In this document: positions 1 through 64,000 of the stretch, piece after piece
Position numbering within the stretch: position 1 is the stretch's first letter
How the letters are laid out: each line of letters begins with the position of its first letter
Source: an uncultured Clostridia bacterium
GTDB taxonomy: Bacteria > Bacillota > Clostridia > TANB77 > CAG-508
Assembly (NCBI GenBank): GCA_947588945.1
Contig: CANPZY010000002.1
Coordinates: 29,592-93,591, forward strand
Direction of reading: 5' to 3'
Length of the DNA stretch: 64,000 nt
Translations under genes and position numbers: made by a program
The notes under the pieces: generated by a model
Told to the model about the DNA's origin: nothing
The model's input: the letters and a program-made list of their open reading frames with translations, nothing else
The model's database searches: none

Positions 1-91
1 TTATATAAAAATTTTACCAGGGGATAAAGTTAAGATAGAATTATCTCCATACGATTTAACAAAGGGAAGAATTACATGGAGAGCAAAATAA
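1..91 (+). CDS. infA: translation initiation factor IF-1, 3' end (partial, runs off the window start)
   Basis: Translation ends ...LPGDKVKIELSPYDLTKGRITWRAK*, the conserved IF-1 C-terminus; followed by rpmJ as in the canonical cluster. Confidence 0.85.
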   Translation, partial: YIKILPGDKVKIELSPYDLTKGRITWRAK

Positions 92-227
92 AATAAAAAG
101 TCTAATGTATTGAAGTGTGAAGTGAGGTGTAATGGACTTACATTTGACTTCACATATCAAACATTAGCAAAATAACGCTATTAATATAAAATAGTATTAT
201 AAAAAACAAAATAGGAGGTATACGAAA

Positions 228-341
228 ATGAAAGTAAGACCATCAGTAAAGAAAATATGTGACAAATGCAAAATAATAAAAAGAAAAGGTGTTGTTAGAG
301 TTATATGCGAAAATCCAAAGCATAAACAAAGACAAGGATAA
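228..341 (+). CDS. rpmJ: 50S ribosomal protein L36
   Basis: 37-aa product [37 protein letters not shown]; RBS AGGAGG 8 nt upstream; canonical position between infA and rpsM. Confidence 0.9.
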
Positions 342-624
342 TTTATTTTAGATATTAACACAAATCTAGCAAGCGGCTGATTTAGATTTGTGTTTATATA
401 TATTTTATCAATAATTTTTAAAGACTAGATAATCAAAAAATATATTTGCTATACCTTTCAAGTGAATATATTTTGTGGTTAAATAGTGCATTTCACCTTT
501 AAAAATTTAAGATAATAAAAATTTCATAAATAATGCAAAAACAAAAATTAAATAAAAAATTAAAACGAAAGAAAAATAATAAAATTTAAAGCTAAAATAA
601 AAACAAAAAGAAAGAGGTGTAAAA

Positions 625-999
625 ATGGCTCGTTTAGCAGGAGTTGATCTACCTAAGGAAAAAAGGATAGAAATTGGACTAACATATATTTATGGTATAG
701 GGCTAAAAAGTTCTCAAAAAATACTTAAAGAAGCAGGAGTTAATCCAGATGTTAGAGTAAAAGATCTTACATCAGAGCAAGAACAAGCAATAAGAAAAGC
801 AATGGATGGCTATGTTGTAGAAGGTGATTTAAGAAGAGAAGTTGCTTTAAATATAAAACAACTTATGGAAATGGGATGCTATAGAGGATTAAGACATAGA
901 AAAGGTCTTCCAGTTAGAGGACAAAGAACAAAAACAAATGCTCGTACAAGAAAAGGACCAAGAAAGTTAGTTAGTAGAAGCAAAGATAAAGAAAAATAA
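625..999 (+). CDS. rpsM: 30S ribosomal protein S13
   Basis: [26 protein letters not shown]... is the hallmark S13 N-terminus; GAGG RBS. Confidence 0.95.
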
Positions 1000-1078
1000 A
1001 AGTTTCTTAATGAATGAAAAAATTTTTCATTCATTAGAGAGAAAGTAATAAAGTAATTCTTAAGGAAGGAGAAAAAGA

Positions 1079-1477
1079 ATGGCTACTAAAAGTGGAACAA
1101 AGAAAACAACAAGAAGAAGAGTAATCAAAAATATAGAAACTGGAAAAGCACATATACATTCAAGTTTCAACAATACAATTGTTACAATATCTGATGCTCA
1201 AGGAAATACTATATCTTGGGCAAGTGCCGGAGAATTAGGTTTTAAAGGTTCAAGAAAGAGCACTCCATTTGCAGCAGGAGAAGTTGCAGAAACAGCAGCA
1301 AAAGCAGCAATGGAACATGGATTAAAAACAGTTGAAGTATATGTTAAAGGTCCAGGTGCAGGACGTGAATCTGCAATAAGATCATTACAAACAGCAGGAC
1401 TTGAAATTACATCAATAAAAGATGTAACACCAATTCCTCATAATGGATGTAGACCACCAAAAAGAAGAAGAGTATAA
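1079..1477 (+). CDS. rpsK: 30S ribosomal protein S11
   Basis: [18 protein letters not shown]...[12 protein letters not shown] is classic S11. Confidence 0.95.
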
Positions 1478-1586
1478 TTATATTTAATAAAATTGATAAT
1501 TTATTAGACGATATAAGTATAAATTAATAATTTGTCAAATTGATGAAAATATAGATTCTATTTAATAAATTGAAAGGAGAAATAAA

Positions 1587-2213
1587 ATGTCAAGATATAA
1601 TGACGAAGTGTGCCGTATCTGCCGTAGAGAAGGACAAAAGTTATTCTTAAAAGGCGAAAGATGTTATTCTGACAAATGTAGCATAAGCAGAAGAAATTAT
1701 GCTCCAGGACAAAACGGACAAAAGAAAGCAAAGCTTTCTGAATATGGTACACAATTAAGAGAAAAGCAAAAAACTAAGTCATTTTATGGTGTTGGAGAAA
1801 GACAATTTAGAAAATACTATAGTATGGCTACAAAAACAAAAGGAAAGACAGGTGAAGCTCTATTAGTTATATTAGAGAGCAGATTAGATAATGTAGTATA
1901 TAGATTAGGGTTCGCAAGTTCAAGAACACAAGCTAGAATGCTTGTAACACATGGAGCTTTTGATGTAAATGGAAAGAAAGTAAATATTCCATCTTATTTA
2001 ATCAAAGCAGGAGATGTTATTTCAGTTAGAGAAATAAAGAAAGATAATGGAACAGTAAAAGCAGCAGTTGAAGCAAATGAAGCTAGACCAGTTCCAACAT
2101 GGCTTGAAAAAGATACAGAAAAATTAACAGGTAAGGTTGTAAGATTAGCATCTAGAGAAGATGTAGACCTACCAGTAGAAGAGCATTTAATAGTAGAGCT
2201 TTATTCAAAATAA
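1587..2213 (+). CDS. rpsD: 30S ribosomal protein S4
   Basis: [26 protein letters not shown]... zinc-ribbon N-terminus followed by an S4 domain. Confidence 0.95.
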
Positions 2214-2263
2214 TAAGAATTTGTTTTGATTGTAATTTTATTAAATTATTTTAGGAGGTAAAA

Positions 2264-3211
2264 ATGATAGAATTTGAAAAGCCAAATATTAAGTGTGTAG
2301 AAATTGACAAAGTAAGAAACTATGGTAAATTTGTATGTGAACCATTAGAAAGAGGATATGGAATTACTATAGGAAATTCATTAAGAAGAATTCTACTATC
2401 ATCACTACCTGGAAGTGCTATAAAAAGTGTAAAAATAGAAGGAGCAGAACATGAATTTACTACAATACCAAATGTTGTAGAAGATGTTCCAGAACTAATT
2501 ATTAATCTTAAAATGGTAAGATTTAAATTAGATAAAAATGAAGAAAAAACACTTAGATTAGACTTTAAAGGTGAAGGTGAAGTTAAGGCTGGAGATATCA
2601 TTACTGATGGAACAGTAGAAATACTTAATCCTGACTTACATATTGCTACAGTATCTAAAGGAGGAAGTTTACATTTAGAAATGGTAGCAGATATGGGAAG
2701 AGGATACAATACTGCTGAAAAAAATAAAACACCTAATCAACCAATAGGAGTAATATCAATTGACTCAATATACTCACCAGTAAAAAAAGTAAACTATTCA
2801 GTAGAAAATACTAGAGTTGGTCAAATGGTTGATTATGATAAATTAACAATTGAATTATGGACAGATGGTAGCTTAGAACCTTATGAAGCATTAAGCTTAG
2901 CTGCAAAGGTTTTAACAGATCACTTAAGTTTATTTGTTGATTTATCAGAGGCCGCAAAGAATACTCAAATAATGGTTGAAAAAGAAGAAGATCAAAAGGA
3001 AAAAATACTTGAAATGCCAATTGAAGAACTTGAATTATCAGTAAGATCATTCAATTGCTTAAAGAGATCTGGAGTATCAACAGTAGGTGATTTAACAAAG
3101 AAAACAGAAAATGAAATGATGAAAGTTAAAAATCTAGGAAGAAAATCATTAGAAGAAGTAATTGAAAAATTACATGCATTAGATTTAGACTTAATGAAAG
3201 AAGAAGAATAA
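2264..3211 (+). CDS. rpoA: DNA-directed RNA polymerase subunit alpha
   Basis: [25 protein letters not shown]... N-terminal domain and helix-hairpin-helix C-terminal domain ([21 protein letters not shown]). Confidence 0.95.
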
Positions 3212-3277
3212 TTAGAAATACAGATTTGAAAATTTTGAATATAAAAAACAAAATCTTATAAAAAGGAGGGTAATAAA

Positions 3278-3799
3278 GTGGGAACTAGAAAACTAGGAAA
3301 AACTACAGATATTCGTTTATCAATGCTAAAAAATTTAACAACTGATTTAATCTGGCATGAAAAAATCGAAACAACGGAAGCTAGAGCAAAAGAAGTTAAA
3401 GCAGTAGCTGATAGTTTAATTGCATTAGCAGTAAAAGAAAAAGATAATTACGAAGAAATTGATGCAAAAGTTATAAAAGCAAAATTAGACAGTAAAGGAA
3501 ATAAGCAAACCGACCTTGTAAAAAGCAAGAATGGAAAAGAATTTCTTAAAGTTGTTAAAGAAGAAAAAACAGAGAAAAGACAAAAAGATAAACCATCAAG
3601 ATTAAACGCTAGAAGAAAAATGATGGCAAAATTAAATAAAGTAAAAGATAGTGATGGAAATAATATAGACTTAGCAGATAAATTATTTAATGTATTAGCT
3701 CCAAAATATGCAGATAGAGTTGGAGGATATACGCAAATAATTAGAAAAGGTGCTCGTAGAGGAGATTCATCTGAAATAGTAGTATTAAAATTAGTTTAA
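3278..3799 (+). CDS. rplQ: 50S ribosomal protein L17 with a ~60-aa lysine-rich internal insertion
   Basis: GTG start; N-terminus (RKLGKTTDIRLSMLKNLTTDLI.HEKIETTEARAKEV) and C-terminus (FNVLAPKYADRVGGYTQIIRKGARRGDSSEIVVLKLV) match L17; the central KEKDNYEEIDAKVIKAKLDSKGNK... segment is extra. Confidence 0.85.
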   Translation: MGTRKLGKTTDIRLSMLKNLTTDLIWHEKIETTEARAKEVKAVADSLIALAVKEKDNYEEIDAKVIKAKLDSKGNKQTDLVKSKNGKEFLKVVKEEKTEKRQKDKPSRLNARRKMMAKLNKVKDSDGNNIDLADKLFNVLAPKYADRVGGYTQIIRKGARRGDSSEIVVLKLV

Positions 3800-3812
3800 T
3801 TATAATAAAAAA

Positions 3813-3848
3813 GTTACTCTTAAAATTCATAAGAGTAATTTTTTTTTG
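3813..3848 (+). terminator. rho-independent terminator after rplQ
   Basis: Stem ttactctta / taagagtaa followed by a T9 run. Confidence 0.7.
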
Positions 3849-3974
3849 AAAATTTATAGTTTTAATTGCTAAATAAAAAATAATAATTTTTTATATTACT
3901 CTTTTATTTTTAAGAAAAATAGTTTAAAATATAAAAATGAAAAGTTTATAAAATAATAAAGAATAGGAGCAACA

Positions 3975-4229
3975 ATGAATATAAAATTTATTGCAGATTT
4001 GATTGATGATAAACTTGAACAAAATGAGAATTATGTTGTATTTACATTTTATGAATTAAGAATAAAACATAATTTAAATGAAGATGAGATAAGTAAATTT
4101 CTTGAATTAAGTAAAAATAGATTTGAAAATTCTAAGTATAAAGTTTACTTTACAGGTGATAAGTATATTTATCAAAATCAAGAAAAGATTGTGAAAGAAA
4201 ACGAACTATTAGTTGCAATCAAAAATTAA
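3975..4229 (+). CDS. hypothetical small protein (84 aa)
   Basis: ORF with an AGGAG RBS; no recognisable motif. Confidence 0.3.
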   Translation: MNIKFIADLIDDKLEQNENYVVFTFYELRIKHNLNEDEISKFLELSKNRFENSKYKVYFTGDKYIYQNQEKIVKENELLVAIKN

Positions 4230-4349
4230 TAATAATATTGTTGCAATTAAGATATGGTATAAAAATATTAAAAAATGAAATTATTAATTGTATAAAAAAA
4301 GCAACGATAATAAATTTATTTAAAAGAGTTTTTTAAAAGGGAAATAAAG

Positions 4350-5795
4350 ATGATTAAAGCAAAAGATAAAGAAAATTTGATTATAATAGGGATAATAACA
4401 TTACTTAGTGTAATACTATGTTTTAATTTTATTAAATTTCATACAGTACCAGACACTTATGATGTTCTTGCAAATAAACAAGAACAAAGTTTAGTTTTTT
4501 TCAAAGATGGTAGAATTATAACAGGTGCATATTTATGTTTAGGTTGTGCTTTAAATATACCTATACCAGTACTTACAGTCATATCAAGTATATTTGCAGT
4601 GATAAGTCAAATTATTGCAGTTTATATTATTTATAAAGCATTAATTCAAAAAGAGAATACAATTTTTGAGAAAGCTTTGGTTTTAATAGGAGCATTTGTA
4701 ACTATTTTCAATCCTATGAGTATAGAATATTTTGCGTATTTTGAGAGTGGAATAATTTGTTTCGGAAAATTATTATGCGTAATTGCAGGTAAAAAATTAA
4801 TACTAGATAATAAAACGTTTTTACCATTAGTTTTAATACTGCTTGCATCTATTTGTTATCAAGGAGTATTAAATGTATTTATAACAATATCAATATTGTT
4901 TGTGATTATGCAAAAAGATAAAACCTTTAAAGAGATAATGAAACAAATTTTTGGAATAGGGTATATTTGTTTAATAACATTATTTGTTATTATTATATTA
5001 ATAAAAGGTATAAATAATTTTTTAGGTGAAACTCAAGGAAGAATAGGAAGTTTTAATATACACAGAAATTATATATCATTACTTTCTTTATTAATTAGTT
5101 CATCACTTAAATTTGATTGGGATTTGTTTATAAAAAATTTTGTTCCGGTAACGTTAATTGTTACAGCAATAATATTATTAATTTTTAGAAAAAATAAAGA
5201 GCTATTTAAATATCTAGGAATAATTATTATTACACTTTTAGCTTGTACAGTTCCTATATTAATTCAAAGTTATCCAACAATGAGTGCTAGAACGGTATCA
5301 TCAATAGGATCACTTATAGGAATATCAATAATATGTTTAATTAAAAGTATAGAAAATGATAATAAAAGATTTAAACAAATTATAGTTATAGCTTTTTCAA
5401 TATGCATTTTTGGATTAAATTCATTTGGATATTTGAAAAATGGTGTAATGATAAATATATCAAATCGTTTAGAAAAAGAATATCTATTACAGATAGTAGA
5501 TGAAATTAAAGAATATGAGACTAAAGAAGGAAAAGAAATACACAATATTGCAATTTATTATAATTCAAAAAATAATTGTACATTTTGCAATTTTCCCAAT
5601 AATACATTTACTATAAAATCGCTTTATACAAGTTATGCTAGAGTTCAATCTATTGAATATTATCTAGGACATAAATTAAATGAAGTAAATGCAAATCAAA
5701 AATATATAAAGTATTTTCAAACAAAAAATTATGATAAATTTAAAGAAGAACAATTAATTTTTGAAGGAGATACATTACATTTGTGCGTGTTTTAA
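4350..5795 (+). CDS. polytopic membrane protein (481 aa), paralog of 54399..55877; possible GT-C-like fold
   Basis: About 10 predicted TM helices plus a C-terminal soluble region; the C-terminus EEQLIFEGDTLHLCVF matches the paralog's EEQLIFQDDTLHLCNY. Confidence 0.55.
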   Translation: MIKAKDKENLIIIGIITLLSVILCFNFIKFHTVPDTYDVLANKQEQSLVFFKDGRIITGAYLCLGCALNIPIPVLTVISSIFAVISQIIAVYIIYKALIQKENTIFEKALVLIGAFVTIFNPMSIEYFAYFESGIICFGKLLCVIAGKKLILDNKTFLPLVLILLASICYQGVLNVFITISILFVIMQKDKTFKEIMKQIFGIGYICLITLFVIIILIKGINNFLGETQGRIGSFNIHRNYISLLSLLISSSLKFDWDLFIKNFVPVTLIVTAIILLIFRKNKELFKYLGIIIITLLACTVPILIQSYPTMSARTVSSIGSLIGISIICLIKSIENDNKRFKQIIVIAFSICIFGLNSFGYLKNGVMINISNRLEKEYLLQIVDEIKEYETKEGKEIHNIAIYYNSKNNCTFCNFPNNTFTIKSLYTSYARVQSIEYYLGHKLNEVNANQKYIKYFQTKNYDKFKEEQLIFEGDTLHLCVF

Positions 5796-5827
5796 AAGAT
5801 AAATAACATGATTATTTTTTATTTAAT

Positions 5828-6003
5828 TAAAAAGATTAATAAAAAATAAATATATACAAAGTATAGCAAAATAAAGGTAATTATAAAAGTAAAAGAGATA
5901 TAAAAATTATTACAAAAATGTAAAGAAAATTAAGTATAAATTCTTGCAGAATCATTGAAATAAATGAACTACAAGAGTTTATACTTTTTTATTAATCTTT
6001 TTA
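5828..6003. promoter_or_regulatory. candidate invertible promoter switch P1: 19-bp inverted repeats (5828..5846 / 5985..6003) flanking a 138-bp spacer that holds a putative sigma-A promoter and a quasi-palindrome
   Basis: Left arm taaaaagattaataaaaaa and right arm ttttttattaatcttttta are exact reverse complements; the spacer carries ttcttgcagaatcattgaaataaatgaactacaagag (quasi-palindrome overlapping a TTGAAA...TATAC promoter-like site pointing toward 6128). Confidence 0.4.
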
Positions 6004-6127
6004 CTTAATAAAAAAAGATGGAAATGAAGTATTGTAATATACTAATTTAACACTTTATAAATAATAAGATTGATATAAATAATAAATATAAAAAGTTAAT
6101 AATAAAAAATAAGGAGAGAATCAAAGG

Positions 6128-7606
6128 ATGAGGAAAGTAAATTATAAGGAAAAAGGAATCACATTAATAGCATTAGTAATCACAATAATAATTCTATTAA
6201 TATTAGCAGGAGTAACGCTAACAACAGCATTGAGCCAAAACGGCTTATTTCAAAGAGCAAAAATAGCAGGAGAAAATTATAAAAGAGCAGAATCAGATGA
6301 GGCGGAAAAATTAGATGAATATTCAAGTGAGATTGATAAAATAATAAATGGAGAAGGAACATCATCATCAGAAGGAAAAATAAAGATAAATGAATTTTCA
6401 GTAAATGGAACAGATGTAACAGATGTACCTATTCCAGATGGCTTTGTACATGTAGGAGGAACGATAAACGACGGATATGTAATATCAGATGCACATCAAG
6501 ATGCAAACAAAGGAGCCGATTCAGATGAATTAATAGGAAATCAATTTGTGTGGGTACCAGTAAAACAAAATCAAAAAATAACATTAAAGGTGACAAGTGA
6601 GGAAGATATAACAAGTATAGTAGTAACAGATCCATATGGAAAAAAAATTTTAGAAAGAAATAATGAAGGAAAAAACTACAATAATGAAGAAATAGAGCCA
6701 ACAATAAATGGAGAATATAAAGTAAAAGTAACAACAAGTACAGGAGAGACAAGTAAATTATTAGAAGTATATAGTTTATATGCACAAAATTTTTGGATAA
6801 CGGAAAAATTAATTCTTGATTCAATTTTTGAAAGTATGAAAGCTATGGTAGAATCTCAGGGAGGAACAATAGAAGAACTTTTAGACGAAATGGATATGAC
6901 AAAAGAAGAATTAATAGAAGAATATATAGTCATGACTAAGAATGTAGAGAGCCTAGATGAATTTCTTGCAAAAATCAAAGCTCCAACTTTTTTCAAAGAA
7001 ACAGAAGATTATAAAACCAACGTAAATAAATACGGAGGATTTTATATAGGAAGATATGAGGCAGGAGTTTCATCAGCAGAAACAGATAGAACTGAATCAA
7101 GTAGTAATACGGAACAATTAGTAATACAAAAAAATAAATATGTCTATAATTATATATCATATGATGATGCATTAAATGAAGCACAAAAATATGCAACAAA
7201 TGTAGAAACAAATGCAAAAAGTTCATTATTAACTGGAGCAGCATGGGACAGAACATTAGGTTGGTTATATGAAACAGGAGATAAAACGATAGGAAAATTG
7301 ACAGTAGACAGTATGAGTTGGGGAAATTATAATGTTAATACTTTTTTTGAAAATACAGAAAATCCAAAAAAAACAGGAGAAAGTGAAAAAACAAAATCAA
7401 AAAATATATATGATTTAGCAGGAAATGTATCAGAATGGACTACAGAAGTCAATACCTCTGGAAGCGGTTGGCTTACTAGAGGCGGTATGGAGGGTGAAGA
7501 TGAAATTGTATCCGCTCGTGCAAATTTGCGCTCCTATTATGATTCCTCAAATAGAAAAACAAACATGGAAGTAGGTTTCCGCGTCGCTTTATATTTGTCG
7601 GACTGA
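6128..7606 (+). CDS. secreted pilin-like protein P1: prepilin-type leader/TM (KGITLIALVITIIILLILAGV) plus a C-terminal FGE-sulfatase-like C-type-lectin-fold domain
   Basis: N-terminus resembles a class III (type IV pilin) signal but with Ala at +5. The C-terminal domain has FGE-family motifs: ISYDDALNEAQKY, LLTGAAWDRTL, NIYDLAGNVSEWT, TRGG, VGFRVA. The last ~170 nt are GC-enriched. Confidence 0.7.
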   Translation: MRKVNYKEKGITLIALVITIIILLILAGVTLTTALSQNGLFQRAKIAGENYKRAESDEAEKLDEYSSEIDKIINGEGTSSSEGKIKINEFSVNGTDVTDVPIPDGFVHVGGTINDGYVISDAHQDANKGADSDELIGNQFVWVPVKQNQKITLKVTSEEDITSIVVTDPYGKKILERNNEGKNYNNEEIEPTINGEYKVKVTTSTGETSKLLEVYSLYAQNFWITEKLILDSIFESMKAMVESQGGTIEELLDEMDMTKEELIEEYIVMTKNVESLDEFLAKIKAPTFFKETEDYKTNVNKYGGFYIGRYEAGVSSAETDRTESSSNTEQLVIQKNKYVYNYISYDDALNEAQKYATNVETNAKSSLLTGAAWDRTLGWLYETGDKTIGKLTVDSMSWGNYNVNTFFENTENPKKTGESEKTKSKNIYDLAGNVSEWTTEVNTSGSGWLTRGGMEGEDEIVSARANLRSYYDSSNRKTNMEVGFRVALYLSD

Positions 7607-7888
7607 CAATGTGGAAGAATACAAGATCAAAAATGTGTGTAAAATGAAAATGTATTTTTTCTAACAAAAAATAGTAAAATTTATGATTTGATTAAAAGCA
7701 TCTCATGGATTTTACTATTTTTTTAATTTTTTCATAAAGCTTTTAATATATTCAACGCAATATTTTACTTTATTCGACATTTATTAATAAAAAAATTCCA
7801 ATTATATAATTGGAAAATAACAACTTAATCTAATATAGTCTTTGTAAAATACTAAAAATAGAATTTTAAATAAAATTATAGCAAATTA

Positions 7889-8096
7889 ATTAAGTAATAA
7901 ACTTAATAAAAATTTAGTATAGTCAAAATATATCATAAACCAAATAATTATACAAGTATAAAGAAAAAAATAATTAAAATTTTTTCTTTTTTTTATAAAA
8001 AATTTTCAAAAAAATTTTTAGTGATTTTATACTTATTTCAAGCATTATAGGATTTTAAAAGAAATAAATATTTTTTTATTAAGTTTATTACTTAAT
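7889..8096. promoter_or_regulatory. candidate invertible promoter switch P2: perfect 24-bp inverted repeats (7889..7912 / 8073..8096) flanking a 160-bp spacer with TTCAAA-N17-TATACT
   Basis: attaagtaataaacttaataaaaa and tttttattaagtttattacttaat are exact reverse complements; the arms are homologous to those of P1/P3/P4; the switch ends 68 bp upstream of the 8164 start codon. Confidence 0.45.
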
Positions 8097-8163
8097 AAAA
8101 ATATTATCAAATTATAGGTATATTAAGGAAATATACTTAAATATTAAGAAAAGGAGACTAAAG

Positions 8164-9756
8164 ATGAAGAAAGTAAATTATAAGGAAAAAGGAATCACAT
8201 TAATAGCATTAGTAATCACAATAATAATACTACTAATATTAGCGGGAGTAACATTAAATACAGCAATAAATCAAAATGGATTGTTTCAAAGAGCAAAGGA
8301 TGGAGCAGAAAAGTATATATTAGCACAGACAAAAGAAGAAGAAGTATTAAAAGAGTTAGAAAAATATATAGAAAGTGTAGGGAGTGAAGAAACAAATGGA
8401 AAATTCGAAAACAATGGAATAGACAAAACCCATGATGGAGCGAAATATGATCCGGTAGTAACAGATGATGGAATGTGGATAATATATAAAGATATAGATA
8501 CGAAGACAACAAAAGTAAATGTATATGTAGAATCAAAATATTATTATCCATCATTTGGACAATTTTATGTAGAAAAAGTTTGTTTGGCAGGAATCCTATG
8601 TAGTTATGGGTTACCGGTTTACAGTTTCTCTGACTTATCAGATTTTTATACGCAATTGATGATACTGAAATCCGAAGGAAGTTTAATATTTGATGAAGAT
8701 TATATAAGACAAAGAAAAGAAGAAATGAAAGTAGGAGTATTTTTTGAAGAATTATTAGAAAAAATGGGTGTAGATTTATATGACGCATATCAAGGGCTTG
8801 GAGAAATGATGATATCCGGGAAAGAAGATAACAATTTAGATGATTATATTAATGAACATGAAGAAGGAGAATTATTTTTAAATGGTATATCGTTGGCGAC
8901 GAGAAATAAACAACCAAATTTTTCTTATGAAAAATTAGAAACGACTTATAATAAGTTATATGGAGATAGAAAAGGTTTAGAAATACCAGAAAAAGAAAAA
9001 GAAAACACATATAAAATAAAATTACCAGATGGAAAAGAAGAAACAATAGATGGAACAGATTTATATAAAGCAAAATTTAGATATGTAACAACTAAAAATG
9101 AGAAAGTAGATATAGAAATAACCAAGAACGAGGATACACCACAAAAAATTACTTATGACAAAGTTAATAATATTAGTAATTGTATAGTAAAGGAAGAAGA
9201 ATACACATATACTTATAACTGTTTACCTTTTTTAGATGAGGGAAGTGGAGTTGGGATTTTTGATATAGAATCGATGATGAATGGAAATATAGATTACGAG
9301 AAAGTAGAAGACGGATTATTAAAATATAGATTTAACTTATGTGGATGGAATGTGAGTCGTAATGATATGGTTGAAGTTCTGTTTGATGGAGACGAAGAGA
9401 AATTAGAGGATTGGAAGTCTGTGAATACTGAATGCAAATACGTTGTTAATGATGAGCCTGTAACATGCATGGTTGGAACTTATTATGGGTCGACGTTAAA
9501 TTTTGATAGTATGAATATACCTGAGACAGTGGTTTACATGTTTGATACTTTTAGATCTTTTAATAATTATGGATCAAAAATAAAAGAGATTAAATTACCA
9601 AAGTCGTTAAAATATGGATCATATGTGTGTTATCCAAGTAAGAATATGAAATTTAAAATCTATGAGGGTTCGCTTACGAATAGCCCATGTTTTTTCGATG
9701 GTTATAAGCTAGAAGATATCGGGGGTAATGAGAATGATGTAGAGATATATAATTAG
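8164..9756 (+). CDS. secreted pilin-like protein P2 (530 aa) with a different C-terminal module
   Basis: First ~45 aa nearly identical to P1 and P4 (MKKVNYKEKGITLIALVITIIILLILAGVTLNTA...); the remainder is unrelated and Cys-rich. Confidence 0.7.
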   Translation: MKKVNYKEKGITLIALVITIIILLILAGVTLNTAINQNGLFQRAKDGAEKYILAQTKEEEVLKELEKYIESVGSEETNGKFENNGIDKTHDGAKYDPVVTDDGMWIIYKDIDTKTTKVNVYVESKYYYPSFGQFYVEKVCLAGILCSYGLPVYSFSDLSDFYTQLMILKSEGSLIFDEDYIRQRKEEMKVGVFFEELLEKMGVDLYDAYQGLGEMMISGKEDNNLDDYINEHEEGELFLNGISLATRNKQPNFSYEKLETTYNKLYGDRKGLEIPEKEKENTYKIKLPDGKEETIDGTDLYKAKFRYVTTKNEKVDIEITKNEDTPQKITYDKVNNISNCIVKEEEYTYTYNCLPFLDEGSGVGIFDIESMMNGNIDYEKVEDGLLKYRFNLCGWNVSRNDMVEVLFDGDEEKLEDWKSVNTECKYVVNDEPVTCMVGTYYGSTLNFDSMNIPETVVYMFDTFRSFNNYGSKIKEIKLPKSLKYGSYVCYPSKNMKFKIYEGSLTNSPCFFDGYKLEDIGGNENDVEIYN

Positions 9757-9786
9757 AAGAAAATTAAAATATAAAGGTAACAAAAA

Positions 9787-11025
9787 ATGACATTAATAAC
9801 GGAAATAATAAATTTTATAAATAAATTTTTTGGCTTTTTCAAAGTTGCAAATGGAGAAATGCATCCATATAATGATGATTTAGGATATGGAACGTTTGAA
9901 GATGCAAGGCATATATGGTGGATAGCAATAGTAATAATATTATCAATAGTTATGTACCAATATTGCAAAAAGAATAAAGAAAAAGGAAAAAAGCTAGTAA
10001 AATCAATAGTAATATTTGTGTTAGTGATAAGAATAGAATTACAAATAATAAAGTCAATAGTAGGTTGTTCATTACCATATGGAAGAGATTTAATACCGGG
10101 ACAGATGTGTACAATATTAATTTATCTTTTACCATTAATGATAATATTTGACTGGAAAAAAATAAGAACGCCAGTATGTATATTATCAATGATGGGAGCG
10201 ATAATGACGCTATTGATAAATGAATATTTTGATAGTAGATTTATGAGTTTTTATACAATAGAAGGAATATGGGCACATACAATGTTATTTGTAATACCAA
10301 TATCGTTGATAGGATTAGGAGAATTAAAATTAGAAGTAAAAAAGATATGGCAAATAATAGTAACAATGCTAATAATGATATTATGGGCAATATTCTTGAA
10401 TAAGGTTATGTTAAAAAATTATGAACCAAATTATTTTTACTTAGAGAAGAATATGTTACCGGGTAATCTAGGTGGGAAATATTTCTTTGGAATATATACG
10501 ATAATATTTTTTGTATTATTAGGAATAATATATATATTGCCAGTAATAATAAGAAAATTATCAAAAGTATTAATAAGAGGGAATGAAAAAATAAAGAAGA
10601 AAATAACAGTAATAGCAATAGTAAGTATATTAATAATAGCAGAGATATTAACAATAGGAGCAGAGACAAATAGAAAGACAAAAGTAAATGAAGAAGAGAA
10701 ACAGATAAATTTAGCAATATTATTAAGTATGGTAGAGAATAAATCACTAGATTTTAGAGAAGAGCAAATACAAGAAAGATTAGATAGTATAGTAGGAGAG
10801 AATAAAGTAGAAGTAAAAAAAGGAATAATAGGATTAAAAGTAAAATTTAAAGAGACAGGGAATAAATATAAAACAATAAATGCAAAATCAAATATAAAAG
10901 CGATAGTAATAAAAGGAAAGGTAAGAGAGATATTAAAATATATATTAGAAGCAATATTAATAGTAAATTTAATAATAGTGATATTTTTAATTTATAAAGG
11001 TAGAAAAGAAGTATATAAAGTATAA
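9787..11025 (+). CDS. polytopic membrane protein (412 aa), unknown function
   Basis: Multiple hydrophobic helices; lysine-rich C-terminal tail. Confidence 0.45.
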   Translation: MTLITEIINFINKFFGFFKVANGEMHPYNDDLGYGTFEDARHIWWIAIVIILSIVMYQYCKKNKEKGKKLVKSIVIFVLVIRIELQIIKSIVGCSLPYGRDLIPGQMCTILIYLLPLMIIFDWKKIRTPVCILSMMGAIMTLLINEYFDSRFMSFYTIEGIWAHTMLFVIPISLIGLGELKLEVKKIWQIIVTMLIMILWAIFLNKVMLKNYEPNYFYLEKNMLPGNLGGKYFFGIYTIIFFVLLGIIYILPVIIRKLSKVLIRGNEKIKKKITVIAIVSILIIAEILTIGAETNRKTKVNEEEKQINLAILLSMVENKSLDFREEQIQERLDSIVGENKVEVKKGIIGLKVKFKETGNKYKTINAKSNIKAIVIKGKVREILKYILEAILIVNLIIVIFLIYKGRKEVYKV

Positions 11026-11119
11026 AAAAGTAAAAGTTAAATTGATTAAAAAGAAATATAAATCCTTTATATTTGTGAGTATTTTAAAAGGATAAATAAT
11101 ATAATTATTTTTGTTTAAT

Positions 11120-11295
11120 TAAAAAGATTAATAAAAAATAAATATATACAAAGTTTAGCAAAATAAAGGTAATTATAAAAGTAAAAGAGATATAAAAATT
11201 ATTACAAAAATGTAAAGGAAATTAAGTATAAATTCTTGCAGAATCATTGAAATAAATGAATTACAAGGGTTTATATTTTTTTATTAATCTTTTTA
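11120..11295. promoter_or_regulatory. candidate invertible promoter switch P3: 19-bp inverted repeats (11120..11138 / 11277..11295), 138-bp spacer, ~95 % identical to P1
   Basis: Same arms as P1; the spacer contains ttcttgcagaatcattgaaataaatgaattacaaggg. Confidence 0.4.
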
Positions 11296-11428
11296 ATTAA
11301 TAAAACATATAGAAATAAAATTTTATAATGTATTGACTTAACACTGTATAAATAATAAAATTTGTATGATAATAAATATAAAATTTTACTGATTAAGATA
11401 AAAATACAAAAGAAGGGAAAGTTGAAAA

Positions 11429-13327
11429 ATGAGCAAAATTAAATTTATAAAAAAGAATCAAGATGAAAGTGGTATTACTTTAGTTGCATTAGTAGTTACT
11501 ATCATAATTCTTTTAATATTAGCAGGAATAACACTAAATGGAGCATTAAGTGCTAATGGACTATTTATAAGGGCAAAACAGGCTGCTGAAAAATATAAGA
11601 ATGCTGAAGAAATTGAAGAAGAACAATTGAGAGAAATTGAAAAACAACTTGACAACAAGAATTCTATAAATTCAGTTATTAAAGTAAAAGGTGTCGATTT
11701 TGACAGTAATGAATCAATAGGTAACTGGAAATTTAGTATATGTAAAGATAAAGAATGTCTTCAACCATTAGGAATCGATATTAAAGTTGGAGATAGTGGT
11801 GAAGCTGATTGTTCATCTCTTATAAAAGAAGCTGGTACCTATTATGTTGGTGTTACAGAACCTCCTGAATATAAAGATTTACCATTCGAATTATTTGAGT
11901 TTAACGTTGCAGATATAGAAGAAGAGCAAGATCTTGTTATTAAATTTAAAGGAGAAAGTTTGTCTGGAACAGGCCCATATCAAGGAACTTTCAATGGCTC
12001 AGATTCACCTGCCGAAAATACAGAATTTGATAAGAATGTTTCTTTACAAATCAGTTTTGGTGATTATGTTGAAATAAATCAATATAATTATTCTTCAAAT
12101 GGTAAAAAATTCTATCCTATAGATGACTCATATAGTTTAGCTCAAGAATTAAAGAATTCAAATTTTGAAATTGATTTTTATAAAATAGCTGAGTGGGATT
12201 CAGGCAAAAGTGAAGTTGTTTTAGATAATAATTTTAAAGACTTAAATAATGTTGATACATCTGATTTAGATACTGGTTCTACAATAGATCCTATTCTAAC
12301 AACAAGAATTAAAAATATAATAATAAAAAATAAATTGAAACCGACTGTTTCATATCAATATAGTGGTGAAAATATGTTACAATTAGAAAATGACACACAA
12401 CTAAAGAAGAAAGATTTCTACTTAATAGTACCACATGCTTCAAATAGTGAATTCGGAAAGGCATATACTAAATATTATGAAGTAGATTTTATACCTGCAA
12501 TTATTTCGTTTGTATATGCAAATGAAAATGGAGATAGTTTATATGATGTGTCTCTCGAAATAGATGCTGTAAATGCAAATAATATATTCTCTGATATTAA
12601 GATAGTTAATAACATAACAAATACTCCAGAAGGATCTTTTAAGACACAAGATTTTATATATGAAATTACTGCTGAACTTAATGGAGAGCATATGTATGAT
12701 GATATTATAGCAACTGAATGTGAAAATGAAGGAGAAAATACTTATTCAGCTGACAATTTGCCAGTTGGTTTAGAATATAGAATTTTCCCTTTATATTATG
12801 GAAATCAATGTTATCTTACTTCTGCAGATGAAGTAACAAGTGTAGTAATGAATGAAGAAGAAAACAATGTAGAATTCAATTTTGAATATTCTAATAATGG
12901 TAATAAAGATATATCTATACTTGAATATGAAGTTAAATATAACGATTATTACGAACAATGGGAAATTGAGTCACAAAATAGAAATCTTATAAATGATAAA
13001 ATTAATATAATTGATAATGGAGATGATTCAGAGAAAAATTCATTAAAAAGCATAGAAATAAAAAATACTGATTCAACTGATAAATATATCCGTTTTAAAA
13101 TCTTATCTTCACTAAATTTAGTATATTATTGTTCTGAGGAGGATAAATGGGTAAATAGTGATGAATTCTGGTATTATTCAAGCCAAGTTTCATCAAATGG
13201 CACAACTGGAAACTTACCTTTTGATATTTCTTTATCGGACTACGATGGACAACCATGTACTTATAATATAGTAATTATAGTAGAGTCAACAAATGCAGAT
13301 GATGAAGGAAATGCAAATTGGGAGTGA
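11429..13327 (+). CDS. secreted pilin-like protein P3 (632 aa)
   Basis: N-terminus ...DESGITLVALVVTIIILLILAGITLNGALSANGLFIRAKQAAEKYK is homologous to the P1/P2/P4 leader module; the C-terminal region is unrelated. Confidence 0.65.
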   Translation: MSKIKFIKKNQDESGITLVALVVTIIILLILAGITLNGALSANGLFIRAKQAAEKYKNAEEIEEEQLREIEKQLDNKNSINSVIKVKGVDFDSNESIGNWKFSICKDKECLQPLGIDIKVGDSGEADCSSLIKEAGTYYVGVTEPPEYKDLPFELFEFNVADIEEEQDLVIKFKGESLSGTGPYQGTFNGSDSPAENTEFDKNVSLQISFGDYVEINQYNYSSNGKKFYPIDDSYSLAQELKNSNFEIDFYKIAEWDSGKSEVVLDNNFKDLNNVDTSDLDTGSTIDPILTTRIKNIIIKNKLKPTVSYQYSGENMLQLENDTQLKKKDFYLIVPHASNSEFGKAYTKYYEVDFIPAIISFVYANENGDSLYDVSLEIDAVNANNIFSDIKIVNNITNTPEGSFKTQDFIYEITAELNGEHMYDDIIATECENEGENTYSADNLPVGLEYRIFPLYYGNQCYLTSADEVTSVVMNEEENNVEFNFEYSNNGNKDISILEYEVKYNDYYEQWEIESQNRNLINDKINIIDNGDDSEKNSLKSIEIKNTDSTDKYIRFKILSSLNLVYYCSEEDKWVNSDEFWYYSSQVSSNGTTGNLPFDISLSDYDGQPCTYNIVIIVESTNADDEGNANWE

Positions 13328-13518
13328 TTAGAAAATAATTATATAGTAAAAAAATGCATAAAACTTTTTATGCATTTTTTTTACTAATTTAATACTATAA
13401 TGTAGGTGTTACTATTTCTGATGAAAAAATAAAATCGATTAAAAAGAAATATACAAATCCTTGAAAAAATATATAAAAGATGATATTTTATATATAAAAA
13501 TATAGGAGGATAAAAGTA

Positions 13519-14890
13519 TTGGCAAAAGCAAAAACAGTATTTGTGTGTAGTGATTGTGGATATGAATCTCCAAAATGGCTTGGAAAATGCCCAGCATGTA
13601 ATGCTTGGAATACATTTTACGAAGAAAAAGTACAAGTTACAACATCATCTGGAACTAATGTAAAAATTAAGGAAAAAGCAAAACCACTTAACTTAAATGA
13701 AGTAAAAGGCGAAGAAGCAATTAGAACTAAGACTGGAGTTGAAGAATTAGACAGAGTTTTAGGTGGTGGAATTGTAAAAGGTTCACTGGTTTTACTTGGA
13801 GGAGAGCCAGGAATAGGAAAATCAACTCTTATTTTGCAGATTTGTGATAAAATAGGAACAGATGGAAAAGTGTTGTATGTATCTGGAGAAGAGTCAGCAG
13901 AACAGGTTAAGTTAAGAGCAGATAGACTTAATATAAAAAATGATAATATAATGTTTTTAGGAGAAACTGATATTGATGCAATTGAAGCAGAAATTTTAGA
14001 GATGAATCCAAAACTTGTTGTTATTGATTCTATTCAAACAATGTTTTCAAATGAAATTACATCAGCACCAGGAACGGTAAGCCAAGTTAGGGAGATTACA
14101 GCAAGAATAATGAAATGTTGTAAGCAAAACAAAATAACTACAATCATTATTGGTCATGTGACAAAAGATGGCAATATAGCAGGACCAAGAGTATTAGAAC
14201 ACATGGTAGATACAGTTCTTTATCTAGAAGGGGAAAGATTTTTTTCATATAGAATATTAAGAGGTGTAAAAAATAGATTTGGTTCAACAAATGAAGTTGG
14301 AATGTTTGAAATGCAAAATGAAGGAATGTGCGAGGTAACAAATCCATCTAAAATGCTTATTTCAGAAGAACAAGGACAGATCCCTCGGAACGGCAATAGT
14401 ATGTAGCTTAGAGGGAACAAGACCACTTTTAGTAGAACTTCAAGCATTAACCACACAGAGTTTTTATGGGATTCCTAAAAGGACAGGCAGTGGTATAGAT
14501 TTTAATAAAATTGCTTTATTAGTAGCTGTACTTGAAAAAAGAGCTCATTTAAGCTTAGGAAATCAAGATATATATTTGAATGTAGTAAGTGGTATGAAAA
14601 TAAATGAGCCAGCAATTGATTTAGGAATTGCATTAGTTATAGCGTCGAGTTTTAAAAATACATATATTTCAAAAGATACGGCTATAATAGGAGAAGTGGG
14701 TTTAACTGGTGAAATAAGAGCAGTAAATATGATAGAAAAAAGATTAAAAGAAGCAGAAAGACTTGGAATAAAAAAATGCATAATTCCAGAAAATAACAAA
14801 AAACACTTGAAAAATACTTATAAATTAGATATAATAGGTGTTAGAAATGTAAATGAAGCTTTGGATATTTGCTTTTTACGAAAGGAATGA
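13519..14890 (+). pseudogene. radA: DNA repair protein RadA, interrupted by a +1 frameshift (extra C at 14386)
   Basis: Zinc-finger CSDCGYESPKWLGKCPACNAWNT, Walker A GEPGIGKST and KNRFG motif, then ...ISEEQGQIP reads into a stop. The Lon-like C-terminus continues in the +1 frame as GTAIVCSLEGTRPLLVELQAL... Removing C14386 (in cctCgga) restores a single reading frame. Confidence 0.85.
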
Positions 14891-15948
14891 ATTTTAAAAT
14901 GGAAATTGTTGAAATTTTAAAAATGATAGCACCTGGTACTCAAATAAGAGAAGGACTAGAAAGCATTTTAAAAGCAAAGACAGGAGCATTAATTGTTATT
15001 GGTGATGGTGAAAAAGTTATGAGTATAGTTGATGGTGGATTTAATATAAATGTTGATTATTCACCTGCAAAACTTTATGAACTTGCTAAAATGGATGGAG
15101 CAATAATTTTAAGTGAAGACTTGAAAAAGATTTTATTTGCAAATGCCCAACTTATGCCTGATCCAAGTATTCCTACTACCGAAACTGGAACTAGACATAG
15201 AACAGCAGAAAGAGTAGCAAAAAAGACTAAAAATATAGTTATAAGTATTTCGCAAAGAAGAGAAATTATTACTATCTATAATGGAGAAGAAAGATATGTT
15301 TTAGAGGATACATCAAAAGTAGCAGCAAAGGCTAACCAAGCACTTCAAACAGTTGAAAAATATAGAAAAGTTTTTGATAATAAAATAAGTATGTTAAATG
15401 AATATGAATTCAACGATTTAGTAACAGTTCAAATAATTGTTGAAACATTGCAGAGAGCAGAAATGCTTATGAAGATTGCAGATGAAGTAAGGAAATCTAT
15501 TTATGAATTAGGAACAGAAGGTAGACTAATTGCAATGCAACTAAATGAATTAATTGACGGAGTAGAACGAGAAGAATTATTAATATTAAGAGATTATATC
15601 TGTAAAAAAGATGCATTAGATGCATATAAGAAAATAAGAAATCTAAGCATGGAAGATTTAATGAAACCAAATTTAATTGCATCAATTTTAGGAATAAAAG
15701 AAACAGACAATTATGATGAGATTACTATATATGCAAGAGGTTATAGAATTTTAAGTAAAATACCTAGAATGCCTGTAAATATTGTAGAGAATATAGTAAA
15801 AAGATTTAAAATATTTCAAAATCTACTTTCAGCTGACATTAATGAATTAGACAATGTTGATGGAATAGGAGAAGTAAGATCAAAGGCAATAGTACAGTCT
15901 TTAAAAAGAATGCAAGAACAATTTGTATTTGACAATATGATAATTTAG
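14869..15948 (+). CDS. disA: DNA integrity scanning protein DisA (diadenylate cyclase)
   Basis: Follows radA as is typical; DAC-domain motifs (DGAIIL, TGTRHRTAER) and a C-terminal HhH region. The true start may be ATG 14887. Confidence 0.85.
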   Translation: MLFTKGMNFKMEIVEILKMIAPGTQIREGLESILKAKTGALIVIGDGEKVMSIVDGGFNINVDYSPAKLYELAKMDGAIILSEDLKKILFANAQLMPDPSIPTTETGTRHRTAERVAKKTKNIVISISQRREIITIYNGEERYVLEDTSKVAAKANQALQTVEKYRKVFDNKISMLNEYEFNDLVTVQIIVETLQRAEMLMKIADEVRKSIYELGTEGRLIAMQLNELIDGVEREELLILRDYICKKDALDAYKKIRNLSMEDLMKPNLIASILGIKETDNYDEITIYARGYRILSKIPRMPVNIVENIVKRFKIFQNLLSADINELDNVDGIGEVRSKAIVQSLKRMQEQFVFDNMII

Positions 15949-16034
15949 TAGTATATTATTTTAGTAATTATTATTTATAACAAAAAGGTCATAGGCGACA
16001 CCATAAGCCTAAATACATAAAAAGGAATATAACA

Positions 16035-17009
16035 ATGAAAGAAAACAATAATAAAACAAATAAAACAGAAAAAGTAAAAAAAGAAGAAACAAGTAAAGTA
16101 AATTATTTTGCAATTGTAATTACAATAGTAGCTATGCTAATAGTTATTGCATTAATTGCTTATGTAGTAAATACAATTATTCTAAAATATACATATGTAT
16201 CTAAGAATCCAGTAGCAACTATAGAAATTAAAGATAAAGGAACTATACAAGTAGAGTTATATCCACAATATGCACCTAACACAGTTGCAAATTTTATAGC
16301 ATTAGCTAATAATGGTTTTTATAATGGATTAACATTCCATAGAACAATACCTGAATTTATGATACAAGGTGGAGATCCTAATGGGGATGGTACAGGTAAT
16401 GCAACTATAAAGGATTTAGTAAAAAATAATTTAGACAATTATAAAGAAGAAGTTACAGTAGATAATGAAAAAATTGAAGTTTATAAGATTTATGATAGAT
16501 ACTTCACAGAAGATTCAAATAAAGTAGATAAAACCTTTAAAAAGAATGGTAAAGATTATGTTATAGAAGATATAAATCAAAAGTATGTTATAAAAGGTGA
16601 ATTTATTATAAATAACTTTAATCAAAATACTTTAAAACATACTAGAAATATCATTTCAATGGCTAGATCAGATTATAGTTCAATATCAGGTTTAGCTACT
16701 AAAGGATATGATTCTGCTTCTTGTCAATTCTTTATAGTAACAGCAGATTCATCAAGTTTAGATGGTACATATTCTGCATTTGGTAAAGTTACATCTGGAA
16801 TGGAAATAGTTGATGAAATCTCAAATGTTGAGGTTGAAACTAGAGAAACAAATGATGAAAACTTGACTGCAGATAAGCCAGTAGATCCACCAGTAATAAA
16901 TTCAATTACAGTTGATACATTTGGTATTGATTATGGATTACCAGAGATACTAGAACCATTTGATTATTCTTCATATTTAATGTCACAATACGGTGGAAGT
17001 TCATATTAA
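16035..17009 (+). CDS. membrane-anchored cyclophilin-type peptidyl-prolyl cis-trans isomerase
   Basis: N-terminal TM; motifs [15 protein letters not shown] and [16 protein letters not shown]. Confidence 0.8.
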
Positions 17010-17115
17010 TAAAATATAATTTATAAATAAAAATTCTATAAAAGCTGTAAACTTTTATAGAATTTTTTATTTGAAATAATATTTTTTATAAAAAGCTAAG
17101 ATAAATAAAATTTAA

Positions 17116-17139
17116 GGTCAAGTGAAAAAGTAAATGCAA
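17116..17139 (+). repeat. copy 1 of a 24-nt intergenic motif GGTCAAGTGAAAAAGTAAATGCAA
   Basis: Identical 24-mer also at 26761; near-identical at 47778 and 56569; all intergenic. Confidence 0.6.
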
Positions 17140-17248
17140 CTTGTAAGAGAAAATAAAATTTAATAGTTATTTTTTTATAAAATAATTGAAAATAAAATAA
17201 AATGTTTATATAATATAAGAAAAAATACAGATAAAGAAGGAGAAAAAA

Positions 17249-18091
17249 ATGGCAGTAATAATTGATGGAAAAATGCTAGCAAAAGAAATAAGATTGAACT
17301 TAAAAAAACAAGTTGAAAAAGAAAATTTAAAGCCAAAATTAGCTGTAATATTATGTGGGGAGGATCCGGCATCTAAGGTATATGTACGTAATAAAAGTAA
17401 AGCTTGTGATGAGGTTGGAATAGAATTTAAAGAATATTTACTTCCAAATGAAACTACTCAGGAGGAATTAATAAGTTTAATAGACAAACTAAATAAAGAT
17501 AAAAAAGTAGATGGAATTTTATTACAGAGTCCTATCCCAAAAGGATTAAATATACAAGAAGCATTTGAAAGAATTTTACCAGAAAAAGATGTAGATGGAT
17601 TTAATCCATATAATGTAGGAAAATTAGCAATAGGTGAAGATGGTTTTGTTCCTTGCACTCCGCTTGGAATAATAAAAATGTTTGAAAAATATAAAATAGA
17701 TTTAGAAGGAAAAAAAGCTGTTGTTGTTGGAAGAAGCAATATAGTTGGAAAGCCAATGGCACAATGCTTGCTTTCAAAACATGCCACAGTTACAATTTGC
17801 CATTCGAGAACTAAAGAATTAGAAAAAGAATTAAAAGATGCGGACATAGTAGTTTCTGCAGTTGGAAAAAGAAATATTATAAAAGAGGATATGATAAAAA
17901 AAGGTGCAGTCGTAATTGATGTTGGTATGAATGTAAACGAAAAGGGAAAATTATGCGGAGATGTTGATTTTGAAAATATATCAAAAAAAGCATCATATAT
18001 AACACCAGTACCTGGTGGAGTTGGACCTATGACTATAGCTATGCTTATGAATAATGTCATTAAAGCACATAAAATAAAAATGAAAAAATAA
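17249..18091 (+). CDS. folD: bifunctional methylenetetrahydrofolate dehydrogenase/cyclohydrolase
   Basis: MAVIIDGKMLAKEIR..., motifs YVRNKSKAC and VVGRSNIVGKPMA. Confidence 0.9.
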   Translation: MAVIIDGKMLAKEIRLNLKKQVEKENLKPKLAVILCGEDPASKVYVRNKSKACDEVGIEFKEYLLPNETTQEELISLIDKLNKDKKVDGILLQSPIPKGLNIQEAFERILPEKDVDGFNPYNVGKLAIGEDGFVPCTPLGIIKMFEKYKIDLEGKKAVVVGRSNIVGKPMAQCLLSKHATVTICHSRTKELEKELKDADIVVSAVGKRNIIKEDMIKKGAVVIDVGMNVNEKGKLCGDVDFENISKKASYITPVPGGVGPMTIAMLMNNVIKAHKIKMKK

Positions 18092-18102
18092 AAGGATGTA
18101 TA

Positions 18103-20322
18103 ATGATTGCAGAGGTAATAATTAATAGTAGCGTAAAAACATTAAATAGAACATTTGATTATGAGATTCCCGAAAATTTAGATGTACATATCGGGACGAG
18201 AGTTTTTGTGCCTTTTTCAAGGAAAAAAGAATTAGAAGAGGGAATTGTTGTTGGAATAAAAGAAACCTCAGAATTTAAAGTAAAAGAAATTGCAGGACTT
18301 CAGGAAGAACAAATAAATGAAGATTATATTGAGCTTGCAAAATGGATGTCACACAGATATTTTTGTAATATATCAGACTGCTTGAAATTAATGTTACCAC
18401 CGGGAAGGACTTCAAAAAATATACTTAATAGAGTAAAGGAAAAGAGAGTAAATTTAGTAACTTTAGCAAAAGACGAAGATGAAATTTTGCAAGATATAGA
18501 GAGTGGAATAATAAAATCAGAGAAACAAAAAAGAGTTTTAGAGTTTTTGATAAATAATGGAAATGCTACTATTAGTGATATAGAACTTTTTACTGATGCA
18601 TCGAGTAGCATAGTAAAAACTCTTATAAAAAATAATTATTTAGAACAAAATAGTACTCAAATTGAAAGAAATCCATTTTTAAACAGAAAGATTGTGAAAA
18701 CTGTGGATTTAGAGCTTACAGATGAACAAAAAATTGCATACAATAATATTAAGGAGGATGGAAAATATTTATTATATGGAATAACAGGTTCAGGTAAAAC
18801 AGAAATATATTTAAGATTAATTGGAAAAATGCTAAAGCAAAATAAAAGCAGTATAATGTTAGTTCCAGAAATTTCACTAACTCCACAAACAGTTGATAGA
18901 TTTATTTCAAGATTTGGAGAAAAACATATAGCTGTTTTGCATAGTAAGTTATCAATTGGAGAAAGATATGATGAGTGGAATAAAATAAAATCAGGTGAAG
19001 CAAAAATTATTATAGGAGCAAGATCTGCTATATTTTCTCCAGCAGTTAATTTAGGGTTAATCATAATTGATGAAGAACATGATGAATCTTATCAATCAGA
19101 GATGACTCCTAGATATGATGCAAGGGAAGTTGCAGAATATATTTCAGAAAAGAAACATATTCCACTAATACTTGGAAGTGCTACACCAGATATGAATACT
19201 TTTTATAAGGCAAAAGAAGGAGATTATCAGTTATTAACTTTAAGCAAAAGAGCAAATAATTCAAAACTTCCAACAGTTGAGATTGTTGATTTAAGAGAAG
19301 AGTTAGCAAATGGTAATAAATCAATGATTAGCAAAAAGCTTTATGAAGAGATTAGAAAAAATATAGATAATAAAAAACAAACTATTTTATATTTGAATAG
19401 AAGAGGATTTTCGACATTTGTTATGTGCAGAGATTGTGGATATACTGTAAAATGTAAGAGATGCAACATTACTCTAACATATCATAAATATACTCATAAG
19501 CTAAAATGTCATTATTGCGGATATGAGCAAGATGAAGTAACAGAATGTCCAGAGTGCAAAAGCAAGAATATAAGATATTTTGGATCAGGTACACAAAAGT
19601 TAGAAGAAGAAATAAACAAATTATTTCCGGAAGCTACAACCATAAGAATGGATATAGATACAGTTTCTAAGAAAAATTCACACGAGCAGATTTTAAGCAA
19701 GTTTAGAGATGAAAATATAGATATTTTAATTGGTACTCAAATGGTAGTAAAAGGTCACCATTTTCCAAATGTTACATTAGTTGGAGTAATTGCAGCTGAT
19801 GGAAGTTTAAATATTGGTGACTTTAGAGCGAATGAAAAAACTTTTCAGATTTTAACGCAGGTTGCAGGTAGAGCTGGTAGAGAAAAGGATGAAGGAAGAG
19901 TTATAATTCAAACTTATAATCCTGATAATTATGCAATAGAATTTTCAAAATCACAAGATTATGATTTATTATATGACACAGAAATTGACATTAGAAAACA
20001 ATTGAAATATCCGCCATTTTGCGATATAATATTAATTGATATGTCAGCAAAAAATTTAAAAGAATTAAAAGATGTTTCAAAAAAAGTTCATGCTTATTTA
20101 AAAGATAGAGTTATAAATGAAAGGTTTGGAGTATTACTTTATAGTCCAGTACCTTCGCCAATTGACAAGATTAAAGATAGATACAGAATGAGGATAATAA
20201 TAAAGTGTAAGTATGATGATAGGATTAATAATTTGTTAAATGATTGTATGCAAGAATTTTATAAAATGAAAACATATACTTCAAGGATGGCAATAGAATT
20301 AAATCCAAACAATATGTTGTAA
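18103..20322 (+). CDS. priA: primosomal protein N' (PriA helicase)
   Basis: Walker A GITGSGKTE, DEEHD motif, Cys4 zinc motifs (CRDCGY...CKRCN...CHYCGY...CPEC). Confidence 0.9.
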   Translation: MIAEVIINSSVKTLNRTFDYEIPENLDVHIGTRVFVPFSRKKELEEGIVVGIKETSEFKVKEIAGLQEEQINEDYIELAKWMSHRYFCNISDCLKLMLPPGRTSKNILNRVKEKRVNLVTLAKDEDEILQDIESGIIKSEKQKRVLEFLINNGNATISDIELFTDASSSIVKTLIKNNYLEQNSTQIERNPFLNRKIVKTVDLELTDEQKIAYNNIKEDGKYLLYGITGSGKTEIYLRLIGKMLKQNKSSIMLVPEISLTPQTVDRFISRFGEKHIAVLHSKLSIGERYDEWNKIKSGEAKIIIGARSAIFSPAVNLGLIIIDEEHDESYQSEMTPRYDAREVAEYISEKKHIPLILGSATPDMNTFYKAKEGDYQLLTLSKRANNSKLPTVEIVDLREELANGNKSMISKKLYEEIRKNIDNKKQTILYLNRRGFSTFVMCRDCGYTVKCKRCNITLTYHKYTHKLKCHYCGYEQDEVTECPECKSKNIRYFGSGTQKLEEEINKLFPEATTIRMDIDTVSKKNSHEQILSKFRDENIDILIGTQMVVKGHHFPNVTLVGVIAADGSLNIGDFRANEKTFQILTQVAGRAGREKDEGRVIIQTYNPDNYAIEFSKSQDYDLLYDTEIDIRKQLKYPPFCDIILIDMSAKNLKELKDVSKKVHAYLKDRVINERFGVLLYSPVPSPIDKIKDRYRMRIIIKCKYDDRINNLLNDCMQEFYKMKTYTSRMAIELNPNNML

Positions 20323-20425
20323 TATAAGATGTTGTAAATTAATAATAAAGAATATTCATAAAACTTAAAATTAGTGAGAAATAATATAAATTTAACTTAA
20401 AATGATGTGCTGAAAGGAGAATTAA

Positions 20426-20908
20426 ATGGCATTAAGAGAAGTAAGAAAAGAAGGAGACGAAATTTTAAGAAAAAAATCAAGAAAAGTTGAAGTAATTGAT
20501 GATAAAATTAAAGAATTAATTAAAGACATGGATGAAACTATGCATTATTATAATGGTGTAGGAATTTCTGCTGTACAGGTTGGAGTTTTAAAAAGAGTCA
20601 TTGTAATTGACATTAATTATGATGGAACACCTTCTTTAATATTGATAAATCCAGAAGTTGTAAAAACAAAAGGAAGTCAAGAATGTCAGGAAGGATGTTT
20701 AAGTTTTCCAAATAAATTTGCAAAGGTCATAAGACCTAGTGAAGTTACAGTTAAAGCTTTAAATGAAAACGGAAAAAAGATTACAGTTAGAGGAAAAGGA
20801 ATTCTTGCAGAGGCACTTTTACATGAAATAGACCATTTAGATGGAATTCTTTTTGTTGATATAATGGAGCCGGGAACTCTTGAGTATATAGAAAATAAAG
20901 AAGACTAG
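20426..20908 (+). CDS. def: peptide deformylase
   Basis: Motifs GVGISAVQVG, EGCLSFP, HEIDHLDG. Confidence 0.9.
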   Translation: MALREVRKEGDEILRKKSRKVEVIDDKIKELIKDMDETMHYYNGVGISAVQVGVLKRVIVIDINYDGTPSLILINPEVVKTKGSQECQEGCLSFPNKFAKVIRPSEVTVKALNENGKKITVRGKGILAEALLHEIDHLDGILFVDIMEPGTLEYIENKED

Positions 20909-20973
20909 AAATTTAAAATAAAAAGTTTATAGGTGAAACTTAAAACCTAAATTTATTTATAAGGAAAAATCTA

Positions 20974-22008
20974 ATGAGAATAATTTTTATGGGAACACCA
21001 GATTTTGCACAAAAATCATTAAAGGCATTATATGAATCTGGAAATGAAATAATAGCAGTAGTTACAAATCAAGATAAACCAAAGGGAAGGGGAATGAAAT
21101 TAATAACATCCCCTGTTAAAGAATATGCATTAGAGAAAAATTTAAAGATTTATCAGCCAATAAAAATTAGAAAAAATGTTGATTTTATAAATGAGATTAA
21201 AAGTTTAAATCCTGATTTACTTTGTGTAGTAGCTTATGGAAAAATACTTCCTAAAGCATTACTAGATATTCCAAAATATGGAGCCATAAATGTTCATGGT
21301 TCGCTTCTTCCAAAATATAGAGGTGCTGCACCAATTCAATGGGCAGTATTAAACGGAGATAAAGAAACTGGAATAACTACAATGTTTATGGATGAAGGTA
21401 TGGACACAGGAGACATGATATTAAAAGAAAAAGTTCAGATAGGAGAAGATGAAACAACAGGAGAGCTATGGGAAAGGTTATCAAAGGTTGGAGCAAAACT
21501 TTTAGTTGAAACTGTAAATAAATTAGAAGAAGTAGTGCAAAACATCAAATTGACAAATGAAATTTTAGATGAGGATCAAAAAGAAAAATTAAAAGAAGAA
21601 GTAAAAAATAAAATAGGAGCAGAAAAACAAGAAGGAGAATTTACTATTGCACCAATGTTAGATAAAGAAATGGCCTTAATTGATTGGAATAAAAATGCTA
21701 AACAAATTAAAAATTTAGTAAGAGGATTAAATCCTATAATGGGTGCATATTCATTTTTAGAAGGCAAAAAAATAAAAATATGGAAAGTAAAAGAACTTGA
21801 AAAAATAGATGGAATCGCAGATGATAATATGCAAAATGGTGAGGTTGTAATCTCAGATAAGAAGAAAGGTTTATTTATAAAAACAGCAAATGGAATAATT
21901 GAGGTATTAGAGATTCAGGGTGAAAATGGCAAGAAAATGGATATAAAGTCATTTTTAAATGGAAATCAAATAAAAGAAAAAACAGTTTTTTCTGATAAAA
22001 TTTTGTAA
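20974..22008 (+). CDS. fmt: methionyl-tRNA formyltransferase
   Basis: MRIIFMGTPDFA..., NVHGSLLPKYRGAAPIQWA. Confidence 0.9.
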   Translation: MRIIFMGTPDFAQKSLKALYESGNEIIAVVTNQDKPKGRGMKLITSPVKEYALEKNLKIYQPIKIRKNVDFINEIKSLNPDLLCVVAYGKILPKALLDIPKYGAINVHGSLLPKYRGAAPIQWAVLNGDKETGITTMFMDEGMDTGDMILKEKVQIGEDETTGELWERLSKVGAKLLVETVNKLEEVVQNIKLTNEILDEDQKEKLKEEVKNKIGAEKQEGEFTIAPMLDKEMALIDWNKNAKQIKNLVRGLNPIMGAYSFLEGKKIKIWKVKELEKIDGIADDNMQNGEVVISDKKKGLFIKTANGIIEVLEIQGENGKKMDIKSFLNGNQIKEKTVFSDKIL

Positions 22009-22049
22009 AAAGCTTAGTATGACAAATAATATCTTTTCTTTTTAGGTAA

Positions 22050-22090
22050 AAATACCATCTAATAGTATTCTATTAGGTGGTATATTTTTG
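22050..22090. terminator. bidirectional hairpin terminator between convergent fmt and 22117..22728
   Basis: Stem accatctaatag / tattaggtggt followed by a T run. Confidence 0.5.
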
Positions 22091-22116
22091 ACTAAAAAGT
22101 ATTTGATTAATAAAAT

Positions 22117-22728
22117 TTACAAAAAAGCATTTAACTTATTTATATTATCTCTTTGGAATTTATTAAAGTCTTTTAGTAAATCAGTTGTGCTATCTTCTAT
22201 ACATAAATTACAATTTAAGATTTTTTGACATTCAATAACTCCCATAAGTGTTCCTTGTATCATCATTTCGGCAATATGAGAATTTGTACTATCTCTCAAA
22301 AGATTCATCTTTATTCCATAACAGCTCATCATTTTAGTGTATCTTGGGGTATCTTCTGGAATTTCTCCATATTTTTCAAAATGTTGATTTACTTGATGTA
22401 AAATGTTTGAGTATTGTGAATACATGGAAACAAGAAGCTTTTTCATTTCTTTGTCAGAAATTTTATTTGTTAAAAAAGATATACTACTCATACCCATTTG
22501 AGCAATTTTGCTAATTTCATTTAAAACAGCTAAATCAATATCGAAACAATTAAAGTCATCAGTTGAGTTACAAGACTCATTAGATTTCTTATTATCTGAA
22601 GATTCATCAGAAAGTTCAGGTTTTCTAGAATCAGTGATATTGTCAGATATATTGCTTTTCTTCTCATCCTCTTTTGAATCCATAGTGATATCTTCAGCGC
22701 TATTTTTGAGTGATTTATTCTTATCCAT
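22117..22728 (-). CDS. hypothetical acidic protein; possibly a coat-F-like helical protein
   Basis: 203-aa ORF with a Ser/Asp-rich N-terminus and a helical C-terminal half; assignment is weak. Confidence 0.35.
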   Translation of the reverse strand: MDKNKSLKNSAEDITMDSKEDEKKSNISDNITDSRKPELSDESSDNKKSNESCNSTDDFNCFDIDLAVLNEISKIAQMGMSSISFLTNKISDKEMKKLLVSMYSQYSNILHQVNQHFEKYGEIPEDTPRYTKMMSCYGIKMNLLRDSTNSHIAEMMIQGTLMGVIECQKILNCNLCIEDSTTDLLKDFNKFQRDNINKLNAFL

Positions 22729-22884
22729 AAAAAATTATCCTTTCTTTATTAAGTTAGAAAATAACCAAATAAAAATTTATTTATCATGTATTTTGCCCAT
22801 AATCTGAAAAAATATTATTGAAATAAGCAAAAAACTAGAGTATACTAAAAAAGAATAATAACAAAAAGGAGTAATCTTAAAAAA

Positions 22885-25800
22885 ATGGAATGGACCAAAG
22901 AACAAAAACAAGCAATTGAAAAAAATGGATCAAATATTTTAGTGTCTGCATCTGCAGGATCTCGGAAAAACTAGCGTATTAGTAGAAAGAATAATCAACA
23001 AAGTAATTAATCAAAAAATTGATATTGATAAACTTTTAGTTGTTACTTTCACAAATGCAGCAGCAAGTGAAATGAAGCAAAGGTTTTTAGATGCAATTTA
23101 CAAGAATATTGACAAAAATCCAGATGATGAGTATTTGCAAAAACAGATACTTTTATTAAATAGAGCTCATATTAGCACCATTCACTCTTTTTGTTTAGAT
23201 GTAATTAGAAATAATTTTTTTGAACTTGGAATTCCAGCAAACTTCAGAGTTGCAGATACAACAGAAATAAGCATAATGAAACAAGAAGTAATTGAGGATA
23301 TTTTTGAAAAGAAATATGAAGAAAATAATGAAGATTTTATAAATTTGTTAGAATTGTATACAACATATAAAAGTGATGACGCTTTAAAAGAAATTATTTT
23401 AAATATATATGAATTTACTAGATGTGTACCAAATCCAGAAAAATGGCTTGAAGAAAAAGTTGAATTATTAAATATAAAAGAAGAAGATTTTTTAAATACT
23501 ATCTGGGGTGAGATGTTATTTTCTAATGCAAAAAAATTAATAAATGATGCAATATCTAATCTTGAAATTTCAAAAAAAATACTTGAAGACCAGAGTGAAT
23601 TAGTAGATTGCATGGCTTTAGTAATGCAAGATTTTGATGATATATCAAGAATAAATACCGATACTTGGGATAATTTATATAAGGGAATATGTGACAAAGA
23701 ATTTGATAGGTGGTCAGGAAAAAGAAAATTTTCTTCTGAGGAAATTAATAAAATAAAAAATGATGCCAAAATATATAGAGATGAAGCAAAATCTTTAGTT
23801 GATTCAGAATTAAGAAACTTAATAAGTTGTACTTCAAAAGATGCAATAGAAGATATTAAAGCAATGTATCCAATTTTAAAATCAATAGAAGATTTAGTAT
23901 TAGATTTTTCAACTGAATTTGAGAGGAGAAAAAGAGAAAAAAATATTGTTGATTTTTCTGATATAGAGCACTTAGCTTTAAAACTTTTAATAGATGAAAG
24001 TGGAAAGAAAACAAAGATAGCAGAAAAATATAATTTTGAGGAAATAGATGTTGACGAATATCAAGATATTAACTTAATTCAAGAGAGTTTATTAAATAGT
24101 GTTTCTAACGGAAAAAATATTTTTATGGTTGGAGATGTAAAGCAAAGCATTTATAGATTCAGACAAGCAAGACCTGACTTGTTTTTAAGCAAATATGAAA
24201 AATATAAAAAAGATGACACTGAAGAAAATAACTTAAGCACTGATACTAAAATACAGCTTTATAGTAATTTTAGAAGTAGAGAAACAGTAATTAATTTAAC
24301 TAATCAGATATTTGAATGTATAATGAGCAAAGAATTAGGCGAAATGAATTATGATAAGGATGAATATTTAAACTTTGCCGGAACTTTTGATGAACCAAAA
24401 ATAGATTGTATAGCAGAGCTAAATGTAATAGAACTTGAAGATATGGATGGAGCACTAGATGAAACAAAAGAAAAAATTGATACTCAAGAAATAGAACCAG
24501 ATGCAGAGGATAGCGAAGATGAAGAACTTTTAGAAAAGTCAGTCTTAGAAGCAAGATTTACGGCTACAAAAATAAAAGAGTTAGTAGATAAAGGTTATAA
24601 TTACAAGGATATATCTATTCTTTTAAGAAGTCCTTCAAGCATTGCACCAATATATGAAAAAGAATTAATCGAGCAAGGCATACCTGTATTTTCAGATACT
24701 GCCTCAGAATATCTTGCATCAATAGAAATTGATACTATTATTTCAATATTGAAAATAATAGATAATCCACTTCAAGATATTCCTCTTGTAACTGTTCTAA
24801 GATCTCCAATTTTTAGCTTTAGTGAAAATGAATTAATGGAAATAAGACTTAACAAAACTAAAGTACCATTTTTTAGGGCATTGCAAGAAACAAAAACTGA
24901 CAAGGTAAAAAGATTTTTAAAACTACTAGATGAATGGAAAAAAGATGAAAAAGAATTACCTTTAGATGAATTAATTTGGAAAATATATTCACAAACCGGA
25001 TATTATCATTATGTAAGATTAATGCCTAACGGAAAATTAAGACAAGCTAATTTAAAAAAGCTATTTGAAAAAGCTAAAGATTATGAAAAGATTAGTTTTA
25101 AAGGGGTATTTAATTTCATTACATTTATCGAAAAAATTTCTAAAGAAAAATCAAGTATACAAGAAGCAAAGATAATTGGCGAAAATGATGATGTTGTCAG
25201 AATCATGAGTATACATAAAAGCAAAGGATTAGAATTTCCAATAGTATTTTTATGCGGTGTAGATAAACAAATGAATTTGAGAGATTTGAATGAAAAAATT
25301 GTTTTGGATCAAGATATTGGGATAGGTGTCAACTTAGTAAAAGATGGCTTAAATTACTCTACTTTAAGCAAAGAAGCAATTAAGATGAAAATGAGAAAAG
25401 AAGCTATCTCAGAAGAAATGAGAGTTTTATATGTAGCACTAACTAGAGCAAAAGAAAAATTGATTATCGTAGGTGCAGACAGAAAGGTAAATACAACTTT
25501 AGAAAAAAAGAAAGCTGAATTAGAAAAGTATAAAAGAATTGCTGGAATTAGTCCAAAATTAGTTGGAGACTATATAAGATACTTAGATTGGATTGAACTT
25601 GTATATTTATATAATCCAAGACTAAGCCTAAAATTAGATGTAATAGACAAAAATTCACTTATTAATTTAAAAAAGGAAAAGAGTGAAGAATTAGATGAAA
25701 TTAACTTTAATAGAAAAGTAGATAAAGAAAAATATAAAAAGGTTGATGAATTACTAAATTGGGAATATAAGTATAAAAATACTGTTGAATTGCCAAGCAA

Positions 25801-26422
25801 TGCATCTGTTACTCAATTAAAGGAAGAAAATCAGAATAAAGACGATAAAGAACTAGAACAAGGAAATGATGAAGTACAAAATTTATTTGTAAATAATTTT
25901 AACAATACTTTAGAATCTGATTATTTTGAGAATAAACATGATATAGAGATTAAAGGCGCAAGACTAGGAACTTTAATACATTTAGCTTTACAAAAAATTA
26001 GTATAACAACAAAAGATATTGAAAAATTAATTGAATCATTAAAAATTACTCAAGAAGAAAAAAATTCATTGAGGAAAGATAAATCTATTTTTGAAGATTA
26101 TATGAATTCTGAGCTTTTTGAGGATTTAAAACAAGCGAAAGAAATAAATAAAGAAAAACCTTTTTATATGAAAATACCTTATGAAGGTACAGAAGAAAAT
26201 GTTTTAGTACAAGGTGTTATTGATTTATATTATGTTGATAAAGATGATAAATTAATACTTGTAGATTATAAAACAGATAGAAATGTAAATGAGAAAGAAT
26301 TAATAGATAGATATAATTATCAATTAAGCTTATATAAGGAAGCGATAGAGAAATCTTTAAAGAGGAAGGTTGATAAAACATTAATATATTCAACTTATTT
26401 AGGAAAAACAATAGAATTATAA
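22885..26422 (+). pseudogene. addA: ATP-dependent helicase/nuclease subunit A (AddA), +1 frameshift inside the Walker A motif (extra C at 22963)
   Basis: MEWTKEQKQAIEKNGSNILVSASAGS then R K N stop. In the +1 frame GKTSVLVERIINKV...VVTFTNAAASEMKQR continues into the 1116-aa ORF (UvrD-like helicase plus C-terminal PD-(D/E)xK nuclease, VDYKTD). Removing C22963 (tctCgga) gives AGSGKT. Confidence 0.85.
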
Positions 26423-26494
26423 TAGATGATTTTTAAGTTAGATGATAAAGGCATGATAAAGATTATTAATAAAAAGAGGAGTTTTACATAAAAT

Positions 26495-26731
26495 ATGAGA
26501 ATAGACAAATTTTTAAAGGTATCAAGAATAATAAAACGTAGAACGATTGCTAATGAAGCAGCTGATAATGGAAGAATTTCAGTAAATGGAAGAGTTGTAA
26601 AACCAAGTTATGAAATTAAAATTGGTGATATTGTAGAGATAAGGTTTGGAAATAATACATCAAAATTTAAAATAATTGCTATTCCAAAAGGACAAAATTG
26701 CAATGCAAGTGAGGTAATAGAGCTATTGTAA
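26495..26731 (+). CDS. S4-domain RNA-binding protein (YabO/HslR-like)
   Basis: [49 protein letters not shown] is an S4 fold. Confidence 0.7.
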
Positions 26732-26760
26732 AGTGTAGATATGTATAAGCTTATATATTA

Positions 26761-26784
26761 GGTCAAGTGAAAAAGTAAATGCAA
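26761..26784 (+). repeat. copy 2 of the 24-nt motif GGTCAAGTGAAAAAGTAAATGCAA
   Basis: Exact copy; 450 bp upstream of P4. Confidence 0.6.
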
Positions 26785-26911
26785 TTTGTAGATATGCAAC
26801 AATTAATAATTACAATAAATTAAGTATAGAAATAAAATTTATAATGATATTGATTTATAAATTTTAATTATAAAATAAAATCATTAGAAAAATTATTTTT
26901 ATTTAATTAAT

Positions 26912-27086
26912 TTAAAAGATTAATAAAAAATAAATATATAATATATATAGCATAATAAAGTCAATTATAGAATAAAAAGAAATAAAAAAATATTACAAAA
27001 TTGTAAAGAAATTTAATTATAAACTCTTGCAAAATCATTGATATAAATGAATTGCAAGAGTTTATAATTTTTTATTAATCTTTTAA
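26912..27086. promoter_or_regulatory. candidate invertible promoter switch P4: 19-bp inverted repeats (26912..26930 / 27068..27086), 137-bp spacer with a perfect 12-bp palindrome overlapping TTGATA-N18-TATAAT
   Basis: Arms ttaaaagattaataaaaaa / ttttttattaatcttttaa; the spacer contains aaactcttgcaa-N18-ttgcaagagttt. Confidence 0.4.
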
Positions 27087-27209
27087 CTTAATAAAACATA
27101 TAGAAGTAAAGTCTTATAAAGTATTAACTTAATACTTTAAAAATAATAAAATTAATATAAATAATAAATATAAAAAAGCAAATAATAAAAAAGAAGGAGA
27201 AAGCGAAAG

Positions 27210-28394
27210 ATGAGAAAAGTAAATTATAAGGAAAAAGGAATCACATTAATAGCATTAGTAGTAACAATCATAATATTACTAATATTAGCAGGAGTAACAC
27301 TAACAACAGCATTGAGTCAAAATGGATTATTTCAAAGGGCAAAGATAGCAGGAGAAAAATATAAAGAATCAGAAGAAGATGAGACAGAAAAATTAAGGGA
27401 AGTAGAAAAAGAGATAGATAAAATAATAAATGGAGAAACTCCACCAGACCTACCAAATCCTCCAACGCCACCATCAGGCGGAATAGGAAGTAGTGACATA
27501 GCAGGAAATTTAAAAGAATATCAAGGAAAATATGTAGACATAGGTGTGGATATAAATGGAAATGAAAGTACAGCGGATGATTGGGAATTATTTTATGCAA
27601 CAGATGATAGAATATTTTTAATAGCAGCAGATTGTGTGCCAGTAACCAAACTAGGAGAGTGGAAGGTGATAGGAGAGAACGCAACAAATACTAATGGTTT
27701 CCAACAAGATTCTAGCAATACATATGATGTTTACTGGCCGAGTGGTCCTACGGCATTCTTAACTTTGCCAACAATAGACAACTTTTTGAAGACAGTAATG
27801 CATGAAGAATTTGATTTGTATCTAGTTAAGAAAAAATATAGTGGGATGGCGGTATCACAATTATTAAATACAAACGTATGGGATGAAATAAAAAATGAAG
27901 CAGATAAGGTGCATCCAGATTGTGTAGACTTTGCAATCGGAGGACCAACATTAGAGATGTGGTGTGCAGCATGGAATGAGGCAGTAGGAACAGATGATGC
28001 TACATTTAAACAAATACAACCAGACGGTTCTGGTGAAAATGGATATTGTGTAGGATGTACTGCAACGGGTAAGACTGAACAAAATAGTTTATATATGGAT
28101 GGAAATACGAGTGGACTAGAAAGTAATTTAACAACATTAGGAAATGATTATAAAACATTTTTCCCACACGTTGGCAGTGCTAAGTTGGGTGGAAGTTTGG
28201 GATATTGGTTGGCTTCGCCTTCCTCTGGCCACCTCGTTATGTCCTTGATGAGTGTCCGCTATGACGGCCGCGTGACCTACGCCGACTATAACGTCATCGG
28301 CTTTGGGGTTCGTCCGGTAGTTTCTCTACGATCTGGAGTCCAAATAGTAGAGAGGGCAGAACCGAAGAACATATACGACTTGGCGACTGAGTAA
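27210..28394 (+). CDS. secreted pilin-like protein P4 with a C-terminal DUF1566/C-type-lectin-fold domain that carries a DGR variable repeat
   Basis: Leader MRKVNYKEKGITLIALVVTIIILLILAGV, Pro-rich linker PPDLPNPPTPPSGG, then a C-terminus ...GYWLASPSSGHLVMSLMSVRYDGRVTYADYNVIGFGVRPVVSL whose DNA (28207..28325) matches the AAC-rich template repeat at 28824..28939 apart from substitutions at template adenines. Confidence 0.75.
   Translation: MRKVNYKEKGITLIALVVTIIILLILAGVTLTTALSQNGLFQRAKIAGEKYKESEEDETEKLREVEKEIDKIINGETPPDLPNPPTPPSGGIGSSDIAGNLKEYQGKYVDIGVDINGNESTADDWELFYATDDRIFLIAADCVPVTKLGEWKVIGENATNTNGFQQDSSNTYDVYWPSGPTAFLTLPTIDNFLKTVMHEEFDLYLVKKKYSGMAVSQLLNTNVWDEIKNEADKVHPDCVDFAIGGPTLEMWCAAWNEAVGTDDATFKQIQPDGSGENGYCVGCTATGKTEQNSLYMDGNTSGLESNLTTLGNDYKTFFPHVGSAKLGGSLGYWLASPSSGHLVMSLMSVRYDGRVTYADYNVIGFGVRPVVSLRSGVQIVERAEPKNIYDLATE
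28207..28325 (+). repeat. DGR variable repeat (VR) at the 3' end of P4
   Basis: A 17-nt identical 5' anchor (ggttggcttcgccttcc) and a shared 3' end (gggggttcg.ccggtag.ttct). In an 81-nt cleanly aligned stretch, about 16 of 19 mismatches fall where the TR has A (AAC versus GGC/CGC/GAC/TAC/GCC/GTC/ATC). Confidence 0.7.
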
Positions 28395-28454
28395 TTGGGA
28401 TAACGTTGATTGCATTCTGATAGGCCTCGTGTCCAACCGCGCTCCGATGTATAA

Positions 28455-28739
28455 AGCAATTTTATAGATAAAAAAGAAATAGAACTAAAAAATAGAATAA
28501 GAACAAATACTTATAATGTTTTAGAAATTGCATATGAAGCAAATATATTAGAAGATGTAGAATTAAAGAAACAATTAATTTGTAAAATAATAGCTAAAAT
28601 AAAAATAGTAGATTTCTTATTAAGTTTAAGCTATGATAAAAAATTAATAACTCAAAAAAAGTATATTAAATTAGGAGAAAGATTAGACGATATTGCTAAA
28701 TATGCAAATGGATGGTTAAAATCTTTCAAAAATGGATGA
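28455..28739 (+). pseudogene. avd: 5'-truncated accessory variability determinant (Avd, four-helix-bundle protein); no start codon
   Basis: Open frame ...NRIRTNTYNVLEIAYEANILEDVELKKQLICKIIAKIKIVDFLLSLSYDKKLITQKKYIKLGERLDDIAKYANGWLKSFKNG* matches the C-terminal helices of the Avd/TIGR02436 family; there is no Met and the N-terminal helix is missing; it abuts GC-rich sequence following the VR. Confidence 0.55.
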
Positions 28740-28823
28740 TATTTTTGAATAGTATTTTATGGGGCATGGTTGTATGGACTCGTTTGAGTTGCGTTAATTT
28801 TTGATTGCGCGTGTGATTTAGTT

Positions 28824-28939
28824 GGTTGGCTTCGCCTTCCGCTAACAACTCTAACAACTTGATGAATGTCAACTATAACGGCAACGTGAACAACAACGAC
28901 TGTAACAACAACAACTTGGGGGTTCGCCCGGTAGATTCT
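28824..28939 (+). repeat. DGR template repeat (TR), AAC-codon rich
   Basis: gctaacaactctaacaacttgatgaatgtcaactataacggcaacgtgaacaacaacgactgtaacaacaacaacttgggggttcgcccggtagattct contains 17 AAC codons and is collinear with the VR. Confidence 0.7.
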
Positions 28940-29227
28940 GAAAAATTTTGGTTGTGTAGACCATTTGTTGCACAAGAGAAGCTTCAGTTCAGAAACAAAC
29001 CGTTGTCCTTTAGTACAGATTTAAAATCGCTGTGCTATAAATAAAAATAGATAAATATGTTTGTTAGTAGGTATTTACCGAAGGGGAGCATTATTTTAGC
29101 ACTATTTTATCTAGTAATCAGTTTAGATTGCTAGTTTTTTATTTGCTTTTTATTTTATTGTTACTTAAATCTTAATTCTTCTAAATGTTTGTAACATATC
29201 ATACTGCTAACAAGACTATTAATAGGC

Positions 29228-29803
29228 TCAATACCGAGAATAATATAAGTATCTTTTCTTCTTTAATCTTCTGTTTACGGTTCTATATTTTGCATATCTA
29301 CCACGACTATTTCTACCAACAAAAATAAAATTATTTGTATTTTTAAAAATCCTTGTTTTTCTATTTAATTTTAATCCATCTTTTTCTAAAAATATTTTTA
29401 ATTGTTCTAAGCAATATTTTAAGTATGATTTAGATTGATGAAAAAGTAAGAAATCATCTTGATATCTGACATAATACTTTATTTTTAGTTCTTCTTTTAT
29501 AAAATGATCCATATCATTTAAGTAAAATATAGCTAAAACTTGGCTTGTCATATTACCGATACTAAGGCCTTCATCATCACTATCAATTATATTAAATACT
29601 ATATTTAGTGCATCTTTGTCTTTTATTCTAGTTTTTAACTTCTTTTTTAAAATATCATGGTCAATACTTGCAAAGAATTTACTTATATCTGCTTTTAAAA
29701 TATAATAATCTTTATATTTTATTTTACATTTTGGTAAAAAGATGGAGATAAGAAAATGGAGAGAATTTATATAAACAGAGAATGTTGTATAGCCTACACT
29801 GTA
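29228..29803 (-). pseudogene. DGR-type reverse transcriptase, 5'-truncated (fingers motifs 1-2 missing), opposite strand to the TR
   Basis: Minus-strand open frame ...YILKADISKFFASIDHDILKKKLKTRIKDKDALNIVFNIIDSDDEGLSIGNMTSQVLAIFYLNDMDHFIKEELKIKYYVRYQDDFLLFHQS...LKLNRKTRIFKNTNNFIFVG shows RT motifs 3/A, B, C (YxDD as RYQDDF) and the thumb. A stop lies 5' of the KADISKFF region and no RT-like sequence is found further upstream in any frame. Confidence 0.75.
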
Positions 29804-29989
29804 TTAGCATTACATGAAATTTTTTGTAGTTCAAAAAAAAGAAAAAACACTAAAAGATGTTATATCTGAAATTAGAGTCATGTTTGAATTATATACTGAT
29901 GAAAATGAACTAATGAAATTAGCAGAAGATATATTAAAAAAAGAAGGAAAAATAAAGTAATAATAGATAGAGAGTGTGAAAAAATTGGA

Positions 29990-30160
29990 ATGACAATAGA
30001 AGAATGTGCTGCATATTTGGGAGTGAGTAAACAATTGGTTGCAGAACTTGTAAAGTTAGATGATTTTCCTTGTATAAAATTTAAAAGGCGAATTCTAATA
30101 AATAAGCTTGGACTAAATGAATGGATGAATAATAATATTGGAAAATTTCTTGATTATTAA
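29990..30160 (+). CDS. excisionase/AlpA-family helix-turn-helix protein (56 aa)
   Basis: MTIEECAAYLGVSKQLVAELVKLDDFPCIKFKRRILINKLGLNEWMNN is an Xis-type HTH. Confidence 0.55.
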   Translation: MTIEECAAYLGVSKQLVAELVKLDDFPCIKFKRRILINKLGLNEWMNNNIGKFLDY

Positions 30161-30253
30161 AAAAATTTTTTCTCAAATTGTTTTAGTAAAATTCGATTTA
30201 TATAATTATTATATATTCCACAAGTCACAGTTTTACTAAAACGTTCTAAAGAG

Positions 30254-30695
30254 GTGATTTTAGTGAATAAAGAAGATGGTGACATAAAAATTATAAATAC
30301 GAAATCAGGTGATAAGAAAAGAAGAAATAAAGGTGAAGGAACAATTAGAAAAAAAGGTAATACTTATGAAGGCAGAGTTACAGTAAAAATACAAGAAAAA
30401 TCAAAGCAAATTTCTATATGTAATCGTGATAAAAGAATTCTTATAAAAAATAACTTAGAACCATATATTATGAAAGAAAACAAAATTAATAATCTAGAAG
30501 ATTTAATAGGTAAAAATGTATTTTTAACAAGTAATCCTAGGTCATGCTAGTATAGAAATGACAGAAAGATATACGCATTTAGTAGATGATTTAGATATAG
30601 AAGAAATGGAGAAATTACAAAACTTATATGACAAAAAATTGAAGACATTTTATAATGAAAAGGAACTTTGTGAAATATGTGGAGTTGTAGCATAA
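30254..30695 (+). pseudogene. tyrosine integrase remnant: N-terminal arm-binding domain joined directly to the extreme C-terminus (internal deletion/frameshift)
   Basis: The N-terminal frame GEGTIRKKGNTYEGRVTV is an Int_Tn916/AP2-like arm-binding motif. A different frame from ~30540 encodes LGHASIEMTERYTHLVDD..., the catalytic-Tyr C-terminal motif of tyrosine recombinases. The whole catalytic core in between is absent. Confidence 0.6.
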
Positions 30696-30988
30696 AATAA
30701 AGGGAAGATAAAGTGAAGAATAAAATTTTAAAAATAGAAGAAAGAGAATCGTTAAAAAGAAGCCAAAATAATAATATGATGTGTATACTTTGTGGAGATT
30801 TTGGTATATTAGATAAGCTAATATTAAAGTAAAATATTTGAAAAGGAGAGATGTCTTTTAAATAGATATTTCTCTTTTTTTGAATCTTAATTTGACAGAA
30901 TAAAAATAAATTTTTATAATTAAACTATATTAATTTAGGTTAAGGAGAAAGGGATTAATCAATTAAATAGATTAATATTTCTATATAA

Positions 30989-31897
30989 TTGATTGTACGA
31001 AAAAATATGCTAGAAAAATGTAATGTATGTCCAAGAAATTGTAAAGTTAATAGATTAAAAGGAGAAATAGGCTTTTGCAAATGTGATGATAAAATAAAAT
31101 TAGCACTAGTTTCTATACATAAGTTTGAAGAACCTTGCATTAGTGGAAAAAATGGTTCTGGAACAATTTTTTTTAGCAATTGTAATTTAAGATGTATATA
31201 TTGTCAAAACTATGAAATAAGTCAAGAAGGGGTTGGAAAAGAAGTATCTATCCAAAGATTAGCGGAGATTTTTATTGAGCAACAAAATAGAAATGTCAAT
31301 AATATAAATCTAGTAACGCCAACAATGTATATTTATCAAATAATAGAGGCTATAAAAATTGCAAAAGAAAATGGATTAAAAATTCCTATTATATACAATT
31401 CAAATGGATATGAAAATATAGAAACGATTAAGGCTTTAGATGGATACATTGATGTATATTTGCCAGACTTAAAATATTTTTATGATGAAATAGCAATAAA
31501 ATATTCAAGTGCACCAAATTATTTTGATATAGCAACTAAAGCAATACAAGAAATGTATAGACAAGTTGGAAAAGTAGAACTTGACCAAAATGGTATTATA
31601 AAAAAAGGAGTGATAATAAGACATTTGATCCTTCCAAACCATATACAAAATTCAAAAAATATTTTAAAATGGATAAAAGATGATATGCCAAATGGTGTAT
31701 TTGTAAGTATAATGGCTCAATATTTTCCAACATATAAAGCAAAAGAAGATAATTTTTTAAACAGAAAAGTTTCAAGAAAAGAATATAATGAGATACAAAA
31801 TTATATTTATAAAATTGGATTAGAAAATGGATATATACAGGATTTAGAAGATTGCGAAGAAGGATATGTACCAAATTTTAATTTAGAAAATGTATAG
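30989..31897 (+). CDS. radical SAM domain protein (PflX/activating-enzyme-like)
   Basis: CNVCPRNC...GFC N-terminal Cys motif plus the radical SAM motif SNCNLRCIYCQN. Confidence 0.7.
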   Translation: MIVRKNMLEKCNVCPRNCKVNRLKGEIGFCKCDDKIKLALVSIHKFEEPCISGKNGSGTIFFSNCNLRCIYCQNYEISQEGVGKEVSIQRLAEIFIEQQNRNVNNINLVTPTMYIYQIIEAIKIAKENGLKIPIIYNSNGYENIETIKALDGYIDVYLPDLKYFYDEIAIKYSSAPNYFDIATKAIQEMYRQVGKVELDQNGIIKKGVIIRHLILPNHIQNSKNILKWIKDDMPNGVFVSIMAQYFPTYKAKEDNFLNRKVSRKEYNEIQNYIYKIGLENGYIQDLEDCEEGYVPNFNLENV

Positions 31898-32083
31898 AAG
31901 AAATAAAATCGTATAAAATATTTTTAACAATATAAAAAAATAGTGAAAATATGCAATATTGTGCAATAAAAAATAATGTAATAAAAATGTAATAAAAAAA
32001 TAAGCAAATTATATTGATAAAAAAAAATTAATGTAGTATATTAAAGATATATATTACTGGAAAAAACAAAGGAGGAACAAGAT

Positions 32084-32323
32084 ATGGAAGAAAATGAATC
32101 AAAAGAATATACAAAAGTTCCAGCGAAGGTTGGTATGTGGTCAAGTTTTAAGAGCTATTGGTTACAACCTATAGTTGTAGAGTTAACACCTTATCAAAAG
32201 AAAATATTTAAAGAAGTAAGTGACTTTTGGAATCAAGAAGTTTACTATGATAAAGGATTTCATTTAAGACCAAGACAAGATTTTGCACAACCAGCTGAAC
32301 CAGAAGTAAATGTAATGTTATAA
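32084..32323 (+). CDS. hypothetical protein (79 aa)
   Basis: Strong RBS AAGGAGG; no recognisable motif. Confidence 0.3.
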   Translation: MEENESKEYTKVPAKVGMWSSFKSYWLQPIVVELTPYQKKIFKEVSDFWNQEVYYDKGFHLRPRQDFAQPAEPEVNVML

Positions 32324-32332
32324 ATATATTAA

Positions 32333-33592
<1,260 letters not shown>

Positions 33593-33597
33593 ATAAA

Positions 33598-33640
33598 AAA
33601 GAAGGGTCCTATAAAAATAGGATACCTTCTTTTTTTTATG
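33598..33640. terminator. bidirectional rho-independent terminator between gapA and the convergent SPFH gene
   Basis: Stem gaagggtcctat / ataggataccttc followed by a T9 run. Confidence 0.75.
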
Positions 33641-33659
33641 TATATTATATAATTTACTA

Positions 33660-34592
33660 TTAATTATCATTATGAGCTTTATTTTCTTTATTTTCATTTT
33701 TGTCTTTTACGCTTTCAGCTAGAGCACCAAGACTTGCTAAACTTGAAGTAGCTTCAAATGGAATAAATACTTTGTTAGCATCACCATTTGCAACATCTTG
33801 TAAGGTTTCTAGAGATTTTAATTGTACTAGAGTTTGACTTGGATTTGCCTTCATCATAGCACCATAAACCATTTTAACTTCATCTGCTTTAGCTTCTGCA
33901 ACTCTTCTTATAGCATCTGCATCTCCGGCAGCTCTTCTAATTTTAGCCTCTCTATCAGCATCAGCTTGAAGGATAGCAGCTTCTTTTTCACCTTGTGCTT
34001 TAAGAACAGCAGCTTGTCTTTCACCCTCAGCTTGAAGGATTGCAGCCCTTTTATTTCTTTCAGCATTCATTTGTTTTTCCATTGCATCTCTAATATCTTG
34101 TGGTGGTGTAATATCTTGAATTTCAACTCTCTCAATTGTACATCCCCACTTGCTAGTTGCTTCATCAAGAATTGCTCTTAATTTATCATTAATGATGTCT
34201 CTTGAACTAAAAGTTGAATCTAAATCCATTTTACCAATTAAATCTCTCATTGTTGTAACAGAAAGATATTCTATACCTTTCTTTAAACTTTGAATTTCAT
34301 AAACTGCTTTTGATGGATCAACTACCTTATAAAATACAACCGTATTAATTTTAATAGTAACGTTATCTTTAGTGATAACCTCTTGAGGAGCTATATCTAA
34401 GGTTTGTTGTTTTAAACTTACAATACTACGAACATGATCAACAAATGGAATTATTATTGTTAAACCAGCATCTGCAACTTTATGAAATTTTCCTAATCTC
34501 TCTATAATATATACTTCAGATTGTCTAACTATTTTTATACTTAGTGCTAAACAAATTATAACTAATATAATCAATATGATTAAAAACCACAT
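33660..34592 (-). CDS. SPFH/band-7 (stomatin/flotillin-like) membrane protein
   Basis: N-terminal TM, an SPFH core (VRQSEVYIIERLGKF...), and a coiled Ala/Glu/Gln-rich repeat region (AAILQAEGERQAAVLKAQGEKEAAILQA). Confidence 0.8.
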   Translation of the reverse strand: MWFLIILIILVIICLALSIKIVRQSEVYIIERLGKFHKVADAGLTIIIPFVDHVRSIVSLKQQTLDIAPQEVITKDNVTIKINTVVFYKVVDPSKAVYEIQSLKKGIEYLSVTTMRDLIGKMDLDSTFSSRDIINDKLRAILDEATSKWGCTIERVEIQDITPPQDIRDAMEKQMNAERNKRAAILQAEGERQAAVLKAQGEKEAAILQADADREAKIRRAAGDADAIRRVAEAKADEVKMVYGAMMKANPSQTLVQLKSLETLQDVANGDANKVFIPFEATSSLASLGALAESVKDKNENKENKAHNDN

Positions 34593-34800
34593 AGATTAAA
34601 CCTCCTTAATTAAAACTAAAATAATTATATCATATTTTTAGCAAAAAATAAAGAGTTTTTTGTAATATTACGAGATAATATTACAAAAAAATTACAGATA
34701 TATTAAATTATAGAAACAATGAGAAAATTTATTGCTTAAAAAAGGTAAAAGTTATAAAATGAAAAAGATTAATAAATAATTATTTAGGGAGGATTATAAA

Positions 34801-35757
34801 ATGGCAACATTAAATCCATTAGAGAAAAAGGCACGTTCATCTTTTATAAAAGGATTATTAATTTCAGGACTTATAGGAGTAATAATAATAGCATTATTGG
34901 TATTATGGATATTTAAATTAAATGGACAAGAGAAAGAAAGGATAGCAGCCCAAAAAACAGTAGTAGTCTTAAAGGCAGAAGTAAAATCAGGAGAAGAAAT
35001 AACTTCTGATATGTTATCAACTCAACTAGCAAATGCAGAGGTAGCAACATCTGGAGCTATAACAATGGGACAATTCAGCGAATTATCTGAAATTACAGAT
35101 GAAGCAGGAAATTTAATTCCAGTTAAAGTTTTAGCAAAAATTGATATTCCAGCAAAAAGTATATTAACTGCAGATATGATTTCAACTGAAGAAGAGGTTG
35201 TTACAGATGACTTAAGAGAGCAAGAATATAATATGATAGTGCCAATTACAAACCTAGAAAGTGGAGATACAATAGATATAAGGCTTAGATTACCTAGTGG
35301 AGAAGATTATATAGTTATTTCAAAGAAGAAAGTAACACTAACTGATTTAGGAGGAGTGTATTCAACAGAAACATTACTACTAAATGTTACAGAAGAAGAA
35401 ATCTTAACAATGAGTGCAGCAATAGTTGACGCATATCAAATATCGGGAAGTAAATTATATGCAACTAAATATACTGATCCTGGACTTCAAGGAAAAGCAT
35501 CTTCGACTTATGTACCATCACAAGCAACAGTAAGGTTAGTAGATACAGATCCTAATATACTTTCAACTGCAAGAAATGAATTAATTAATAGATATAATAA
35601 TACTTATTCACAATATAGACAGGGTGTAAATGATGCTTTGGGCGCAATTGATGAATCAATTAAATCATCTGGAATACAATCAAATACTGAGTCAGAAATT
35701 GCAACACAAGAAGCAGAAAGAAAAACGTATCTTGAATCAGTTTATGGGGTAGAATAA
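34801..35757 (+). CDS. CpaB/RcpC-like (SAF-domain) pilus assembly protein, tentative
   Basis: Single N-terminal TM, then a beta-rich region with a VVLKAEVKSGEEITSDML segment resembling the SAF domain of CpaB; heads the Tad-like locus. Confidence 0.4.
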   Translation: MATLNPLEKKARSSFIKGLLISGLIGVIIIALLVLWIFKLNGQEKERIAAQKTVVVLKAEVKSGEEITSDMLSTQLANAEVATSGAITMGQFSELSEITDEAGNLIPVKVLAKIDIPAKSILTADMISTEEEVVTDDLREQEYNMIVPITNLESGDTIDIRLRLPSGEDYIVISKKKVTLTDLGGVYSTETLLLNVTEEEILTMSAAIVDAYQISGSKLYATKYTDPGLQGKASSTYVPSQATVRLVDTDPNILSTARNELINRYNNTYSQYRQGVNDALGAIDESIKSSGIQSNTESEIATQEAERKTYLESVYGVE

Positions 35758-35786
35758 TATTATAAATATAGAAAGGATAGATAAAA

Positions 35787-36470
35787 TTGGAGCAAATAGG
35801 ATTTATTGGAACTTATGATAAAAAAGACTTACTTCTTAACATTGCTAGAGTATTAATGAATTTTAATAAAAAAGTTTTAATAGTTGATGCAACAACTACG
35901 CAAAGATTAAGATATGTTGTTCCAAGAATTGAAAATGCACAAGGAAACACTTATATAAGTGAATATATAGAGATTGATGTAGCATTGGGATTTATGAATT
36001 ATAATGGGATAATGCAATATTTAGGGCATGGATTAAACTATGACATAATCTTAGTTGACACAGATAATATCCAAACCTTCAATTCATTTATGCTACCTAA
36101 TTCTGCAAAGAACTTTTTTGTAACATCTTATGACGAATATGAATTACAAAGAGGATTAGAAGTTTTTAGATTCCTACAACAACAGATGGAAATATATAAA
36201 GTTATATATTCAGCAAATATTAACAACAAAGAAGATGATTATCTAAATCATTTAGTTGAAGGAACTAATGTTACATGGAAAAAAGAGAAAGTTGAATTTG
36301 CAGACACAATTAATGATAGAAAGGCTACGTTAGAAAACCAATTAACCAAAGACATTATATTAAAAAATTATACATCAACTTATAAAGACAGTTTAGAATA
36401 TTTAATTTCATTAATGGTTGGTGAATACATCAATCAATCAGACATAAGAAGAATGATAAAAAAAATGTAG
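35787..36470 (+). CDS. degenerate ParA/MinD-fold protein (CpaE/TadZ-like), TTG start
   Basis: GFIGTYDKKDLLLNIARVL...LIVDATT: P-loop-like fold without a canonical Walker A. Confidence 0.35.
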   Translation: MEQIGFIGTYDKKDLLLNIARVLMNFNKKVLIVDATTTQRLRYVVPRIENAQGNTYISEYIEIDVALGFMNYNGIMQYLGHGLNYDIILVDTDNIQTFNSFMLPNSAKNFFVTSYDEYELQRGLEVFRFLQQQMEIYKVIYSANINNKEDDYLNHLVEGTNVTWKKEKVEFADTINDRKATLENQLTKDIILKNYTSTYKDSLEYLISLMVGEYINQSDIRRMIKKM

Positions 36471-36488
36471 AAAGGACTTAATTAAAAA

Positions 36489-37334
36489 ATGTCAATTATA
36501 ACATTTGTAAATAAAGACATGAAAGAGAGTGGACAAACACTTTCAGTTGCTGCAATTGCAACACTCATGGCTATAGAACATAATTATAGAATACTAGTTA
36601 TTTCTACAGATTTTAATGATAAAACAATGGAAGAATGTTATTTTAATAGCACAGGTGGAAAATTTAGAAATCCTTATTCAAAGTCACTTAATGCAGATAT
36701 TGCAAATGGACTAGAAGGGTTAATAAGAATGTTCGCAAGTAATAGGGCGGATAAAGAAGTCATTAGAAGCTATACAAGGCCTATTTTAAAAGATAGATTA
36801 GATATTTTGCAACCACCAAAAACTACAGATTTTAAGGAATATTTAAACATTTCAACATATTTTTCACAAATAGCAGATGTAGCAAATACAGCATATGACA
36901 TGGTCTTAGTAGATTTATCAAATAAAGTTCCTGAAGAAAATGCTAGAAAACTTATGGATATTTCTTCGCTAGTAGTTGTAGGACTTAACCAAAATATGAA
37001 ATCTATGATAAATTTTGAACTTCTAAAAAAAGAAGATGAATTTTATAGAAGAACCAATGTATTAATAATTATTGGAAAATATAATCTACATTCTAAATAT
37101 ACTGCAAAAAATATAGGAAGATTCTTAAAAGAAAAAAACGTTCCTATTGTAGTACCATATAGCATACTTTTTGCAGATAATTGCTCAGATGGAAAAATTT
37201 TAGATTACTTTTTATCATTACAGACTTTAGGAAGTGGGAATACTAAAAATTTATATTTTTGTTCACAGGTTAGAGAAGCTGTTGAAAAAATAGATTATTT
37301 AAGACAAGCATATGAATTTGGACTAAATAAATAA
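36489..37334 (+). CDS. degenerate ParA/MinD-fold protein (CpaE/TadZ-like)
   Basis: ITFVNKDMKESGQTLSVAAIATLMA...ILVISTD: same fold, non-canonical P-loop. Confidence 0.35.
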   Translation: MSIITFVNKDMKESGQTLSVAAIATLMAIEHNYRILVISTDFNDKTMEECYFNSTGGKFRNPYSKSLNADIANGLEGLIRMFASNRADKEVIRSYTRPILKDRLDILQPPKTTDFKEYLNISTYFSQIADVANTAYDMVLVDLSNKVPEENARKLMDISSLVVVGLNQNMKSMINFELLKKEDEFYRRTNVLIIIGKYNLHSKYTAKNIGRFLKEKNVPIVVPYSILFADNCSDGKILDYFLSLQTLGSGNTKNLYFCSQVREAVEKIDYLRQAYEFGLNK

Positions 37335-37390
37335 TAATACTTAAGATAAATAAAAAAACAAACAGAGGGAGAAAGGAGCATTACGAAATT

Positions 37391-39302
37391 ATGTTAGTCA
37401 ACCTTATAATTATTGCAGTAATTTTATTTGCAATTTATGCATTAATAAAAAGAAACATAAAAAAGACTCAAGATGCAGAAGTAGAGGAAAATGTTGTTGT
37501 TGATGATAAAACATATACTTTAGAAATGATGATGAATTTCATTAAAAAGAGACTAGATGAAATTACTAAAGTAAACCTTTACGATTTAGGTCTTTCAGAA
37601 GAAGAGTTAAAAAGAAGAAAGAATAAAAAATATGAGTTAAAAAAGGCCTTAAAAGGTTGTACATATGGAGACGTTAATGATAAAAAATATGTAAAAGAGC
37701 TTATATTTGATTTACTTATTAAAGAATATGGAGTTGATGAAACTAATGTATCAAAAGCAATACCATTTGATGTTCCATCTCTTTTAACTCCACAAGATAA
37801 ATTTGATATAATAATTTTTATGTATAAAAAAGACTTTGGATATGAAGCTCTAACCCAACTTATAAAAAAATATCACTTAGCAGAACTTAAATATACATCA
37901 GGAGATGCAAAACCATCATATGTTATTACTCCAGAAGAAATAAGTGATATTTATGAAAAAGAAAACTTTAATTTAACATTTGAAGATAAATTAATGGTAG
38001 TTGTACAAAGAATATACCAAAGATATAAGGGATATAGTTCAATAGATGAAGTAAGAGATATGAATATAGATGGTGTATCTGGTGGTGTATCTGGATTACC
38101 AGAAAGCTTCTTAAGCCAGGTTGCACAAACAGACAGTAGTTACTTAAACCAAGTTATGGATCATAAAGTTCCTCGTGCTTGTGATAGTATATGGATATTC
38201 TTCCAAGGTAAATCAATACGTTTAGCATTTCTATCATTTGGAACAGAAGCAGAATTAAAAAGAGTTTGCCAGAATATTTACAAATATAATAACCCAGGAC
38301 AATTATCAGACACAAATGGTTATAAAATCAATGAAATGAAAGATGGTTCTCGTGTCGTAGTTGTAAGACCATCATTCTCAGAAACATGGGCATTCTTCGT
38401 AAGAAAGTTCGACGTAAAGAGAGCAACACTAGAACAGTTAATTACAATACCAGGAAAAGAAGATACAATAGATTTATTAAAATACTTAGTAAAAGGAGCA
38501 AGAATTATATCACTTACTGGTGAGCAGGGTTGTGGTAAAACAACAATGCTTATGGGTATGATAGAAAATATATATGAAACAATGAACATTCGTGTTCAGG
38601 AAACTGCATTCGAGCTTCACTTAAGAAAAATATATCCAACTAGAAATATACTTACATTTAGAGAAACAGATACAATTTCAGGACAACAAGGTCTTGATGT
38701 TCAAAAGAAAACCGATGGTTCTGTAAACATAATTCGGAGAGGTTGCAACAGACCCCGTAGCATCTTGGATGATTCAAGCTGCCCAGGTTGCATCTAAATT
38801 TACATTATTTACTCACCACGCTAAGACATTTCCAAACTTAGTTACAGCATTAAGAAACTCAATGCTTAGAAATGGTGACTTCACTAATGAAATTGTTGCA
38901 GCAGAACAGGTTGTACAAGTTCTTAACTTTGATATACATTTAGTTAAAGACTTTAAAGGAAACAGATATATTGAAAGAATTACAGAATGTATCCCACTAG
39001 AAGATGTAAATGACTATACATTTGACCATCAAAAAGAGAAAACATTAGAAGGAAAATTTGAAAAATTTGTTGATAATACAACTAGATATTATACTAAGGA
39101 AACAAACAAAGAATTATTTAAATATGTAAATATTCTTGAATATCAAGATGGTGCCTATGTTATTACAAATAAAATATCAGACCATAACTTACAAGAAATG
39201 TTACTTAATATGGATGATACTGATGCTACTGCATTTAAAGAGTTTGTTAGTAGAAAATGGGGCGTTAGATTTAATGATATAGGACAAGTTGTAAAGAACT
39301 AA
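37391..39302 (+). pseudogene. membrane-anchored VirB11/CpaF-family secretion ATPase, +1 frameshift (extra C at 38735)
   Basis: N-terminal TM; Walker A LTGEQGCGKTTMLMGM; ...TDGSVNII then frame loss. The +1 frame continues GEVATDPVASWMIQAAQVASKFTLFTHHAKT, which parallels CpaF [31 protein letters not shown]. Removing C38735 (attCgga) restores one frame. Confidence 0.75.
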
Positions 39303-39345
39303 AAAATATAAAAATAATTAAAGATAAGGAGGTGGAGCTTTAAAA

Positions 39346-41419
39346 GTGAGCACAAATGTATTAATAATTTTTGTTCGGAATAGCTGCAATATTATTATTT
39401 GGAATAGTATTCTTGTACCTTGGATTAAAGAAAAGAATGAGAAATGAAGACGTAATGAGAATAGAAAAACTTAGAAAAGGTACAGAAGAGAAAAGCTTTT
39501 CTAGTGATGTATTCTATCAAAAATTATATATAAAATTTTTAAAGACTCCATTTATAAAAAGATATTTATTAAAAATAAGGCGTAGACTTGAAATAAATAA
39601 CTTAGACGATGAATTTATTACAAGACAAGATAGTGCTAAAATTGTATTTAAAGCATTACTTATTATCATTCCATTAACTATACTAGTAATTGTTATTACA
39701 AATAAAAACTTATTATTAATGTCTATAATACTTGTATTTGAATTATTTATAGTAGACTCATTTTCTGATGGAATGGTAGATAAATTAGATAATAACCTAT
39801 TAATACAACAAATTGACTTTTTTGCATCAATGAGACATGCTTATCATGAAACAAATATGGTTGGAGAAGCAATTTATTCAACTGCTCAAGATACAGAAAA
39901 TGTTGAAATGTCAAGACAAGCAGAAAAAATTTATGAAATATTAAATTCACAAGACCCAGAAACAGAACTTGAAAAATATTATGATATTGCACCAAATAAC
40001 TATATAAAAGAATTTGCTGGAATTTCATATTTAACTCAAGAGTTTGGTGATAGAAGAGTTGATGGAGCTTCACTTTATTTAAAAAACTTAGAAAATATTA
40101 CGCAAGAAATGCAGATTGAAATATTAAAAAGGGATAAATTAAATTATACATTTCAAAGTTTATCAGTAATATCAATTATTCCAATGCTTTTATTAGAGCC
40201 ACTTAAGAGTTGGGCTATATCAAATTTCTCATTTACAAAAAACTTTTATGAGGGCAAACAAGGTCTAATAGTACAAATACTTATTATGCTTGCAACCTTT
40301 ATTTGTTATATTTTAATAAGAAAATTAAAAGATAATGGTTCAGTAAAAAAGGTACAAGATGAACAAAATCCTTGGCAAGCAAAATTATATGAAAAACCAT
40401 TTGTGAAAAAGTTTGTAGATCAATTTATTCCTAAAGAAGGAACAAAAGAGCGTAGAAAATTAAGAAATTTACTTAAAGATTCAGCATCTAAAACAAAAAT
40501 TGAATGGCTTTATATTAATAGAATTTTAATTACTATTGCAGTATTTTTAGGGTCTCTGATATTCTTTTTTGCATTACATAAAATTCAAATTAATTATATT
40601 TATACTCAGCCAACAACTGATTATGATCTGATAGGTGAGATGTCAGCTAAAGAAACTGTTACAGCTATGGCGAAAACAAAAATGCATAATGCAATACTTG
40701 ACAAAATGAAGGGAAATAGGCATGCAACTTTAGATGATGTTATAAAAACAATGAAAAAATCAAAAGAGTATAAAGATGCATCAGAAGAAGATATTGAAAA
40801 AGAGGCACCTACTATTTTAGAAAAATTGCAAACAATTAATTCAGAATATTTGCAATGGTTTGAAGTATTAATGGCAACTTTATTTTCACTTATTGGATAT
40901 GCATCTCCAATATTACTATTGAAATTCCAAGTAAGAATGAGACAGATGGATATGGAAGATGAAGTTATGCAATTCCAGACTATTATCATGATGCTAATGA
41001 GACTAGAGAGAGTTGACGTTGAGATGATTCTAGAATGGCTTGGAAGATATGCCGATATATTTAGAGAACCAATAAATAAATGTTTAAATAACTATGAAAG
41101 TGGTGCATGGGAAGCATTAGAAGAAATGAAAGAAGATGTATCATATCAAGAGTTTATAAGAATAATAGAAAGCTTGCAAACAGCAGTAGAAAAAGTTCCA
41201 ATAAAAGAAGCATTTGATGAACTTGATGCTGATAGAGATTATTATAGAGACAAGAGAAAAGAATCAAATGAAAGATTAATTAAGAGAAAAGGTATGATAG
41301 GAAAAGCAATTGGATTTACACCTATGGTATTAGTATTTGTTGGATATCTAGTTGTTCCACTTGTATTAATAGGAATGACGAGTATGTCATCATCATTCGA
41401 TTCAATGTCTAATCTATAA
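39346..41419 (+). pseudogene. large polytopic membrane protein (fused TadB/TadC, GspF-like, tentative), +1 frameshift 30 nt after a GTG start (extra C at 39376)
   Basis: RBS AAGGAGGTG sits 8 nt before GTG 39346; that frame stops after 33 codons, while the 682-aa ORF continues in the +1 frame from gttCgga; deleting C39376 joins VSTNVLIIFV-GIAAILLFGIV... Confidence 0.5.
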
Positions 41420-41478
41420 TAATATTAAATAAATCAATTCTATAAAAAATATTGATTGTATTGTGAAAGGAAACAATA

Positions 41479-42024
41479 ATGGAAAATGCATCTAAGGCAA
41501 TAATAATGGCTGGAGGAATACTAATTGCTCTACTTGTTGTATCTACACTAATAATTGGCTGGAATAGAATAACAGATTATCAAAGAGTAGAGGAAGAAAG
41601 TGAAACATTAGAGCAATTAGCTAAATTTAATAAAGAATTTGAATCATATAATAAAGGTGTTGTTAGAGGCTATGAACTTATTTCTTTATTTAATTTAGCA
41701 CAAGATACTAATGAAAGATATAGTGAAGATGAAGGATTTAAAAATTTAGAAGTATTTGTGAAATTTTTAAAAAATACTACAGTTGTTATCAATAGTGGAG
41801 ATGAAAAAGCACAAAAAAAGCTTACAGCAGGTTATATAGATTTATCAGTTTTTATAAAAGACTATTATAATTATTCTATTGAACATGGACAAACAGATTA
41901 TTCAAAAATATTTAAAGAATCATATTTTCAATGTGATAGAACTGAATATGATGGAGAAGTTGAAGGAAAAGGATCAGGAAGAATCCAAAAGCTTTACTTC
42001 ACTCAAATAGAGAGAATAAATTAA
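41479..42024 (+). CDS. putative (pseudo)pilin-like secreted protein, paralog 1 (leader MENASKAIIMAGGILI)
   Basis: Conserved N-terminal MENASKA(L/I)I(I/M)AG plus a hydrophobic helix shared by four adjacent genes. Confidence 0.45.
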   Translation: MENASKAIIMAGGILIALLVVSTLIIGWNRITDYQRVEEESETLEQLAKFNKEFESYNKGVVRGYELISLFNLAQDTNERYSEDEGFKNLEVFVKFLKNTTVVINSGDEKAQKKLTAGYIDLSVFIKDYYNYSIEHGQTDYSKIFKESYFQCDRTEYDGEVEGKGSGRIQKLYFTQIERIN

Positions 42025-42078
42025 ACTTTCTAGAAAATATAAAATTTACCAAGTAAAATAAAAATTGGAGGAAGATAA

Positions 42079-42648
42079 ATGGAAAATGCCTCAAAAGCTC
42101 TGATTATTGCAGGGGAAGTATTAATAGGCATAATGGTACTAACTTTAATGATATATATTTTTAGTGCATTTGGAAATTTTTCTTCTAATATGCATGAAAG
42201 TATGGTAAAATCACAAATAGCACAATTTAATGAAAACTTTTTTACTTATGAAAATAGAACTAATATTACAGCAACAGAAATTGTAACAATAATTAATTTT
42301 GCAAAGCAATCAAACGATTCTAGAGAATTAACAAGAAATGAAAGAACTTCAGAATACTATGTAAGAGTATTTATAGATGATGTAGATGTATTTAATAATA
42401 CAAAATACATATCTAATGATTATGACTATAATGAAGGATTAACAGAAGTTTTAAATAATTTTATAAAAAATAATAATACGAGCTACTTTAGTTGTAATGC
42501 TTCCCTTGAAAAAAAAGGAGATAATTTGCAAGTAAATTACGATAAATATACAAATGATATTGTTGTACAAGAAAAAACAGGTTTAGTTAATGAAATACAC
42601 TTTCATAAAATAGATGAAAATATTATCTCTATTCCAAAAAGTTTTTAA
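42079..42648 (+). CDS. putative (pseudo)pilin-like protein, paralog 2 (MENASKALIIAGEVLI)
   Basis: Same leader. Confidence 0.45.
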   Translation: MENASKALIIAGEVLIGIMVLTLMIYIFSAFGNFSSNMHESMVKSQIAQFNENFFTYENRTNITATEIVTIINFAKQSNDSRELTRNERTSEYYVRVFIDDVDVFNNTKYISNDYDYNEGLTEVLNNFIKNNNTSYFSCNASLEKKGDNLQVNYDKYTNDIVVQEKTGLVNEIHFHKIDENIISIPKSF

Positions 42649-42699
42649 ATTAAATTATTGCATTTAAAAATTTTTAATGATATAATTAAAGGGATTTTT

Positions 42700-43125
42700 A
42701 TGAAGAAAATATCAATAATTATTTTATGTATAATAGCAATTATTTCAGGCGTAGCTTATGGATTTGCCAATTATAAAGCTAAACAAGGTGAAAGAAATAT
42801 AAATAATTCAATATATGCTAATTTATATGAAAAAGATATAAATGGAAATGATTTAGCAACAATAATAAATAAAACACTTGATAATAATGAAAAAAATAAT
42901 ATAGAAAAAGATGAAAATGGTATATATAAAGATAACAACAAAAATTCAATAAAAATAGAAATAAAATTTAAACAAAGTGATAATATAATATCAATAGAAA
43001 AAATTTATAATAGTAAAATTTCTAGGTTTATTGAACTTTATGGACAAGTTATGTTTAAATGTACAAAAATAGAATATCATACAAAAACTAAATTAGTGAA
43101 ATACTTATATTTTGAAGAAATTTAA
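42700..43125 (+). CDS. small secreted protein with signal peptide (MKKISIIILCIIAIISGVAYG)
   Basis: Start chosen at the internal ATG with a signal-peptide-like N-terminus. Confidence 0.35.
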   Translation: MKKISIIILCIIAIISGVAYGFANYKAKQGERNINNSIYANLYEKDINGNDLATIINKTLDNNEKNNIEKDENGIYKDNNKNSIKIEIKFKQSDNIISIEKIYNSKISRFIELYGQVMFKCTKIEYHTKTKLVKYLYFEEI

Positions 43126-43217
43126 ATTTAGATATTAAGTTTTGTCTTACTAAAGACGAATTATAAAATGATAAAATATCATATAATTTTTAATAATCAA
43201 AGGAGGAAATTTTTAAT

Positions 43218-43691
43218 ATGGAAAATGCGTCAAAAGCTTTAATTATAGCAGGAGCAATTTTAATTTCAATTTTACTTATAGGATTAGGAGTAGGTGTTTA
43301 TCAAATGGCAGCAGGAACTACAAAAAGTGCTAACCTAGATTCAAAAGCAGCACAAGCACAAAATAGTCAATTTGAAGATTTGTTTGGAGCAAGAAAATCA
43401 GCTGCAGATGTAAAAAATCTTATGACATTAGTTAGAAATAATAATATTACTGGAAATACAAAAGATGAGCAAGTAGAAATTCATGTTCTTTACAATGGTA
43501 CAGAGAGTACTCCTTCAGGGGTATCAAAATTGGTAAAGGCAGGTAAAACATATTGGGTTAATGTAGAAAATGATAATGCTTGGGATGGAAAAGGTGACGA
43601 TGAATCAATTACTAAAGATTCAGAAGCATATTATGACACAGGATATCTTAGAGTAATAAGTATTTATGAAGGAGAACATGAATCGGAGTAA
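43218..43691 (+). CDS. putative (pseudo)pilin-like protein, paralog 3 (MENASKALIIAGAILI)
   Basis: Same leader; RBS AGGAGG. Confidence 0.45.
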   Translation: MENASKALIIAGAILISILLIGLGVGVYQMAAGTTKSANLDSKAAQAQNSQFEDLFGARKSAADVKNLMTLVRNNNITGNTKDEQVEIHVLYNGTESTPSGVSKLVKAGKTYWVNVENDNAWDGKGDDESITKDSEAYYDTGYLRVISIYEGEHESE

Positions 43692-43719
43692 TAATAATGC
43701 TTTTTAGAGGAGCTTAATT

Positions 43720-44544
43720 ATGGAGAATGCAACAGATGCGTTAAAGATGGCGGCAGCAATATTAATTTTCATTGGTGCACTTTCATTAGCATTGATTGGT
43801 TTTACAAGAGCAACGCAAACTGCAGGAAGTGTACTATCTAAGTCAAAAGTAGAATATTATAATACTGAAAATATTAGAGTATCAGAGAATAGAATAGTTG
43901 GTATTGAAACGATTATACCAACTCTATATTCGTATTTTAAAGAAGGTTATACAATAGTTTTTTATAGAGGGTCTGTTGATGAAAATAATGATTTAGTATC
44001 AAATATATCACCACTTACGCTTTATTATTCAGAAGCACTTCCATCAAGATTAGTATTATCAACACTTAGGAATGAAGGCGATGTCTCATATAGAGCAACT
44101 CAGGATGGAAAGAATATTTCAAGAGCAATATATGGAATAGATGCAAATGACGAAGATACAAGACAAGAGCCATGGCTACATGACGAAATACACGCTAAAT
44201 ATTTTATACAATCATTAATAAATAATACACCAGAAATGTCAAAATATGATATGTCTAGAAAAAAATCTGTAGCTATAAATAAACAAGAAGACAATAAATT
44301 AACATTAAATTTTGATTTTAATGGAGGATTAATAAATAGATTAGGATCAAGCATTTCAAATGCCAAAGATGCTATGTTTATTGAAAGAATTGGTACTTAT
44401 AATCAAGTAATATACGATGGAGATCAAACGGCATCAGTTGATAGTTCAATTATTGAATTTTCAAATAATGAAGTTATGCAAAATAATGAGGGAACACAAA
44501 AGAGAGTTATCCAATATATTTATATAGGAAATAAAACAAGATAG
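43720..44544 (+). CDS. putative (pseudo)pilin-like protein, paralog 4 (MENATDALKMAAAILI)
   Basis: Related leader. Confidence 0.4.
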   Translation: MENATDALKMAAAILIFIGALSLALIGFTRATQTAGSVLSKSKVEYYNTENIRVSENRIVGIETIIPTLYSYFKEGYTIVFYRGSVDENNDLVSNISPLTLYYSEALPSRLVLSTLRNEGDVSYRATQDGKNISRAIYGIDANDEDTRQEPWLHDEIHAKYFIQSLINNTPEMSKYDMSRKKSVAINKQEDNKLTLNFDFNGGLINRLGSSISNAKDAMFIERIGTYNQVIYDGDQTASVDSSIIEFSNNEVMQNNEGTQKRVIQYIYIGNKTR

Positions 44545-44596
44545 TTTTAAAAAAGATAACAAAAAATATTTATAGATGTAAAAATAGGAGGTTCTT

Positions 44597-45118
44597 ATGA
44601 ATGATTCAGTTATGACTGTTTTAGCAATATTTTTAGCAGCAATATTAATGTTTATATTTCCTTTAATGTCTACTGCTGATAGAAGTGATGATATTTCACA
44701 ACAAATAGTACAAGCTGAAACAACAGAATTTGTTGATAAAATTAGGTCAACAGGAAAAATAACAAATGATAATTATGAAGCTTATAGTCAAGCAGTAACA
44801 GCAACAGGAAATTCATTTGAAATAGAAATGCAAGCTTCAATTCTAGATGAAAATTCTAATAAAAAGACAACACAAGCATCTGCACAAAAAGTTGGAGAAA
44901 ATTATTCTTATAGTGAATATACTTCTCAAATCTTAGATAAAATTGAAAATGAAGGTCAATATAAATTAAAAGCAGGAGACTTTGTATCTGTTTCTGTAAA
45001 AAATACAAACAAAACAATTTCACAGATACTTAAAAACTTTATGTATAGAGTTACAGGAAATGATAATTATGTAATTGCAGCAAGACATTTTGGAACAGTT
45101 AATGTTACAGCTAATTAG
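44597..45118 (+). CDS. N-terminally hydrophobic small protein (MNDSVMTVLAIFLAAILMFIFPL)
   Basis: Fifth small leader-bearing protein in the locus; RBS AGGAGG. Confidence 0.4.
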   Translation: MNDSVMTVLAIFLAAILMFIFPLMSTADRSDDISQQIVQAETTEFVDKIRSTGKITNDNYEAYSQAVTATGNSFEIEMQASILDENSNKKTTQASAQKVGENYSYSEYTSQILDKIENEGQYKLKAGDFVSVSVKNTNKTISQILKNFMYRVTGNDNYVIAARHFGTVNVTAN

Positions 45119-45130
45119 ATAAATATTTAT

Positions 45131-45213
45131 ATCGCATAATTTTAGTAAAATAATTGAAAAAAAATAGATTGCATAATTTTAATCAAAAAAAAATAGATTA
45201 CATAATTTTAGTC
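45131..45213 (+). repeat. tandem direct repeats (2.5 x ~28 bp) upstream of spoIVB
   Basis: atcgcataattttagtaaaataattg / aaaaaaaatagattgcataattttaatc / aaaaaaaaatagattacataattttagtc. Confidence 0.6.
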
Positions 45214-45355
45214 AAGTAAATAAAAATAAAAAAGATGGTTATTATAATTATATAATAACTATTTTTTTATGCACTTTAAATCAATCTTTTCATAAAAAAA
45301 TTGATTAGTATCTAAAATGTATAATTATGAAAAAAGTTTTCTAATTTGAAGGAGA

Positions 45356-46417
45356 ATGATAAAGATGAAAAATAAAATAAGTAAAAAAATCATAGCTATA
45401 TTAACAATAATTTTATTTTTTAATTATACACTTGTATTAAGTACTACTAATAAAATGTATTTGGAAAGTGTAAGTTCAACTGGAGAGAGAAGAGTAAATC
45501 TCATAGGAAGGACAATAGGATTAAAATTATATACAGATGGAGTATTAGTAGTGGGAATGTCGGAATTTGAGGGAATAGATGGACAAATGTATGAACCTTA
45601 TAAAAATTCGGGAATAAAAGAAGGAGATATGATAAAAACAATTAATGGAAAAGTAATTTCCAATACAGATGAATTAGTAGACATAATTAATGAAAGCGAT
45701 GGACAAGATGTATCAATTAGGTATCAAAGAGAATCAGAAGAAATATATACAACAATTAAACCAGTAAAAGGAGAACAAGGAGATTATATGCTTGGATTAT
45801 GGGTTAGAGATGCAGCAGCGGGTTTAGGGACATTAACGTATTATGAAGAAGCAACATCAAGTTTTGCAGCTTTAGGGCATGGGATAAATGATGTAGATAC
45901 AAATAAATTATTAAATATTTCAAATGGAGAATTAGTAACAGCTCAGATAATATCGATTGTAAAAGGTCAAAAAGGGAAACCGGGAGAAATAAGGGGTACA
46001 ATAGATAATTCAATAAGTATAGGAAATATTGAAGTAAACTCTGAGATAGGAGTATATGGAAAAGTAACAAATTTTGATTATATAAATAAAGTAAAATTAG
46101 AAGAAGTACCAGTAGCTGCTAGAAATGAGATTGAAGAAGGAAAAGCAACAATTATGTGTCAGTTAACAAATGAAGATAAAGTTCAAAATTATGAAATTGA
46201 AATTAGGAAAATATATAGATTAAACTATACAGATAATAAAAGCATGCTTATAAAAGTAACAGATGAAAAATTAATAGAAAAAACAGGAGGAATAATACCA
46301 GGAATGAGTGGAACTCCAATCTTACAGAATGGAAAATTTGTAGGAGCAATCACAAATGTACTATTGAATGATCCAACTCAGGGATATGCAATTTTTTCAG
46401 ATATGATGCTACAATAG
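45356..46417 (+). CDS. spoIVB: stage IV sporulation protein B (SpoIVB signalling serine peptidase, S55)
   Basis: N-terminal TM, PDZ-like region, S55 motifs GIGTLTYYE and GMSGTPILQNGKFVGAITNV. Confidence 0.85.
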   Translation: MIKMKNKISKKIIAILTIILFFNYTLVLSTTNKMYLESVSSTGERRVNLIGRTIGLKLYTDGVLVVGMSEFEGIDGQMYEPYKNSGIKEGDMIKTINGKVISNTDELVDIINESDGQDVSIRYQRESEEIYTTIKPVKGEQGDYMLGLWVRDAAAGLGTLTYYEEATSSFAALGHGINDVDTNKLLNISNGELVTAQIISIVKGQKGKPGEIRGTIDNSISIGNIEVNSEIGVYGKVTNFDYINKVKLEEVPVAARNEIEEGKATIMCQLTNEDKVQNYEIEIRKIYRLNYTDNKSMLIKVTDEKLIEKTGGIIPGMSGTPILQNGKFVGAITNVLLNDPTQGYAIFSDMMLQ

Positions 46418-46426
46418 ATAAAAAAT

Positions 46427-46458
46427 TTAAGGCAAGAAAATTAGCCTTAATTTTTTTT
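46427..46458. terminator. rho-independent terminator after spoIVB
   Basis: Stem ttaaggc / gccttaa followed by a T8 run. Confidence 0.65.
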
Positions 46459-46891
46459 ATGATTTTTTGGAATAATGATGTTTCCCTTATTAGTAGTATT
46501 ATTCTTTGATACTTCAAAGGTTAAATTATCTTTAACTTCAGATATCTCTAAATCTTTAGAATGTCCTTTTACAATTTCAATTTTATTGCTCTTTTTGCTT
46601 TCTTTTTCTTCCATGTCAATTAATTCCTTTCTAAATTGTTTTTGAAAAATATTAAATAGCAATAGTGAAAATTTTTTCTCTTTTTTAAAACTAGATTAAT
46701 ATTAGCATAAATAAATATAAAAATCAAGATTGTAAATAAGCATTACCAATAAAAATATTAAAGTGTGAAGGAAAATGATATTTTGAACTTTAAATTAAAA
46801 TTAGTATATGATATAATTCAAAACAATAAAAGATATATAAAGAAAGGAGAAATTCGTATAAGAGTTATAAAAATTATACGAATAAAGTAAT

Positions 46892-47545
46892 ATGGAAGTT
46901 TCAGCATCAATTTTAAGTGTTAAAGAAGAAGAGTCTGTTCATACATTTTATAGGCTAGAATTAGCAAAAGTTGATTATTTTCATATAGATGTAATGGATG
47001 GAAAATTTGTTGAAGAAGATTCTCAGGAAGAAATGAAAAAATATGCAGATAATCTAAAAAATATAACAAATATCCCACTAGATGTTCATTTAATGGTAGA
47101 TAACGTAAAAAAATATGTAGATATTTTTTCTCCAAATGAACCAAGATGCATAACTTTTCACTTTGAGGCAGTAAAAGATAAAGAAGAAATTATGGAATTA
47201 ATAAATTACATAAAACAATTTTCAAAAGTAGGAATTTCAATAAAACCAGAAACTAAAATTGAAGAAATATATGATTTTTTACCTTATGTTCATAATGTAT
47301 TAGTAATGACTGTAGAACCTGGAAAAGGTGGACAAGAATTAATTCCAGAAACAATAGAAAAAATTAAAACATTAAAGAAATATATTGAAGAAAATAATTT
47401 AGATACTGAAATTGAAGCAGATGGTGGAATAAATCTTTCTAATATAAATGAATTAAAGAATGTTGGAGTAGATATTGCGGTAGTAGGTACGGCGCTAATT
47501 GAAGCAAAAGATTATAAATATATGGTAAATAAATTAAAAGAATAA
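46892..47545 (+). CDS. rpe: ribulose-phosphate 3-epimerase
   Basis: Motifs SILSV, HIDVMDGKFV, PLDVHLMV, the GG... loop and VVGTALI. Confidence 0.8.
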   Translation: MEVSASILSVKEEESVHTFYRLELAKVDYFHIDVMDGKFVEEDSQEEMKKYADNLKNITNIPLDVHLMVDNVKKYVDIFSPNEPRCITFHFEAVKDKEEIMELINYIKQFSKVGISIKPETKIEEIYDFLPYVHNVLVMTVEPGKGGQELIPETIEKIKTLKKYIEENNLDTEIEADGGINLSNINELKNVGVDIAVVGTALIEAKDYKYMVNKLKE

Positions 47546-47604
47546 ATTAAATAATTAAATAAAAAAAAAAAAATAAAAAAATAAATAAATAAATAAAAAT
47601 ATTA

Positions 47605-47690
47605 TAATTCTTTGTGGTTTGCTGTCGCTAGCTGAAATTAACATTTCAGCGCTCCATTCGCGCACTTCGTGCTTGGTCGCTGCGCACCAC
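47605..47690. other. GC-rich structured intergenic element of unknown nature
   Basis: tttgctgtcgctagctgaaattaacatttcagcgctccattcgcgcacttcgtgcttggtcgctgcgcaccac: an 8-bp perfect hairpin (gctgaaat/atttcagc) and a GCGCAC direct repeat, lying in an otherwise A/T-homopolymer intergenic region. Confidence 0.4.
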
Positions 47691-47777
47691 TTTAGAATTT
47701 TAATATTTTTATTTATTTTAATGTATTAATATTTTCATTAAATGAAAAGTAAATAAAATACTATATTAATATTTTTT

Positions 47778-47799
47778 TCAAGTGAAAAAGTAAATGCAA
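47778..47799 (+). repeat. copy 3 of the intergenic motif (TCAAGTGAAAAAGTAAATGCAA)
   Basis: 22 of 24 nt; 200 bp upstream of pgk. Confidence 0.55.
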
Positions 47800-48003
47800 T
47801 TTTATATTAATATTTTACTGATTTAACATAAAAAAGTCTTGAAAACTTTATATTTTTAATATACAATTATAATGATTTAAAATATGGAAATAATTGATTT
47901 ATACAGTTTTAGTGAAACTATATTTTAAAGGTTTATGGGTAGCCTAAAAACCTAAATATTATAGATAAGGAGATTTGCATAAAATATTATGCAATAAAAA
48001 ATT

Positions 48004-49191
48004 ATGGATAAAAAAACTGTTAAAGATTTAAATGTAGTAGGAAAGAAAGTGCTAGTAAGATGCGACTTTAATGTGCCATTAAATGAAAACAAGGAGATTA
48101 CTGATAAAACTAGAATTATAGCGGCACTTCCAACAATAAAATATTTATTAGAGAATAATGCAAAGGTTATTTTATGTTCACATTTAGGTAGACCAAAAGG
48201 TGAATTTAATATGGATTATTCACTAGAGCCAGTGGCAAGAGAGCTATCTAATCAATTAGGAATGAATGTACCTTTAGCAAAAGATGTTACAGGTGACAGT
48301 GCAAAAGAACTTGCGCAAAATCTAAAAGAAGGAGAAGCAATGCTTCTTGAAAATGTTAGATTTGATCCAAGAGAGGAAAAAAATGATGATACTTTAAGTC
48401 AAGAGTTTGCTTCACTTGCAGAGTTATATGTAAATGATGCATTTGGAACTTGCCATAGAGCACACTCATCAACAGCTGGAGTTGCAAAATTTTTACCATC
48501 TGCTTGTGGATTTTTAATTGAAAAAGAATTAGAACATTTAGGTGGTGCTTTAAATAATCCAAAAAGACCATTTGTAGCTATTTTAGGTGGTAAAAAAGTA
48601 TCAGATAAAATAGGAGTTATAGATAATTTATTAGAAAAAGTTGATACTCTTCTAATTGGTGGAGGAATGGCATATACATTTTTTAAAGCAAAAGGTTACA
48701 ACATAGGAAACTCAATTTGTGAAGATGATAAACTAGATTTAGCAATGAGTTTACTAAAAAAGGCAGAAGAAAAAGGTGTAAAAATGCTTTTACCTGTTGA
48801 TAATGCAATAGGAAAAGAATTTGACAATAATACAGAAAAGATGGTAGTAAAATCAAATGAAATTCCAGATGGATGGCAAGGATTTGATATAGGACCTGAA
48901 ACAATTAAGCTTTATGAGGAAGAGTTAAAAAATGCTAAGACAATATTATGGAATGGACCTATTGGAGTATTTGAATTAGAAAAATTTGCAGTTGGTACAA
49001 ATGAGATAGCTAATTTCTTAGCTAATCTAAATGATTGTACAACAATAATTGGTGGAGGAGATTCTGCTGCTGCAATTACAAAAGCAGGTCTAGCAGATAA
49101 AATGACTCATATATCAACAGGTGGAGGAGCTTCTTTAGAGTTTATTGAGGGAAAAGTTTTGCCAGGAATTGAATGTATAGAGAACAAATAA
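48004..49191 (+). CDS. pgk: phosphoglycerate kinase
   Basis: [11 protein letters not shown], the GG..SDKI... hinge, and other conserved motifs. Confidence 0.95.
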
Positions 49192-49329
49192 TATATATAT
49201 AGAAATTTATATAAAAGTAAAAAATAACTAAGGTTAAGGCAAATATATAAAGTTTATAAAAGTTCCTATAGGATAAAAAATAAAATAAAAAAAGATGTAT
49301 TTTAAATAAATATATACAAGGAGAAAAAT

Positions 49330-50073
49330 ATGAGAAGAAAAGTAATGGCTGGAAATTGGAAAATGAATATGCTACCTAATGAAGCAATAAAATTTATAGG
49401 AGACTTAACTCCATTAGTAAAGGATTCAAAACCAGAAGTAATTATATGTGCACCATTTACTGATTTGTTTTATACATTACTTAGTTGTCAAGATACTAAT
49501 ATTCATGTAGGAGCACAAAATATGCACTGGAAAGAATCAGGAGCATATACTGGTGAAATTTCAGCAGAAATGTTAAAAGTAATAAATGTTGAATATGTAA
49601 TAATAGGACATTCAGAAAGAAGGCAATATTTCAATGAAACAGATGAAACTGTTAATTTAAAAGTAAAATCAGCACTTAAAAATGGCCTAAAACCAATAGT
49701 TTGTGTAGGTGAAACTTTAGAGCAAAAAGAAGCAGGAAAAACTATAGAAGTAATTACATCACAGACTGCAAAAGCACTAGAAGGCTTGACAATAGAAGAT
49801 TTAAATAATACAATTATTGCGTACGAGCCAATATGGGCAATTGGTACAGGAAAAACAGCAACATCAGAAGATGCAAATGAAAGTATAAAAGAAATTAGAA
49901 AAGAAGTTCTAAATAAGTTTGGAACAGATGATATAACGATACTATACGGTGGAAGCGTTAAAAAAGAAAATGCAAAGGAATTATTTACGACATCAGATAT
50001 AGATGGCGGATTAGTTGGTGGAGCGAGTTTAGATGCAGACACATTTAGTAAAATTGTTAATTATGATTTGTAA
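49330..50073 (+). CDS. tpiA: triose-phosphate isomerase
   Basis: AGNWKMN, IIGHSERR, AYEPIWAIGTG. Confidence 0.95.
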   Translation: MRRKVMAGNWKMNMLPNEAIKFIGDLTPLVKDSKPEVIICAPFTDLFYTLLSCQDTNIHVGAQNMHWKESGAYTGEISAEMLKVINVEYVIIGHSERRQYFNETDETVNLKVKSALKNGLKPIVCVGETLEQKEAGKTIEVITSQTAKALEGLTIEDLNNTIIAYEPIWAIGTGKTATSEDANESIKEIRKEVLNKFGTDDITILYGGSVKKENAKELFTTSDIDGGLVGGASLDADTFSKIVNYDL

Positions 50074-50094
50074 ATAAAAAGAAAGAAGGAAAAA

Positions 50095-51627
50095 ATGAGT
50101 AAAGAACTTACGATGTTGGTAATATTAGATGGCTTTGGTAAAAATCCAGATAAAGAAGGAAATGCCATAGCAAATGCAACAAAGCCAAATATTGATAAGC
50201 TAATGATGGATTATCCAACAGCAGAAATACAAGCAAGTGGAAGAGCAGTAGGACTTCCAGAAGGTCAAATGGGAAATTCAGAGGTTGGTCATACAAATAT
50301 TGGAGCAGGAAGAATTGTATATCAAGATTTGACTAGAATCACAAAATCAATAGAAGATGGAGATTTTTTCAGTATACCAGAATTAGTAGAAGCAGTAGAA
50401 AATTGTATAAAAAATGGAACTAAACTTCATATTATGGGCTTAGTATCTGATGGCGGAGTTCATAGTCATGAAAGACATTTATATGGATTACTTGAGCTTG
50501 CTAAAAGAAAAGGTCTAGAGAATGTTTTTGTACATTGTTTTATGGATGGAAGAGATACTTTGCCAGCATCAGGCGAAGGTTATATTATGAAACTAGAAGA
50601 AAAAATGGAAGAAAAAGGAGTAGGAAAAATAGCATCAATTTCTGGTAGATTTTATAGTATGGATAGAGATAAAAGATGGCAAAGGACTCAAAAGTGCTAT
50701 GATGCATTAGTATATGGAAAAGGAGAAAGAGCTTCATCTGCAGTTCAAGCAATAGAAAGTTCATATCAAAAAGAAACATTTGATGAATTTGTTGAACCAA
50801 CTGTAATATATAGTGGAGAAAAGCCAGTTGCAACAATAGAAGATGGGGACTCAGTAATATTCTTTAACTTTAGACCAGATAGAGCAAGACAAATAACTAG
50901 AGCACTAGTAGATCCAGATTTTAATGAATTTGAAACAAAAAAATTAAAATTAAAATTTGTATGTATGACGCAATATGATGAAACAATGCCAAATGTTAAA
51001 GTTGCATTTAAACCGGAAGTTTTAAAAAATACATTTGGAGAATATATTAGTAAAAAAGGATTAAAACAATTAAGAATTGCAGAAACAGAAAAATATGCTC
51101 ATGTAACATTTTTCTTTAATGGTGGAGAAGAAAAGCAGTATAAGGGAGAAGATAGAATTTTAATACCATCTCCTAAAGTAGAAACTTATGATATGAAACC
51201 AGAAATGAGTGCTTATGAAGTAACTGATAAAGTAGTAGATGCAATTAATTCAGAAAAATACGATAGCATAATATTAAATTTTGCAAATCCAGATATGGTC
51301 GGACACACAGGAAGCTTAGAAGCAGCAGAAAGAGCAGTAGAAGCAATTGATGAATGTGTAGGAAAAATAATAAATGCATTATCAAAGCATAATGGAAAAG
51401 CATTAATTACAGCAGATCATGGAAATGCAGAACAAATGATAGATTATAAAACAGGTGAACCATTTACATCACATACAACAAATCCAGTTCCAATAATTTT
51501 ATATGGAATGGAAAATGTAAAAATAAAAGATGGTAAATTAGCAGACTTAGCACCTACAATGCTTGATATGATGGGATTAGAAAAACCAGAAGAAATGACA
51601 GGAGAAAGTTTGCTAGTAAGGGAGTAA
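50095..51627 (+). CDS. gpmI: 2,3-bisphosphoglycerate-independent phosphoglycerate mutase
   Basis: [28 protein letters not shown]. Confidence 0.95.
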
Positions 51628-51633
51628 AAAACT

Positions 51634-52182
51634 TTGCAAAGATTAGATAGTAGAATATATAATGATATATATAATACACTGATAAATTTAATTCCTGAAA
51701 AATGGGAAAAAATATGTTTATATGCAACTGTTATAGGTGGATTAAAAGGGGAAATGTATTTTTACTATTTCCCCAAAAAATTAATAAAAACAAAACCAGT
51801 AAATTGTTATGAAATAGCAAATAGGTTTGGGTTAGATGAAAATACATATAACGAAGAGATTTCAAAATTATATACAAAAGTAAGGAATTTAAAACAATTA
51901 ATAAGACAAAATTGGACAAATGTAACAATTAGTGTTGATAAAAAGTTTTTTAATGCAGAATATCGCTTTGATAATCTTATAAATTCGAGATATAGTGATG
52001 AAGAAAGGCATTTAATATGGTGCTATAGATATTTAAATACACCAATAGAGAGTTTAAGTAAAAAAGATCAAAATTTGATTTTATCATATAAGGAAAATAG
52101 TAATATAAAACCTATAATATTTGTAGAGGAAATAACAAATTTGGAAAAGTTAGAAGTAAAGAATCCAATATTAAAAGTTTAA
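51634..52182 (+). CDS. YezG/DUF600-like immunity-type protein (orphan), TTG start
   Basis: NTLINLIPEKWEKICLYATVIGG...EMYFYYFP parallels the YezG-family IPEEWEKVYLYAEV...YFYY signature. Confidence 0.45.
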   Translation: MQRLDSRIYNDIYNTLINLIPEKWEKICLYATVIGGLKGEMYFYYFPKKLIKTKPVNCYEIANRFGLDENTYNEEISKLYTKVRNLKQLIRQNWTNVTISVDKKFFNAEYRFDNLINSRYSDEERHLIWCYRYLNTPIESLSKKDQNLILSYKENSNIKPIIFVEEITNLEKLEVKNPILKV

Positions 52183-52266
52183 AAATTAAATCAATTGTAA
52201 TATTATTAATTGTTACAAATTATAATAAGAAAGGAGAGTCGTATAAATTATATACGAGAAAAGCAA

Positions 52267-52959
52267 ATGGAATATTCAGAAGAAATAGAAAATATGTGTG
52301 TAGTAAAAAAAGGAGTAGATCATGGACCAGCACCAATACCAGAAGAGGGAAAATGGGTAAAGGCAAAAGAAATAAAAGATATATCTGGATTTACTCATGG
52401 AATAGGATGGTGTGCACCACAACAGGGATGTTGCAAGCTTACATTAAATGTTAAAGACGGAATAATTGAAGAAGCATTAGTTGAAACAATAGGATGTTCT
52501 GGAATGACACATTCAGCAGCAATGGCAGGAGAAATATTAATAGGAAAAACAATTCTAGAAGCATTAAATACAGACTTAGTTTGTGATGCAATAAATACTG
52601 CAATGAGAGAGTTATTTTTACAAATTGTTTATGGTAGAAGTCAATCAGCATTTTCTGAGGGAGGACTTCAAATTGGAGCAGGACTAGAAGATTTAGGAAA
52701 AGGACATAGAAGTCAGGTTGGAACAATTTATTCAAGTAAAATAAAGGGTCCAAGATATCTAGAACTTGCTGAAGGGTACATAACAGAAATAGGATTAGAT
52801 AGTGATAATCAAATAATAGGCTATAAATATGTAAACTTAGGAAAAATGATGGAAAATATAAAAAAAGGAATAGAACCATTAGAAGCTATAGAAAAAGCAT
52901 CTGGAAAATACGGAAGATTTGATGAAGCTGTAAAAAAGATTGACCCAAGACAAGAATAA
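52267..52959 (+). CDS. Cys-rich protein, possibly a NifU-like partner of the GGGtGRT protein
   Basis: GWCAPQQGCCKL...IGCSGMTHSAAMAGE motifs; adjacent to a GGGtGRT gene. The functional call is weak. Confidence 0.3.
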   Translation: MEYSEEIENMCVVKKGVDHGPAPIPEEGKWVKAKEIKDISGFTHGIGWCAPQQGCCKLTLNVKDGIIEEALVETIGCSGMTHSAAMAGEILIGKTILEALNTDLVCDAINTAMRELFLQIVYGRSQSAFSEGGLQIGAGLEDLGKGHRSQVGTIYSSKIKGPRYLELAEGYITEIGLDSDNQIIGYKYVNLGKMMENIKKGIEPLEAIEKASGKYGRFDEAVKKIDPRQE

Positions 52960-52996
52960 TAAAGAGAAAATAGCATATAAGGAGATGGAATAATTA

Positions 52997-53251
52997 ATGC
53001 AATTTAAACAAAAATTTAGTTTGGATGATATTAATAGATTATTACAACAAGAAGAAATAGTTAACAAAGATGAAAGAAAATTAATAATAGACAATATGAA
53101 TGTATTGCCACCAAGTGAAATTATTAAATTAATTGCTTATATGAAAAATGTGCGTAGTGTTGAATATTTAAAAAAGAAAATTATTCCAAATTTAAGGCAT
53201 TTGAATGATGAAAAAGATGACGATAAAGATAATGATGATTTAGAATTATAA
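52997..53251 (+). CDS. small acidic hypothetical protein
   Basis: ORF with a GGAGATGG RBS and an Asp-rich tail. Confidence 0.3.
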   Translation: MQFKQKFSLDDINRLLQQEEIVNKDERKLIIDNMNVLPPSEIIKLIAYMKNVRSVEYLKKKIIPNLRHLNDEKDDDKDNDDLEL

Positions 53252-53304
53252 TAAAAAAAATAAATTATTATAATAATTTGAGGATAAAAAAGGAGAAATT
53301 AAAT

Positions 53305-54306
53305 ATGTCAGTAACATTTGAAAGTTATGAAAGAAGAATAGATCAAATAAAGCCAGTAATGGAAAAGTATGGAATTAGAGATTTCGAAGATGCATTAGAT
53401 ATATGCAAAGAAAAAGGATTTAATCCTTATGATATGGTAAAAGAAGTTCAACCAATTTGTTTTGAAAATGCATGTTGGGCTTATACTCTAGGAGCAGCAA
53501 TTGCAATAAAAAAAGGTTGCACAAAAGCATCAGAAGCAGCAAAGGCAATAGGAGAAGGACTACAAGCTTTTTGTATACCAGGATCTGTTGCAGATGATAG
53601 AAAAGTAGGATTAGGACATGGGAACTTAGCATCAATGCTACTTAGTGAAGATACAAAATGTTTTGCATTTTTAGCTGGACATGAAAGTTTTGCAGCAGCA
53701 GAAGGGGCAATAGGAATTGCAAAATCAGCAAATAAAGTAAGAAAAGAACCTTTAAGAGTAATATTAAATGGACTTGGAAAAGACGCAGCACAAATTATTT
53801 CGAGAGTAAATGGTTTTACTTATGTAAAAACAGAATTTGACTTTTTCAGTGGTAAAGTAAATGTTGTAGAAGAAATAGCATATTCAAATGGAGAAAGATC
53901 AAAAGTTAGATGTTATGGTGCTAATGACGTTAGAGAAGGTGTTGCAATAATGCATTTAGAAGATGTTGATGTTTCAATAACAGGTAACTCAACAAACCCA
54001 ACAAGATTTCAACATCCTGTAGCAGGTACATATAAAAAAGAAAGAATAGAGCAAGGAAAAAAATATTTCTCAGTTGCAAGTGGAGGAGGAACAGGTAGAA
54101 CTTTACATCCAGATAATATGGCAGCAGGACCTGCATCTTATGGAATGACTGATACAATGGGAAGAATGCACTCAGATGCTCAATTTGCTGGTTCATCATC
54201 AGTTCCAGCACATGTTGAAATGATGGGATTAATTGGAATGGGAAATAACCCAATGGTTGGAGCAACTGTACAAATTGCAGTTGCTGTAGAAGAAGCTATG
54301 AAATAA
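53305..54306 (+). CDS. GGGtGRT-family protein
   Basis: Contains the family signature SGGGTGRT; RBS AAGGAG before ATG 53305. Confidence 0.65.
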   Translation: MSVTFESYERRIDQIKPVMEKYGIRDFEDALDICKEKGFNPYDMVKEVQPICFENACWAYTLGAAIAIKKGCTKASEAAKAIGEGLQAFCIPGSVADDRKVGLGHGNLASMLLSEDTKCFAFLAGHESFAAAEGAIGIAKSANKVRKEPLRVILNGLGKDAAQIISRVNGFTYVKTEFDFFSGKVNVVEEIAYSNGERSKVRCYGANDVREGVAIMHLEDVDVSITGNSTNPTRFQHPVAGTYKKERIEQGKKYFSVASGGGTGRTLHPDNMAAGPASYGMTDTMGRMHSDAQFAGSSSVPAHVEMMGLIGMGNNPMVGATVQIAVAVEEAMK

Positions 54307-54398
54307 ATAAAATATTGCTTATTATATGTGATAGTATAGTAAGCAATATTTTAACTTTATTATATTTTTTTTTGTTTATAATTTATAAATTATTTTTA

Positions 54399-55877
54399 TT
54401 AATAATTACACAAGTGCAAGGTATCATCTTGAAAAATTAATTGTTCCTCATTAAAGTAATTCCAATCTTGTTCACTAAAATTTGATTTAATTTCATCATC
54501 ATTTGGAACAGATATTAGATTTCTATTCATATAAAAATTAATAATTGCAGATGCAGACCAATCATGCGCAAAAGCTTTAATATTCATGTCTTTAATACAT
54601 TTTATATCATCATAAGAATATTTTGAATTTTTGTCATTATAAATTGAAATTTTTGTAATAATGTTTCCTGTTTCTTTTTCGTAATTAGTGATAAGTTCTT
54701 CAATTTGACTTGTAATTTCCTTATCTTCAATATTAACTTTATAATTATCTATTGTATACATAGTAAAGTATATATATTGAATTAGTAAAAATATACAACT
54801 AGATACAAGAATAATTTTTACTTCTTTATTGTCAATTTTCATAATACTTGAAAAATAAATTAACAAGAGTCCAAGTATTGATGTAAAAGCATAAGTACTT
54901 CTTGCAGTAAACCAAACTTCGTTTGTACTTTGTAATAATTGTGGAGCTATAGTGAAAAATATAGTTCCAACTAAAATATAAAAAATACCAAGTATATATA
55001 AGAATTTTTGATTTTTAGTTTCAAATGATTTTATAATCTTGCATATTCCATATATTATTAAAGCTGTCAAAAATATGAAAAATAAGTATTTTGGAAATAA
55101 ACCATAATTGCTAAAAATCATTTCTTTGATACCAGCATATATTTTTGAAATTGATTCACTTAAAACAATTTCTCCACTAACCCTTGAATTTCCATAAATA
55201 AATTTTACTGTTAAAAAATTAATAATTGCAGGTATTCCATAAACTAAAGCAACTACAATATTATTAAGTATAAAATTTTTTATATTTTTAGAATATTTTA
55301 TAACATATATTAAAGAAATTGCTACAAATATAGCTACTGTACCTTGATAGCAAAAGTTTGCAATTAACATACAAATAATACTAAAAAAAATGCACTTTTT
55401 ATTTCCTTCAAAAAAATTTCTTAAGGAATCAACTGCTAAAATACAAAGCAATACAGAAAGCATCATAATTCCTTTTTCAATGTAAAAAAATAGTTCAATT
55501 GAAAAAATATTTATAACAATTAAAATAGATGCAATTACACAAATAATATCACTCTTAATATCTTTTTTTAGAAGTTTGAATAATTTATATAAACTAAATA
55601 ATGTACAAATGATTGCTAAAATATAAGAGATAACATAAGTTTTTATAAATCCAAAATGTAAAATATTAATTAAAAGATAAAAAAAGAGCCCGGTGACAAT
55701 TCTACCAGATTGAAAAAAATTTGCTATACTTTCATTTAAAGGTTGTCCAAAAACAAAATAAGTATCTGGAGCATATTGGATAACACAATACATTCCAAAG
55801 AAAATAAGAGTAGTGATAGCAAAAATATAAAATTTTGTATCTGTAAATATTTTCTTTAACATAAAAACCTCTTTCAA
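54399..55877 (-). CDS. polytopic membrane protein (492 aa), paralog of 4350..5795
   Basis: Same architecture and conserved C-terminus (EEQLIFQDDTLHLCNY). Confidence 0.55.
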   Translation of the reverse strand: MKEVFMLKKIFTDTKFYIFAITTLIFFGMYCVIQYAPDTYFVFGQPLNESIANFFQSGRIVTGLFFYLLINILHFGFIKTYVISYILAIICTLFSLYKLFKLLKKDIKSDIICVIASILIVINIFSIELFFYIEKGIMMLSVLLCILAVDSLRNFFEGNKKCIFFSIICMLIANFCYQGTVAIFVAISLIYVIKYSKNIKNFILNNIVVALVYGIPAIINFLTVKFIYGNSRVSGEIVLSESISKIYAGIKEMIFSNYGLFPKYLFFIFLTALIIYGICKIIKSFETKNQKFLYILGIFYILVGTIFFTIAPQLLQSTNEVWFTARSTYAFTSILGLLLIYFSSIMKIDNKEVKIILVSSCIFLLIQYIYFTMYTIDNYKVNIEDKEITSQIEELITNYEKETGNIITKISIYNDKNSKYSYDDIKCIKDMNIKAFAHDWSASAIINFYMNRNLISVPNDDEIKSNFSEQDWNYFNEEQLIFQDDTLHLCNY

Positions 55878-56111
55878 TATTAATTCAATTTCATATTATC
55901 AATATATACACATATTATTTTAGTTTGTCAAATGATAATTTTTTGATTAAGTAATATGAGAGTAATTTTATATATTTTTACAATAATTTGTTCGATTTGC
56001 TTGATTTTTATAAAAAAATGTTATATATTGGTAAATATAGGAAATGACAAAAAACAGATGTGGCTTTGCCACCAATTTTTACGAATCTTCGTAGGAAAGG
56101 TGGTGATGTTT

Positions 56112-56225
56112 ATGTTTAAAGTAATACTATTTTTTTTAATCTCATTCATAATATCTTTAACATTAAACGTTGCCTTAGCTGCAGTTCTATATAAGAACTG
56201 GGTTGATAAGCAACTACATAAATAA
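56112..56225 (+). CDS. small hydrophobic peptide (37 aa; candidate type I toxin or small membrane protein)
   Basis: MFKVILFFLISFIISLTLNVALAAVLYKNWVDKQLHK. A strong RBS GGAAAGGTGGTG abuts the start; two small hairpins lie in the leader (gtggctttgccac, tacgaatcttcgta); a hairpin terminator follows. Confidence 0.35.
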   Translation: MFKVILFFLISFIISLTLNVALAAVLYKNWVDKQLHK

Positions 56226-56227
56226 AA

Positions 56228-56268
56228 AAGACTCACATCTGTATTTTGCTAGGTAGATGTGAGCTTTC
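56228..56268 (+). terminator. hairpin terminator after the small peptide gene
   Basis: Stem ctcacatct / agatgtgag followed by a T-rich tail. Confidence 0.4.
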
Positions 56269-56428
56269 TCAAACTATTTGGCAAAACCACGTTTGTGGAA
56301 TTGTCATTTCCTATGTTTATTATACATAGATTATTTAATTTTGTCAAATGTTATTTTTTCAATAATTTAAAATATTCTATGAAAAAGATGTTTTTAAAGA
56401 ACACTAAATCCCATAAAAACACCAAGAT

Positions 56429-56503
56429 TGGTTGGGGTAGTAAGATTCGAACTTACGCATCGATGGGTCAGAGCCATCTGCCTTACCGCTTGGCTATACC
56501 CCA
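56429..56503 (-). tRNA. tRNA-Gln (anticodon CUG), CCA encoded
   Basis: Minus-strand read: TGGGGTATAGCCAAGCGGTAAGGCAGATGGCTCTGACCCATCGATGCGTAAGTTCGAATCTTACTACCCCAACCA. Acceptor stem tggggta/tacccca, T arm gtaag-ttcgaat-cttac, anticodon loop CTCTGAC. Confidence 0.85.
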
Positions 56504-56568
56504 GTAAATACTGTTAAAAATAATAACATACTTTTCTAAATTTTACAAGGTTTTAAAAATAAAAATAT

Positions 56569-56592
56569 GGTCAAGTGAAAAAGTAAAACATC
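56569..56592 (+). repeat. copy 4 (variant) of the intergenic motif: GGTCAAGTGAAAAAGTAAAACATC
   Basis: First 19 nt identical to copies 1-2. Confidence 0.5.
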
Positions 56593-56797
56593 AAAAAAAT
56601 TATAAAAGGGATAGAAATTAAGTAAAATTTTCTGTATAATTAAGAATAAATAATTAAGATTTTGCATAAAGTAATAAAAAGAATATTAGGAGGGCAAAAA
56701 AATTTTTTACTTAGGATGTTTTGTAGGATTTATATTAGGAGCTAATATTGGAGTTATACTTTATGCATGTGTTTTAGTAGGAAAAAAGGAGAAATAA

Positions 56798-57598
56798 ATG
56801 GACAAGATAGTAGAATCGACCAAATTGCAGAAAGATATTGATAAGCTTCTAATAGCAAAAGTTTTAGATAAGTTAAAAATTGTACAAGCTAAAAATAGAG
56901 TTGAAAATACTGACTTTTTAGATTTAGCACAAAAAAGTATTGTAGAGGAAATTTTGAATAAAAGAAAAGATGAAAATTATCTTTTCTTTGGTGGATATAA
57001 GCAAGCAGAAAGAACAATGCTTGTTTTAATTCCTTTTGAAACGTCTAATGAAAACAATGATAAAATATTTAGCAATATAATGTCTGCTATAAGAGTAAGT
57101 TTACCAAAAGAATTGATAGGAAAGTATGAACATAAGTCTTATTTAGGAGCAATAATGAAGTTAGGAGTAAAAAGAGAAAAGATAGGAGACATATTAGTTA
57201 GAGATGATGGAGCAGATATAATAATCTCAAGTGAAATAGAAAAATTTTTAATTAATAGTTTAGGTACTTTAACAAGATTTCAAAAGGCAAAAATTGAAAA
57301 AATTAATTTAGAAGATATAAATTACATAGAAAAAGAAAAACAGATTATAAAGATAAATGTTCCCTCAATGAGATTAGATGCAATAGTTGGAGAATTAGCA
57401 AAAGTTTCTAGAAGTGATGCAAATAAATACATAGAGCAAGAAAGAGTTTTTGTAAATTTTAAGCTAGAACTTAGAAATTCAAGGACAATAGAAGAAAATA
57501 CAATCATTACAATAAGAGGAAAAGGAAGATTTACTATTTCTAAAATTTTAGGAGAAACAAGAAGCAAAAGAATAAATTTAGAAGTAGAAAAGTGGTAA
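56798..57598 (+). CDS. YlmH-like S4-domain RNA-binding protein
   Basis: C-terminal S4 fold RLDAIVGELAKVSRSDANKYIEQERVFVN; size and architecture match YlmH. Confidence 0.55.
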   Translation: MDKIVESTKLQKDIDKLLIAKVLDKLKIVQAKNRVENTDFLDLAQKSIVEEILNKRKDENYLFFGGYKQAERTMLVLIPFETSNENNDKIFSNIMSAIRVSLPKELIGKYEHKSYLGAIMKLGVKREKIGDILVRDDGADIIISSEIEKFLINSLGTLTRFQKAKIEKINLEDINYIEKEKQIIKINVPSMRLDAIVGELAKVSRSDANKYIEQERVFVNFKLELRNSRTIEENTIITIRGKGRFTISKILGETRSKRINLEVEKW

Positions 57599-57725
57599 AA
57601 ATAAAATTAAAAAGAATAAAAATTATAGAGTTGGCAATAATTTCAATAAATAATATGAGGTTTATTAATATTAAGTTAATAAAAATTATATAGAAAGGAG
57701 ATAAGCTAACAAGCTTAATAAAATT

Positions 57726-59003
57726 ATGAAAGAAATGCCAATTCAAAAAATAGAAGGAAGTCAAGTATTTGATTCAAGAGGTAATCCGACTGTAGAGGTA
57801 ACAGTTACTTTAGAAGATGGAACTCAAGGCACAGCAAAAGTACCGTCAGGAGCTTCAACTGGAAGTTTTGAGGCTGTAGAACTTAGAGATGGAGATTTTA
57901 GAGTTTATAATGGTTACGGAGTTTCAAAAGCTGTGGATAATGTTAATAAGAAAATAGCAAAAGTGCTTATTGGGCAAGATGCTTTCAATCAAATTAATAT
58001 TGATAAAGCAATGATAAAATTAGATGGGACTGAAAACAAATCTAAAATAGGAGCAAATGCTATATTAGGAACATCATTAGCAGTTGCAAGAGCAGTAAGC
58101 AATAGTATGAATATTCCACTTTATAGGTATTTAGGTGGAGTTGCAGGAAATACAATTCCGGTTCCGATGATGAATATTTTAAATGGTGGAAAACATTCAA
58201 GTAACAATTTAAGCATTCAAGAATTTATGATAGTGCCAGTAGGAGCAGAAGATTTTAAAGAATGTATGCAGATGTGTGTGGAAATATATCAGGTTTTAAA
58301 AGAAATTTTAAAACAAAAAGGATTGTCTATTGCAGTTGGAGATGAAGGAGGTTTTGCACCAGATTTAGAAAATGATGAACAAGCTATTGAACTTATTTTA
58401 GATGCAATAGAAAAAACAGGATTAAAAAAAGAGAAAGATGTAAAATTAGCACTAGATATTGCAAGTTCAGAAATGAGAGATGCTGCAAAAAAGATTGAAA
58501 AAGAAGGATATTATTTTTGGAAAAGTGATAAGTATAGAACAAAAGATGAAATGATAGAGTACATTATTAAACTTACTGAAAAATATCCAATAATGTCAGT
58601 TGAAGATGGTTTAGCAGAAGAAGAATGGAAAGAATGGAGAGAGCTTACAACCAAAATCGGAAGAAAGGTTGATTTAGTTGGAGATGATTTATTTGTTACA
58701 AATAGAAATAGATTAGAAAAAGGAATTAAAAATAGAGTAGCTAATTCGATTTTGATTAAACCAAATCAAATAGGAACTTTAACTGAAACGCTAGAAACCA
58801 TAAAACTAGCTAAAAATAATGGATACAAAACAATTATTTCACATAGATCAGGAGAAACTGAAGATACATTTATAGCAGATTTAGCAATTGCTGTAAATGC
58901 GAGTCAGATAAAAATGGGAGCTCCTTGTAGAAGCGAAAGAGTGGCAAAATATAATAGAATATTAAATATTGAAAAAGAGCTAAATATGGAGTATAATATA
59001 TAG
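57726..59003 (+). CDS. eno: enolase
   Basis: [43 protein letters not shown]. Confidence 0.95.
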
Positions 59004-59054
59004 GCATAATTTTATAATTATTTAGAAAAAATTTAAGTTGTATATAAAAAATAA

Positions 59055-60467
59055 ATGGAAGGTATAAAACAAGAAATGAAAGTACACTTTATAAGTCTTG
59101 GCTGTAAAACTAATCAATATGAATCTAATGCAATGGAACAAAGTTTTATAAAAAAAGGCTATGAAATAGTAGATGAAAAAGAAAAAGCAGATATATATGT
59201 AATAAATACTTGTAGTGTAACAAATATTGCGGAAAGAAAATCGAGACAATTTTTAAGAAGAGCAAAGGCTATAAATCCAGATGCTATAGTTATAGCATCT
59301 GGATGTTATGCGCAAGTAGCCAAAGAAGAAATATCTAAGATTAAAGAAGTAGATTTAGTTTTAGGAATAAATGAAAAAAATAAAATAGTAGAAATAATAG
59401 AAGATTATTTAAAAAGTTCATATGCAAGTGCAAGTGCAATTGTGACTGATGTAATGCATAAAAATGAATATGAAGAATTTGGAATAATAACTTATACAGA
59501 AGTAACTAGAGCAGTTATAAAAATCCAAGATGGATGTGATAGATTTTGTACATATTGTATTATTCCTTATGCAAGGGGAAAAGTTAGAAGTAGACAGCCC
59601 GAAAATATTATTTCAGAGATAAAAGAAATTGCAAAAAAAGGAATTCAAGAAGTAGTACTTACAGGAATTCATATTGCCTCTTATGGAAAAGATTTTAGTG
59701 AAGATGATACAAAAAAATATAGAGAATTATATGGATATAATGATACATATGAAAGATTTGATCTGAAAGAAGATTTACAAACCGGTGGATTTAGATTAAT
59801 TGAACTTTTAGAACAAATTAATAAAATAGATGAGATAAAAAGAATTAGATTGGGTTCAATTGAGCCAAAATTAATTACAGAAGAATTTGTAAATAGATTA
59901 TCAAAATTAAAAAAGATATGTCATCATTTTCATCTTTCATTGCAAAGCGGATGTAATGAAACTTTGAAAAGAATGAATAGAAGGTACACAGTAGAAGAAT
60001 TTGAAAATATTTGTAAAATACTTAGAAAAGCTTATCAAGATGTAATACTTACAACAGATATAATAGTTGGATTTCCAAATGAAACAGATGAAGAATTTGA
60101 AAAGACTTATAACTTCTTAGAAAAAATAAATTTTTACAAAATGCATATATTTAAATATTCTCCTAAGAGAGGTACAGTTGCAGAAAAAATGGATAATCAA
60201 ATTGATGGTAATCTTAAAGAAATTAGAAGTCAAAAATTAATTGAATTATCTAATAAAAATCAGAAAGAATATAATCAAAGTTACATAGGAAAAGAAGTTT
60301 CAGTTCTATTTGAAGAAAAAGATAAAGATGGATATTATAAGGGACATACAGATAATTATATGTTAGTAAAAGTAAAAACAGATAAGAATTTAGAAAATAT
60401 TATATGTAATGTAAAAATAGTTGAAAATGCAGGATTAGAATTAATAGGAAAAGTTAATAATACCTGA
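59055..60467 (+). CDS. mtaB: MiaB-like tRNA methylthiotransferase (MtaB)
   Basis: MTTase N-terminal domain (FISLGCKTNQYES...INTCSV), radical SAM CDRFCTYC, and a TRAM C-terminus. The start may be ATG 59079. Confidence 0.8.
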   Translation: MEGIKQEMKVHFISLGCKTNQYESNAMEQSFIKKGYEIVDEKEKADIYVINTCSVTNIAERKSRQFLRRAKAINPDAIVIASGCYAQVAKEEISKIKEVDLVLGINEKNKIVEIIEDYLKSSYASASAIVTDVMHKNEYEEFGIITYTEVTRAVIKIQDGCDRFCTYCIIPYARGKVRSRQPENIISEIKEIAKKGIQEVVLTGIHIASYGKDFSEDDTKKYRELYGYNDTYERFDLKEDLQTGGFRLIELLEQINKIDEIKRIRLGSIEPKLITEEFVNRLSKLKKICHHFHLSLQSGCNETLKRMNRRYTVEEFENICKILRKAYQDVILTTDIIVGFPNETDEEFEKTYNFLEKINFYKMHIFKYSPKRGTVAEKMDNQIDGNLKEIRSQKLIELSNKNQKEYNQSYIGKEVSVLFEEKDKDGYYKGHTDNYMLVKVKTDKNLENIICNVKIVENAGLELIGKVNNT

Positions 60468-60564
60468 AATAATTAAAATATGATAATGTAATTTGAATAG
60501 AAAAAATAAATTATAAAAATGATAAAATAATAAAATAGTATAAATTAGAAAAGTAATAAAAAGC

Positions 60565-61254
60565 TTGAAAGGAATAAAAATGCCTAGAACAAAATTAAAT
60601 GATAGAAAATTACCGGTTTATACAAGAGGAGAAGAGATATTTAATATGGTATCTCATATTGTAGGTGGAAGCATTGGAATAATTGGAATGATTATTTGCT
60701 TGGTATTATCTATAATCCACAAAAGTGGATATGGAATACTTACAAGTATAATATATGGAATTTCAATGATATTTTTATATACAATGTCTAGTGTTTATCA
60801 TGGATTAAAGCCTACAAGAAAAGCGAAGAAAGTAATGCAAGTATTAGATCACTGTACCATTTATGTATTAATAGCTGGAACGTATACGCCAATTTTATTA
60901 TGTTCAATAAGATTAGTAGATCCAGCACTTGCGTGGAGTATGTTTGGAATAGTATGGATTATAGCAATAGTAGGAATAACACTAAATGCAATAGATTTAA
61001 AGCAATATAAAGTTTTTTCTATGATTAGTTATTTGCTTATGGGATGGTTAATTGTATTTAGAATAGATATATTATACCAAGCTATAGGAAGAACTGGTAT
61101 GCTTTTAATTTTGTTTGGAGGAATAACTTATACTGTAGGAACAGTCCTTTATGGACTTGGAAGAACTAAAAAATATATGCATTCAGTATTTCATTTGTTT
61201 GTGGTACTGGCAACATTGCTTCAAATGATTGCAATAGTTTTATATGTAGTTTAA
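60565..61254 (+). CDS. hemolysin III-family (PAQR) membrane protein
   Basis: Seven TM helices with conserved His residues (HIVGG, YHG, HCTIY, HSVFH). The start is probably ATG 60580. Confidence 0.8.
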   Translation: MKGIKMPRTKLNDRKLPVYTRGEEIFNMVSHIVGGSIGIIGMIICLVLSIIHKSGYGILTSIIYGISMIFLYTMSSVYHGLKPTRKAKKVMQVLDHCTIYVLIAGTYTPILLCSIRLVDPALAWSMFGIVWIIAIVGITLNAIDLKQYKVFSMISYLLMGWLIVFRIDILYQAIGRTGMLLILFGGITYTVGTVLYGLGRTKKYMHSVFHLFVVLATLLQMIAIVLYVV

Positions 61255-61403
61255 AAAATTTAATGTAAAATATTTACATAAATACAAAGTCTGTGATATA
61301 ATTAAAATGTTAAATTATGAGTTATAGGTAAACTTCCAAAACCTAAATAATAAAGGAGAAAAGAATAAATTAATAAATATTTATTAATTTATAGTATATA
61401 TAA

Positions 61404-63155
61404 ATGAAGGCAATAGAAATTAGAAATAAATACTTAAATTTTTTTAAAAATCATAATCATAAAATAATACCAAGTGCACCATTAATACCAGAAAATGACC
61501 CATCTGTATTATTTACAACTGCTGGAATGCAACCATTAGTACCATATCTTTTAGGACAAAAACATCCAGAAGGAACAAGACTTACAGATTATCAAAAATG
61601 TCTAAGAACAAACGATATAGATGAAGTAGGAGATAATAGACATCTTACATACTTTGAGATGCTTGGAAATTGGTCATTAGGAGATTATTTTAAAGAAGAG
61701 TCAATAGCAATGAGTTATGAATTTCTAACAAAAGAATTAGGAATTCCAAGTGAAAAGATATCAGTAACTTGTTTTAAAGGTGATGAAGATTGCCCTAGAG
61801 ATACATTAACAGCAGAATGTTGGAAAAAACAAGGAATACCAGATGAAAGAATATATTTTTATGGAAAAGATGACAACTGGTGGATTGCAGGAGAAGAAGG
61901 ACCATGTGGACCAGATACAGAAATGTTTTATGATACAGGAAAAGAGCCTTGCGGACCAGATTGTCAGCCATCATGCGATTGTGGAAAATATGTTGAAATC
62001 TGGAACAATGTATTTATGGAATACTTAAAAAAAGATGGAAAATACACAAAACTTTCTCAGCAAAATGTTGATACTGGTTTAGGATTAGAAAGAATGACAA
62101 TGCTTTTAGAAGGAAAACAAACTCCGTTTGATACAGAAATTTTTAAGCCAATAATGGACAAGATACAAGAATTAGCTAAGAAAGATGATATTGCAAGTAG
62201 AAGAATTATTACAGAACATCTTAGAGCAAGTATAATGATAGTTGCAGATGGTGGTAGACCAAGCAACATAGATAGAGGATATATTTTAAGAAGACTTATT
62301 CGTAGAATGACAAGACAAATGAATAAAATAGAAGTTGACTTAAAAGAATTACCTAATTTAATAGCATTAAATATAGAAACTTTAAAAGAATTATATCCAG
62401 AATTACTTGATAAAAAAGACATGATAACAGAAGTTATAGTTACAGAAAAAGATAAATTTGAAAAAACTTTAGTTCGTGGAGAAAGAGAATTCAGTAAAGT
62501 TGTAGAAAAAATTAAATCACAAGGAAAAGACACAATTGATAGTGAAAACATATTTAAACTTTATGAAACATATGGATTTCCACCAGAAGTTAGCAAAGAT
62601 TTAGCAGAAGAAAATGAACTTAAAGTAAATATGGAAGAAGTAGACAAGCTATTTAAAGAACATCAAGAAAAATCAAGACAAGGAAGTGTGCAAAAATTTA
62701 AAGGTGGCTTAGCAGGAACCGGTGAAATGGAAATAAAATATCATACAGCAACACACCTTTTAAATGCTGCATTAAAGCAAGTTATAAATAAAGACGTACA
62801 TCAAAAAGGATCAAATATTACAGCAGAAAGAATGAGATTTGATTTTAGCTGTGACCATAAATTGACAGATGAAGAAAAGAAACAAACAGAAGATTTAGTA
62901 AATAAATGGATTAAAGAAGATATAAATGTTACAGTTGAAACAATGAAAAAAGAAGATGCAATAAAATCAGGTGCAGAATGTATGTTTATAGAAAAATATC
63001 CAGATGATGTTACAGTTTATTCAATAGGTGATGTATCAAAAGAATTATGCGGTGGACCACATGTAAAACATACAGGGGAGCTTGGACATTTTAAAATTAT
63101 AAAAGAAGAAGCAAGTTCTAGTGGTGTAAGAAGAATAAAAGCAATATTAGAATAG
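61404..63155 (+). CDS. alaS: alanine--tRNA ligase-like protein, short form (583 aa; catalytic plus editing-like region, lacks the C-terminal domain of full-length AlaS)
   Basis: FTTAGMQ, LRTNDIDEVGD, FEMLGNWS motifs; HTATHLL and CGGPHV editing-domain motifs; ends ...SSGVRRIKAILE. Confidence 0.65.
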   Translation: MKAIEIRNKYLNFFKNHNHKIIPSAPLIPENDPSVLFTTAGMQPLVPYLLGQKHPEGTRLTDYQKCLRTNDIDEVGDNRHLTYFEMLGNWSLGDYFKEESIAMSYEFLTKELGIPSEKISVTCFKGDEDCPRDTLTAECWKKQGIPDERIYFYGKDDNWWIAGEEGPCGPDTEMFYDTGKEPCGPDCQPSCDCGKYVEIWNNVFMEYLKKDGKYTKLSQQNVDTGLGLERMTMLLEGKQTPFDTEIFKPIMDKIQELAKKDDIASRRIITEHLRASIMIVADGGRPSNIDRGYILRRLIRRMTRQMNKIEVDLKELPNLIALNIETLKELYPELLDKKDMITEVIVTEKDKFEKTLVRGEREFSKVVEKIKSQGKDTIDSENIFKLYETYGFPPEVSKDLAEENELKVNMEEVDKLFKEHQEKSRQGSVQKFKGGLAGTGEMEIKYHTATHLLNAALKQVINKDVHQKGSNITAERMRFDFSCDHKLTDEEKKQTEDLVNKWIKEDINVTVETMKKEDAIKSGAECMFIEKYPDDVTVYSIGDVSKELCGGPHVKHTGELGHFKIIKEEASSSGVRRIKAILE

Positions 63156-63308
63156 ATTTGTTATAAAAATAAAAAGATAATAATATTGTAAATATACTGT
63201 ATAAATTAAAAATGCAATAATAGAATAAAAATATTGTATAAATTAAGATGCAATGATAGAATAAAGATATTATAAAAATACTGTATTAGATTAAATTTAG
63301 GAGGAAAA

Positions 63309-63986
63309 ATGAGAGAAAAAAAATTCAATAAAGTATTAACTATTATATTAGTAATTGTTGTAATAGCAATCTTTATAATTATAGGATTTTGGGGATATGA
63401 TTTATATCAAAGATATTATATAAATACGTCAGCAAATGAATATTTAGAGCAAGAATTTAGTACTAATAGAATAAGAGTTCCAAGAAATACTACAGTTGAA
63501 GAAGAAGTACAGAATGTATCATTAAATATAGATGTTAATGAAATTGAAAGCAATAATTCAACAACAAGTAATAGAGTGGCAAAACAAACTTATAAAGGTT
63601 ATGCAGTTTTAGGAAGAATTGAAATTCCAAAAACTAAAGTTAATTATCCAGTTTTAGATAGAACATCAGATGCATCAATGAAAGTGTCAGTTGGTGTATT
63701 GTATGGTGTAGGATTAAATGAAATCGGAAACACAGTTATTGCTGGACATAATTATAGAAACGGAACATTTTTCTCAAATAATAAAAATTTACAAAATGGA
63801 GATTTAATATATATTACAGATCTTACAGGAAGAAGAATAAAATATACAATATATAATGTATATGAAACATCATCAAGTGATTTTGAATATGCAACGAGAG
63901 ATACAGCTGGTAAAAGGGAAATATCATTAACTACTTGTACAGCAGATGTAAATGCAAGATTAGTAATATGGGCAAGAGAAGATTAG
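63309..63986 (+). CDS. sortase family transpeptidase
   Basis: N-terminal TM, catalytic His (IAGHNYRNG), and the TLTTCT active-site Cys motif. Confidence 0.8.
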   Translation: MREKKFNKVLTIILVIVVIAIFIIIGFWGYDLYQRYYINTSANEYLEQEFSTNRIRVPRNTTVEEEVQNVSLNIDVNEIESNNSTTSNRVAKQTYKGYAVLGRIEIPKTKVNYPVLDRTSDASMKVSVGVLYGVGLNEIGNTVIAGHNYRNGTFFSNNKNLQNGDLIYITDLTGRRIKYTIYNVYETSSSDFEYATRDTAGKREISLTTCTADVNARLVIWARED

Positions 63987-64000
63987 AGAATCTATAACTT

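Follow-up and report, generated by a model that had tools for sequence, protein, structure and literature searches.

Phase variation by means of invertible promoters is well known, and families in which many switches have a common inverted repeat (IR) have been documented mainly in Bacteroides. In Escherichia coli, the fimS element of type 1 fimbriae is an invertible promoter that sets a pilus subunit gene ON or OFF through tyrosine recombinases (FimB/FimE) acting on short IRs. It resembles in these respects the loci described below, but it is a single 314 bp element with 9 bp IRs and adjacent recombinase genes, and it serves a chaperone-usher pilus rather than a type IV pilin-like protein.

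Within the Clostridia, Clostridioides difficile carries switches at flgB (Cdi4), cwpV (Cdi1) and cmrRST (Cdi6) that are served by the tyrosine recombinase RecV (PMC5386303, PMC5903667). Like the segments analysed here, these switches lie upstream of surface or motility genes; their recombinase is encoded elsewhere, as that of the segments would be (PMC5386303, PMC5903667). The flgB switch, a 154-bp interior between 21-bp IRs (PMC5386303), agrees with them in IR length, spacer size and placement, a likeness already proposed in the first-pass annotation of this DNA. That switch was first revealed by the same in silico flip logic that we apply below (PMC5386303) and reportedly acts after transcription initiation, through Rho (PMC7446863).

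The 64-kb window, the whole stretch of DNA analysed here, holds four pilin-like genes (P1–P4), each preceded by a segment bounded by exact IRs (Table 1). The coordinates that the first-pass annotation gave for the four pairs are exact, with arms of 19, 24, 19 and 19 nt at P1 to P4. The exact right arms end 124, 67, 133 and 123 bp before the respective ATG, a range of 67–133 bp that matches the earlier figure of 70–125 bp except that P3 lies slightly further away. Perfect IRs with arms of 17 nt or longer and a gap of 100–200 nt number exactly four in the window, compared with a mean of 0.017 (maximum 1) in 60 first-order Markov simulations, which excludes chance. The arms are homologous across the P1–P4 loci, as had been claimed and as arm comparison bears out; within the window, the exact matches to the 17-mer AAAAGATTAATAAAAAA are the six P1, P3 and P4 arms only. 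An arm-like match with one mismatch at 34763-34779 stands without a partner arm and is regarded as chance.

Table 1. Coordinates of the pilin-like genes and of the IR-flanked segments and promoter-like sites upstream of them.
Feature	Coordinates	Strand	Details
P1 left IR	5815..5846	unstranded	exact core 5828-5846; [A/T]TTAAT - TAAAAAG (7 nt) - ATTAAT - AAAAAA; imperfect extension with right arm, 32 nt, 91%
P1 interior	5847..5984		138 bp; TTTGCTATACT, extended -10-like, minus strand, 5860-5870; palindrome TTACAAAAATGTAA 5910-5923; hairpin 5932-5984
P1 right IR	5985..6016	unstranded	exact core 5985-6003
P1 pilin-like gene	6128..7606	+	492 aa; sub-threshold N_methyl N-terminus and sub-threshold FGE-sulfatase-like C-terminus
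P2 left IR	7889..7912		24 nt exact; extended 7870-7912; variant arm ATTAAG-TAATAAA-CTTAAT-AAAAA
P2 interior	7913..8072		160 bp, diverged; TATGATATATT, minus strand, 7927-7937; TTCAAA-N17-TATACT, plus strand, 8005-8033
P2 right IR	8073..8096		24 nt exact; extended to 8115
P2 pilin-like gene	8164..9756	+	530 aa
P3 left IR	11106..11138		exact core 11120-11138
P3 interior	11139..11276		138 bp; TTTGCTAAACT, minus strand, 11152-11162; palindrome 11202-11215; hairpin 11224-11276
P3 right IR	11277..11309		exact core 11277-11295
P3 leader promoter-like site	11333..11361	+	TTGACT-N17-TAAAAT; outside the switch
P3 pilin-like gene	11429..13327	+	632 aa
P4 left IR	26893..26931		exact core 26912-26930; 7-nt variant TTAAAAG, mirrored in right arm
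P4 interior	26931..27067		137 bp; TATGCTATATA, minus strand, 26944-26954; palindrome TTACAAAATTGTAA 26993-27006; hairpin 27015-27069
P4 right IR	27067..27105		exact core 27068-27086
P4 leader equivalent	27124-27152		TTAACT-N17-TAAAAT; outside the switch
P4 pilin-like gene	27210..28394	+	394 aa; DGR variable region 28205-28325

The P1–P4 proteins have a common N-terminus of about 65 aa and divergent C-termini. Their Pfam N_methyl scores (17.9–18.8 bits) fall under the cut-off of 21.2, an NCBIfam search of the pilin-like proteins gave no match, and Ala rather than Glu stands at position +5 of the N-terminus. An 81-aa pilin encoded on another contig of the same assembly begins with the same N-terminus; its T4P operon also contains genes for a prepilin peptidase, two T2SSE proteins and one T2SSF protein; the NCBI name for homologs of the pilin-like proteins is 'type II secretion system protein'.

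The segments belong to a family of 26 units in related rabbit-gut Clostridia assemblies, with at least 17 in one MAG. A pattern scan of genome contigs supplied 18 real units, each adjoining the start of a pilin-like gene and 16 of them in MAG Lapin-028__bin79, and further look-ups supplied the remainder. Two matches were discarded as chance: L007 (Winogradskyella) in the genome-contig scan, and L025, the only match of a pattern scan of JGI metagenomes. The loci of homologs in other species (P0015, P0047 and P0207) contain no IR unit and so yield no orientation data. Several copies per genome with terminal IRs are what a MITE-like mobile element, near these genes by chance, would also present, and the first-pass annotation had named this reading as one to check. 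We consider it highly improbable, as all 26 units occupy an equivalent position with respect to a single gene family, with a pilin-like paralog directly downstream, and the conserved leader and 5′ coding sequence run on beyond the IR; further, the window sequence displays no target-site duplication and no copies at unrelated sites, and a pattern scan of viral contigs found no unit.

Two features of this family point to inversion. First, the two arms of a unit are kept identical to each other. Arm identity over 17 nt holds within all 25 complete units, and arms of different units differ by a mean of 2.2 nt; the 7-nt sub-segment of the arm exists in 11 variants among loci, each of them mirrored in the partner arm. 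Such co-variation alone would also fit arms that pair in RNA, as a long-range stem in the 5′ UTR that involves no DNA recombination. That explanation is scarcely credible given the flipped interiors described next, the terminator-like hairpin that would sit within the loop, the lack of a conserved promoter upstream of the left IR, and the outcome of an Rfam search of the leaders, which found no riboswitch or other RNA family.

Second, in two of the 26 units (L024 and L045) the interior is flipped exactly between the IRs, with both flanks in normal orientation. Compared with the rest of the family, these interiors are 78–91% identical when reverse-complemented and 56–61% identical as found, and the leaders downstream of them are 79–95% identical in the normal sense; in L024, a T/G position just outside the arm stays with the flank. 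Neither flip is a second view of a single locus, since L024 and L045 represent paralogs or orthologs from other assemblies; the gene that follows L045 is, moreover, frameshifted, which counts against the reading. Together, the flipped copies and the arm identity across variants support programmed inversion by a site-specific recombinase, and we conclude that the segments are probably invertible DNA switches (invertons), each making its paralog phase-variable on its own.

The proposal of invertible switches in the first-pass annotation is thus strengthened by the flipped copies and by arm co-variation in the family, but not by the window loci themselves, none of which has been seen in both orientations. 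Among the other assemblies compared (three for P1 and P2, one for P4), no second orientation was found, and those with exactly the P1, L17 or S4 protein (L001–L003 and L026–L028) all have the window orientation. An exact look-up of P4 and of the TMEM164-like protein in other assemblies returned no record; a search for the L024 ortholog in other samples returned its 489-aa gene on one contig only and did not return the 407-aa neighbour.

This uniformity at each locus, the low share of flipped units and the fact that the DNA scanned contains no recombinase would also be expected of static IRs, serving as paired operators or in DNA looping, if the two flips were rare accidents of homologous recombination between short repeats. 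We regard this as improbable. Arms of 19–24 nt are poor RecA substrates, which counts against such accidents; the perfect arm identity, maintained through 11 variants in 25 units, argues for selection for partner identity; and both flips have their breakpoints inside the IR, at different loci. The geometry, moreover, equals that of proven switches (PMC5386303).

As to the enzyme, a Pfam search of the 64-kb window found no recombinase, and a motif scan of 406 kb (the window plus about 340 kb of other DNA) found none beyond the known integrase remnant; for the window, this bears out the first-pass annotation. On another contig of the same assembly, a 402-aa tyrosine recombinase is encoded beside an HTH_17 gene, but it resembles the integrase of a mobile element. 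The arm layout, ATTAAT - 7 nt - ATTAAT - A5-6, places two half-sites in inverted orientation on either side of a short, asymmetric spacer and would suit the core site of a tyrosine recombinase.

Inside the interiors, the best-conserved promoter-like element is TRTGnTAnnnT. In 4 of 4 window copies it is found at the end far from the gene and is directed away from it. It is present in 24 of 25 scanned units, always pointing outwards, at 12–15 nt from the interior end in 23 units and 26 nt in L018 (background rate, 0.68 per kb per strand). The sole unit without the full motif is window P4, in which TATGCTATATA occupies the same position with a final A; a later addition to the family, L051, has TATGATATATT 13 nt from its interior end. 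The element faces the gene in the flipped units L024 and L045 only. Directly next to the gene-proximal IR lies a conserved hairpin with an A run on one side and a T run on the other; it has z-scores from -4.1 (P3) to -7.9 (P4, a perfect 18-bp stem) and compensatory changes at 12 of 19 pairs. Folding of the P2 interior gave no stable hairpin (z = +0.6). A terminator scan requiring at least 3 G-C pairs and a loop of 3–8 gave counts not above shuffles, under a rule that is blind to AT-rich long hairpins such as these.

We propose the following mechanism. The product of a site-specific recombinase gene at some other place in the genome would recombine the two IR arms and flip the 137–160 bp interior, presumably reversibly within a population, which would change the cis elements facing the downstream pilin-like gene. 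About 14 nt from one of its ends, the interior would carry a single outward promoter of the Gram-positive extended -10 type (TRTGnTAnnnT), and its other end would carry a terminator-like hairpin between the A run and the T run. As read from the sequence, we lean slightly towards a wiring in which the promoter of all four window copies at present fires away from the gene with the hairpin on the gene side, leaving expression OFF or basal, and in which inversion would turn the promoter towards the gene and expression ON. At P2, the lack of a hairpin and a fair forward promoter count against this wiring.

The first-pass annotation had instead assigned to the switch a promoter at its gene-proximal end that faces the gene now, and this assignment appears doubtful. 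The P4 motif, given as TTGATA-N18-TATAAT, actually has a 19-nt spacer (27038-27068) and lies inside the hairpin. The TTCAAA-N17-TATACT of P2 is present as described, but ends 39 nt short of the right IR. Consensus promoter matches in the switch regions were no commoner than in shuffles; in DNA of 27% GC, promoter-like matches are cheap. If a promoter of this kind (TTGAAA/TTGATA-N19-TATAxT), or one in the leader, nevertheless drives the gene, the wiring would be reversed, with the present majority orientation ON and the flipped one OFF. We think this possible but unlikely. In its favour, most copies, the diverged L009 and L017 among them, retain the -35-like TTGAAA, and the P2 motif does face its gene; 24 of 26 copies in the ON state would be unremarkable, and the gene behind flipped L045 is frameshifted. 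Against it, a 19-nt spacer is beyond the usual range of 16–18, and the motif coincides with the loop and the 3′ arm in a hairpin whose stem co-varies, such that its '-10' is altered in the diverged copies L009, L017 and L020, whereas the TRTGnTAnnnT at the opposite end keeps its sequence, position and direction in all diverged copies.

About 12 of 20 copies have a canonical-looking promoter, TTGACT-N17-TAAAAT, in the leader that separates the right IR from the gene; in the window the site is degenerate in P1 and absent in P2. A promoter-like site outside the switch argues against a tight OFF state. In L017 and L020, the space between the right IR and the RBS is too short for a leader promoter, so there the promoter must lie in the switch.

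The P1–P4 segments are very probably switches of a general type that is already known, but of which we found no described case in this lineage or gene family. An entire repertoire of pilin-like surface proteins is here served by one switch family, in an uncultured and host-associated lineage of Clostridia, TANB77; a link has been reported between the pili of that lineage and stimulation of host immunity (PMC11680825). If correct, our reading would explain surface variation in these bacteria, provide about 26 natural site variants as a clean set for defining the recombinase target, and flag a master invertase yet to be named. It is also a caution for annotation, since loci of this kind may have been assembled in an orientation other than the one that is expressed. 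More tentatively, and with less confidence than we place in inversion itself, the observations might be combined into a layered system of adhesive or antigenic variation not described for Firmicutes: an uncultured gut Clostridia lineage would carry at least 17 modular type IV pilin-like adhesins per genome, each preceded by a separate copy from one inverton family under one remote master recombinase; at any given time most copies would be OFF and only a few ON; a diversity-generating retroelement would, in addition, have hypermutated at least one paralog (P4); and sister lineages would instead control homologous genes by dinucleotide repeats in a leader ORF.

The IRs of C. difficile are mostly unrelated to each other and to those of the window; the left IR of flgB, AAGTT(A/G)CTAT(A/T)TTACAAAAAA (PMC5386303), has no similarity to TAAAAAGATTAATAAAAAA beyond the A run. 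By contrast, one homologous switch family here serves many paralogs, apparently with a promoter and a hairpin. The invertible promoters of Bacteroides fragilis under the master serine recombinase Mpi are another close parallel, with many switches scattered in one genome, a common IR core consensus, a recombinase that is not adjacent to the switches, and control of surface structures with each locus acting independently (as summarised in PMC5386303 and PMC5903667), as the window loci would. The phylum and the IR sequence differ, and the targets are pilin-like proteins here and capsule loci there. Further, in contrast to the Mpi system, a genome has at least 17 copies, all of them in front of members of a single paralogous family, and the switch has been duplicated together with the 5′ leader and the module that encodes the N-terminus.

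Each of the four pilin-like paralogs P1–P4 is preceded by a pair of inverted repeats, and the coordinates that the first-pass annotation assigned to all four pairs proved exact (see table). Allowing 1–2 mismatches, the arms lengthen to 32–43 nt. Exactly four perfect inverted repeats of ≥17 nt, separated by 100–200 nt, occur across the window, against a chance expectation of 0.017 on average and 1 at most (60 first-order Markov simulations). The 17-mer arm core matches exactly only at the six P1, P3 and P4 arms, and the P2 arm sequence is found in the window at P2 only. Upstream regions of P1, P3 and P4 can be aligned from ~20 nt before the left arm to the start codon; P2 has the inner end of the arms in common with them and little more. 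A lone sequence resembling an arm (AAAAGATTAATAAATAA, one mismatch) is located 22 nt upstream of the gene that opens a Tad-like cluster; it lacks a partner arm and is probably due to chance. Just upstream of the P4 switch is a 44-nt imperfect palindrome, at whose centre (26854) two Logan contigs terminate exactly.

Coordinates of the switches and neighbouring features (window positions unless a contig is named)
Feature	Position	Details
P1 inverted-repeat pair	5828-5846 / 5985-6003	interior 138 bp
P2 inverted-repeat pair	7889-7912 / 8073-8096	24 nt; interior 160 bp
P3 inverted-repeat pair	11120-11138 / 11277-11295	interior 138 bp
P4 inverted-repeat pair	26912-26930 / 27068-27086	interior 137 bp
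P3 leader promoter-like sequence	11333-11361	
Palindrome upstream of P4 switch	26801-26898	
Lone arm-like sequence	34763-34779	
Flipped unit L024	MAG contig CANQHI010000017, 1866-2031	intact 489-aa gene, minus strand
Flipped unit L045	ERZ27249363 NODE_37878, 9-166	gene 301-1396
DGR relic	28205-29760	adjoins P4
DGR variable region	28205-28325	inside P4
DGR template repeat	28822-28940	
Avd, N-terminally truncated	~28470-28742	NF033474, E = 7e-7
Reverse transcriptase, truncated	29228 to ~29760	opposite strand; RVT_1, YQDD
HTH_17-like excisionase ORF, then integrase remnant	29990-30695	remnant ~30254-30695
GtrII-like paralogs	4350-5795; 54399-55877	second on minus strand
Tad-like pilus cluster	34801-45118	CpaB-like SAF protein; unassigned 227-aa and 281-aa proteins; weak TadA-like ATPase; unassigned 682-aa protein; six small proteins
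Type IV pilus operon	L055 (ERZ27249440 NODE_327), 1799-15107	prepilin peptidase, two T2SSE, one T2SSF, 81-aa pilin

A pattern scan (AGATTAATAAAAA-N125-155-TTTTTATTAATCT, one genome per species) returned 19 loci, comprising 16 + 1 + 1 real units and 1 chance match. Sixteen fall in 'uncultured Clostridia bacterium Lapin-028__bin79', a MAG from rabbit gut (a per-genome count that binning errors could inflate), and two other Lapin MAGs carry one unit apiece. Since one of these loci, L016, shares synteny and 83% nucleotide identity with the P2-TMEM164 region of the window, Lapin-028__bin79 represents a related species. Additional look-ups yielded L049 (the fifth unit of the window's own assembly), another unit at locus L017, L051 (the 17th unit of Lapin-028__bin79, with a P2-like arm) and L045, bringing the total to 26 units. 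All real units lie directly upstream of a gene with the pilin-like N-terminus of P1–P4. A MITE-like or phage-borne element is excluded, because scans of JGI metagenomes and viral contigs found no real unit and the units are tied to this one gene family.

Two units, L024 and L045, provide evidence for inversion. Their interiors are reverse-complemented relative to the gene, with both flanks in the family orientation; in BLAST comparisons with the window, gene and leader (the stretch between the gene-side arm, IR-R, and the gene) align in one orientation, the switch aligns in the opposite one, and the changeover falls at the inverted repeat. Against five reference units, these interiors are 56–61% identical as found and 78–91% when flipped, and their 120-nt leaders match at 79–95% in the normal sense. 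Standard interiors compared with one another gave the converse, 80–92% as found and 58–61% flipped. The same argument first identified the flagellar switch of C. difficile (PMC5386303). L024 and L045 are paralogous or orthologous loci from other assemblies, and both orientations were not seen at any one window locus. The gene behind the L045 switch has the same frameshift, near GGAAACACACGGCCCAAAAG, in three independent samples (L045, L046, L047), and represents either a pseudogene or another variable site.

The arms follow the architecture [A/T]TTAA[T/G] - 7 nt - [A/C]TTAAT - A5-6. In 25/25 complete units, left and right arms match perfectly across the 17 nt that run inward from the 7-nt segment; between units, arms differ at 2.2 positions on average and 11 versions of the 7-nt segment occur (TAAAAAG, CAAAAAG, GAAAAAG, CATAAAG, TAAGAAG, TAGAAAG, TATATAG, TTAAAAG, TAATAAA, TAAATAA and TATTCAA). 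Just outside the identical stretch, most units have T at the upstream arm and G at the gene-side arm. In flipped L024 this base retains its flank-specific identity, placing the exchange within the identical 17–19 nt. In tyrosine-recombinase core sites, a short asymmetric spacer, which has to match between partners, is enclosed by a pair of inverted half-sites, and the arm layout appears to resemble such sites.

As the first-pass annotation held, the window encodes no intact recombinase: its integrase is a remnant that has lost the catalytic core, leaving an N-terminal piece fused to the C-terminal LGHASIEMTERYTH tail. This remnant follows an HTH_17-like excisionase ORF just past the retroelement relic described below. 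A single intact recombinase was seen, a tyrosine recombinase of 402 aa accompanied by an HTH_17 gene. It lies on L055, another contig of the window's assembly with similar coverage, and is probably a mobile-element integrase.

Within the interiors, the Gram-positive extended -10 form TRTGnTAnnnT is present in 24/25 units scanned, against a background of 0.68 per kb per strand, and always points outward. Its distance from an end of the interior is 12–15 nt in 23 units and 26 nt in L018. It is retained in the diverged copies P2, L009, L017 (twice) and L020, and at 13 nt in L051, found after the scan; the lone exception is P4, where TATGCTATATA occupies the equivalent position. In standard copies, including 4/4 window units, the motif is directed away from the gene, and in L024 and L045 toward it. 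A central palindrome, TTACA-N4-TGTAA, is conserved and reads identically in both orientations. Abutting IR-R, between an A run and a T run, is a 15+4-bp hairpin (z-scores -6.2, -4.1 and -7.9 in P1, P3 and P4) with compensatory changes in 12/19 pairs among 21 copies compared; P2 is without it. The gene-directed sigma-A-like promoter proposed earlier (TTGATA/TTGAAA ... TATAxT) is doubtful, having a 19-nt spacer and sitting in the hairpin loop and 3′ arm.

The best-supported model would be an invertible cassette that has an outward-facing promoter at one end and, at the opposite end, a terminator-like hairpin acting as an insulator. The promoter would be directed away from the gene in the window orientation and at the gene after inversion. 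In L017 and L020 only ~25–30 nt separate IR-R from the RBS, so the promoter of those units must lie inside the switch. On balance, we lean towards flipped being the ON state. Outside the switch, the leader of ~12/20 copies contains a canonical-looking TTGACT-N17-TAAAAT, P3 included and, in weakened form, P4; P2 has a fair forward promoter. Because both count against a tight OFF state, some probability goes to the reverse wiring, with flipped OFF, which is less likely, and the rest to a two-promoter or modulatory arrangement. Consensus scans are not decisive between these wirings in 27% GC DNA.

The window is chromosomal (GC 27%), carrying rpsM-rpsK-rpsD-rpoA-rplQ, radA, disA, folD, priA, def, fmt, an AddA-like helicase and glycolysis genes. 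P1–P4 have a ~65-aa N-terminus (MRKVNYKEKGITLIALVITIIILLILAGVTL...) in common, unrelated C-terminal domains and sub-threshold Pfam N_methyl matches. The label 'pilin-like' is reasonable because the 81-aa pilin of the L055 type IV pilus operon, which is without a switch and ~5.8 kb downstream of the tyrosine recombinase, has the same N-terminus. Two GtrII-like glucosyltransferase paralogs, one directly upstream of the P1 switch, could glycosylate surface structures. In the Tad-like cluster, 4/6 small proteins start MENASKA, and the gene-length pattern agrees with that of a cluster which, according to PMC11680825 (Table 1), is confined to the uncultured order TANB77; this suggests that the organism may be a TANB77 member.

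Other devices that may vary this gene family also occur. A diversity-generating retroelement (DGR) relic adjoins P4: 27/39 differences between variable region and template fall at template adenines and, together with the Avd and reverse transcriptase remains, indicate that P4 was once hypermutated as well as switch-controlled. Pilin-like homologs in other gut Clostridia (L035–L041, L059) are without an inverton and have instead a dinucleotide repeat within a short leader ORF, ~380 nt upstream of the gene for the homologous protein P0047 in L035–L041 and followed in L035 by a hairpin with a T run. Among different samples (GA)n has n = 10, 10, 13, 14, 14, 16 and 16 with an identical encoded protein, and L059 has (CA)14 at 8572. 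The repeat is a candidate slipped-strand phase-variation device.

No published description of this switch family was found in the full-text literature on invertible promoters with pilins, Clostridia or TANB77; the family belongs to a known type of system and is itself undescribed in the literature searched. The likeness in geometry to Clostridial switches noted at first pass is borne out, the window units equalling C. difficile switches such as flgB in this respect (154 bp, 21-bp inverted repeats); RecV, the recombinase of the C. difficile switches, is encoded at a distant site (PMC5386303, PMC5903667). As far as the summaries in those two papers go, the B. fragilis Mpi system is alike in having many loci with a common inverted-repeat core and a remote recombinase. 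The present family stands apart from these systems in how many copies it has, in being linked to a leader and an N-terminal coding module that were duplicated along with it, and in its built-in hairpin.

Follow-up and report, generated by a model that had tools for sequence, protein, structure and literature searches.

Four genes with a common pilin-like head, exchanged C-terminal modules and candidate invertible promoters in an uncultured Clostridia bacterium

The locus and its gene family

Four genes, P1 to P4, are read from the plus strand of the window, as we call the whole 64-kb stretch of DNA analysed here, which comes from an uncultured Clostridia bacterium. They begin alike and end differently, and lie among their neighbours as follows.

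4350..5795, plus strand: GtrII-like membrane glycosyltransferase, upstream of P1 (Pfam Glucos_trans_II, 3.2e-14)
6128..7606, plus strand: P1, 492 aa; pilin-like head, Ig-like and helical middle, FGE/C-type-lectin domain
8164..9756, plus strand: P2, 530 aa; P1-type head, unannotated tail
9787..11025, plus strand: TMEM164-type membrane acyltransferase, between P2 and P3 (Pfam TMEM164, 1.2e-19)
11067..11089, plus strand: copy of the end of the GtrII-like gene (HLCVF and stop, last ~21 nt), before P3
11429..13327, plus strand: P3, 632 aa; diverged head, with a SpaA-type domain in a relative of its tail
27210..28394, plus strand: P4, 394 aa; P1-type head, Pro-rich linker, VR-bearing lectin-fold domain

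A first-pass annotation of this DNA had described P1, P2 and P4 as sharing a near-identical head, with about 85% nucleotide identity between P1 and P4 over some 230 nt, and P3 as carrying a diverged version of it. Measurement agrees: P1 and P4 are 86.0% identical over 228 coding nt (87% in protein), codons 1-45 are 88-90% identical among P1, P2 and P4, and the P3 head, which has a longer N-terminus, keeps 63-71% protein identity to the others. The block of homology is wider than was then described, including as it does upstream DNA, and runs from about 320-350 nt 5' of the ATG to codon 66-76. Duplication of the gene end HLCVF before P3 is likewise borne out, positions 5775-5797 and 11067-11089 being identical at about 19 of 22 nt. 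Downstream portions had been called unrelated, and indeed BLASTP finds no similarity in any pair of tails, the best match (E 0.11) being a 12-mer around KNIYDLA. These comparisons support a modular family in which one head is joined to exchanged C-terminal modules.

The descriptions earlier given to individual tails need revision. P2, said to be Cys-rich, has only 9 Cys in 454 residues; P3, said to be acidic, is no more so than other genes of the family, and a relative of it matches the SpaA prealbumin-like domain. For P4, labelled a DUF1566-like lectin, the C-type-lectin/FGE fold stands and DUF1566 does not: relatives of P4 match DUF6273, and the P4 tail itself has no Pfam match. The C-terminal part of P2 (9354-9753) differs between two assemblies, with 20 nonsynonymous against 6 synonymous codon changes. 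Far beyond this locus, the head recurs in 19,857 cluster representatives (50% identity clusters, E<=1e-3) from gut Clostridia MAGs; it is N-terminal in all but one of the best 150 of these 19,857 matches, and the partner domains of head-family proteins include Glug, FGE-sulfatase, SpaA, LRR_5, Flg_new and Big_2.

The head and the elements upstream of it

Read from its sequence, the head carries a class III signal, made of a basic leader, Gly at -1 and a hydrophobic helix (MRKVNYKEKG, then ITLIALVITIIILLILAG). In an alignment of 80 diverse family members this helix is near-invariant (G10 I11 T12 L13 A15 L16 V17 T19 I20 ... A27 G28), and the residue at +5 is Ala, not Glu, A15 being found in at least 90% of family sequences. 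Type IV pilins and pseudopilins (N_methyl, PF07963, with Glu5-less minor pilins such as GspK) likewise have a short basic leader whose last residue is Gly, the pattern G-ITLIAL..., and a very highly conserved hydrophobic helix (about 21 residues) with an amphipathic one after it. The P heads depart from them in the invariance of Ala at +5 and in sub-threshold Pfam and NCBIfam scores, as well as in what follows, a large adhesin-type domain after a flexible linker. The pilin-like leader with Ala at +5 seen in the first pass holds as a resemblance. AlphaFold models show a membrane helix, a second helix (40-73) that is free (pLDDT ~40-75) and then a disordered linker, with no pilin alpha-beta head.

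The head may deliver the protein to the surface or anchor it there, perhaps via a pilus-type machinery. It could also be no more than a Sec signal peptide or signal anchor, perhaps cut after TALS and before Q, leaving the proteins secreted or membrane-tethered with no link to a pilus; this is a quite tenable alternative, although we lean slightly away from it. Besides the missing Glu and the missing pilin head, it can call upon N_methyl scores that stay below threshold in all four genes (14.8-18.8 bits, cut-off 21.2), on the lack of any match to NCBIfam pilin models in P1-P4, and on the absence of pilus assembly genes adjoining P1-P4; within the 64 kb of genome, a Tad-like locus at 34.8-45.1 kb gives a weak T2SSE match only. 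Generic N-terminal membrane segments are moreover present in most cellular targets of diversity-generating retroelements (DGRs; PMC8144416), which the P proteins resemble in having such a segment. The G-[IF]-T-L-I-x-L pattern, however, fits a class III signal, and the hydrophobic segment barely varies among the 80 aligned members. Signal peptides are usually poorly conserved, and conservation this high is typical of pilin alpha1-N helices; Glu5 is absent, too, from the minor pilins found at filament tips.

In front of each P gene lies an element, newly described here, bounded by inverted repeats.

5815..6016, unstranded: P1 upstream element (arms 5815-5846 and 5985-6016; 138 nt between)
7870..8115, unstranded: P2 upstream element (arms 7870-7912 and 8073-8115; 160 nt between)
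11106..11309, unstranded: P3 upstream element (arms 11106-11138 and 11277-11309; 138 nt between)
26893..27105, unstranded: P4 upstream element (arms 26893-26931 and 27067-27105; 135 nt between)

All four have a perfect inverted-repeat core of 18-27 bp in arms of 32-43 nt, enclosing 135-160 nt, and apart from the four P loci the window has no copy of the core. The P3 element is 96.5% identical to that of P1; the P2 element has arms of a different sequence in the same layout, and no significant hairpin. Inverted repeats are also found at related loci, in nine homologous elements and two of unrelated sequence, with scores of 21-28 against a null maximum of at most 15. A minus-strand extended -10 promoter motif, of the TTGATT-17-TGC-TATATT type, has one constant location in 12 of 13 elements; it points away from the P gene and, wherever an upstream ORF is visible, towards the 3' end of a co-directional gene. 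Every element but that of P2 (12 of 13) has a hairpin (dG -14 to -25 kcal/mol, z -5 to -11) directly next to the T-run in its right arm.

To judge by its sequence, the element resembles an invertible promoter caught OFF. Its closest described analogue is the cwpV switch of Clostridioides difficile, where 21-bp inverted repeats bound a 195-bp invertible segment that depends on RecV, where about 5% of cells are ON, and where the published genome has the OFF orientation (PMC2784873). The two are alike in having a segment bounded by inverted repeats (135-160 nt here, 195 bp there) that precedes the gene of a surface protein by some 90-150 nt, a terminator-like hairpin at one end and an assembled orientation that looks OFF, and in the conserved N-terminus and variable C-terminus of the protein. 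They differ in that the promoter of the P element is apparently inside it, as in the fimS or cmrRST switch, that the P elements are known from sequence in one orientation, with no recombinase seen, and that four paralogous candidate switches occur within a single 22-kb stretch. If the assembled orientation is indeed the OFF one, each adhesin would be ON in a minority of cells.

Another reading, possible but rather doubtful in our view, is that the element never inverts and serves as a fixed module for regulation or insulation, such as a bidirectional terminator with an antisense promoter, or a long-range helix in the leader RNA. In keeping with this, A- and T-runs on either side of the hairpin give it the look of a bidirectional terminator, no inverted copy was found and all 13 homologous spacers have one orientation, in agreement with four to five assemblies of the species (L001-L004), consensus assemblies being blind to minority orientations. 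The 64-kb window also holds no intact recombinase, though the RecV of C. difficile too acts from a distance. Against a fixed module stand the repeat cores, which are perfectly Watson-Crick with a single G:T pair among their mismatches, and which covary between loci even where the sequence is unrelated (L066, L081). In addition, the conserved promoter serves no gene in the present orientation, and position, size and class of gene are those of known Clostridioides switches.

The lectin tails and a decayed retroelement

The C-terminal domains of P1 and P4 both have the C-type-lectin/FGE fold and are in this respect of the kind targeted by DGRs, as the first pass had proposed for P1. Around the ends of the two genes we find the following.

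7442..7606, plus strand: VR-like tail of P1, a putative orphan; GC-rich, A-poor, with many NNC codons, the homologous stretch being hypervariable in relatives
28205..28325, plus strand: VR of the DGR, inside P4, paired with the TR
28464..28739, plus strand: Avd remnant (bAvd profile positions 24-107 of 107), without start codon
28822..28939, plus strand: TR of the DGR; 25 mismatches at TR adenines, 4 non-A mismatches in the core, one 3-nt indel
29228..29740, minus strand: reverse transcriptase fragment (RVT_1 profile positions 61-202 of 205); motifs 1-2 and thumb missing
29990..30695, plus strand: excisionase-type HTH gene (HTH_17 match) and broken integrase-like ORFs, a mobile-element remnant

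At the DGR of P4 there is neither an intact reverse transcriptase nor an intact accessory protein, only fragments, that of the reverse transcriptase aligning to about residues 135-298 of an intact 386-aa DGR enzyme. We take the P4 tail to be the VR of an adjoining DGR that is now dead. In two other MAGs, intact or partial DGRs target head-bearing genes (loci L087, L084). The integrase-like ORFs (30254-30695) are broken and were assigned by inspection, a Pfam search of the ORFs at 29990..30695 giving no integrase match.

P1 is a different case. Its tail (7442-7606) has GC 0.436, GC3 0.36 and A 0.285, all three outside every one of 1,314 in-frame 165-nt control windows from 20 housekeeping genes (extremes 0.424, 0.29 and 0.297), which upholds the GC enrichment reported earlier; the profile of the gene is not uniform. 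The other 450 nt of the lectin domain are native (GC 0.284, GC3 0.11), the anomaly being limited to the last 55 codons, with its boundary inside the domain at the position equivalent to a VR, and NNC codons number 13 of 54 in the tail against 7 of 150 immediately before it. Among P1-like tandem paralogues of a rabbit-gut MAG the same signature is clear in two of three and weaker in the truncated third, and when P1 relatives are grouped at 90% identity, two clusters have 27-28 variable columns in the tail bin, every other bin having 0-12. Adenine depletion together with NNC codons characterises cDNA made on an AAC-rich template repeat. The P1 tail may thus have been written by reverse transcription of such a repeat, its adenines randomised and its NNC codons kept. 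Since the rest of the domain is native and relatives vary in the same stretch, the tail is read here as an orphan VR; we only infer its past writing by a DGR, from composition and relatives, because no TR-like copy, looked for as the first pass had suggested, exists in the 64-kb window and because the tail is identical in five assemblies (the window and four others).

An orphan VR would explain the GC-rich tail of P1 without a higher-GC donor. Import of the lectin tails, that of P1 included, from such a donor, possibly with the DGR, was the first-pass annotation's view and is quite improbable: to be sure, the GC of both the P1 tail and the P4 VR greatly exceeds that of the genome, the body of the P4 domain is mildly raised (GC 0.375; GC3 0.22 vs 0.13) and excisionase and integrase remnants flank the DGR, but the P1 anomaly starts within an otherwise native domain, consists of adenine loss and NNC codons and not of a general shift in GC3, recurs in paralogues of another AT-rich MAG and falls where P1 relatives are hypervariable. 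For the P4 domain, a mobile origin is a plausible but weak suggestion, to which the mild GC3 rise and the remnants beside the DGR point. KNIYDLA, formerly taken as a motif used in common by P1 and P4, looks coincidental in its resemblance to the FGE motif, because the P4 copy, at the extreme C-terminus after GVRPV, lines up by position (by eye) with VDVYDVTR of the homologue P0123.

P1 and P4 share with known DGR variable proteins (TvpA of Treponema denticola, TaqVP of Thermus aquaticus, Mtd of Bordetella phage BPP-1) the C-type-lectin/FGE fold, a VR at the extreme C-terminus ending in GFR... or GVRPV and, in P4, a VR/TR pair with adenine-specific mismatches. Unlike these, they have a pilin-like N-terminal helix instead of a lipoprotein or phage-fibre domain and a local DGR that is decayed, with P1 lacking a TR in the window, and they belong to a set of paralogues among which non-lectin modules are in use as well. 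Type V pilus adhesins of Bacteroides, diversified by DGRs as outlined in bioRxiv 10.1101/2024.11.15.621889, are, on that outline, comparable as DGR-diversified adhesive surface appendage proteins of gut bacteria, and differ from the P family in phylum, pilus type and N-terminal module.

What the family may mean for gut Clostridia

We consider it rather likely that P1-P4 are paralogues which encode cell-surface binding proteins and are built on a single reusable 5' cassette, with the P4 tail the VR of a dead DGR and the P1 tail an orphan VR. The cassette would comprise, in order, the regulatory element bounded by inverted repeats, the leader region, the strongly conserved pilin-like N-terminal helix (KG, then ITLIALVITIIILLILAG, with Ala at +5) and a second helix, or 'stalk', ending near codon 73-76, where recombination would have fused it to unrelated binding modules. 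A far bolder proposal, unlikely as it stands, would make the Glu5-less head a universal adaptor in gut Clostridia, loading dozens of adhesin 'tips', with lectin, SpaA, LRR, Glug and other modules, onto a single pilus or pseudopilus apparatus, each tip behind its own invertible promoter and some diversified by DGRs, with three layers of variation: choice of module, ON/OFF switching and hypermutation.

With about 20,000 clusters at 50% identity, the head marks out an unnamed and very large family of probable surface proteins in uncultured gut Clostridia. Where AT-rich genomes carry short 3' tails that are rich in GC and poor in adenine, these receive a mechanistic explanation as footprints of DGRs, and could mark a gene as a DGR target, present or past, even after the retroelement has been lost. 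Phase variability of the P genes is proposed from sequence alone; if the proposal is true, this lineage combines module swapping with ON/OFF switching and with targeted hypermutation in one and the same gene family, a combination that would bear on host colonisation and on evasion of phages or of immunity.

Four paralogous genes with a common pilin-like head

Four genes of the window begin alike and end differently:

6128-7606: P1
8164-9756: P2
11429-13327: P3
27210-28394: P4

Their products start with M(R/K)KVNYKEKGITLIALV(I/V)TIIILLILAGVTL, present in P3 in a diverged version. P1, P2 and P4 are 88-90% identical over their first 45 codons, and the first 228 coding nt of P1 match those of P4 at 86.0% identity. 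Local alignments carry the family homology from about 320-350 nt before the ATG to codon 66-76 (P1/P4, 5805-6355 against 26889-27437, 85.7% identity; P1/P3, 5775-6326 against 11067-11641), while BLASTP finds no similarity among the four proteins past codon 76. The modular family described in the first-pass annotation, a common head followed by unrelated tails, is thus confirmed, with a repeat larger than had been seen. Because the P1/P3 alignment begins within the end of the GtrII-like glycosyltransferase gene upstream of P1, about 21 nt of that end (HLCVF*) were copied before P3, as had also been noticed. A second GtrII-like paralogue (54399-55877, minus strand) has a C-terminal end, ...EEQLIFQDDTLHLCNY, that resembles ...EEQLIFEGDTLHLCVF of the gene before P1, and 53-nt direct repeats lie upstream of it (55905-55957 and 56321-56373).

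The names first given to the tails fared less well. The "Cys-rich" P2 shows 9 Cys among 454 residues, the acidity of P3 is no higher than that of the other P proteins (one P3 relative has a SpaA prealbumin-like domain), and relatives of P4 match DUF6273 instead of DUF1566. Homologues number >7,600 for the C-terminal module of P1 and 2,437 for that of P4; a PDB sequence search with both proteins gave no matches.

The genes sit in an AT-rich stretch (GC about 27%) that also holds ribosomal, glycolytic and DNA-repair genes. Four ENA metagenome assemblies contain sequence matching it at 99.8-100%, and the closest relatives of the genes studied come from uncultured Clostridia MAGs of rabbit, chicken, sheep, mouse and human gut. 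Its radA gene (13519-14890) is apparently split into a 295-aa ORF and a 104-aa ORF with a Lon-like C-terminal part, and the two-ORF gene calls are identical in another assembly (L001).

When 1.84 billion cluster representatives were searched exhaustively with the 76-residue head, 19,857 proteins matched (E<=1e-3). Of the best 150, all but one carry the head at the N-terminus; lengths in this set run from 58 to 706 aa, and the partners in 80 longer matches were Glug, FGE-sulfatase, SpaA, LRR_5, Flg_new, Big_2, fn3 or no known domain. An initial head-only homologue search returned proteins of <=132 aa only and was hence uninformative on partner domains. As viral contigs gave only 7 matches, all weak, and no DGR was found in those contigs, the head family is essentially cellular.

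Across the head-family sequences aligned, the hydrophobic helix is almost without change, Ala at +5 included, and this extreme conservation argues for a head that is more than a plain signal peptide. AlphaFold models give two helices (9/13-35 and 40-73) with an SQNG kink between them, followed by a disordered linker that leads into the globular part. The likeness to type IV pilins proposed earlier is real, but it is limited to the class III-signal-like N-terminus: the four P genes hit Pfam N_methyl only below its gathering score (14.8-18.8 vs 21.2 bits), NCBIfam has no pilin match for them, and pilin identity is unproven. Elsewhere, in a Tad-like locus, four paralogues (starts 41479, 42079, 43218 and 43720; span 41479-44544) have a common conserved N-terminus, MENA(S/T)(K/D)AL... 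followed by a hydrophobic helix, and no Pfam matches. The secretion-ATPase-like gene of this locus consists of two overlapping ORFs (37391-38797, with a weak T2SSE match only, and 38769-39302); the split (37391-39302) may reflect a frameshift, or the gene may be a pseudogene.

An inverted-repeat element ahead of each P gene

Beyond what had been annotated, every P gene has ahead of it a segment of 135-160 nt between inverted repeats of 32-43 nt; the right arm begins 91-152 nt from the ATG. Nine loci in related MAGs carry a homologous element whose spacer measures 138-140 nt, and two further loci have the same layout with unrelated inverted-repeat sequences. The repeats score 21-28, against <=15 in Markov-shuffled controls; their perfect core of 18-27 bp varies in sequence from locus to locus, complementarity being kept and G:T pairing almost absent. 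Within the enclosed segment, on the minus strand and 14 nt from the left arm, lies a near-consensus extended -10 promoter motif (TTGATT-17-TGC-TATATT), found at the equivalent position in 12 of 13 elements; in every case with a visible upstream ORF this putative promoter faces the 3' end of that gene, which is co-directional. Twelve of the 13 elements also have a covarying hairpin at the right end, directly next to the T-run of the right arm (dG -14 to -25 kcal/mol, z -5 to -11); the P2 element has no significant hairpin. Rfam contains no RNA family matching 5700-13500, and a generic promoter and terminator scan (58 sites vs 62 expected) is uninformative in DNA so AT-rich.

A dispersed MITE is rejected, the repeat core being restricted, as a pair, to the four P loci within the window. 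One lone copy of the core with one mismatch (AAAAAGATTAATAAATAA, 34762-34779), its partner arm absent, sits some 20 nt ahead of the gene that opens the Tad-like locus. On balance, we lean towards reading the anatomy of the element as that of an invertible promoter set to OFF. In size and context the closest system is the cwpV switch of Clostridioides difficile, with 21-bp repeats, a 195-bp segment and about 5% of cells ON, in an organism whose genome was published with the switch in the OFF orientation (PMC2784873). The spacer has one and the same orientation in all 13 elements, and an inverted-repeat pattern scan of JGI metagenomes for flipped switches yielded 12 matches, all of them chance (very AT-rich contigs, no head gene). 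Since consensus assemblies cannot reveal minority orientations, the switch is something that we infer. The loci of two well-sampled relatives, P0317 (10 samples) and P0393, were discarded as candidate switches: their promoters are of the ordinary forward type, inverted repeats are absent, and the recombinase beside P0393 belongs to an IS cluster.

Variable tails and the probable footprint of a retroelement

The end of P4 is followed by the remains of a DGR:

28205-28325: VR, in P4, pairing with the TR
Between VR and TR: Avd fragment, covering bAvd profile positions 24-107, without start codon
28822-28939: TR
Minus strand: RT fragment, without motifs 1-2 and thumb
After the RT fragment: excisionase-type gene and broken integrase-like ORFs

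The VR and TR differ by 25 mismatches at TR adenines, four non-adenine mismatches in the core and one 3-nt indel. Because Avd and RT survive as fragments only, the DGR is degraded; to judge from its sequence, it would formerly have written the P4 tail and would now be unable to. A full cassette on a head-bearing gene at one retrieved locus (L087; target, Avd-like ORF, TR and 386-aa RT) and a VR/TR pair at another (L084) indicate that such genes serve as DGR targets outside this window too. Exact-protein look-ups of P4 and its downstream neighbour for VR alleles returned no record. Two Logan contigs from different runs (L006, L007) end at one base, about 26854, which is 123 nt past an S4-domain gene and some 35 nt short of the start of the upstream sequence shared by P1, P3 and P4; this stop may be a repeat-induced break, or a strain-variable junction ahead of the P4/DGR region.

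In P1, analysis of GC and codon usage bears out the compositional oddity of the tail (7442-7606) that had caught the eye: none of its values for GC (0.436), GC3 (0.36) and A (0.285) is reached by any of 1,314 control windows, and 13 of its 54 codons are NNC, as opposed to 7 of the 150 ahead of it. The rest of the domain, 450 nt before the tail, is native in composition (GC 0.284, GC3 0.11). The higher-GC donor first proposed for the tails could not account for an anomaly that begins within the domain, and for P1 such a donor is unneeded; retrohoming from an AAC-rich template would have left this composition. The KNIYDLA motif, taken earlier as a link between P1 and P4, is probably a chance match, because by eye the P4 homologue P0123 carries VDVYDVTR at the corresponding extreme C-terminus.

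Relatives of P1 bear on the same question. A rabbit-gut MAG (GCA_947630445.1, locus L113, 5028-11539) has three tandem P1-like paralogues, a Fic-domain gene separating the second and third. Two of the three have tails with GC 0.42-0.455 and A 0.24, against GC 0.28-0.31 and A 0.46-0.48 upstream; the signature is weak in the first, which is truncated inside the tail (RGGSIRL*). Two clusters of P1 relatives, each at 90% identity, have 27-28 variable columns in the 40-column bin homologous to the tail, against 0-12 in each of the other bins, discrete variable positions alternating with fixed RGG, PAS and GFR anchors. Composition, paralogue signature and this focused variability point to the P1 tail as the counterpart of a VR, in a family whose members are diversified by DGRs in nature. 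The lectin-tail reading is supported. Self-BLAST and an adenine-tolerant ungapped scan found no TR-like copy of it in the window (top score of the scan 13.5 vs 49.7 for the true P4 TR), and the tail is unchanged across five assemblies.

P2 varies too. Three independent contigs terminate precisely at 9106, inside the gene, and 32 of the 34 differences between a fourth assembly and the window over 16 kb fall within 9354-9937, those inside P2 making 20 nonsynonymous vs 6 synonymous codon changes. The P2 C-terminus and the start of the next gene (9106-9937) are thus a strain-level hypervariable patch, for which no TR-like copy was found. P0486-P0488, short sequences grouped as "members" with P2, proved to be unrelated Tara Oceans fragments.

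The P1-P4 family belongs to known kinds, as membrane-anchored DGR targets and probably phase-variable surface proteins, and what makes it interesting, and testable, is that it would unite several mechanisms of variation.

Follow-up and report, generated by a model that had tools for sequence, protein, structure and literature searches.

A chromosomal diversity-generating retroelement of rabbit-gut Clostridia that has probably lost the genes to diversify its lectin-fold target

Avd-type diversity-generating retroelements (DGRs) that carry a MutS-like (MSL) gene (Wu et al. 2018, Architecture D; PMC5758913) show adenine-to-any-base changes at AAC codons between a template repeat (TR) and a variable region (VR) with IMH- and IMH*-like ends, and they combine a gene for Avd, a four-helix bundle, with a reverse transcriptase (RT) bearing an IGxxxSQ motif. 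The locus described here is alike in all of these respects, and at its sister loci L026 and L039 a MutS_I gene likewise lies between target and avd. The present copy differs in that the MSL gene is gone, avd is cut short at its 5' end, and 44% of the RT gene is missing, likewise from the 5' side. TR and RT lie on different strands here, as has been reported for some DGRs (PMC5758913).

On the side of the target, the closest counterparts are the DUF6273-type variable proteins of DGRs in Faecalibacterium prophages (PMC11792537), which share with it a gut Firmicutes host and a VR placed at the C-terminal end of the domain in a ...WLASP...GVRP... frame. Those proteins serve as phage tail or decoration proteins, whereas the present target is chromosomal, with an N-terminal membrane helix and a stalk. 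TvpA of Treponema denticola (PDB 2Y3C) and TaqVP (PDB 5VF4), two DGR variable proteins of solved structure, are only 9-10% identical to it; TvpA is a lipoprotein, whereas the target begins with a class-III-signal-like helix. In Bacteroides, DGRs diversify tip adhesins of type V pili (bioRxiv 10.1101/2024.11.15.621889), which share the idea of an adhesive, pilus-associated surface protein, but type V pili and type IV filaments are unrelated structures, and no sign was found here that the present target enters a filament. A rare 'GspG-type pilin' has been listed among VR-bearing domains (PMC11661182), and a DGR target whose N-terminus bears a pilin-type motif has been mentioned in passing. The modular type IV pilins, among them PilB of Streptococcus sanguinis (PMC8179133), seem to resemble the target in that a class-III-signal-like hydrophobic segment precedes a grafted binding module; they possess a full pilin module (an alpha1 helix on a beta-sheet), usually with Glu5, whereas the target has Ala and no predicted head.

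The window, by which we mean the whole 64,000-nt stretch analyzed, spans positions 29,592-93,591 (forward strand) of contig CANPZY010000002.1 in assembly GCA_947588945.1, from an uncultured Clostridia bacterium (CAG-508). The lineage to which its DGR belongs is hosted by uncultured rabbit-gut Clostridia. The DGR copy sits in the chromosome, amid housekeeping genes, with addA, an S4-domain gene, a radical-SAM gene and gap as neighbors. A search of IMG/VR returned RT relatives only at <=40% identity and gave no indication that phages carry the lineage. We consider it probable, at roughly 80%, that this is a decayed copy of the lineage that is unable to diversify its VR with its own genes. Feature coordinates are collected in Table 1.

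Table 1. Features of the DGR copy and the adjoining remnants, in window coordinates.
Feature	Position	Strand	Details
Target gene	27210..28394	+	394 aa
Variable region (VR)	28206..28322	+	117 nt, codes aa 333-371; 3' end of the 394-aa target ORF
Candidate IMH, VR 3' end (GGGGTTCGTCCGGTAGTTTCT)	28305..28325	+	2 positions differ from TR counterpart
Degenerate GC-rich inverted repeat	28412..28442	+	3' of VR; stems read by eye
avd pseudogene	28455..28739	+	Corresponds to sister Avd residues 24-115; first ~23 residues gone
Deletion junction (TTTTATAGAT / AAAAAAGAAATAG)	28460..28486	+	From alignment to L026
Template repeat (TR)	28823..28936	+	114 nt, 35 adenines, 14 AAC codons; intergenic
Candidate IMH*, TR 3' end (GGGGTTCGCCCGGTAGATTCT)	28919..28939	+	
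Structured RNA region (DGR RNA 'spacer')	28937..29140	+	Terminator-like hairpin and T-run at end (29111-29140)
RT pseudogene	29231..29728	-	DGR-type RT, of whose 294 residues 129-294 are left
Integrative-element remnants	29990..30700	+	Adjoin RT breakpoint; three pieces
Excisionase-type HTH ORF	29990-30160	+	Part of integrative-element remnants
98-aa ORF	30254-30550	+	Unassigned; within integrative-element remnants
Tyrosine recombinase C-terminal Tyr motif (candidate)	from ~30531	+	Other frame than 98-aa ORF

The two repeats are a DGR TR/VR pair with adenine-specific differences. An earlier note on this DNA had proposed such a pair, and its positions hold after shifts of 1-3 nt; the computational alignment that the note recommended reproduces exactly its count by eye of 16 adenine-sited mismatches among 19. 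VR and TR are collinear and identical over their first 18-19 nt, and both anchors occur in the 64 kb at two sites only, the VR and the TR (chance expectation 0.00-0.01 matches). Within the ungapped 78-nt block at the 3' side, mismatches affect 16 of 27 TR adenines versus 3 of 51 other positions (Fisher one-sided p = 4.2e-7). The VR exceeds the TR by one codon. The 5' block needs a gap of 3 nt to align and, when this is placed optimally, holds 6 adenine and 4 non-adenine mismatches, which brings the pair as a whole to 22 versus 7, plus the 3-nt indel. The differences are directional, such that a TR adenine faces any base in the VR, and the opposite direction is seen once. Alignment of homologues bounds the hypervariable block by the conserved motifs GYWLASPS and GVRPVV. 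Apart from the TR, the window has no stretch rich in AAC codons, and no second TR was found in the 64 kb, including in a search made for the FGE-like protein at 6128-7606.

Inspection of the repeat ends reveals a difference of another kind. Every VR of the family reads GTAGTT and every TR reads GTAGAT, so that one of the 16 adenine mismatches (TR GAT, VR GTT) is fixed family-wide and would represent an IMH*/IMH difference rather than mutagenesis; the assignment of the VR 3' end as a candidate IMH follows the DGR literature (PMC5758913). Just 3' of the VR, the family consensus forms an inverted repeat (GCGTG-CT-GCTGG-loop-CCAGC-CACGC) that may act in DGR target recognition. Its pairing is retained at five paralogue loci (L004, L005, L008, L020 and L026), and in the window both stems are broken (GCATT..GATAG / CCAAC..CGCGC). 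The spacer downstream of the TR is conserved in L008, L020, L025, L026 and L039, where two-sided changes preserve 9 of 43 predicted pairs. It gives a weak full-length match to Rfam RT-14, at 27 bits where the gathering score is 48.1; this sub-threshold match is lost when related loci are searched together, and we did not adopt the identity.

The native layout of the lineage runs target(VR), MutS-like gene, avd, TR and structured spacer, converging on an RT gene of the opposite strand. L026 shows the order target-MutS_I-avd-TR-(RT), the convergent RT is intact at L020 and L025, and L039 repeats the layout within the wider RT lineage. Relative to L026, the window is missing ~640 nt, from the accessory gene MutS_I into the start of avd, and tblastn finds neither the MutS-like gene nor Avd residues 1-23 anywhere in the 64 kb. 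What is left of avd matches positions 24-107 of the 107-position bAvd profile, in keeping with the truncated avd that had been read between VR and TR, as well as positions 28-104 of 104 in NF033474; it is also recovered by tblastn with the L026 Avd, and its frame is devoid of ATG, GTG and TTG.

The RT has fared no better. The earlier note had placed an RT just downstream, and a real RT sequence is there, with motifs YILKADISKFF, IGNMTSQ (motif 4) and YVRYQDDF and a match to RVT_1 positions 61-202 of 205; it lies on the minus strand, however, truncated at its 5' end, and is not a working gene. The breakpoint at ~29733 marks the loss of ~128 N-terminal residues (the 5' 44%, with the fingers and motifs 1-2), and the sole in-frame start is a Met at 29551, at motif 4 itself, giving a 107-aa ORF (29228-29551). 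By tblastn, neither the N-terminal part nor a second RT or Avd is present in the 64 kb. The fragment corresponds to residues 144-309 of P0244 at 97% identity, and the full-length RTs P0243 and P0244, from the same kind of sample, are 98% identical to the window RT ORF; other truncated RT forms, of 182 and 186 aa, are known. Two accounts of the RT arrangement were rejected. An inversion is not needed for the minus-strand orientation, since the convergent layout is also found in relatives with full-length RTs (L020, L025 and L039), and an insertion that displaced the 5' part beyond the adjoining excisionase/integrase remnants is contradicted by tblastn, which finds no such part in the window. 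Neither recombinase/excisionase-side fragment matched any profile in HMM searches, and the ...LGHASIEMTERYTHL motif is one that we take to be a tyrosine recombinase C-terminus.

From these features we infer both past activity and present inactivity of the window DGR. While active, TR RNA would have been reverse-transcribed with random bases incorporated opposite adenines, and the cDNA would have replaced the VR, recoding ~15 AAC-templated codons. These lie on the putative ligand-binding face of a domain with the C-type-lectin/FGE fold, which a stalk would hold away from the membrane anchor of a surface protein. The ~640-nt deletion would have taken the MutS-like gene and the avd start, and a second break the first ~128 RT residues. 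With RT, avd and the MutS-like gene impaired in this way, the element should be unable to diversify the VR by itself, and the VR would preserve the outcome of past mutagenic homing, on which drift has since begun to act. Non-adenine substitutions and 3-nt indels by AAC repeats also occur in DGRs deemed functional (Wu et al. 2018, PMC5758913), so the non-adenine mismatches and the indel here are no proof of decay. Against decay, neither the TR nor the spacer RNA nor the target ORF is damaged, and L026 has a near-identical TR region, such that the RNA is perhaps still used.

That is to say, the cassette could be defective in cis while the intact RT, Avd and MutS-like set of another DGR copy in the genome still diversifies the VR in trans, with this or a near-identical TR. 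Such activity would suit the intact RNA, target ORF and IMH-like end, as well as a lineage that is present at several chromosomal sites and has full-length RTs 98% identical to this one in the same kind of sample; genomes with multiple DGRs and remote targets are documented (PMC5758913). Target paralogues without an adjoining DGR are also common: when the RT and Avd fragments were used in tblastn on 17 species-representative target-homologue loci, neither was found within 6 kb, making an adjacent DGR the exception in the target family. We nevertheless judge diversification in trans unlikely. The 64 kb, which are the part of the genome covered here, hold no second RT, Avd or TR, and the otherwise conserved inverted repeat is disrupted. 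In two sister pairs adjoining a full-length RT, VR and TR are equal in length and differ at 19 adenines versus 1 other position and at 25 versus 3, which contrasts with the 7 non-adenine mismatches and indel of the window pair. The full-length-RT sisters carry defects of their own, namely a target ORF that is split at L020 and, at L025, a frameshift of avd within a poly-A run, some of which could be assembly errors at 4-5x coverage. Variation in the VR is likewise absent from the only other assembly that covers it, which is 100% identical over 27321-33551, both being consensus sequences whose source may be one population or a clonal one. At 90% identity the target clusters with no other sequence, its own being present on 3 contigs. 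Neither the gene-specific VR flank nor the TR/spacer junction had an exact match when JGI metagenomes were scanned for them. In another branch of the family, the 119-member cluster of the relative P0096 has a VR-equivalent that is invariant across 13 sequence variants, indicating that static VRs are normal in this target family.

The earlier note had gone further and read the locus as a complete, self-sufficient DGR actively diversifying a type-IV-pilin-like adhesin. An adenine-biased VR/TR pair does stand beside avd-like and RT-like sequences, but an RT without 128 of its 294 residues or a usable start, together with an Avd without its first helix and start codon, makes this very improbable, and the pilin-like character of the target also finds little in its favor. 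Its leader, with the class-III-signal-like motif KG/ITLIALVV, scores 18.8 bits against PF07963 (N_methyl; E 0.0012), below the 21.2 cut-off, and NCBIfam models, prepilin-type ones included, give no match at E <= 0.1. Position +5 is Ala rather than Glu in 16 of 16 close homologues. A pilin fold would place a long alpha1 helix on a beta-sheet head; the model of the target has no head domain there and a disordered Pro-rich linker instead. Nor is the leader special to this target, being found on three other window proteins and on DGR targets across the wider RT lineage. Least credible of all is that the TR is what remains of the 3' end of a paralogue gene after duplication, and its similarity to the VR ordinary paralogy: many family paralogues have similar 3' ends and L008 has spacer-like sequence with no TR, but the differences reverse direction only once, the 14 AAC codons form the sole such stretch in the window, the sister TRs (12 differences from the window TR in L020 and 10 in L026 over 114 nt, with that of L025 similar too) are far more alike than the sister VRs, and avd, a structured RNA that is conserved and an RT of DGR type lie around the TR.

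Returning to the decayed DGR and its target, the protein comprises an N-terminal hydrophobic helix, a long helical stalk, the Pro-rich linker (~aa 74-92) and a globular domain (aa ~93-394) of lectin/FGE fold, an architecture that suggests membrane-anchored surface display and a binding function. The VR falls at the C-terminus of this variation-tolerant fold. The earlier note had put the VR in a DUF1566/CLec-type domain; neither DUF1566 nor FGE HMMs match the target at E <= 0.1. The family appears related instead to DUF6273 (PF19789), judging from matches in 29 of 64 aligned relatives (best E 8e-6; the window protein itself has no score at E <= 0.1) and from the precomputed PF19789 annotation that several database relatives bear.

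A few minor pilins located at filament tips likewise lack Glu5, so that Ala at +5 lowers, and does not exclude, the chance of filament incorporation. Proteins of the KG/ITLIALV family might accordingly be class-III-signal substrates that act as Glu5-less minor or tip subunits on a type IV filament of Gram-positive gut Clostridia, perhaps one from a Tad-like cluster 6 kb downstream, with a lectin-fold tip diversified by the MSL-type DGR lineage. The possible cluster (34801-45118) is divergent, with weak matches to SAF (E 8e-4) and T2SSE (E 9e-4). Its four small proteins beginning MENASKA/MENATDA have leaders unlike that of the target, and no prepilin peptidase was identified with it. The literature searched holds no description of a class-III-signal-like leader or anchor class on DGR targets. 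We regard the filament proposal as a long shot; if true, it would provide the first DGR-diversified type IV filament adhesin, though the window copy is probably frozen.

The locus offers a clear, well-bounded example of DGR decay in which the adenine signature outlasts the RT, Avd and MutS-like genes, and DGR callers keyed on a TR/VR pair and an RVT match could miscall such loci as active. The gain for DGR biology is small, as earlier work already documents the mechanism and the fold class, as well as the accessory genes and an RT on the opposite strand. For gut Clostridia, it brings into view a large surface-protein family that joins a putative, class-III-signal-like anchor and a stalk to a DUF6273-related lectin-fold head, some members of which are DGR targets beside a full-length RT.

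Inspection of the target ORF reveals a terminal segment with a GC content of 0.46-0.55, against a window background of ~0.25; 617 nt downstream, a segment between genes aligns collinearly with it. The resulting variable region (VR) and template repeat (TR) are bounded by anchors that each occur only at the VR and TR sites in 64 kb, where chance would yield 0.00-0.01 matches. The ungapped 78-nt block at the 3' end of the alignment contains 19 mismatches, which fall on 16 of 27 TR adenines and 3 of 51 other positions (Fisher p = 4.2e-7); the 5' block requires one 3-nt gap and then holds mismatches at 6 adenines and 4 other positions. The earlier note had counted, by eye, about 16 of 19 differences at TR adenines, and the alignment confirms both the count and the adenine-biased repeat pair. 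The TR reads ...AAC AAC TCT AAC AAC TTG ATG AAT GTC AAC TAT AAC GGC AAC GTG AAC AAC AAC GAC TGT AAC AAC AAC AAC..., and the window holds no other such stretch as its 14 AAC codons. The last adenine mismatch sets GAT of the TR against GTT of the VR; because all TRs and all VRs of the family show it alike, it is best read as the difference between the candidate 3'-end elements IMH* and IMH.

Coordinates of the retroelement, its surroundings and other leader-bearing genes in the window
Feature	Position	Strand	Remarks
ORF with target's leader	6128-7606	+	492 aa; leader KG/ITLIALV; 3' end GC-enriched
ORF with target's leader	8164-9756	+	530 aa; helical stalk
ORF with target's leader	11429-13327	+	632 aa; helical stalk
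Intergenic region upstream of target gene	26800-27200		extremely AT-rich, 8-15% GC
Perfect 18-nt inverted repeat within AT-rich region	27015-27032 / 27052-27069		
Target ORF	27210-28394	+	394 aa
VR	28206-28322		117 nt
avd remnant	frame 28455-28736		between VR and TR; bAvd profile positions 24-107 of 107
TR	28823-28936		114 nt; intergenic
Spacer RNA	directly 3' of TR		~200 nt; ends in terminator-like hairpin; conserved in relatives
RT remnant	29231-29728	-	downstream of TR; RVT_1 positions 61-202 of 205
Excisionase-type HTH ORF	within 29990-30700	+	56 aa; HTH_17, TIGR01764
98-aa ORF	within 29990-30700	+	
Possible divergent Tad-like cluster	34801-45118	+	twelve genes, all in one direction, hardly any with a Pfam match

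The avd gene is 5'-truncated, as had been proposed: the profile match starts inside the domain, the NCBI Avd model matches at positions 28-104 of 104, and the frame lacks ATG, GTG and TTG start codons. The RT does lie downstream of the TR with its YQDD motif, but it is on the minus strand and has lost residues 1-128, which hold the fingers and motifs 1-2. The remnant encodes YILKADISKFF...IGNMTSQ...YVRYQDDF..., and its closest database proteins (75-98% identity) are 294-326 aa long where complete. Residues 129-294 of the 294-aa form are kept with a complete C-terminus, and translation in frame could start only at the Met within IGNMTSQ, giving a 107-aa ORF (29228-29551). When a full-length RT and a sister locus's complete Avd and MutS-like protein were searched against the 64 kb by tblastn, the missing parts were not found. 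In relatives, 9 of the 43 pairs in the predicted helices of the spacer RNA persist although both partners have changed; Rfam RT-14 matches the RNA weakly over its full length, at 27 bits against a gathering score of 48.1, which is a hint only.

For the target protein, Pfam returns only a sub-threshold N_methyl match (18.8 bits vs 21.2), with no match to DUF1566 or FGE-sulfatase, and NCBIfam returns no match. The family is large (>4,000 database matches); among 64 aligned members, 29 match DUF6273 and 30 weakly match N_methyl. DUF6273 is a known VR-bearing domain of Faecalibacterium-prophage DGR targets (PMC11792537). The CLec-type C-terminus suggested previously is upheld as a fold, but not under the label DUF1566. 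The mechanism works, or worked, as in other DGRs of the Avd type whose target has a lectin fold. Because the TR/VR pair and the fold are present while an intact RT and an intact Avd are not, the element is classed as a decayed DGR.

Homologues of the target come from uncultured Clostridia MAGs of the rabbit gut. In the related loci L026-L029, the order is target, MutS_I-domain gene, avd, TR and spacer, with the RT converging on the other strand. L020-L022 and L025 are likewise convergent and carry a full-length RT, and in L039, from the wider RT lineage (79% RT identity; present in NCBI, ENA and Logan data), the order target, MutS_I, bAvd and TR faces the RT. Because these loci carry the convergent layout, the opposite-strand RT is native to the lineage, and its origin by inversion is rejected. 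Wu et al. 2018 (PMC5758913) report DGRs with TR and RT on different strands and describe the MSL accessory gene class, to which the MutS-like gene of the sister loci corresponds. When the window is aligned with L026, a deletion junction falls at 28469/28470, between TTTTATAGAT and AAAAAAGAAATAG; lost there are ~640 nt that comprise the MutS-like gene together with ~26 codons at the start of avd. Beyond the RT breakpoint at ~29733 lie the excisionase-type ORF, the 98-aa ORF and pieces that hint at a tyrosine recombinase, including in another frame a motif (...LGHASIEMTERYTHL) that we take to be typical of a tyrosine recombinase C-terminus. Together they resemble what is left of an integrative element next to the breakpoint.

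Decay of the cassette is recurrent, because in other copies the RT is cut elsewhere, leaving forms of 182 and 186 aa in L024 and L026-29, and the chromosomal contexts differ from the window's. The same RT, >90% identical, is 5'-truncated in L024, L026-L029 (6001-6549) and the window, with at least two breakpoints; in L026-29 the fragment adjoins rimP-nusA-infB, and the L026 Avd is truncated by a 4-nt insertion. In L020, despite the full-length RT, a deletion fuses the MutS-like and avd frames into one 134-aa ORF (6079-6483, minus strand), and the target (6677-8589, minus strand) is split into two ORFs, of 441 and 140 aa; three samples (L020, L021, L022) have one and the same VR. At L008 (1212-1545), the GC-rich inverted repeat described below and a spacer-like RNA with terminator come after a target paralogue, then ftsZ, with no avd, TR or RT; L008 is another deletion derivative of the cassette.

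In the target's leader, KEKG/ITLIALVVTIIILLILAG, position -1 is Gly and -2 is basic, but +5 is Ala and not the Glu of pilins. It had been called type-IV-pilin-like, but a type IV pilin assignment fails on three of its defining points: N_methyl is sub-threshold, +5 is Ala, and no pilin fold is predicted, with no pilin among the target's hits. The leader is also found on the L039 DGR target and on the three other window ORFs tabulated, and because it is common to window proteins with differing passenger domains, it would be a general, modular export or anchoring unit of the clade. The C-terminus of the 492-aa protein resembles FGE-sulfatase/TvpA-type DGR variable regions (...NIYDLAGNVSEWT...GFRVAL; PF03781 E 6e-4, below cut-off), and no TR matching this protein is present in the window; the passenger domains of the other two have no Pfam match. 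DGR diversification is known for type V pilus adhesins in Bacteroides (bioRxiv 10.1101/2024.11.15.621889), and a VR-carrying GspG-type pilin domain is listed in passing (PMC11661182). The searchable literature yielded no paper that describes leaders of this class on DGR targets of Firmicutes, an absence that does not prove novelty.

Display of the target on a filament has a low probability, and is kept alive by the Tad-like cluster, possibly a divergent locus for a Tad/type IV filament. It encodes weak matches to SAF (CpaB-like, E 8e-4) and T2SSE ATPase (E 9e-4), four small proteins beginning MENASKA(L/I)I.AG or MENATDAL, and a 682-aa membrane protein. The T2SSE-type ATPase appears split (37391-38797 overlaps 38769-39302), and ORFs 35787-36470 and 36489-37334 might be ParA/TadZ-like, a by-eye guess without Pfam support.

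The repeat pairs of three loci were compared by RT state. With a full-length RT, L020 has 19 A mismatches and 1 non-A with no length difference, and L025 (target P0006) has 25 and 3 with none within the repeat; with its truncated RT, the window has 22 and 7 and a 3-nt indel. At least one window non-A difference probably arose later, within the TR itself: its TR has TGT, and both the VR and the L020 TR have TAT. Non-A substitutions and 3-nt indels beside AAC are also found in DGRs regarded as functional (PMC5758913), so those of the window suggest decay but are not decisive. A GC-rich inverted repeat (GCGTG CT GCTGG GCCTCGYGT CCAGC CACGC), a putative DGR target-recognition hairpin, follows the stop codon, ~90 nt 3' of the VR. 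Compensatory changes preserve its pairing in L004, L005, L008, L020 and L026, and several substitutions disrupt it in the window (28412-28442); the repeat is absent from paralogues L003, L007 and L009.

Diversification of the VR in trans, by an unseen DGR copy that complements the window cassette, is unlikely. Over 27321-33551, VR and TR included, the window matches a second assembly (L030) at 100% identity; the truncated RT is found in three further samples at 99.5-99.7% identity, and the 90%-identity cluster of the target holds one sequence, on three contigs. We put the probability that the element is dead in cis and its VR frozen at about 0.8. Frozen VRs occur elsewhere in the target family as well, because in the cluster of the well-sampled related protein P0096 (119 members; P0249-P0261) the VR-equivalent is invariant over 13 variants and variation is found in the N-terminal and middle regions, a pattern opposite to DGR-type variation.

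Follow-up and report, generated by a model that had tools for sequence, protein, structure and literature searches.

A dead DGR on a gut Clostridia chromosome, with deletions in its reverse transcriptase and accessory genes

The described systems closest to the locus reported here are the MSL-containing diversity-generating retroelements (DGRs; Architecture D, Wu et al. 2018, NAR 46:11, PMC5758913), which include the Legionella DGR, and the prototype, the DGR of Bordetella phage BPP-1, composed of mtd with its variable repeat (VR), avd, the template repeat (TR), and the reverse transcriptase (RT) gene brt. MSL, a MutS-like accessory gene, is always found together with avd (PMC5758913). Efficient homing in BPP-1 needs an inverted repeat downstream of the VR (PMC3240598), a feature present at that position in only 34% of DGRs (PMC5758913). 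Some known DGRs have their TR and RT on different strands, and non-adenine mismatches and 3-nt indels beside AAC repeats occur in DGRs presumed active (PMC5758913).

The window analyzed here, the whole stretch of 64,000 nucleotides, contains a genuine DGR, now dead, on a gut Clostridia chromosome. The locus is an ordinary, well-documented DGR relic and not a new system, because recent deletions took the front of the RT and the helper genes. Taken as a whole, it is very probably a recently disabled chromosomal DGR of the Avd-plus-MSL kind, with deletions in RT, avd, and MSL, a hairpin that no longer folds, and a frozen VR. Its features are as follows, in window positions.

26901..27209, + strand: upstream, promoter-side part of the cassette; homology to sister cassettes at other chromosomal loci ends on the left at 26901
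27210..28394, + strand: DGR target gene, intact, 394 aa, with a prepilin-like N-terminal hydrophobic segment and the VR in its C-terminal variable domain
28205..28325, + strand: VR, inside the 394-aa ORF near its 3' end, paired with the TR
28411..28443, + strand: eroded GC-rich inverted repeat (hairpin or cruciform candidate), conserved in relatives
28458..28470, + strand: deletion junction between 28469 and 28470, joining DNA upstream of MSL to avd at about codon 27
28470..28739, + strand: avd remnant, about codons 27-116 plus stop, start codon missing
28822..28939, + strand: TR, 35 adenines in 118 nt
28940..29000, + strand: conserved stretch directly 3' of the TR, in the position of the 3' spacer of the TR RNA (putative spacer function)
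29228..29731, - strand: RT remnant, residues 129-294 plus stop, with motifs A-E and thumb kept, including SIGNMTSQ and YQDD
29814..30160, + strand: HTH_17 (excisionase- or regulator-like) gene, split into ORFs of 48 and 56 aa
30254..30550, + strand: integrase N-terminal remnant, an arm-binding region and a SAM-like domain fragment with an internal deletion
30537..30695, + strand: C-terminal integrase remnant (LGHASIEMTERYTHL...), whose reading frame is not that of the N-terminal piece

As in BPP-1, the differences between TR and VR are adenine-specific, the VR lies at the 3' end of the target gene, Avd is a four-helix-bundle protein, and a GC-rich inverted repeat lies past the VR. The window cassette differs from BPP-1 in being chromosomal rather than phage-borne, in its convergent RT, in the additional MSL gene of its relatives, in the position of its hairpin (∼90 nt past the VR, where that of BPP-1 follows immediately), and in its target, which is a prepilin-like surface protein and not a tail fibre; moreover, the window copy is inactive. 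Intact relatives share the layout of Architecture D, with a small MutS_I-domain gene (148 aa), avd, TR, RT, and a target gene with a C-terminal VR. From this layout the window departs by four lesions, namely loss of the RT 5' part, loss of the avd 5' part, absence of MSL, and a GC-rich hairpin that does not fold, and it is thus a relic and not a working member. The earlier note, made from the sequence alone, had described a decayed cassette with RT and avd truncated at their 5' ends; this description holds, though part of the interpretation does not, and the sequence features that it listed are all present, well above chance, but the MSL deletion and the eroded hairpin had escaped it.

Between VR and TR, 22 of the 27 substitutions fall at TR adenines (binomial p = 4e-8, for 35 adenines in 118 nt), and the two repeats also differ by five non-adenine mismatches and one 3-nt indel. 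The TR that best matches the VR is its own, which fits better than the TR of any relative, and the proposal that the TR of another cassette wrote this VR is rejected on that ground. The 3-nt indel was likewise rejected as proof of decay: alone it is no evidence, because presumed-active DGRs show similar indels beside AAC repeats (PMC5758913). Non-adenine mismatches between VR and TR number 1-2 at loci with an intact RT, versus 5-14 at loci with a truncated RT. Comparison with the TRs of relatives reveals three derived changes in the window TR (28902 A>G, 28918 T>G, and 28927 T>C), all absent from the VR. The stretch at 28940..29000 is 96% identical to that of L001 and about 90% identical to those of L012 and L004.

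The target protein matches Pfam N_methyl weakly at its N-terminus, below threshold (E 0.0012), and its homologues have 369-410 aa, some of them matching FGE-sulfatase or DUF6273. The exact protein is recorded as P0121, the sole member of its 90% cluster; one version of the sequence is recorded, shared by 3 contigs, and identity to the next relative is 57%. Exact-sequence look-ups returned no record for the target gene or its radical-SAM neighbour; the locus occupies the S4-to-radical-SAM interval.

The avd frame at 28455-28739 matches Pfam bAvd over profile positions 24-107 of 107 (E 2.6e-8) and contains no ATG, GTG, or TTG start, so that, with the profile start absent and a junction at 28469/28470, it does not qualify as a functional avd. 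The remnant is 86% identical to residues 25-115 of the 116-aa Avd of L012. The earlier claim that avd lacks its start and first helix is thus upheld, but homology proper begins at 28470 and not at 28455, positions 28455-28469 being intergenic DNA that is in frame by chance. The junction sequence, 'ATTTTATAGAT|AAAAAAGAAATAGAAC', was read directly, with alignments to L012 and L098, and indicates a single deletion of ∼600 bp that removed the whole MSL gene and the 5' end of avd (∼26 codons). L012, L098, and most related loci have MSL; the window has no match to it, and the deletion spans its expected place.

The RT frame at 29228-29803 of the minus strand matches RVT_1 over profile positions 61-202 of 205 (E 7e-14). 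In alignment with full-length relatives (294-317 aa) the remnant begins at residue 129, the first 128 codons being lost, and the breakpoint was read directly at 29731/29732. The lost part includes fingers motifs 1-2, as had been claimed before, and the remnant therefore falls short of a complete RT (motifs 1-7 and thumb). Membership of the DGR clade is indicated by the SIGNMTSQ motif and by identity to RTs adjoining a TR and avd, which is 72-95% overall and 77-95% over the shared region. RT genes of related species have a CGG site that is a candidate for +1 frameshifting. A missing N-terminal piece could have been overlooked nearby because of a frameshift; tblastn with three full-length RTs finds none in the 64-kb window. 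The sole conventional ORF within the remnant has 107 aa and starts at 29551, and motif A is not expressible from any conventional start codon. With an RT short of 128 codons, an avd without its start and first helix, and MSL gone, the cassette as encoded in the window is predicted to be non-functional. Production or integration of cDNA by the cassette would no longer be possible, and the target ORF, still intact, would now encode a surface protein carrying a frozen VR.

Changes on the RT remnant's own branch comprise 9 synonymous and 0 non-synonymous ones, a pattern with a neutral chance of ∼1e-5, and pairwise dN/dS values are 0.05-0.12. Because of this 9:0 pattern the truncation appears recent, in agreement with the earlier suggestion of a recent loss of activity. 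The pattern would also fit ongoing selection on the RT fragment, though no conventional start expresses motif A. The window truncation is distinct from the one that left the 182-aa truncated RT of L001 and L098: the breakpoints are 59 nt apart, the flanks differ (rimP versus the HTH gene), and the lineages are separated by dS 0.2 with dN/dS 0.05.

The source contig (94.5 kb) is metagenome-assembled, and sibling contigs end within the repeated N-terminal segment of the target gene, so the truncations might be suspected of being chimeric joins from assembly or binning. However, the RT junction and the HTH-integrase region are found again, with 99.5-100% identity, in independently assembled contigs of four samples (ERZ27249451, ERZ27249685, ERZ27249196, and ERZ27249400), and the avd junction is present on another contig that is identical to the window across 12.2 kb. 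Such an artefact is scarcely credible, because contigs from four samples carry the identical RT junction at that level of identity.

The native order in relatives is target gene with VR, hairpin, MSL, avd, TR, and then a convergent RT. Comparison with homologous loci, which had been proposed as a way of finding an intact version of the element, yielded L012, where the convergent order is intact and the RT (298 aa), Avd (116 aa), and MSL (148 aa; MutS_I, E 4e-9) are all complete. The closest intact relatives, L012, L008, and L098, all have a convergent RT, as do 45 of the 71 related loci from species-representative genomes; the genome contig collection searched lacks the window's own genome, its best match having 80% identity. 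The earlier note was right that the RT lies on the strand opposite to the TR but had read this inversion as a sign of decay. Because the closest intact relatives and 45/71 loci share the convergent layout, the opposite-strand RT is the native arrangement and not damage.

The relatives' hairpin stems differ by paired changes, and the hairpin is conserved within the window's DGR clade, despite its rarity among DGRs overall. In the window it is mutated and no longer folds: the DNA folding energy is -0.4 kcal/mol (z +2.8), compared with -14.9 kcal/mol in L012, -12.3 in L098, and -11.8 in L097. By analogy with BPP-1, the hairpin may have taken part in homing at this locus. Its state bears on the proposal that the cassette is an orphan for which RT, Avd, and MSL come from a second, intact DGR at another place in the genome, so that the TR RNA is used and the VR is still diversified. 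Several DGRs per genome are common in the lineage (two MAGs gave two loci each), related strains have intact RTs 88% identical to the window RT frame (P0243 and P0244), and the TR with the stretch that follows is 90-96% identical between cassettes, all of which would favor such supply. However, the hairpin beside the VR is destroyed, the three TR substitutions were never transferred to the VR, the VR is closer to its own TR than to any other available TR, and the 64-kb window, the part of this genome that was searched, contains no intact RT. No VR variant is on record, the sibling contigs of other samples stopping short of the VR; intact RT alleles and the window-type allele come from different samples, and their co-occurrence in one sample was not seen. 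An RT acting in trans on the window cassette is therefore unlikely, given the eroded hairpin, the TR changes not copied into the VR, and the lack of VR variants, and the full proposal of an orphan cassette served by an intact DGR is very improbable.

Past the RT breakpoint lie remains that resemble a tyrosine-integrase/excisionase module, with an HTH_17 gene upstream of an integrase that has an arm-binding N-terminus and keeps the C-terminal LGHxxxxxTxxYxH tyrosine motif. Compared with such modules, almost none of the integrase catalytic domain survives and the two integrase pieces stand in different frames; the HTH gene is frameshifted, and neither att sites nor a match in the phage collection was found. 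The HTH ORF, already described as AlpA/Xis-like, matches HTH_17 (E 3.7e-9) and PHROG excisionase/regulator families; the earlier description had overlooked that the gene has lost 1 nt from an A-run at 29948 and is thereby frameshifted, whereas at this site L107 and L108, from other samples, have one extra A and a single 115-aa HTH ORF. The 56-aa ORF has its own ATG and might still be produced. The N-terminal integrase piece aligns to the N-termini of P0250-P0253, of which P0251 carries PF14659 Phage_int_SAM_3. The C-terminal piece matches PHROG integrase families (phrog_216, E 1.6e-6; phrog_1, E 3.5e-6) and, weakly and below threshold, positions 154-169 of 172 of Pfam Phage_integrase (E 0.03); the catalytic domain of a tyrosine recombinase (R-K-H-R-H/W-Y) is thus reduced to the ∼16 last profile positions with the Tyr motif. 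An integrase reduced to its arm-binding N-terminus and C-terminal end is what the earlier note had reported, but the fusion that it assumed is not in frame, because the reading frames differ.

From these genes it had been proposed that the DGR was the cargo of an integrative element, with xis and int at one end, that inserted and later decayed in its entirety. The HTH gene and the integrase pieces do follow the RT breakpoint directly, at a distance of 82 nt, and are oriented such that int would stand at an element end near 30700-30990; the target gene has a G+C of 38% compared with 22-29% in its surroundings, and sister cassettes occupy different chromosomal sites, implying some cassette mobility. 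However, no sister cassette and none of the 80 related loci has a homologue of the HTH gene or integrase within 10 kb. In blastn comparison with L098 and L101 the homology reaches 26901 in both, and cassette homology stops at this same left boundary beside ordinary housekeeping genes in both contexts. The repeat search for att-like direct repeats flanking 29732-30990 gave chance-level AT-rich matches only, so that the att sites proposed for recovery were not found, and tRNA and Rfam scans around the locus gave no tRNA (as att site) and no known RNA. Viral contigs hardly contain the RT clade (3 distant matches versus 156 in genomes), and the integrase family is unmatched in the phage collection, where the integrase and HTH region found no match as protein or as DNA. 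Arrival of the DGR is not tied to the HTH gene and integrase, because related cassettes occupy other chromosomal contexts without them, and the cargo origin is unlikely. A later deletion would equally account for the element scraps' position next to the RT breakpoint. In the preferred reading, the HTH gene and integrase scraps would be leftovers of an unrelated integrative element, most of which was probably taken by the same deletion that truncated the RT.

Sister cassettes whose DNA is 92-96% identical adjoin rimP/GtrA or a LytTR two-component system and bear different, independent lesions. L098 and L101 share the same truncated RT and have different VRs, which was considered as a case of ongoing diversification and rejected: divergence is 10-17% across the entire target gene, against 99.6% identity on the RT side, and the pair is therefore a recombinant mosaic and not a product of recent homing. 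Lesions in five sister cassettes cluster at RT codons 108 and 128, MSL codon ∼18, and avd codons ∼26-31, and alongside this clustering there is no relaxed constraint on the RT remnant's own branch. It is a tentative and rather doubtful suggestion that the cassette is one case of DGRs being repeatedly switched off, possibly under selection, in this gut Clostridia lineage, which fixes a useful VR; in a weaker variant, orphan TR-VR pairs may still be rewritten in trans by an intact paralogous RT.

Alone, the locus carries little weight, because it is a dead copy of an element type already known. It could help to calibrate DGR annotation pipelines, which may score a TR-VR pair with an RVT_1 match as an active DGR and may also distrust an RT on the opposite strand. 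What makes it useful is that it documents the death of a DGR with a clean date: comparison with intact sisters places the deletions to the base, the RT remnant still has the look of a selected sequence (9:0), the target gene survives with a frozen VR, and sister cassettes are independently lesioned.

The locus is very probably a chromosomal diversity-generating retroelement (DGR) of the MSL/Avd type, named for its MutS-like (MSL) and Avd accessory genes, that was inactivated recently and whose target gene survives with a frozen variable repeat (VR) while the remainder of the cassette is a relic. The components found in the window are as follows.

Components of the cassette and adjoining sequence
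28205-28325: VR near the end of the target gene (27210-28394, plus strand), pairing with the template repeat (TR) at 28822-28939
28455-28739: avd remnant, bAvd (Pfam) profile positions 24-107 of 107, E 2.6e-8
29228-29803, minus strand: reverse transcriptase (RT) remnant, RVT_1 profile positions 61-202 of 205, E 7e-14
29990-30160: HTH ORF, HTH_17 E 3.7e-9, also matching PHROG excisionase/regulator families
30254-30550: integrase N-terminal piece, alignable with the N-terminal ends of proteins in which a Phage_int_SAM_3 domain follows
30537-30695: integrase C-terminal piece (LGHASIEMTERYTHL...), PHROG integrase families, E 1.6e-6

The truncations described in the earlier note are borne out. The avd frame lacks its N-terminal part and contains no ATG, GTG or TTG start, and avd homology proper begins at 28470, not 28455. 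In alignment with full-length relatives (294-317 aa), the remnant of the RT starts at residue 129, just ahead of motif A (YILKADISKFF), retains SIGNMTSQ, YQDD and the thumb, and ends at the stop position of its nearest relatives; tblastn with three full-length RTs as queries found no N-terminal piece in the whole 64-kb window. Of the 27 substitutions separating VR from TR, 22 affect TR adenines (p = 4e-8); the pair also differ by a 3-nt indel in an AAC-rich stretch, which could be RT slippage according to the literature and is not counted as evidence of decay.

The orientation of the RT, previously taken as a further sign of decay, is the native layout in this RT clade and not damage. The RT fragment has ∼1,800 relatives, nearly all of ∼317 aa and from uncultured gut Clostridia, the CAG-343, CAG-508 and CAG-793 groups among them. 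In the closest fully intact cassette, L012, whose RT shares 84% identity with the fragment where the two overlap, one strand carries in order the target, a GC-rich hairpin, a 148-aa MutS_I-domain gene, a 116-aa Avd and the TR, and the RT converges from the opposite strand. The same order occurs in two related loci, L008 and L098, and the arrangement is convergent in 45 and collinear in 26 of the 71 species-representative loci in which avd could be located. DGRs with TR and RT on different strands have been noted before, as has the MSL accessory gene, to which the small MutS-like gene of these cassettes corresponds (Wu et al., 2018; PMC5758913).

Comparison with L012 and L098 locates the lesions. 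The window matches both relatives across the VR, the target stop, the GC-rich element and the intergenic stretch preceding MSL ('...CCGATGTATAAAGCAATTTTATAGAT'); at 28469/28470 the match leaps into avd, around its codon 27 ('AAAAAAGAAATAGAACTAAAAAAT'). The ∼600 bp lost at this junction took with them the whole of MSL and the start of avd. The string NFIDKK resembles the Avd motif NFPKKE but is partly intergenic DNA in frame by chance. Homology to intact RTs ends at 29731/29732, leaving 128 codons absent, and the next 82 nt are unrelated and lead into the HTH gene. The inverted repeat following the VR folds at −14.9, −12.3 and −11.8 kcal/mol in L012, L098 and the sister cassette L097, with stems differing by paired changes; in that of the window both arms have undergone G/C-to-A/T changes, and it folds at −0.4 kcal/mol, poorer than all its shuffles. 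Efficient homing in phage BPP-1 depends on a hairpin of this kind (PMC3240598); because the one in this cassette lies ∼90 nt from the VR, we can only infer a similar role.

Polarised against the TRs of L012, L098, L097 and another sister cassette, L004, three changes in the window TR are derived (28902 A>G, 28918 T>G and 28927 T>C). The VR retains the ancestral base at all three, and thus no homing has rewritten it since these changes. Mismatches at positions other than A number 1-2 where the RT is intact and 5-14 where it is truncated. The idea that an RT elsewhere complements the cassette in trans is very unlikely, given the eroded hairpin, the failure of the TR changes to pass to the VR, the finding that its own TR is the best fit for each VR in the family, the absence of VR variants on record, and the fact that no intact RT allele co-occurs with the window allele in the same samples.

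An assembly artefact is extremely improbable, because the RT junction recurs with 99.5-100% identity in contigs of four samples, together with the HTH gene and integrase scraps; the junctions are thus real features shared across a strain-level population. In the 90% protein cluster of the RT fragment, three states are represented: intact (P0243 and P0244, 294 aa), the window form, and a 182-aa form truncated at codon 108, always beside rimP-nusA-infB (12 contigs). The three lineages are about equidistant (dS 0.21-0.24, dN/dS 0.05-0.12). On the window branch the 167-codon remnant has accumulated 9 synonymous and 0 non-synonymous changes (neutral chance ∼1e-5), indicating purifying selection almost until the present and agreeing with one of the earlier note's two alternatives, that diversification stopped recently. 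Judged from these substitutions, the window truncation appears very recent, and it is independent of that at the rimP locus, whose breakpoint lies 59 nt away with a different flank.

Sister cassettes (L098:9840-13460; L101:1713-4760; L103:102-2770; L097:1-4465; L004:4650-8845) are 92-96% identical to the window across the RT-TR-avd segment and carry differing lesions. In L098 and L099 the RT is cut at codon 108 and avd is frameshifted by a 4-nt duplication; L101, L103 and L104 share this RT truncation and add to it another MSL-avd deletion, erosion of the hairpin and 14 non-A mismatches. L097, flanked by two target genes, has an intact RT, an internally deleted MSL and a +1 T-run frameshift in avd, at only 4.5x coverage, so that assembly error is possible. 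In L002-L005 the RT is intact, MSL and avd are fused by deletion and the target gene is split. Decay is thus common among these cassettes in this group, and several of the breakpoints fall repeatedly near MSL codon 18 and avd codons 26-31. At its MSL-avd deletion L101 (reverse complement ∼2990-3110) contains ∼105 nt of unrelated sequence in which TGTACAAAATTTTG / TGTACAATTTTGTACA motifs are repeated, and which may be filler or the footprint of a small inserted element; L103 shares the right-hand breakpoint and lacks the insert. In the rimP-locus variant L001, the 217-219 nt separating the RT stop from the conserved post-TR stretch are missing (L001:816-817 versus window 28997-29215), a further independent deletion in the family.

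The HTH ORF of the earlier note proves to be frameshifted: an A-run at 29943-29948 is A5 here and A6 in related contigs L107 and L108, where the extra A makes one 115-aa gene of ORF 29814-29960 and the HTH ORF. This 1-nt homopolymer slip in a mobile-element regulator gene splits the window copy into 48-aa and 56-aa ORFs. Both proposed integrase pieces are present, but in different frames and hence not fused in frame; part of the SAM-like domain and nearly the whole catalytic domain are lost. Arrival of the DGR as cargo of this element, as the earlier note proposed, is unlikely: no HTH or integrase homologue lies within 10 kb at 80 related loci or the sister cassettes, none was matched in the phage collection, no tRNA or att-like repeat was found at the locus, and the RT clade is nearly missing from viral contigs. 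Homology with rimP-locus copies stops at one left boundary, 26901, beside ordinary genes in both contexts, so the cassettes have moved or duplicated somehow, but nothing ties this movement to the HTH-integrase element. The most economical explanation is a deletion extending from inside a neighbouring element into the RT gene.

The intergenic stretch upstream of the target gene (26800-27200) is extremely AT-rich (8-15% G+C) and includes a perfect 18-nt inverted repeat (27015-27032 / 27052-27069); because it is conserved from 26901 on with sister cassettes at other loci, it probably holds the target's regulatory region. Three more genes (6128-7606, 8164-9756 and 11429-13327) share the target's N-terminal 51-76 residues at 71-87% identity (MRKVNYKEKGITLIALV...), which defines a family of prepilin-like surface proteins with differing C-termini; metagenome assemblies break within this repeated segment. 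The 492-aa one of the three carries at its end an FGE-sulfatase/C-type-lectin-like domain (...NIYDLAGNVSEWT...GFRVALY; Pfam E 6e-4), a fold typical of DGR targets, and its gene has no match to the window TR.

Beyond the window, in related species, the RT gene is split at one position, codon 59/60, directly ahead of the conserved GPYN, at no fewer than four species-level loci (L033:9780-9800, L036:9780-9800, L044:9783-9803, L091:1162-1182; also proteins P0008 and P0035). One extra C gives 'CC(T/A) C GG(T/A)', creating a rare CGG Arg codon in the zero frame with a stop 3-4 codons on; the +1 frame carries the RT on. Both halves are intact ORFs despite substantial protein divergence, and synonymous differences in the flanking sequence are numerous. 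P0008 and P0035 begin 'MFLGPYN', consistent with 'TCT C GGT' at the site, and several RT calls of 236-243 aa (P0006, P0056, P0105, P0111 with 60 members, and P0112) start at the first Met past it. The site is a candidate for programmed +1 frameshifting of the hungry-codon (Ty1/Ty3) type, and a literature search found no published description of this in a DGR RT. This shared one-base insertion is more unusual than the window relic, a dead representative of a known DGR type that is well resolved and unsurprising.
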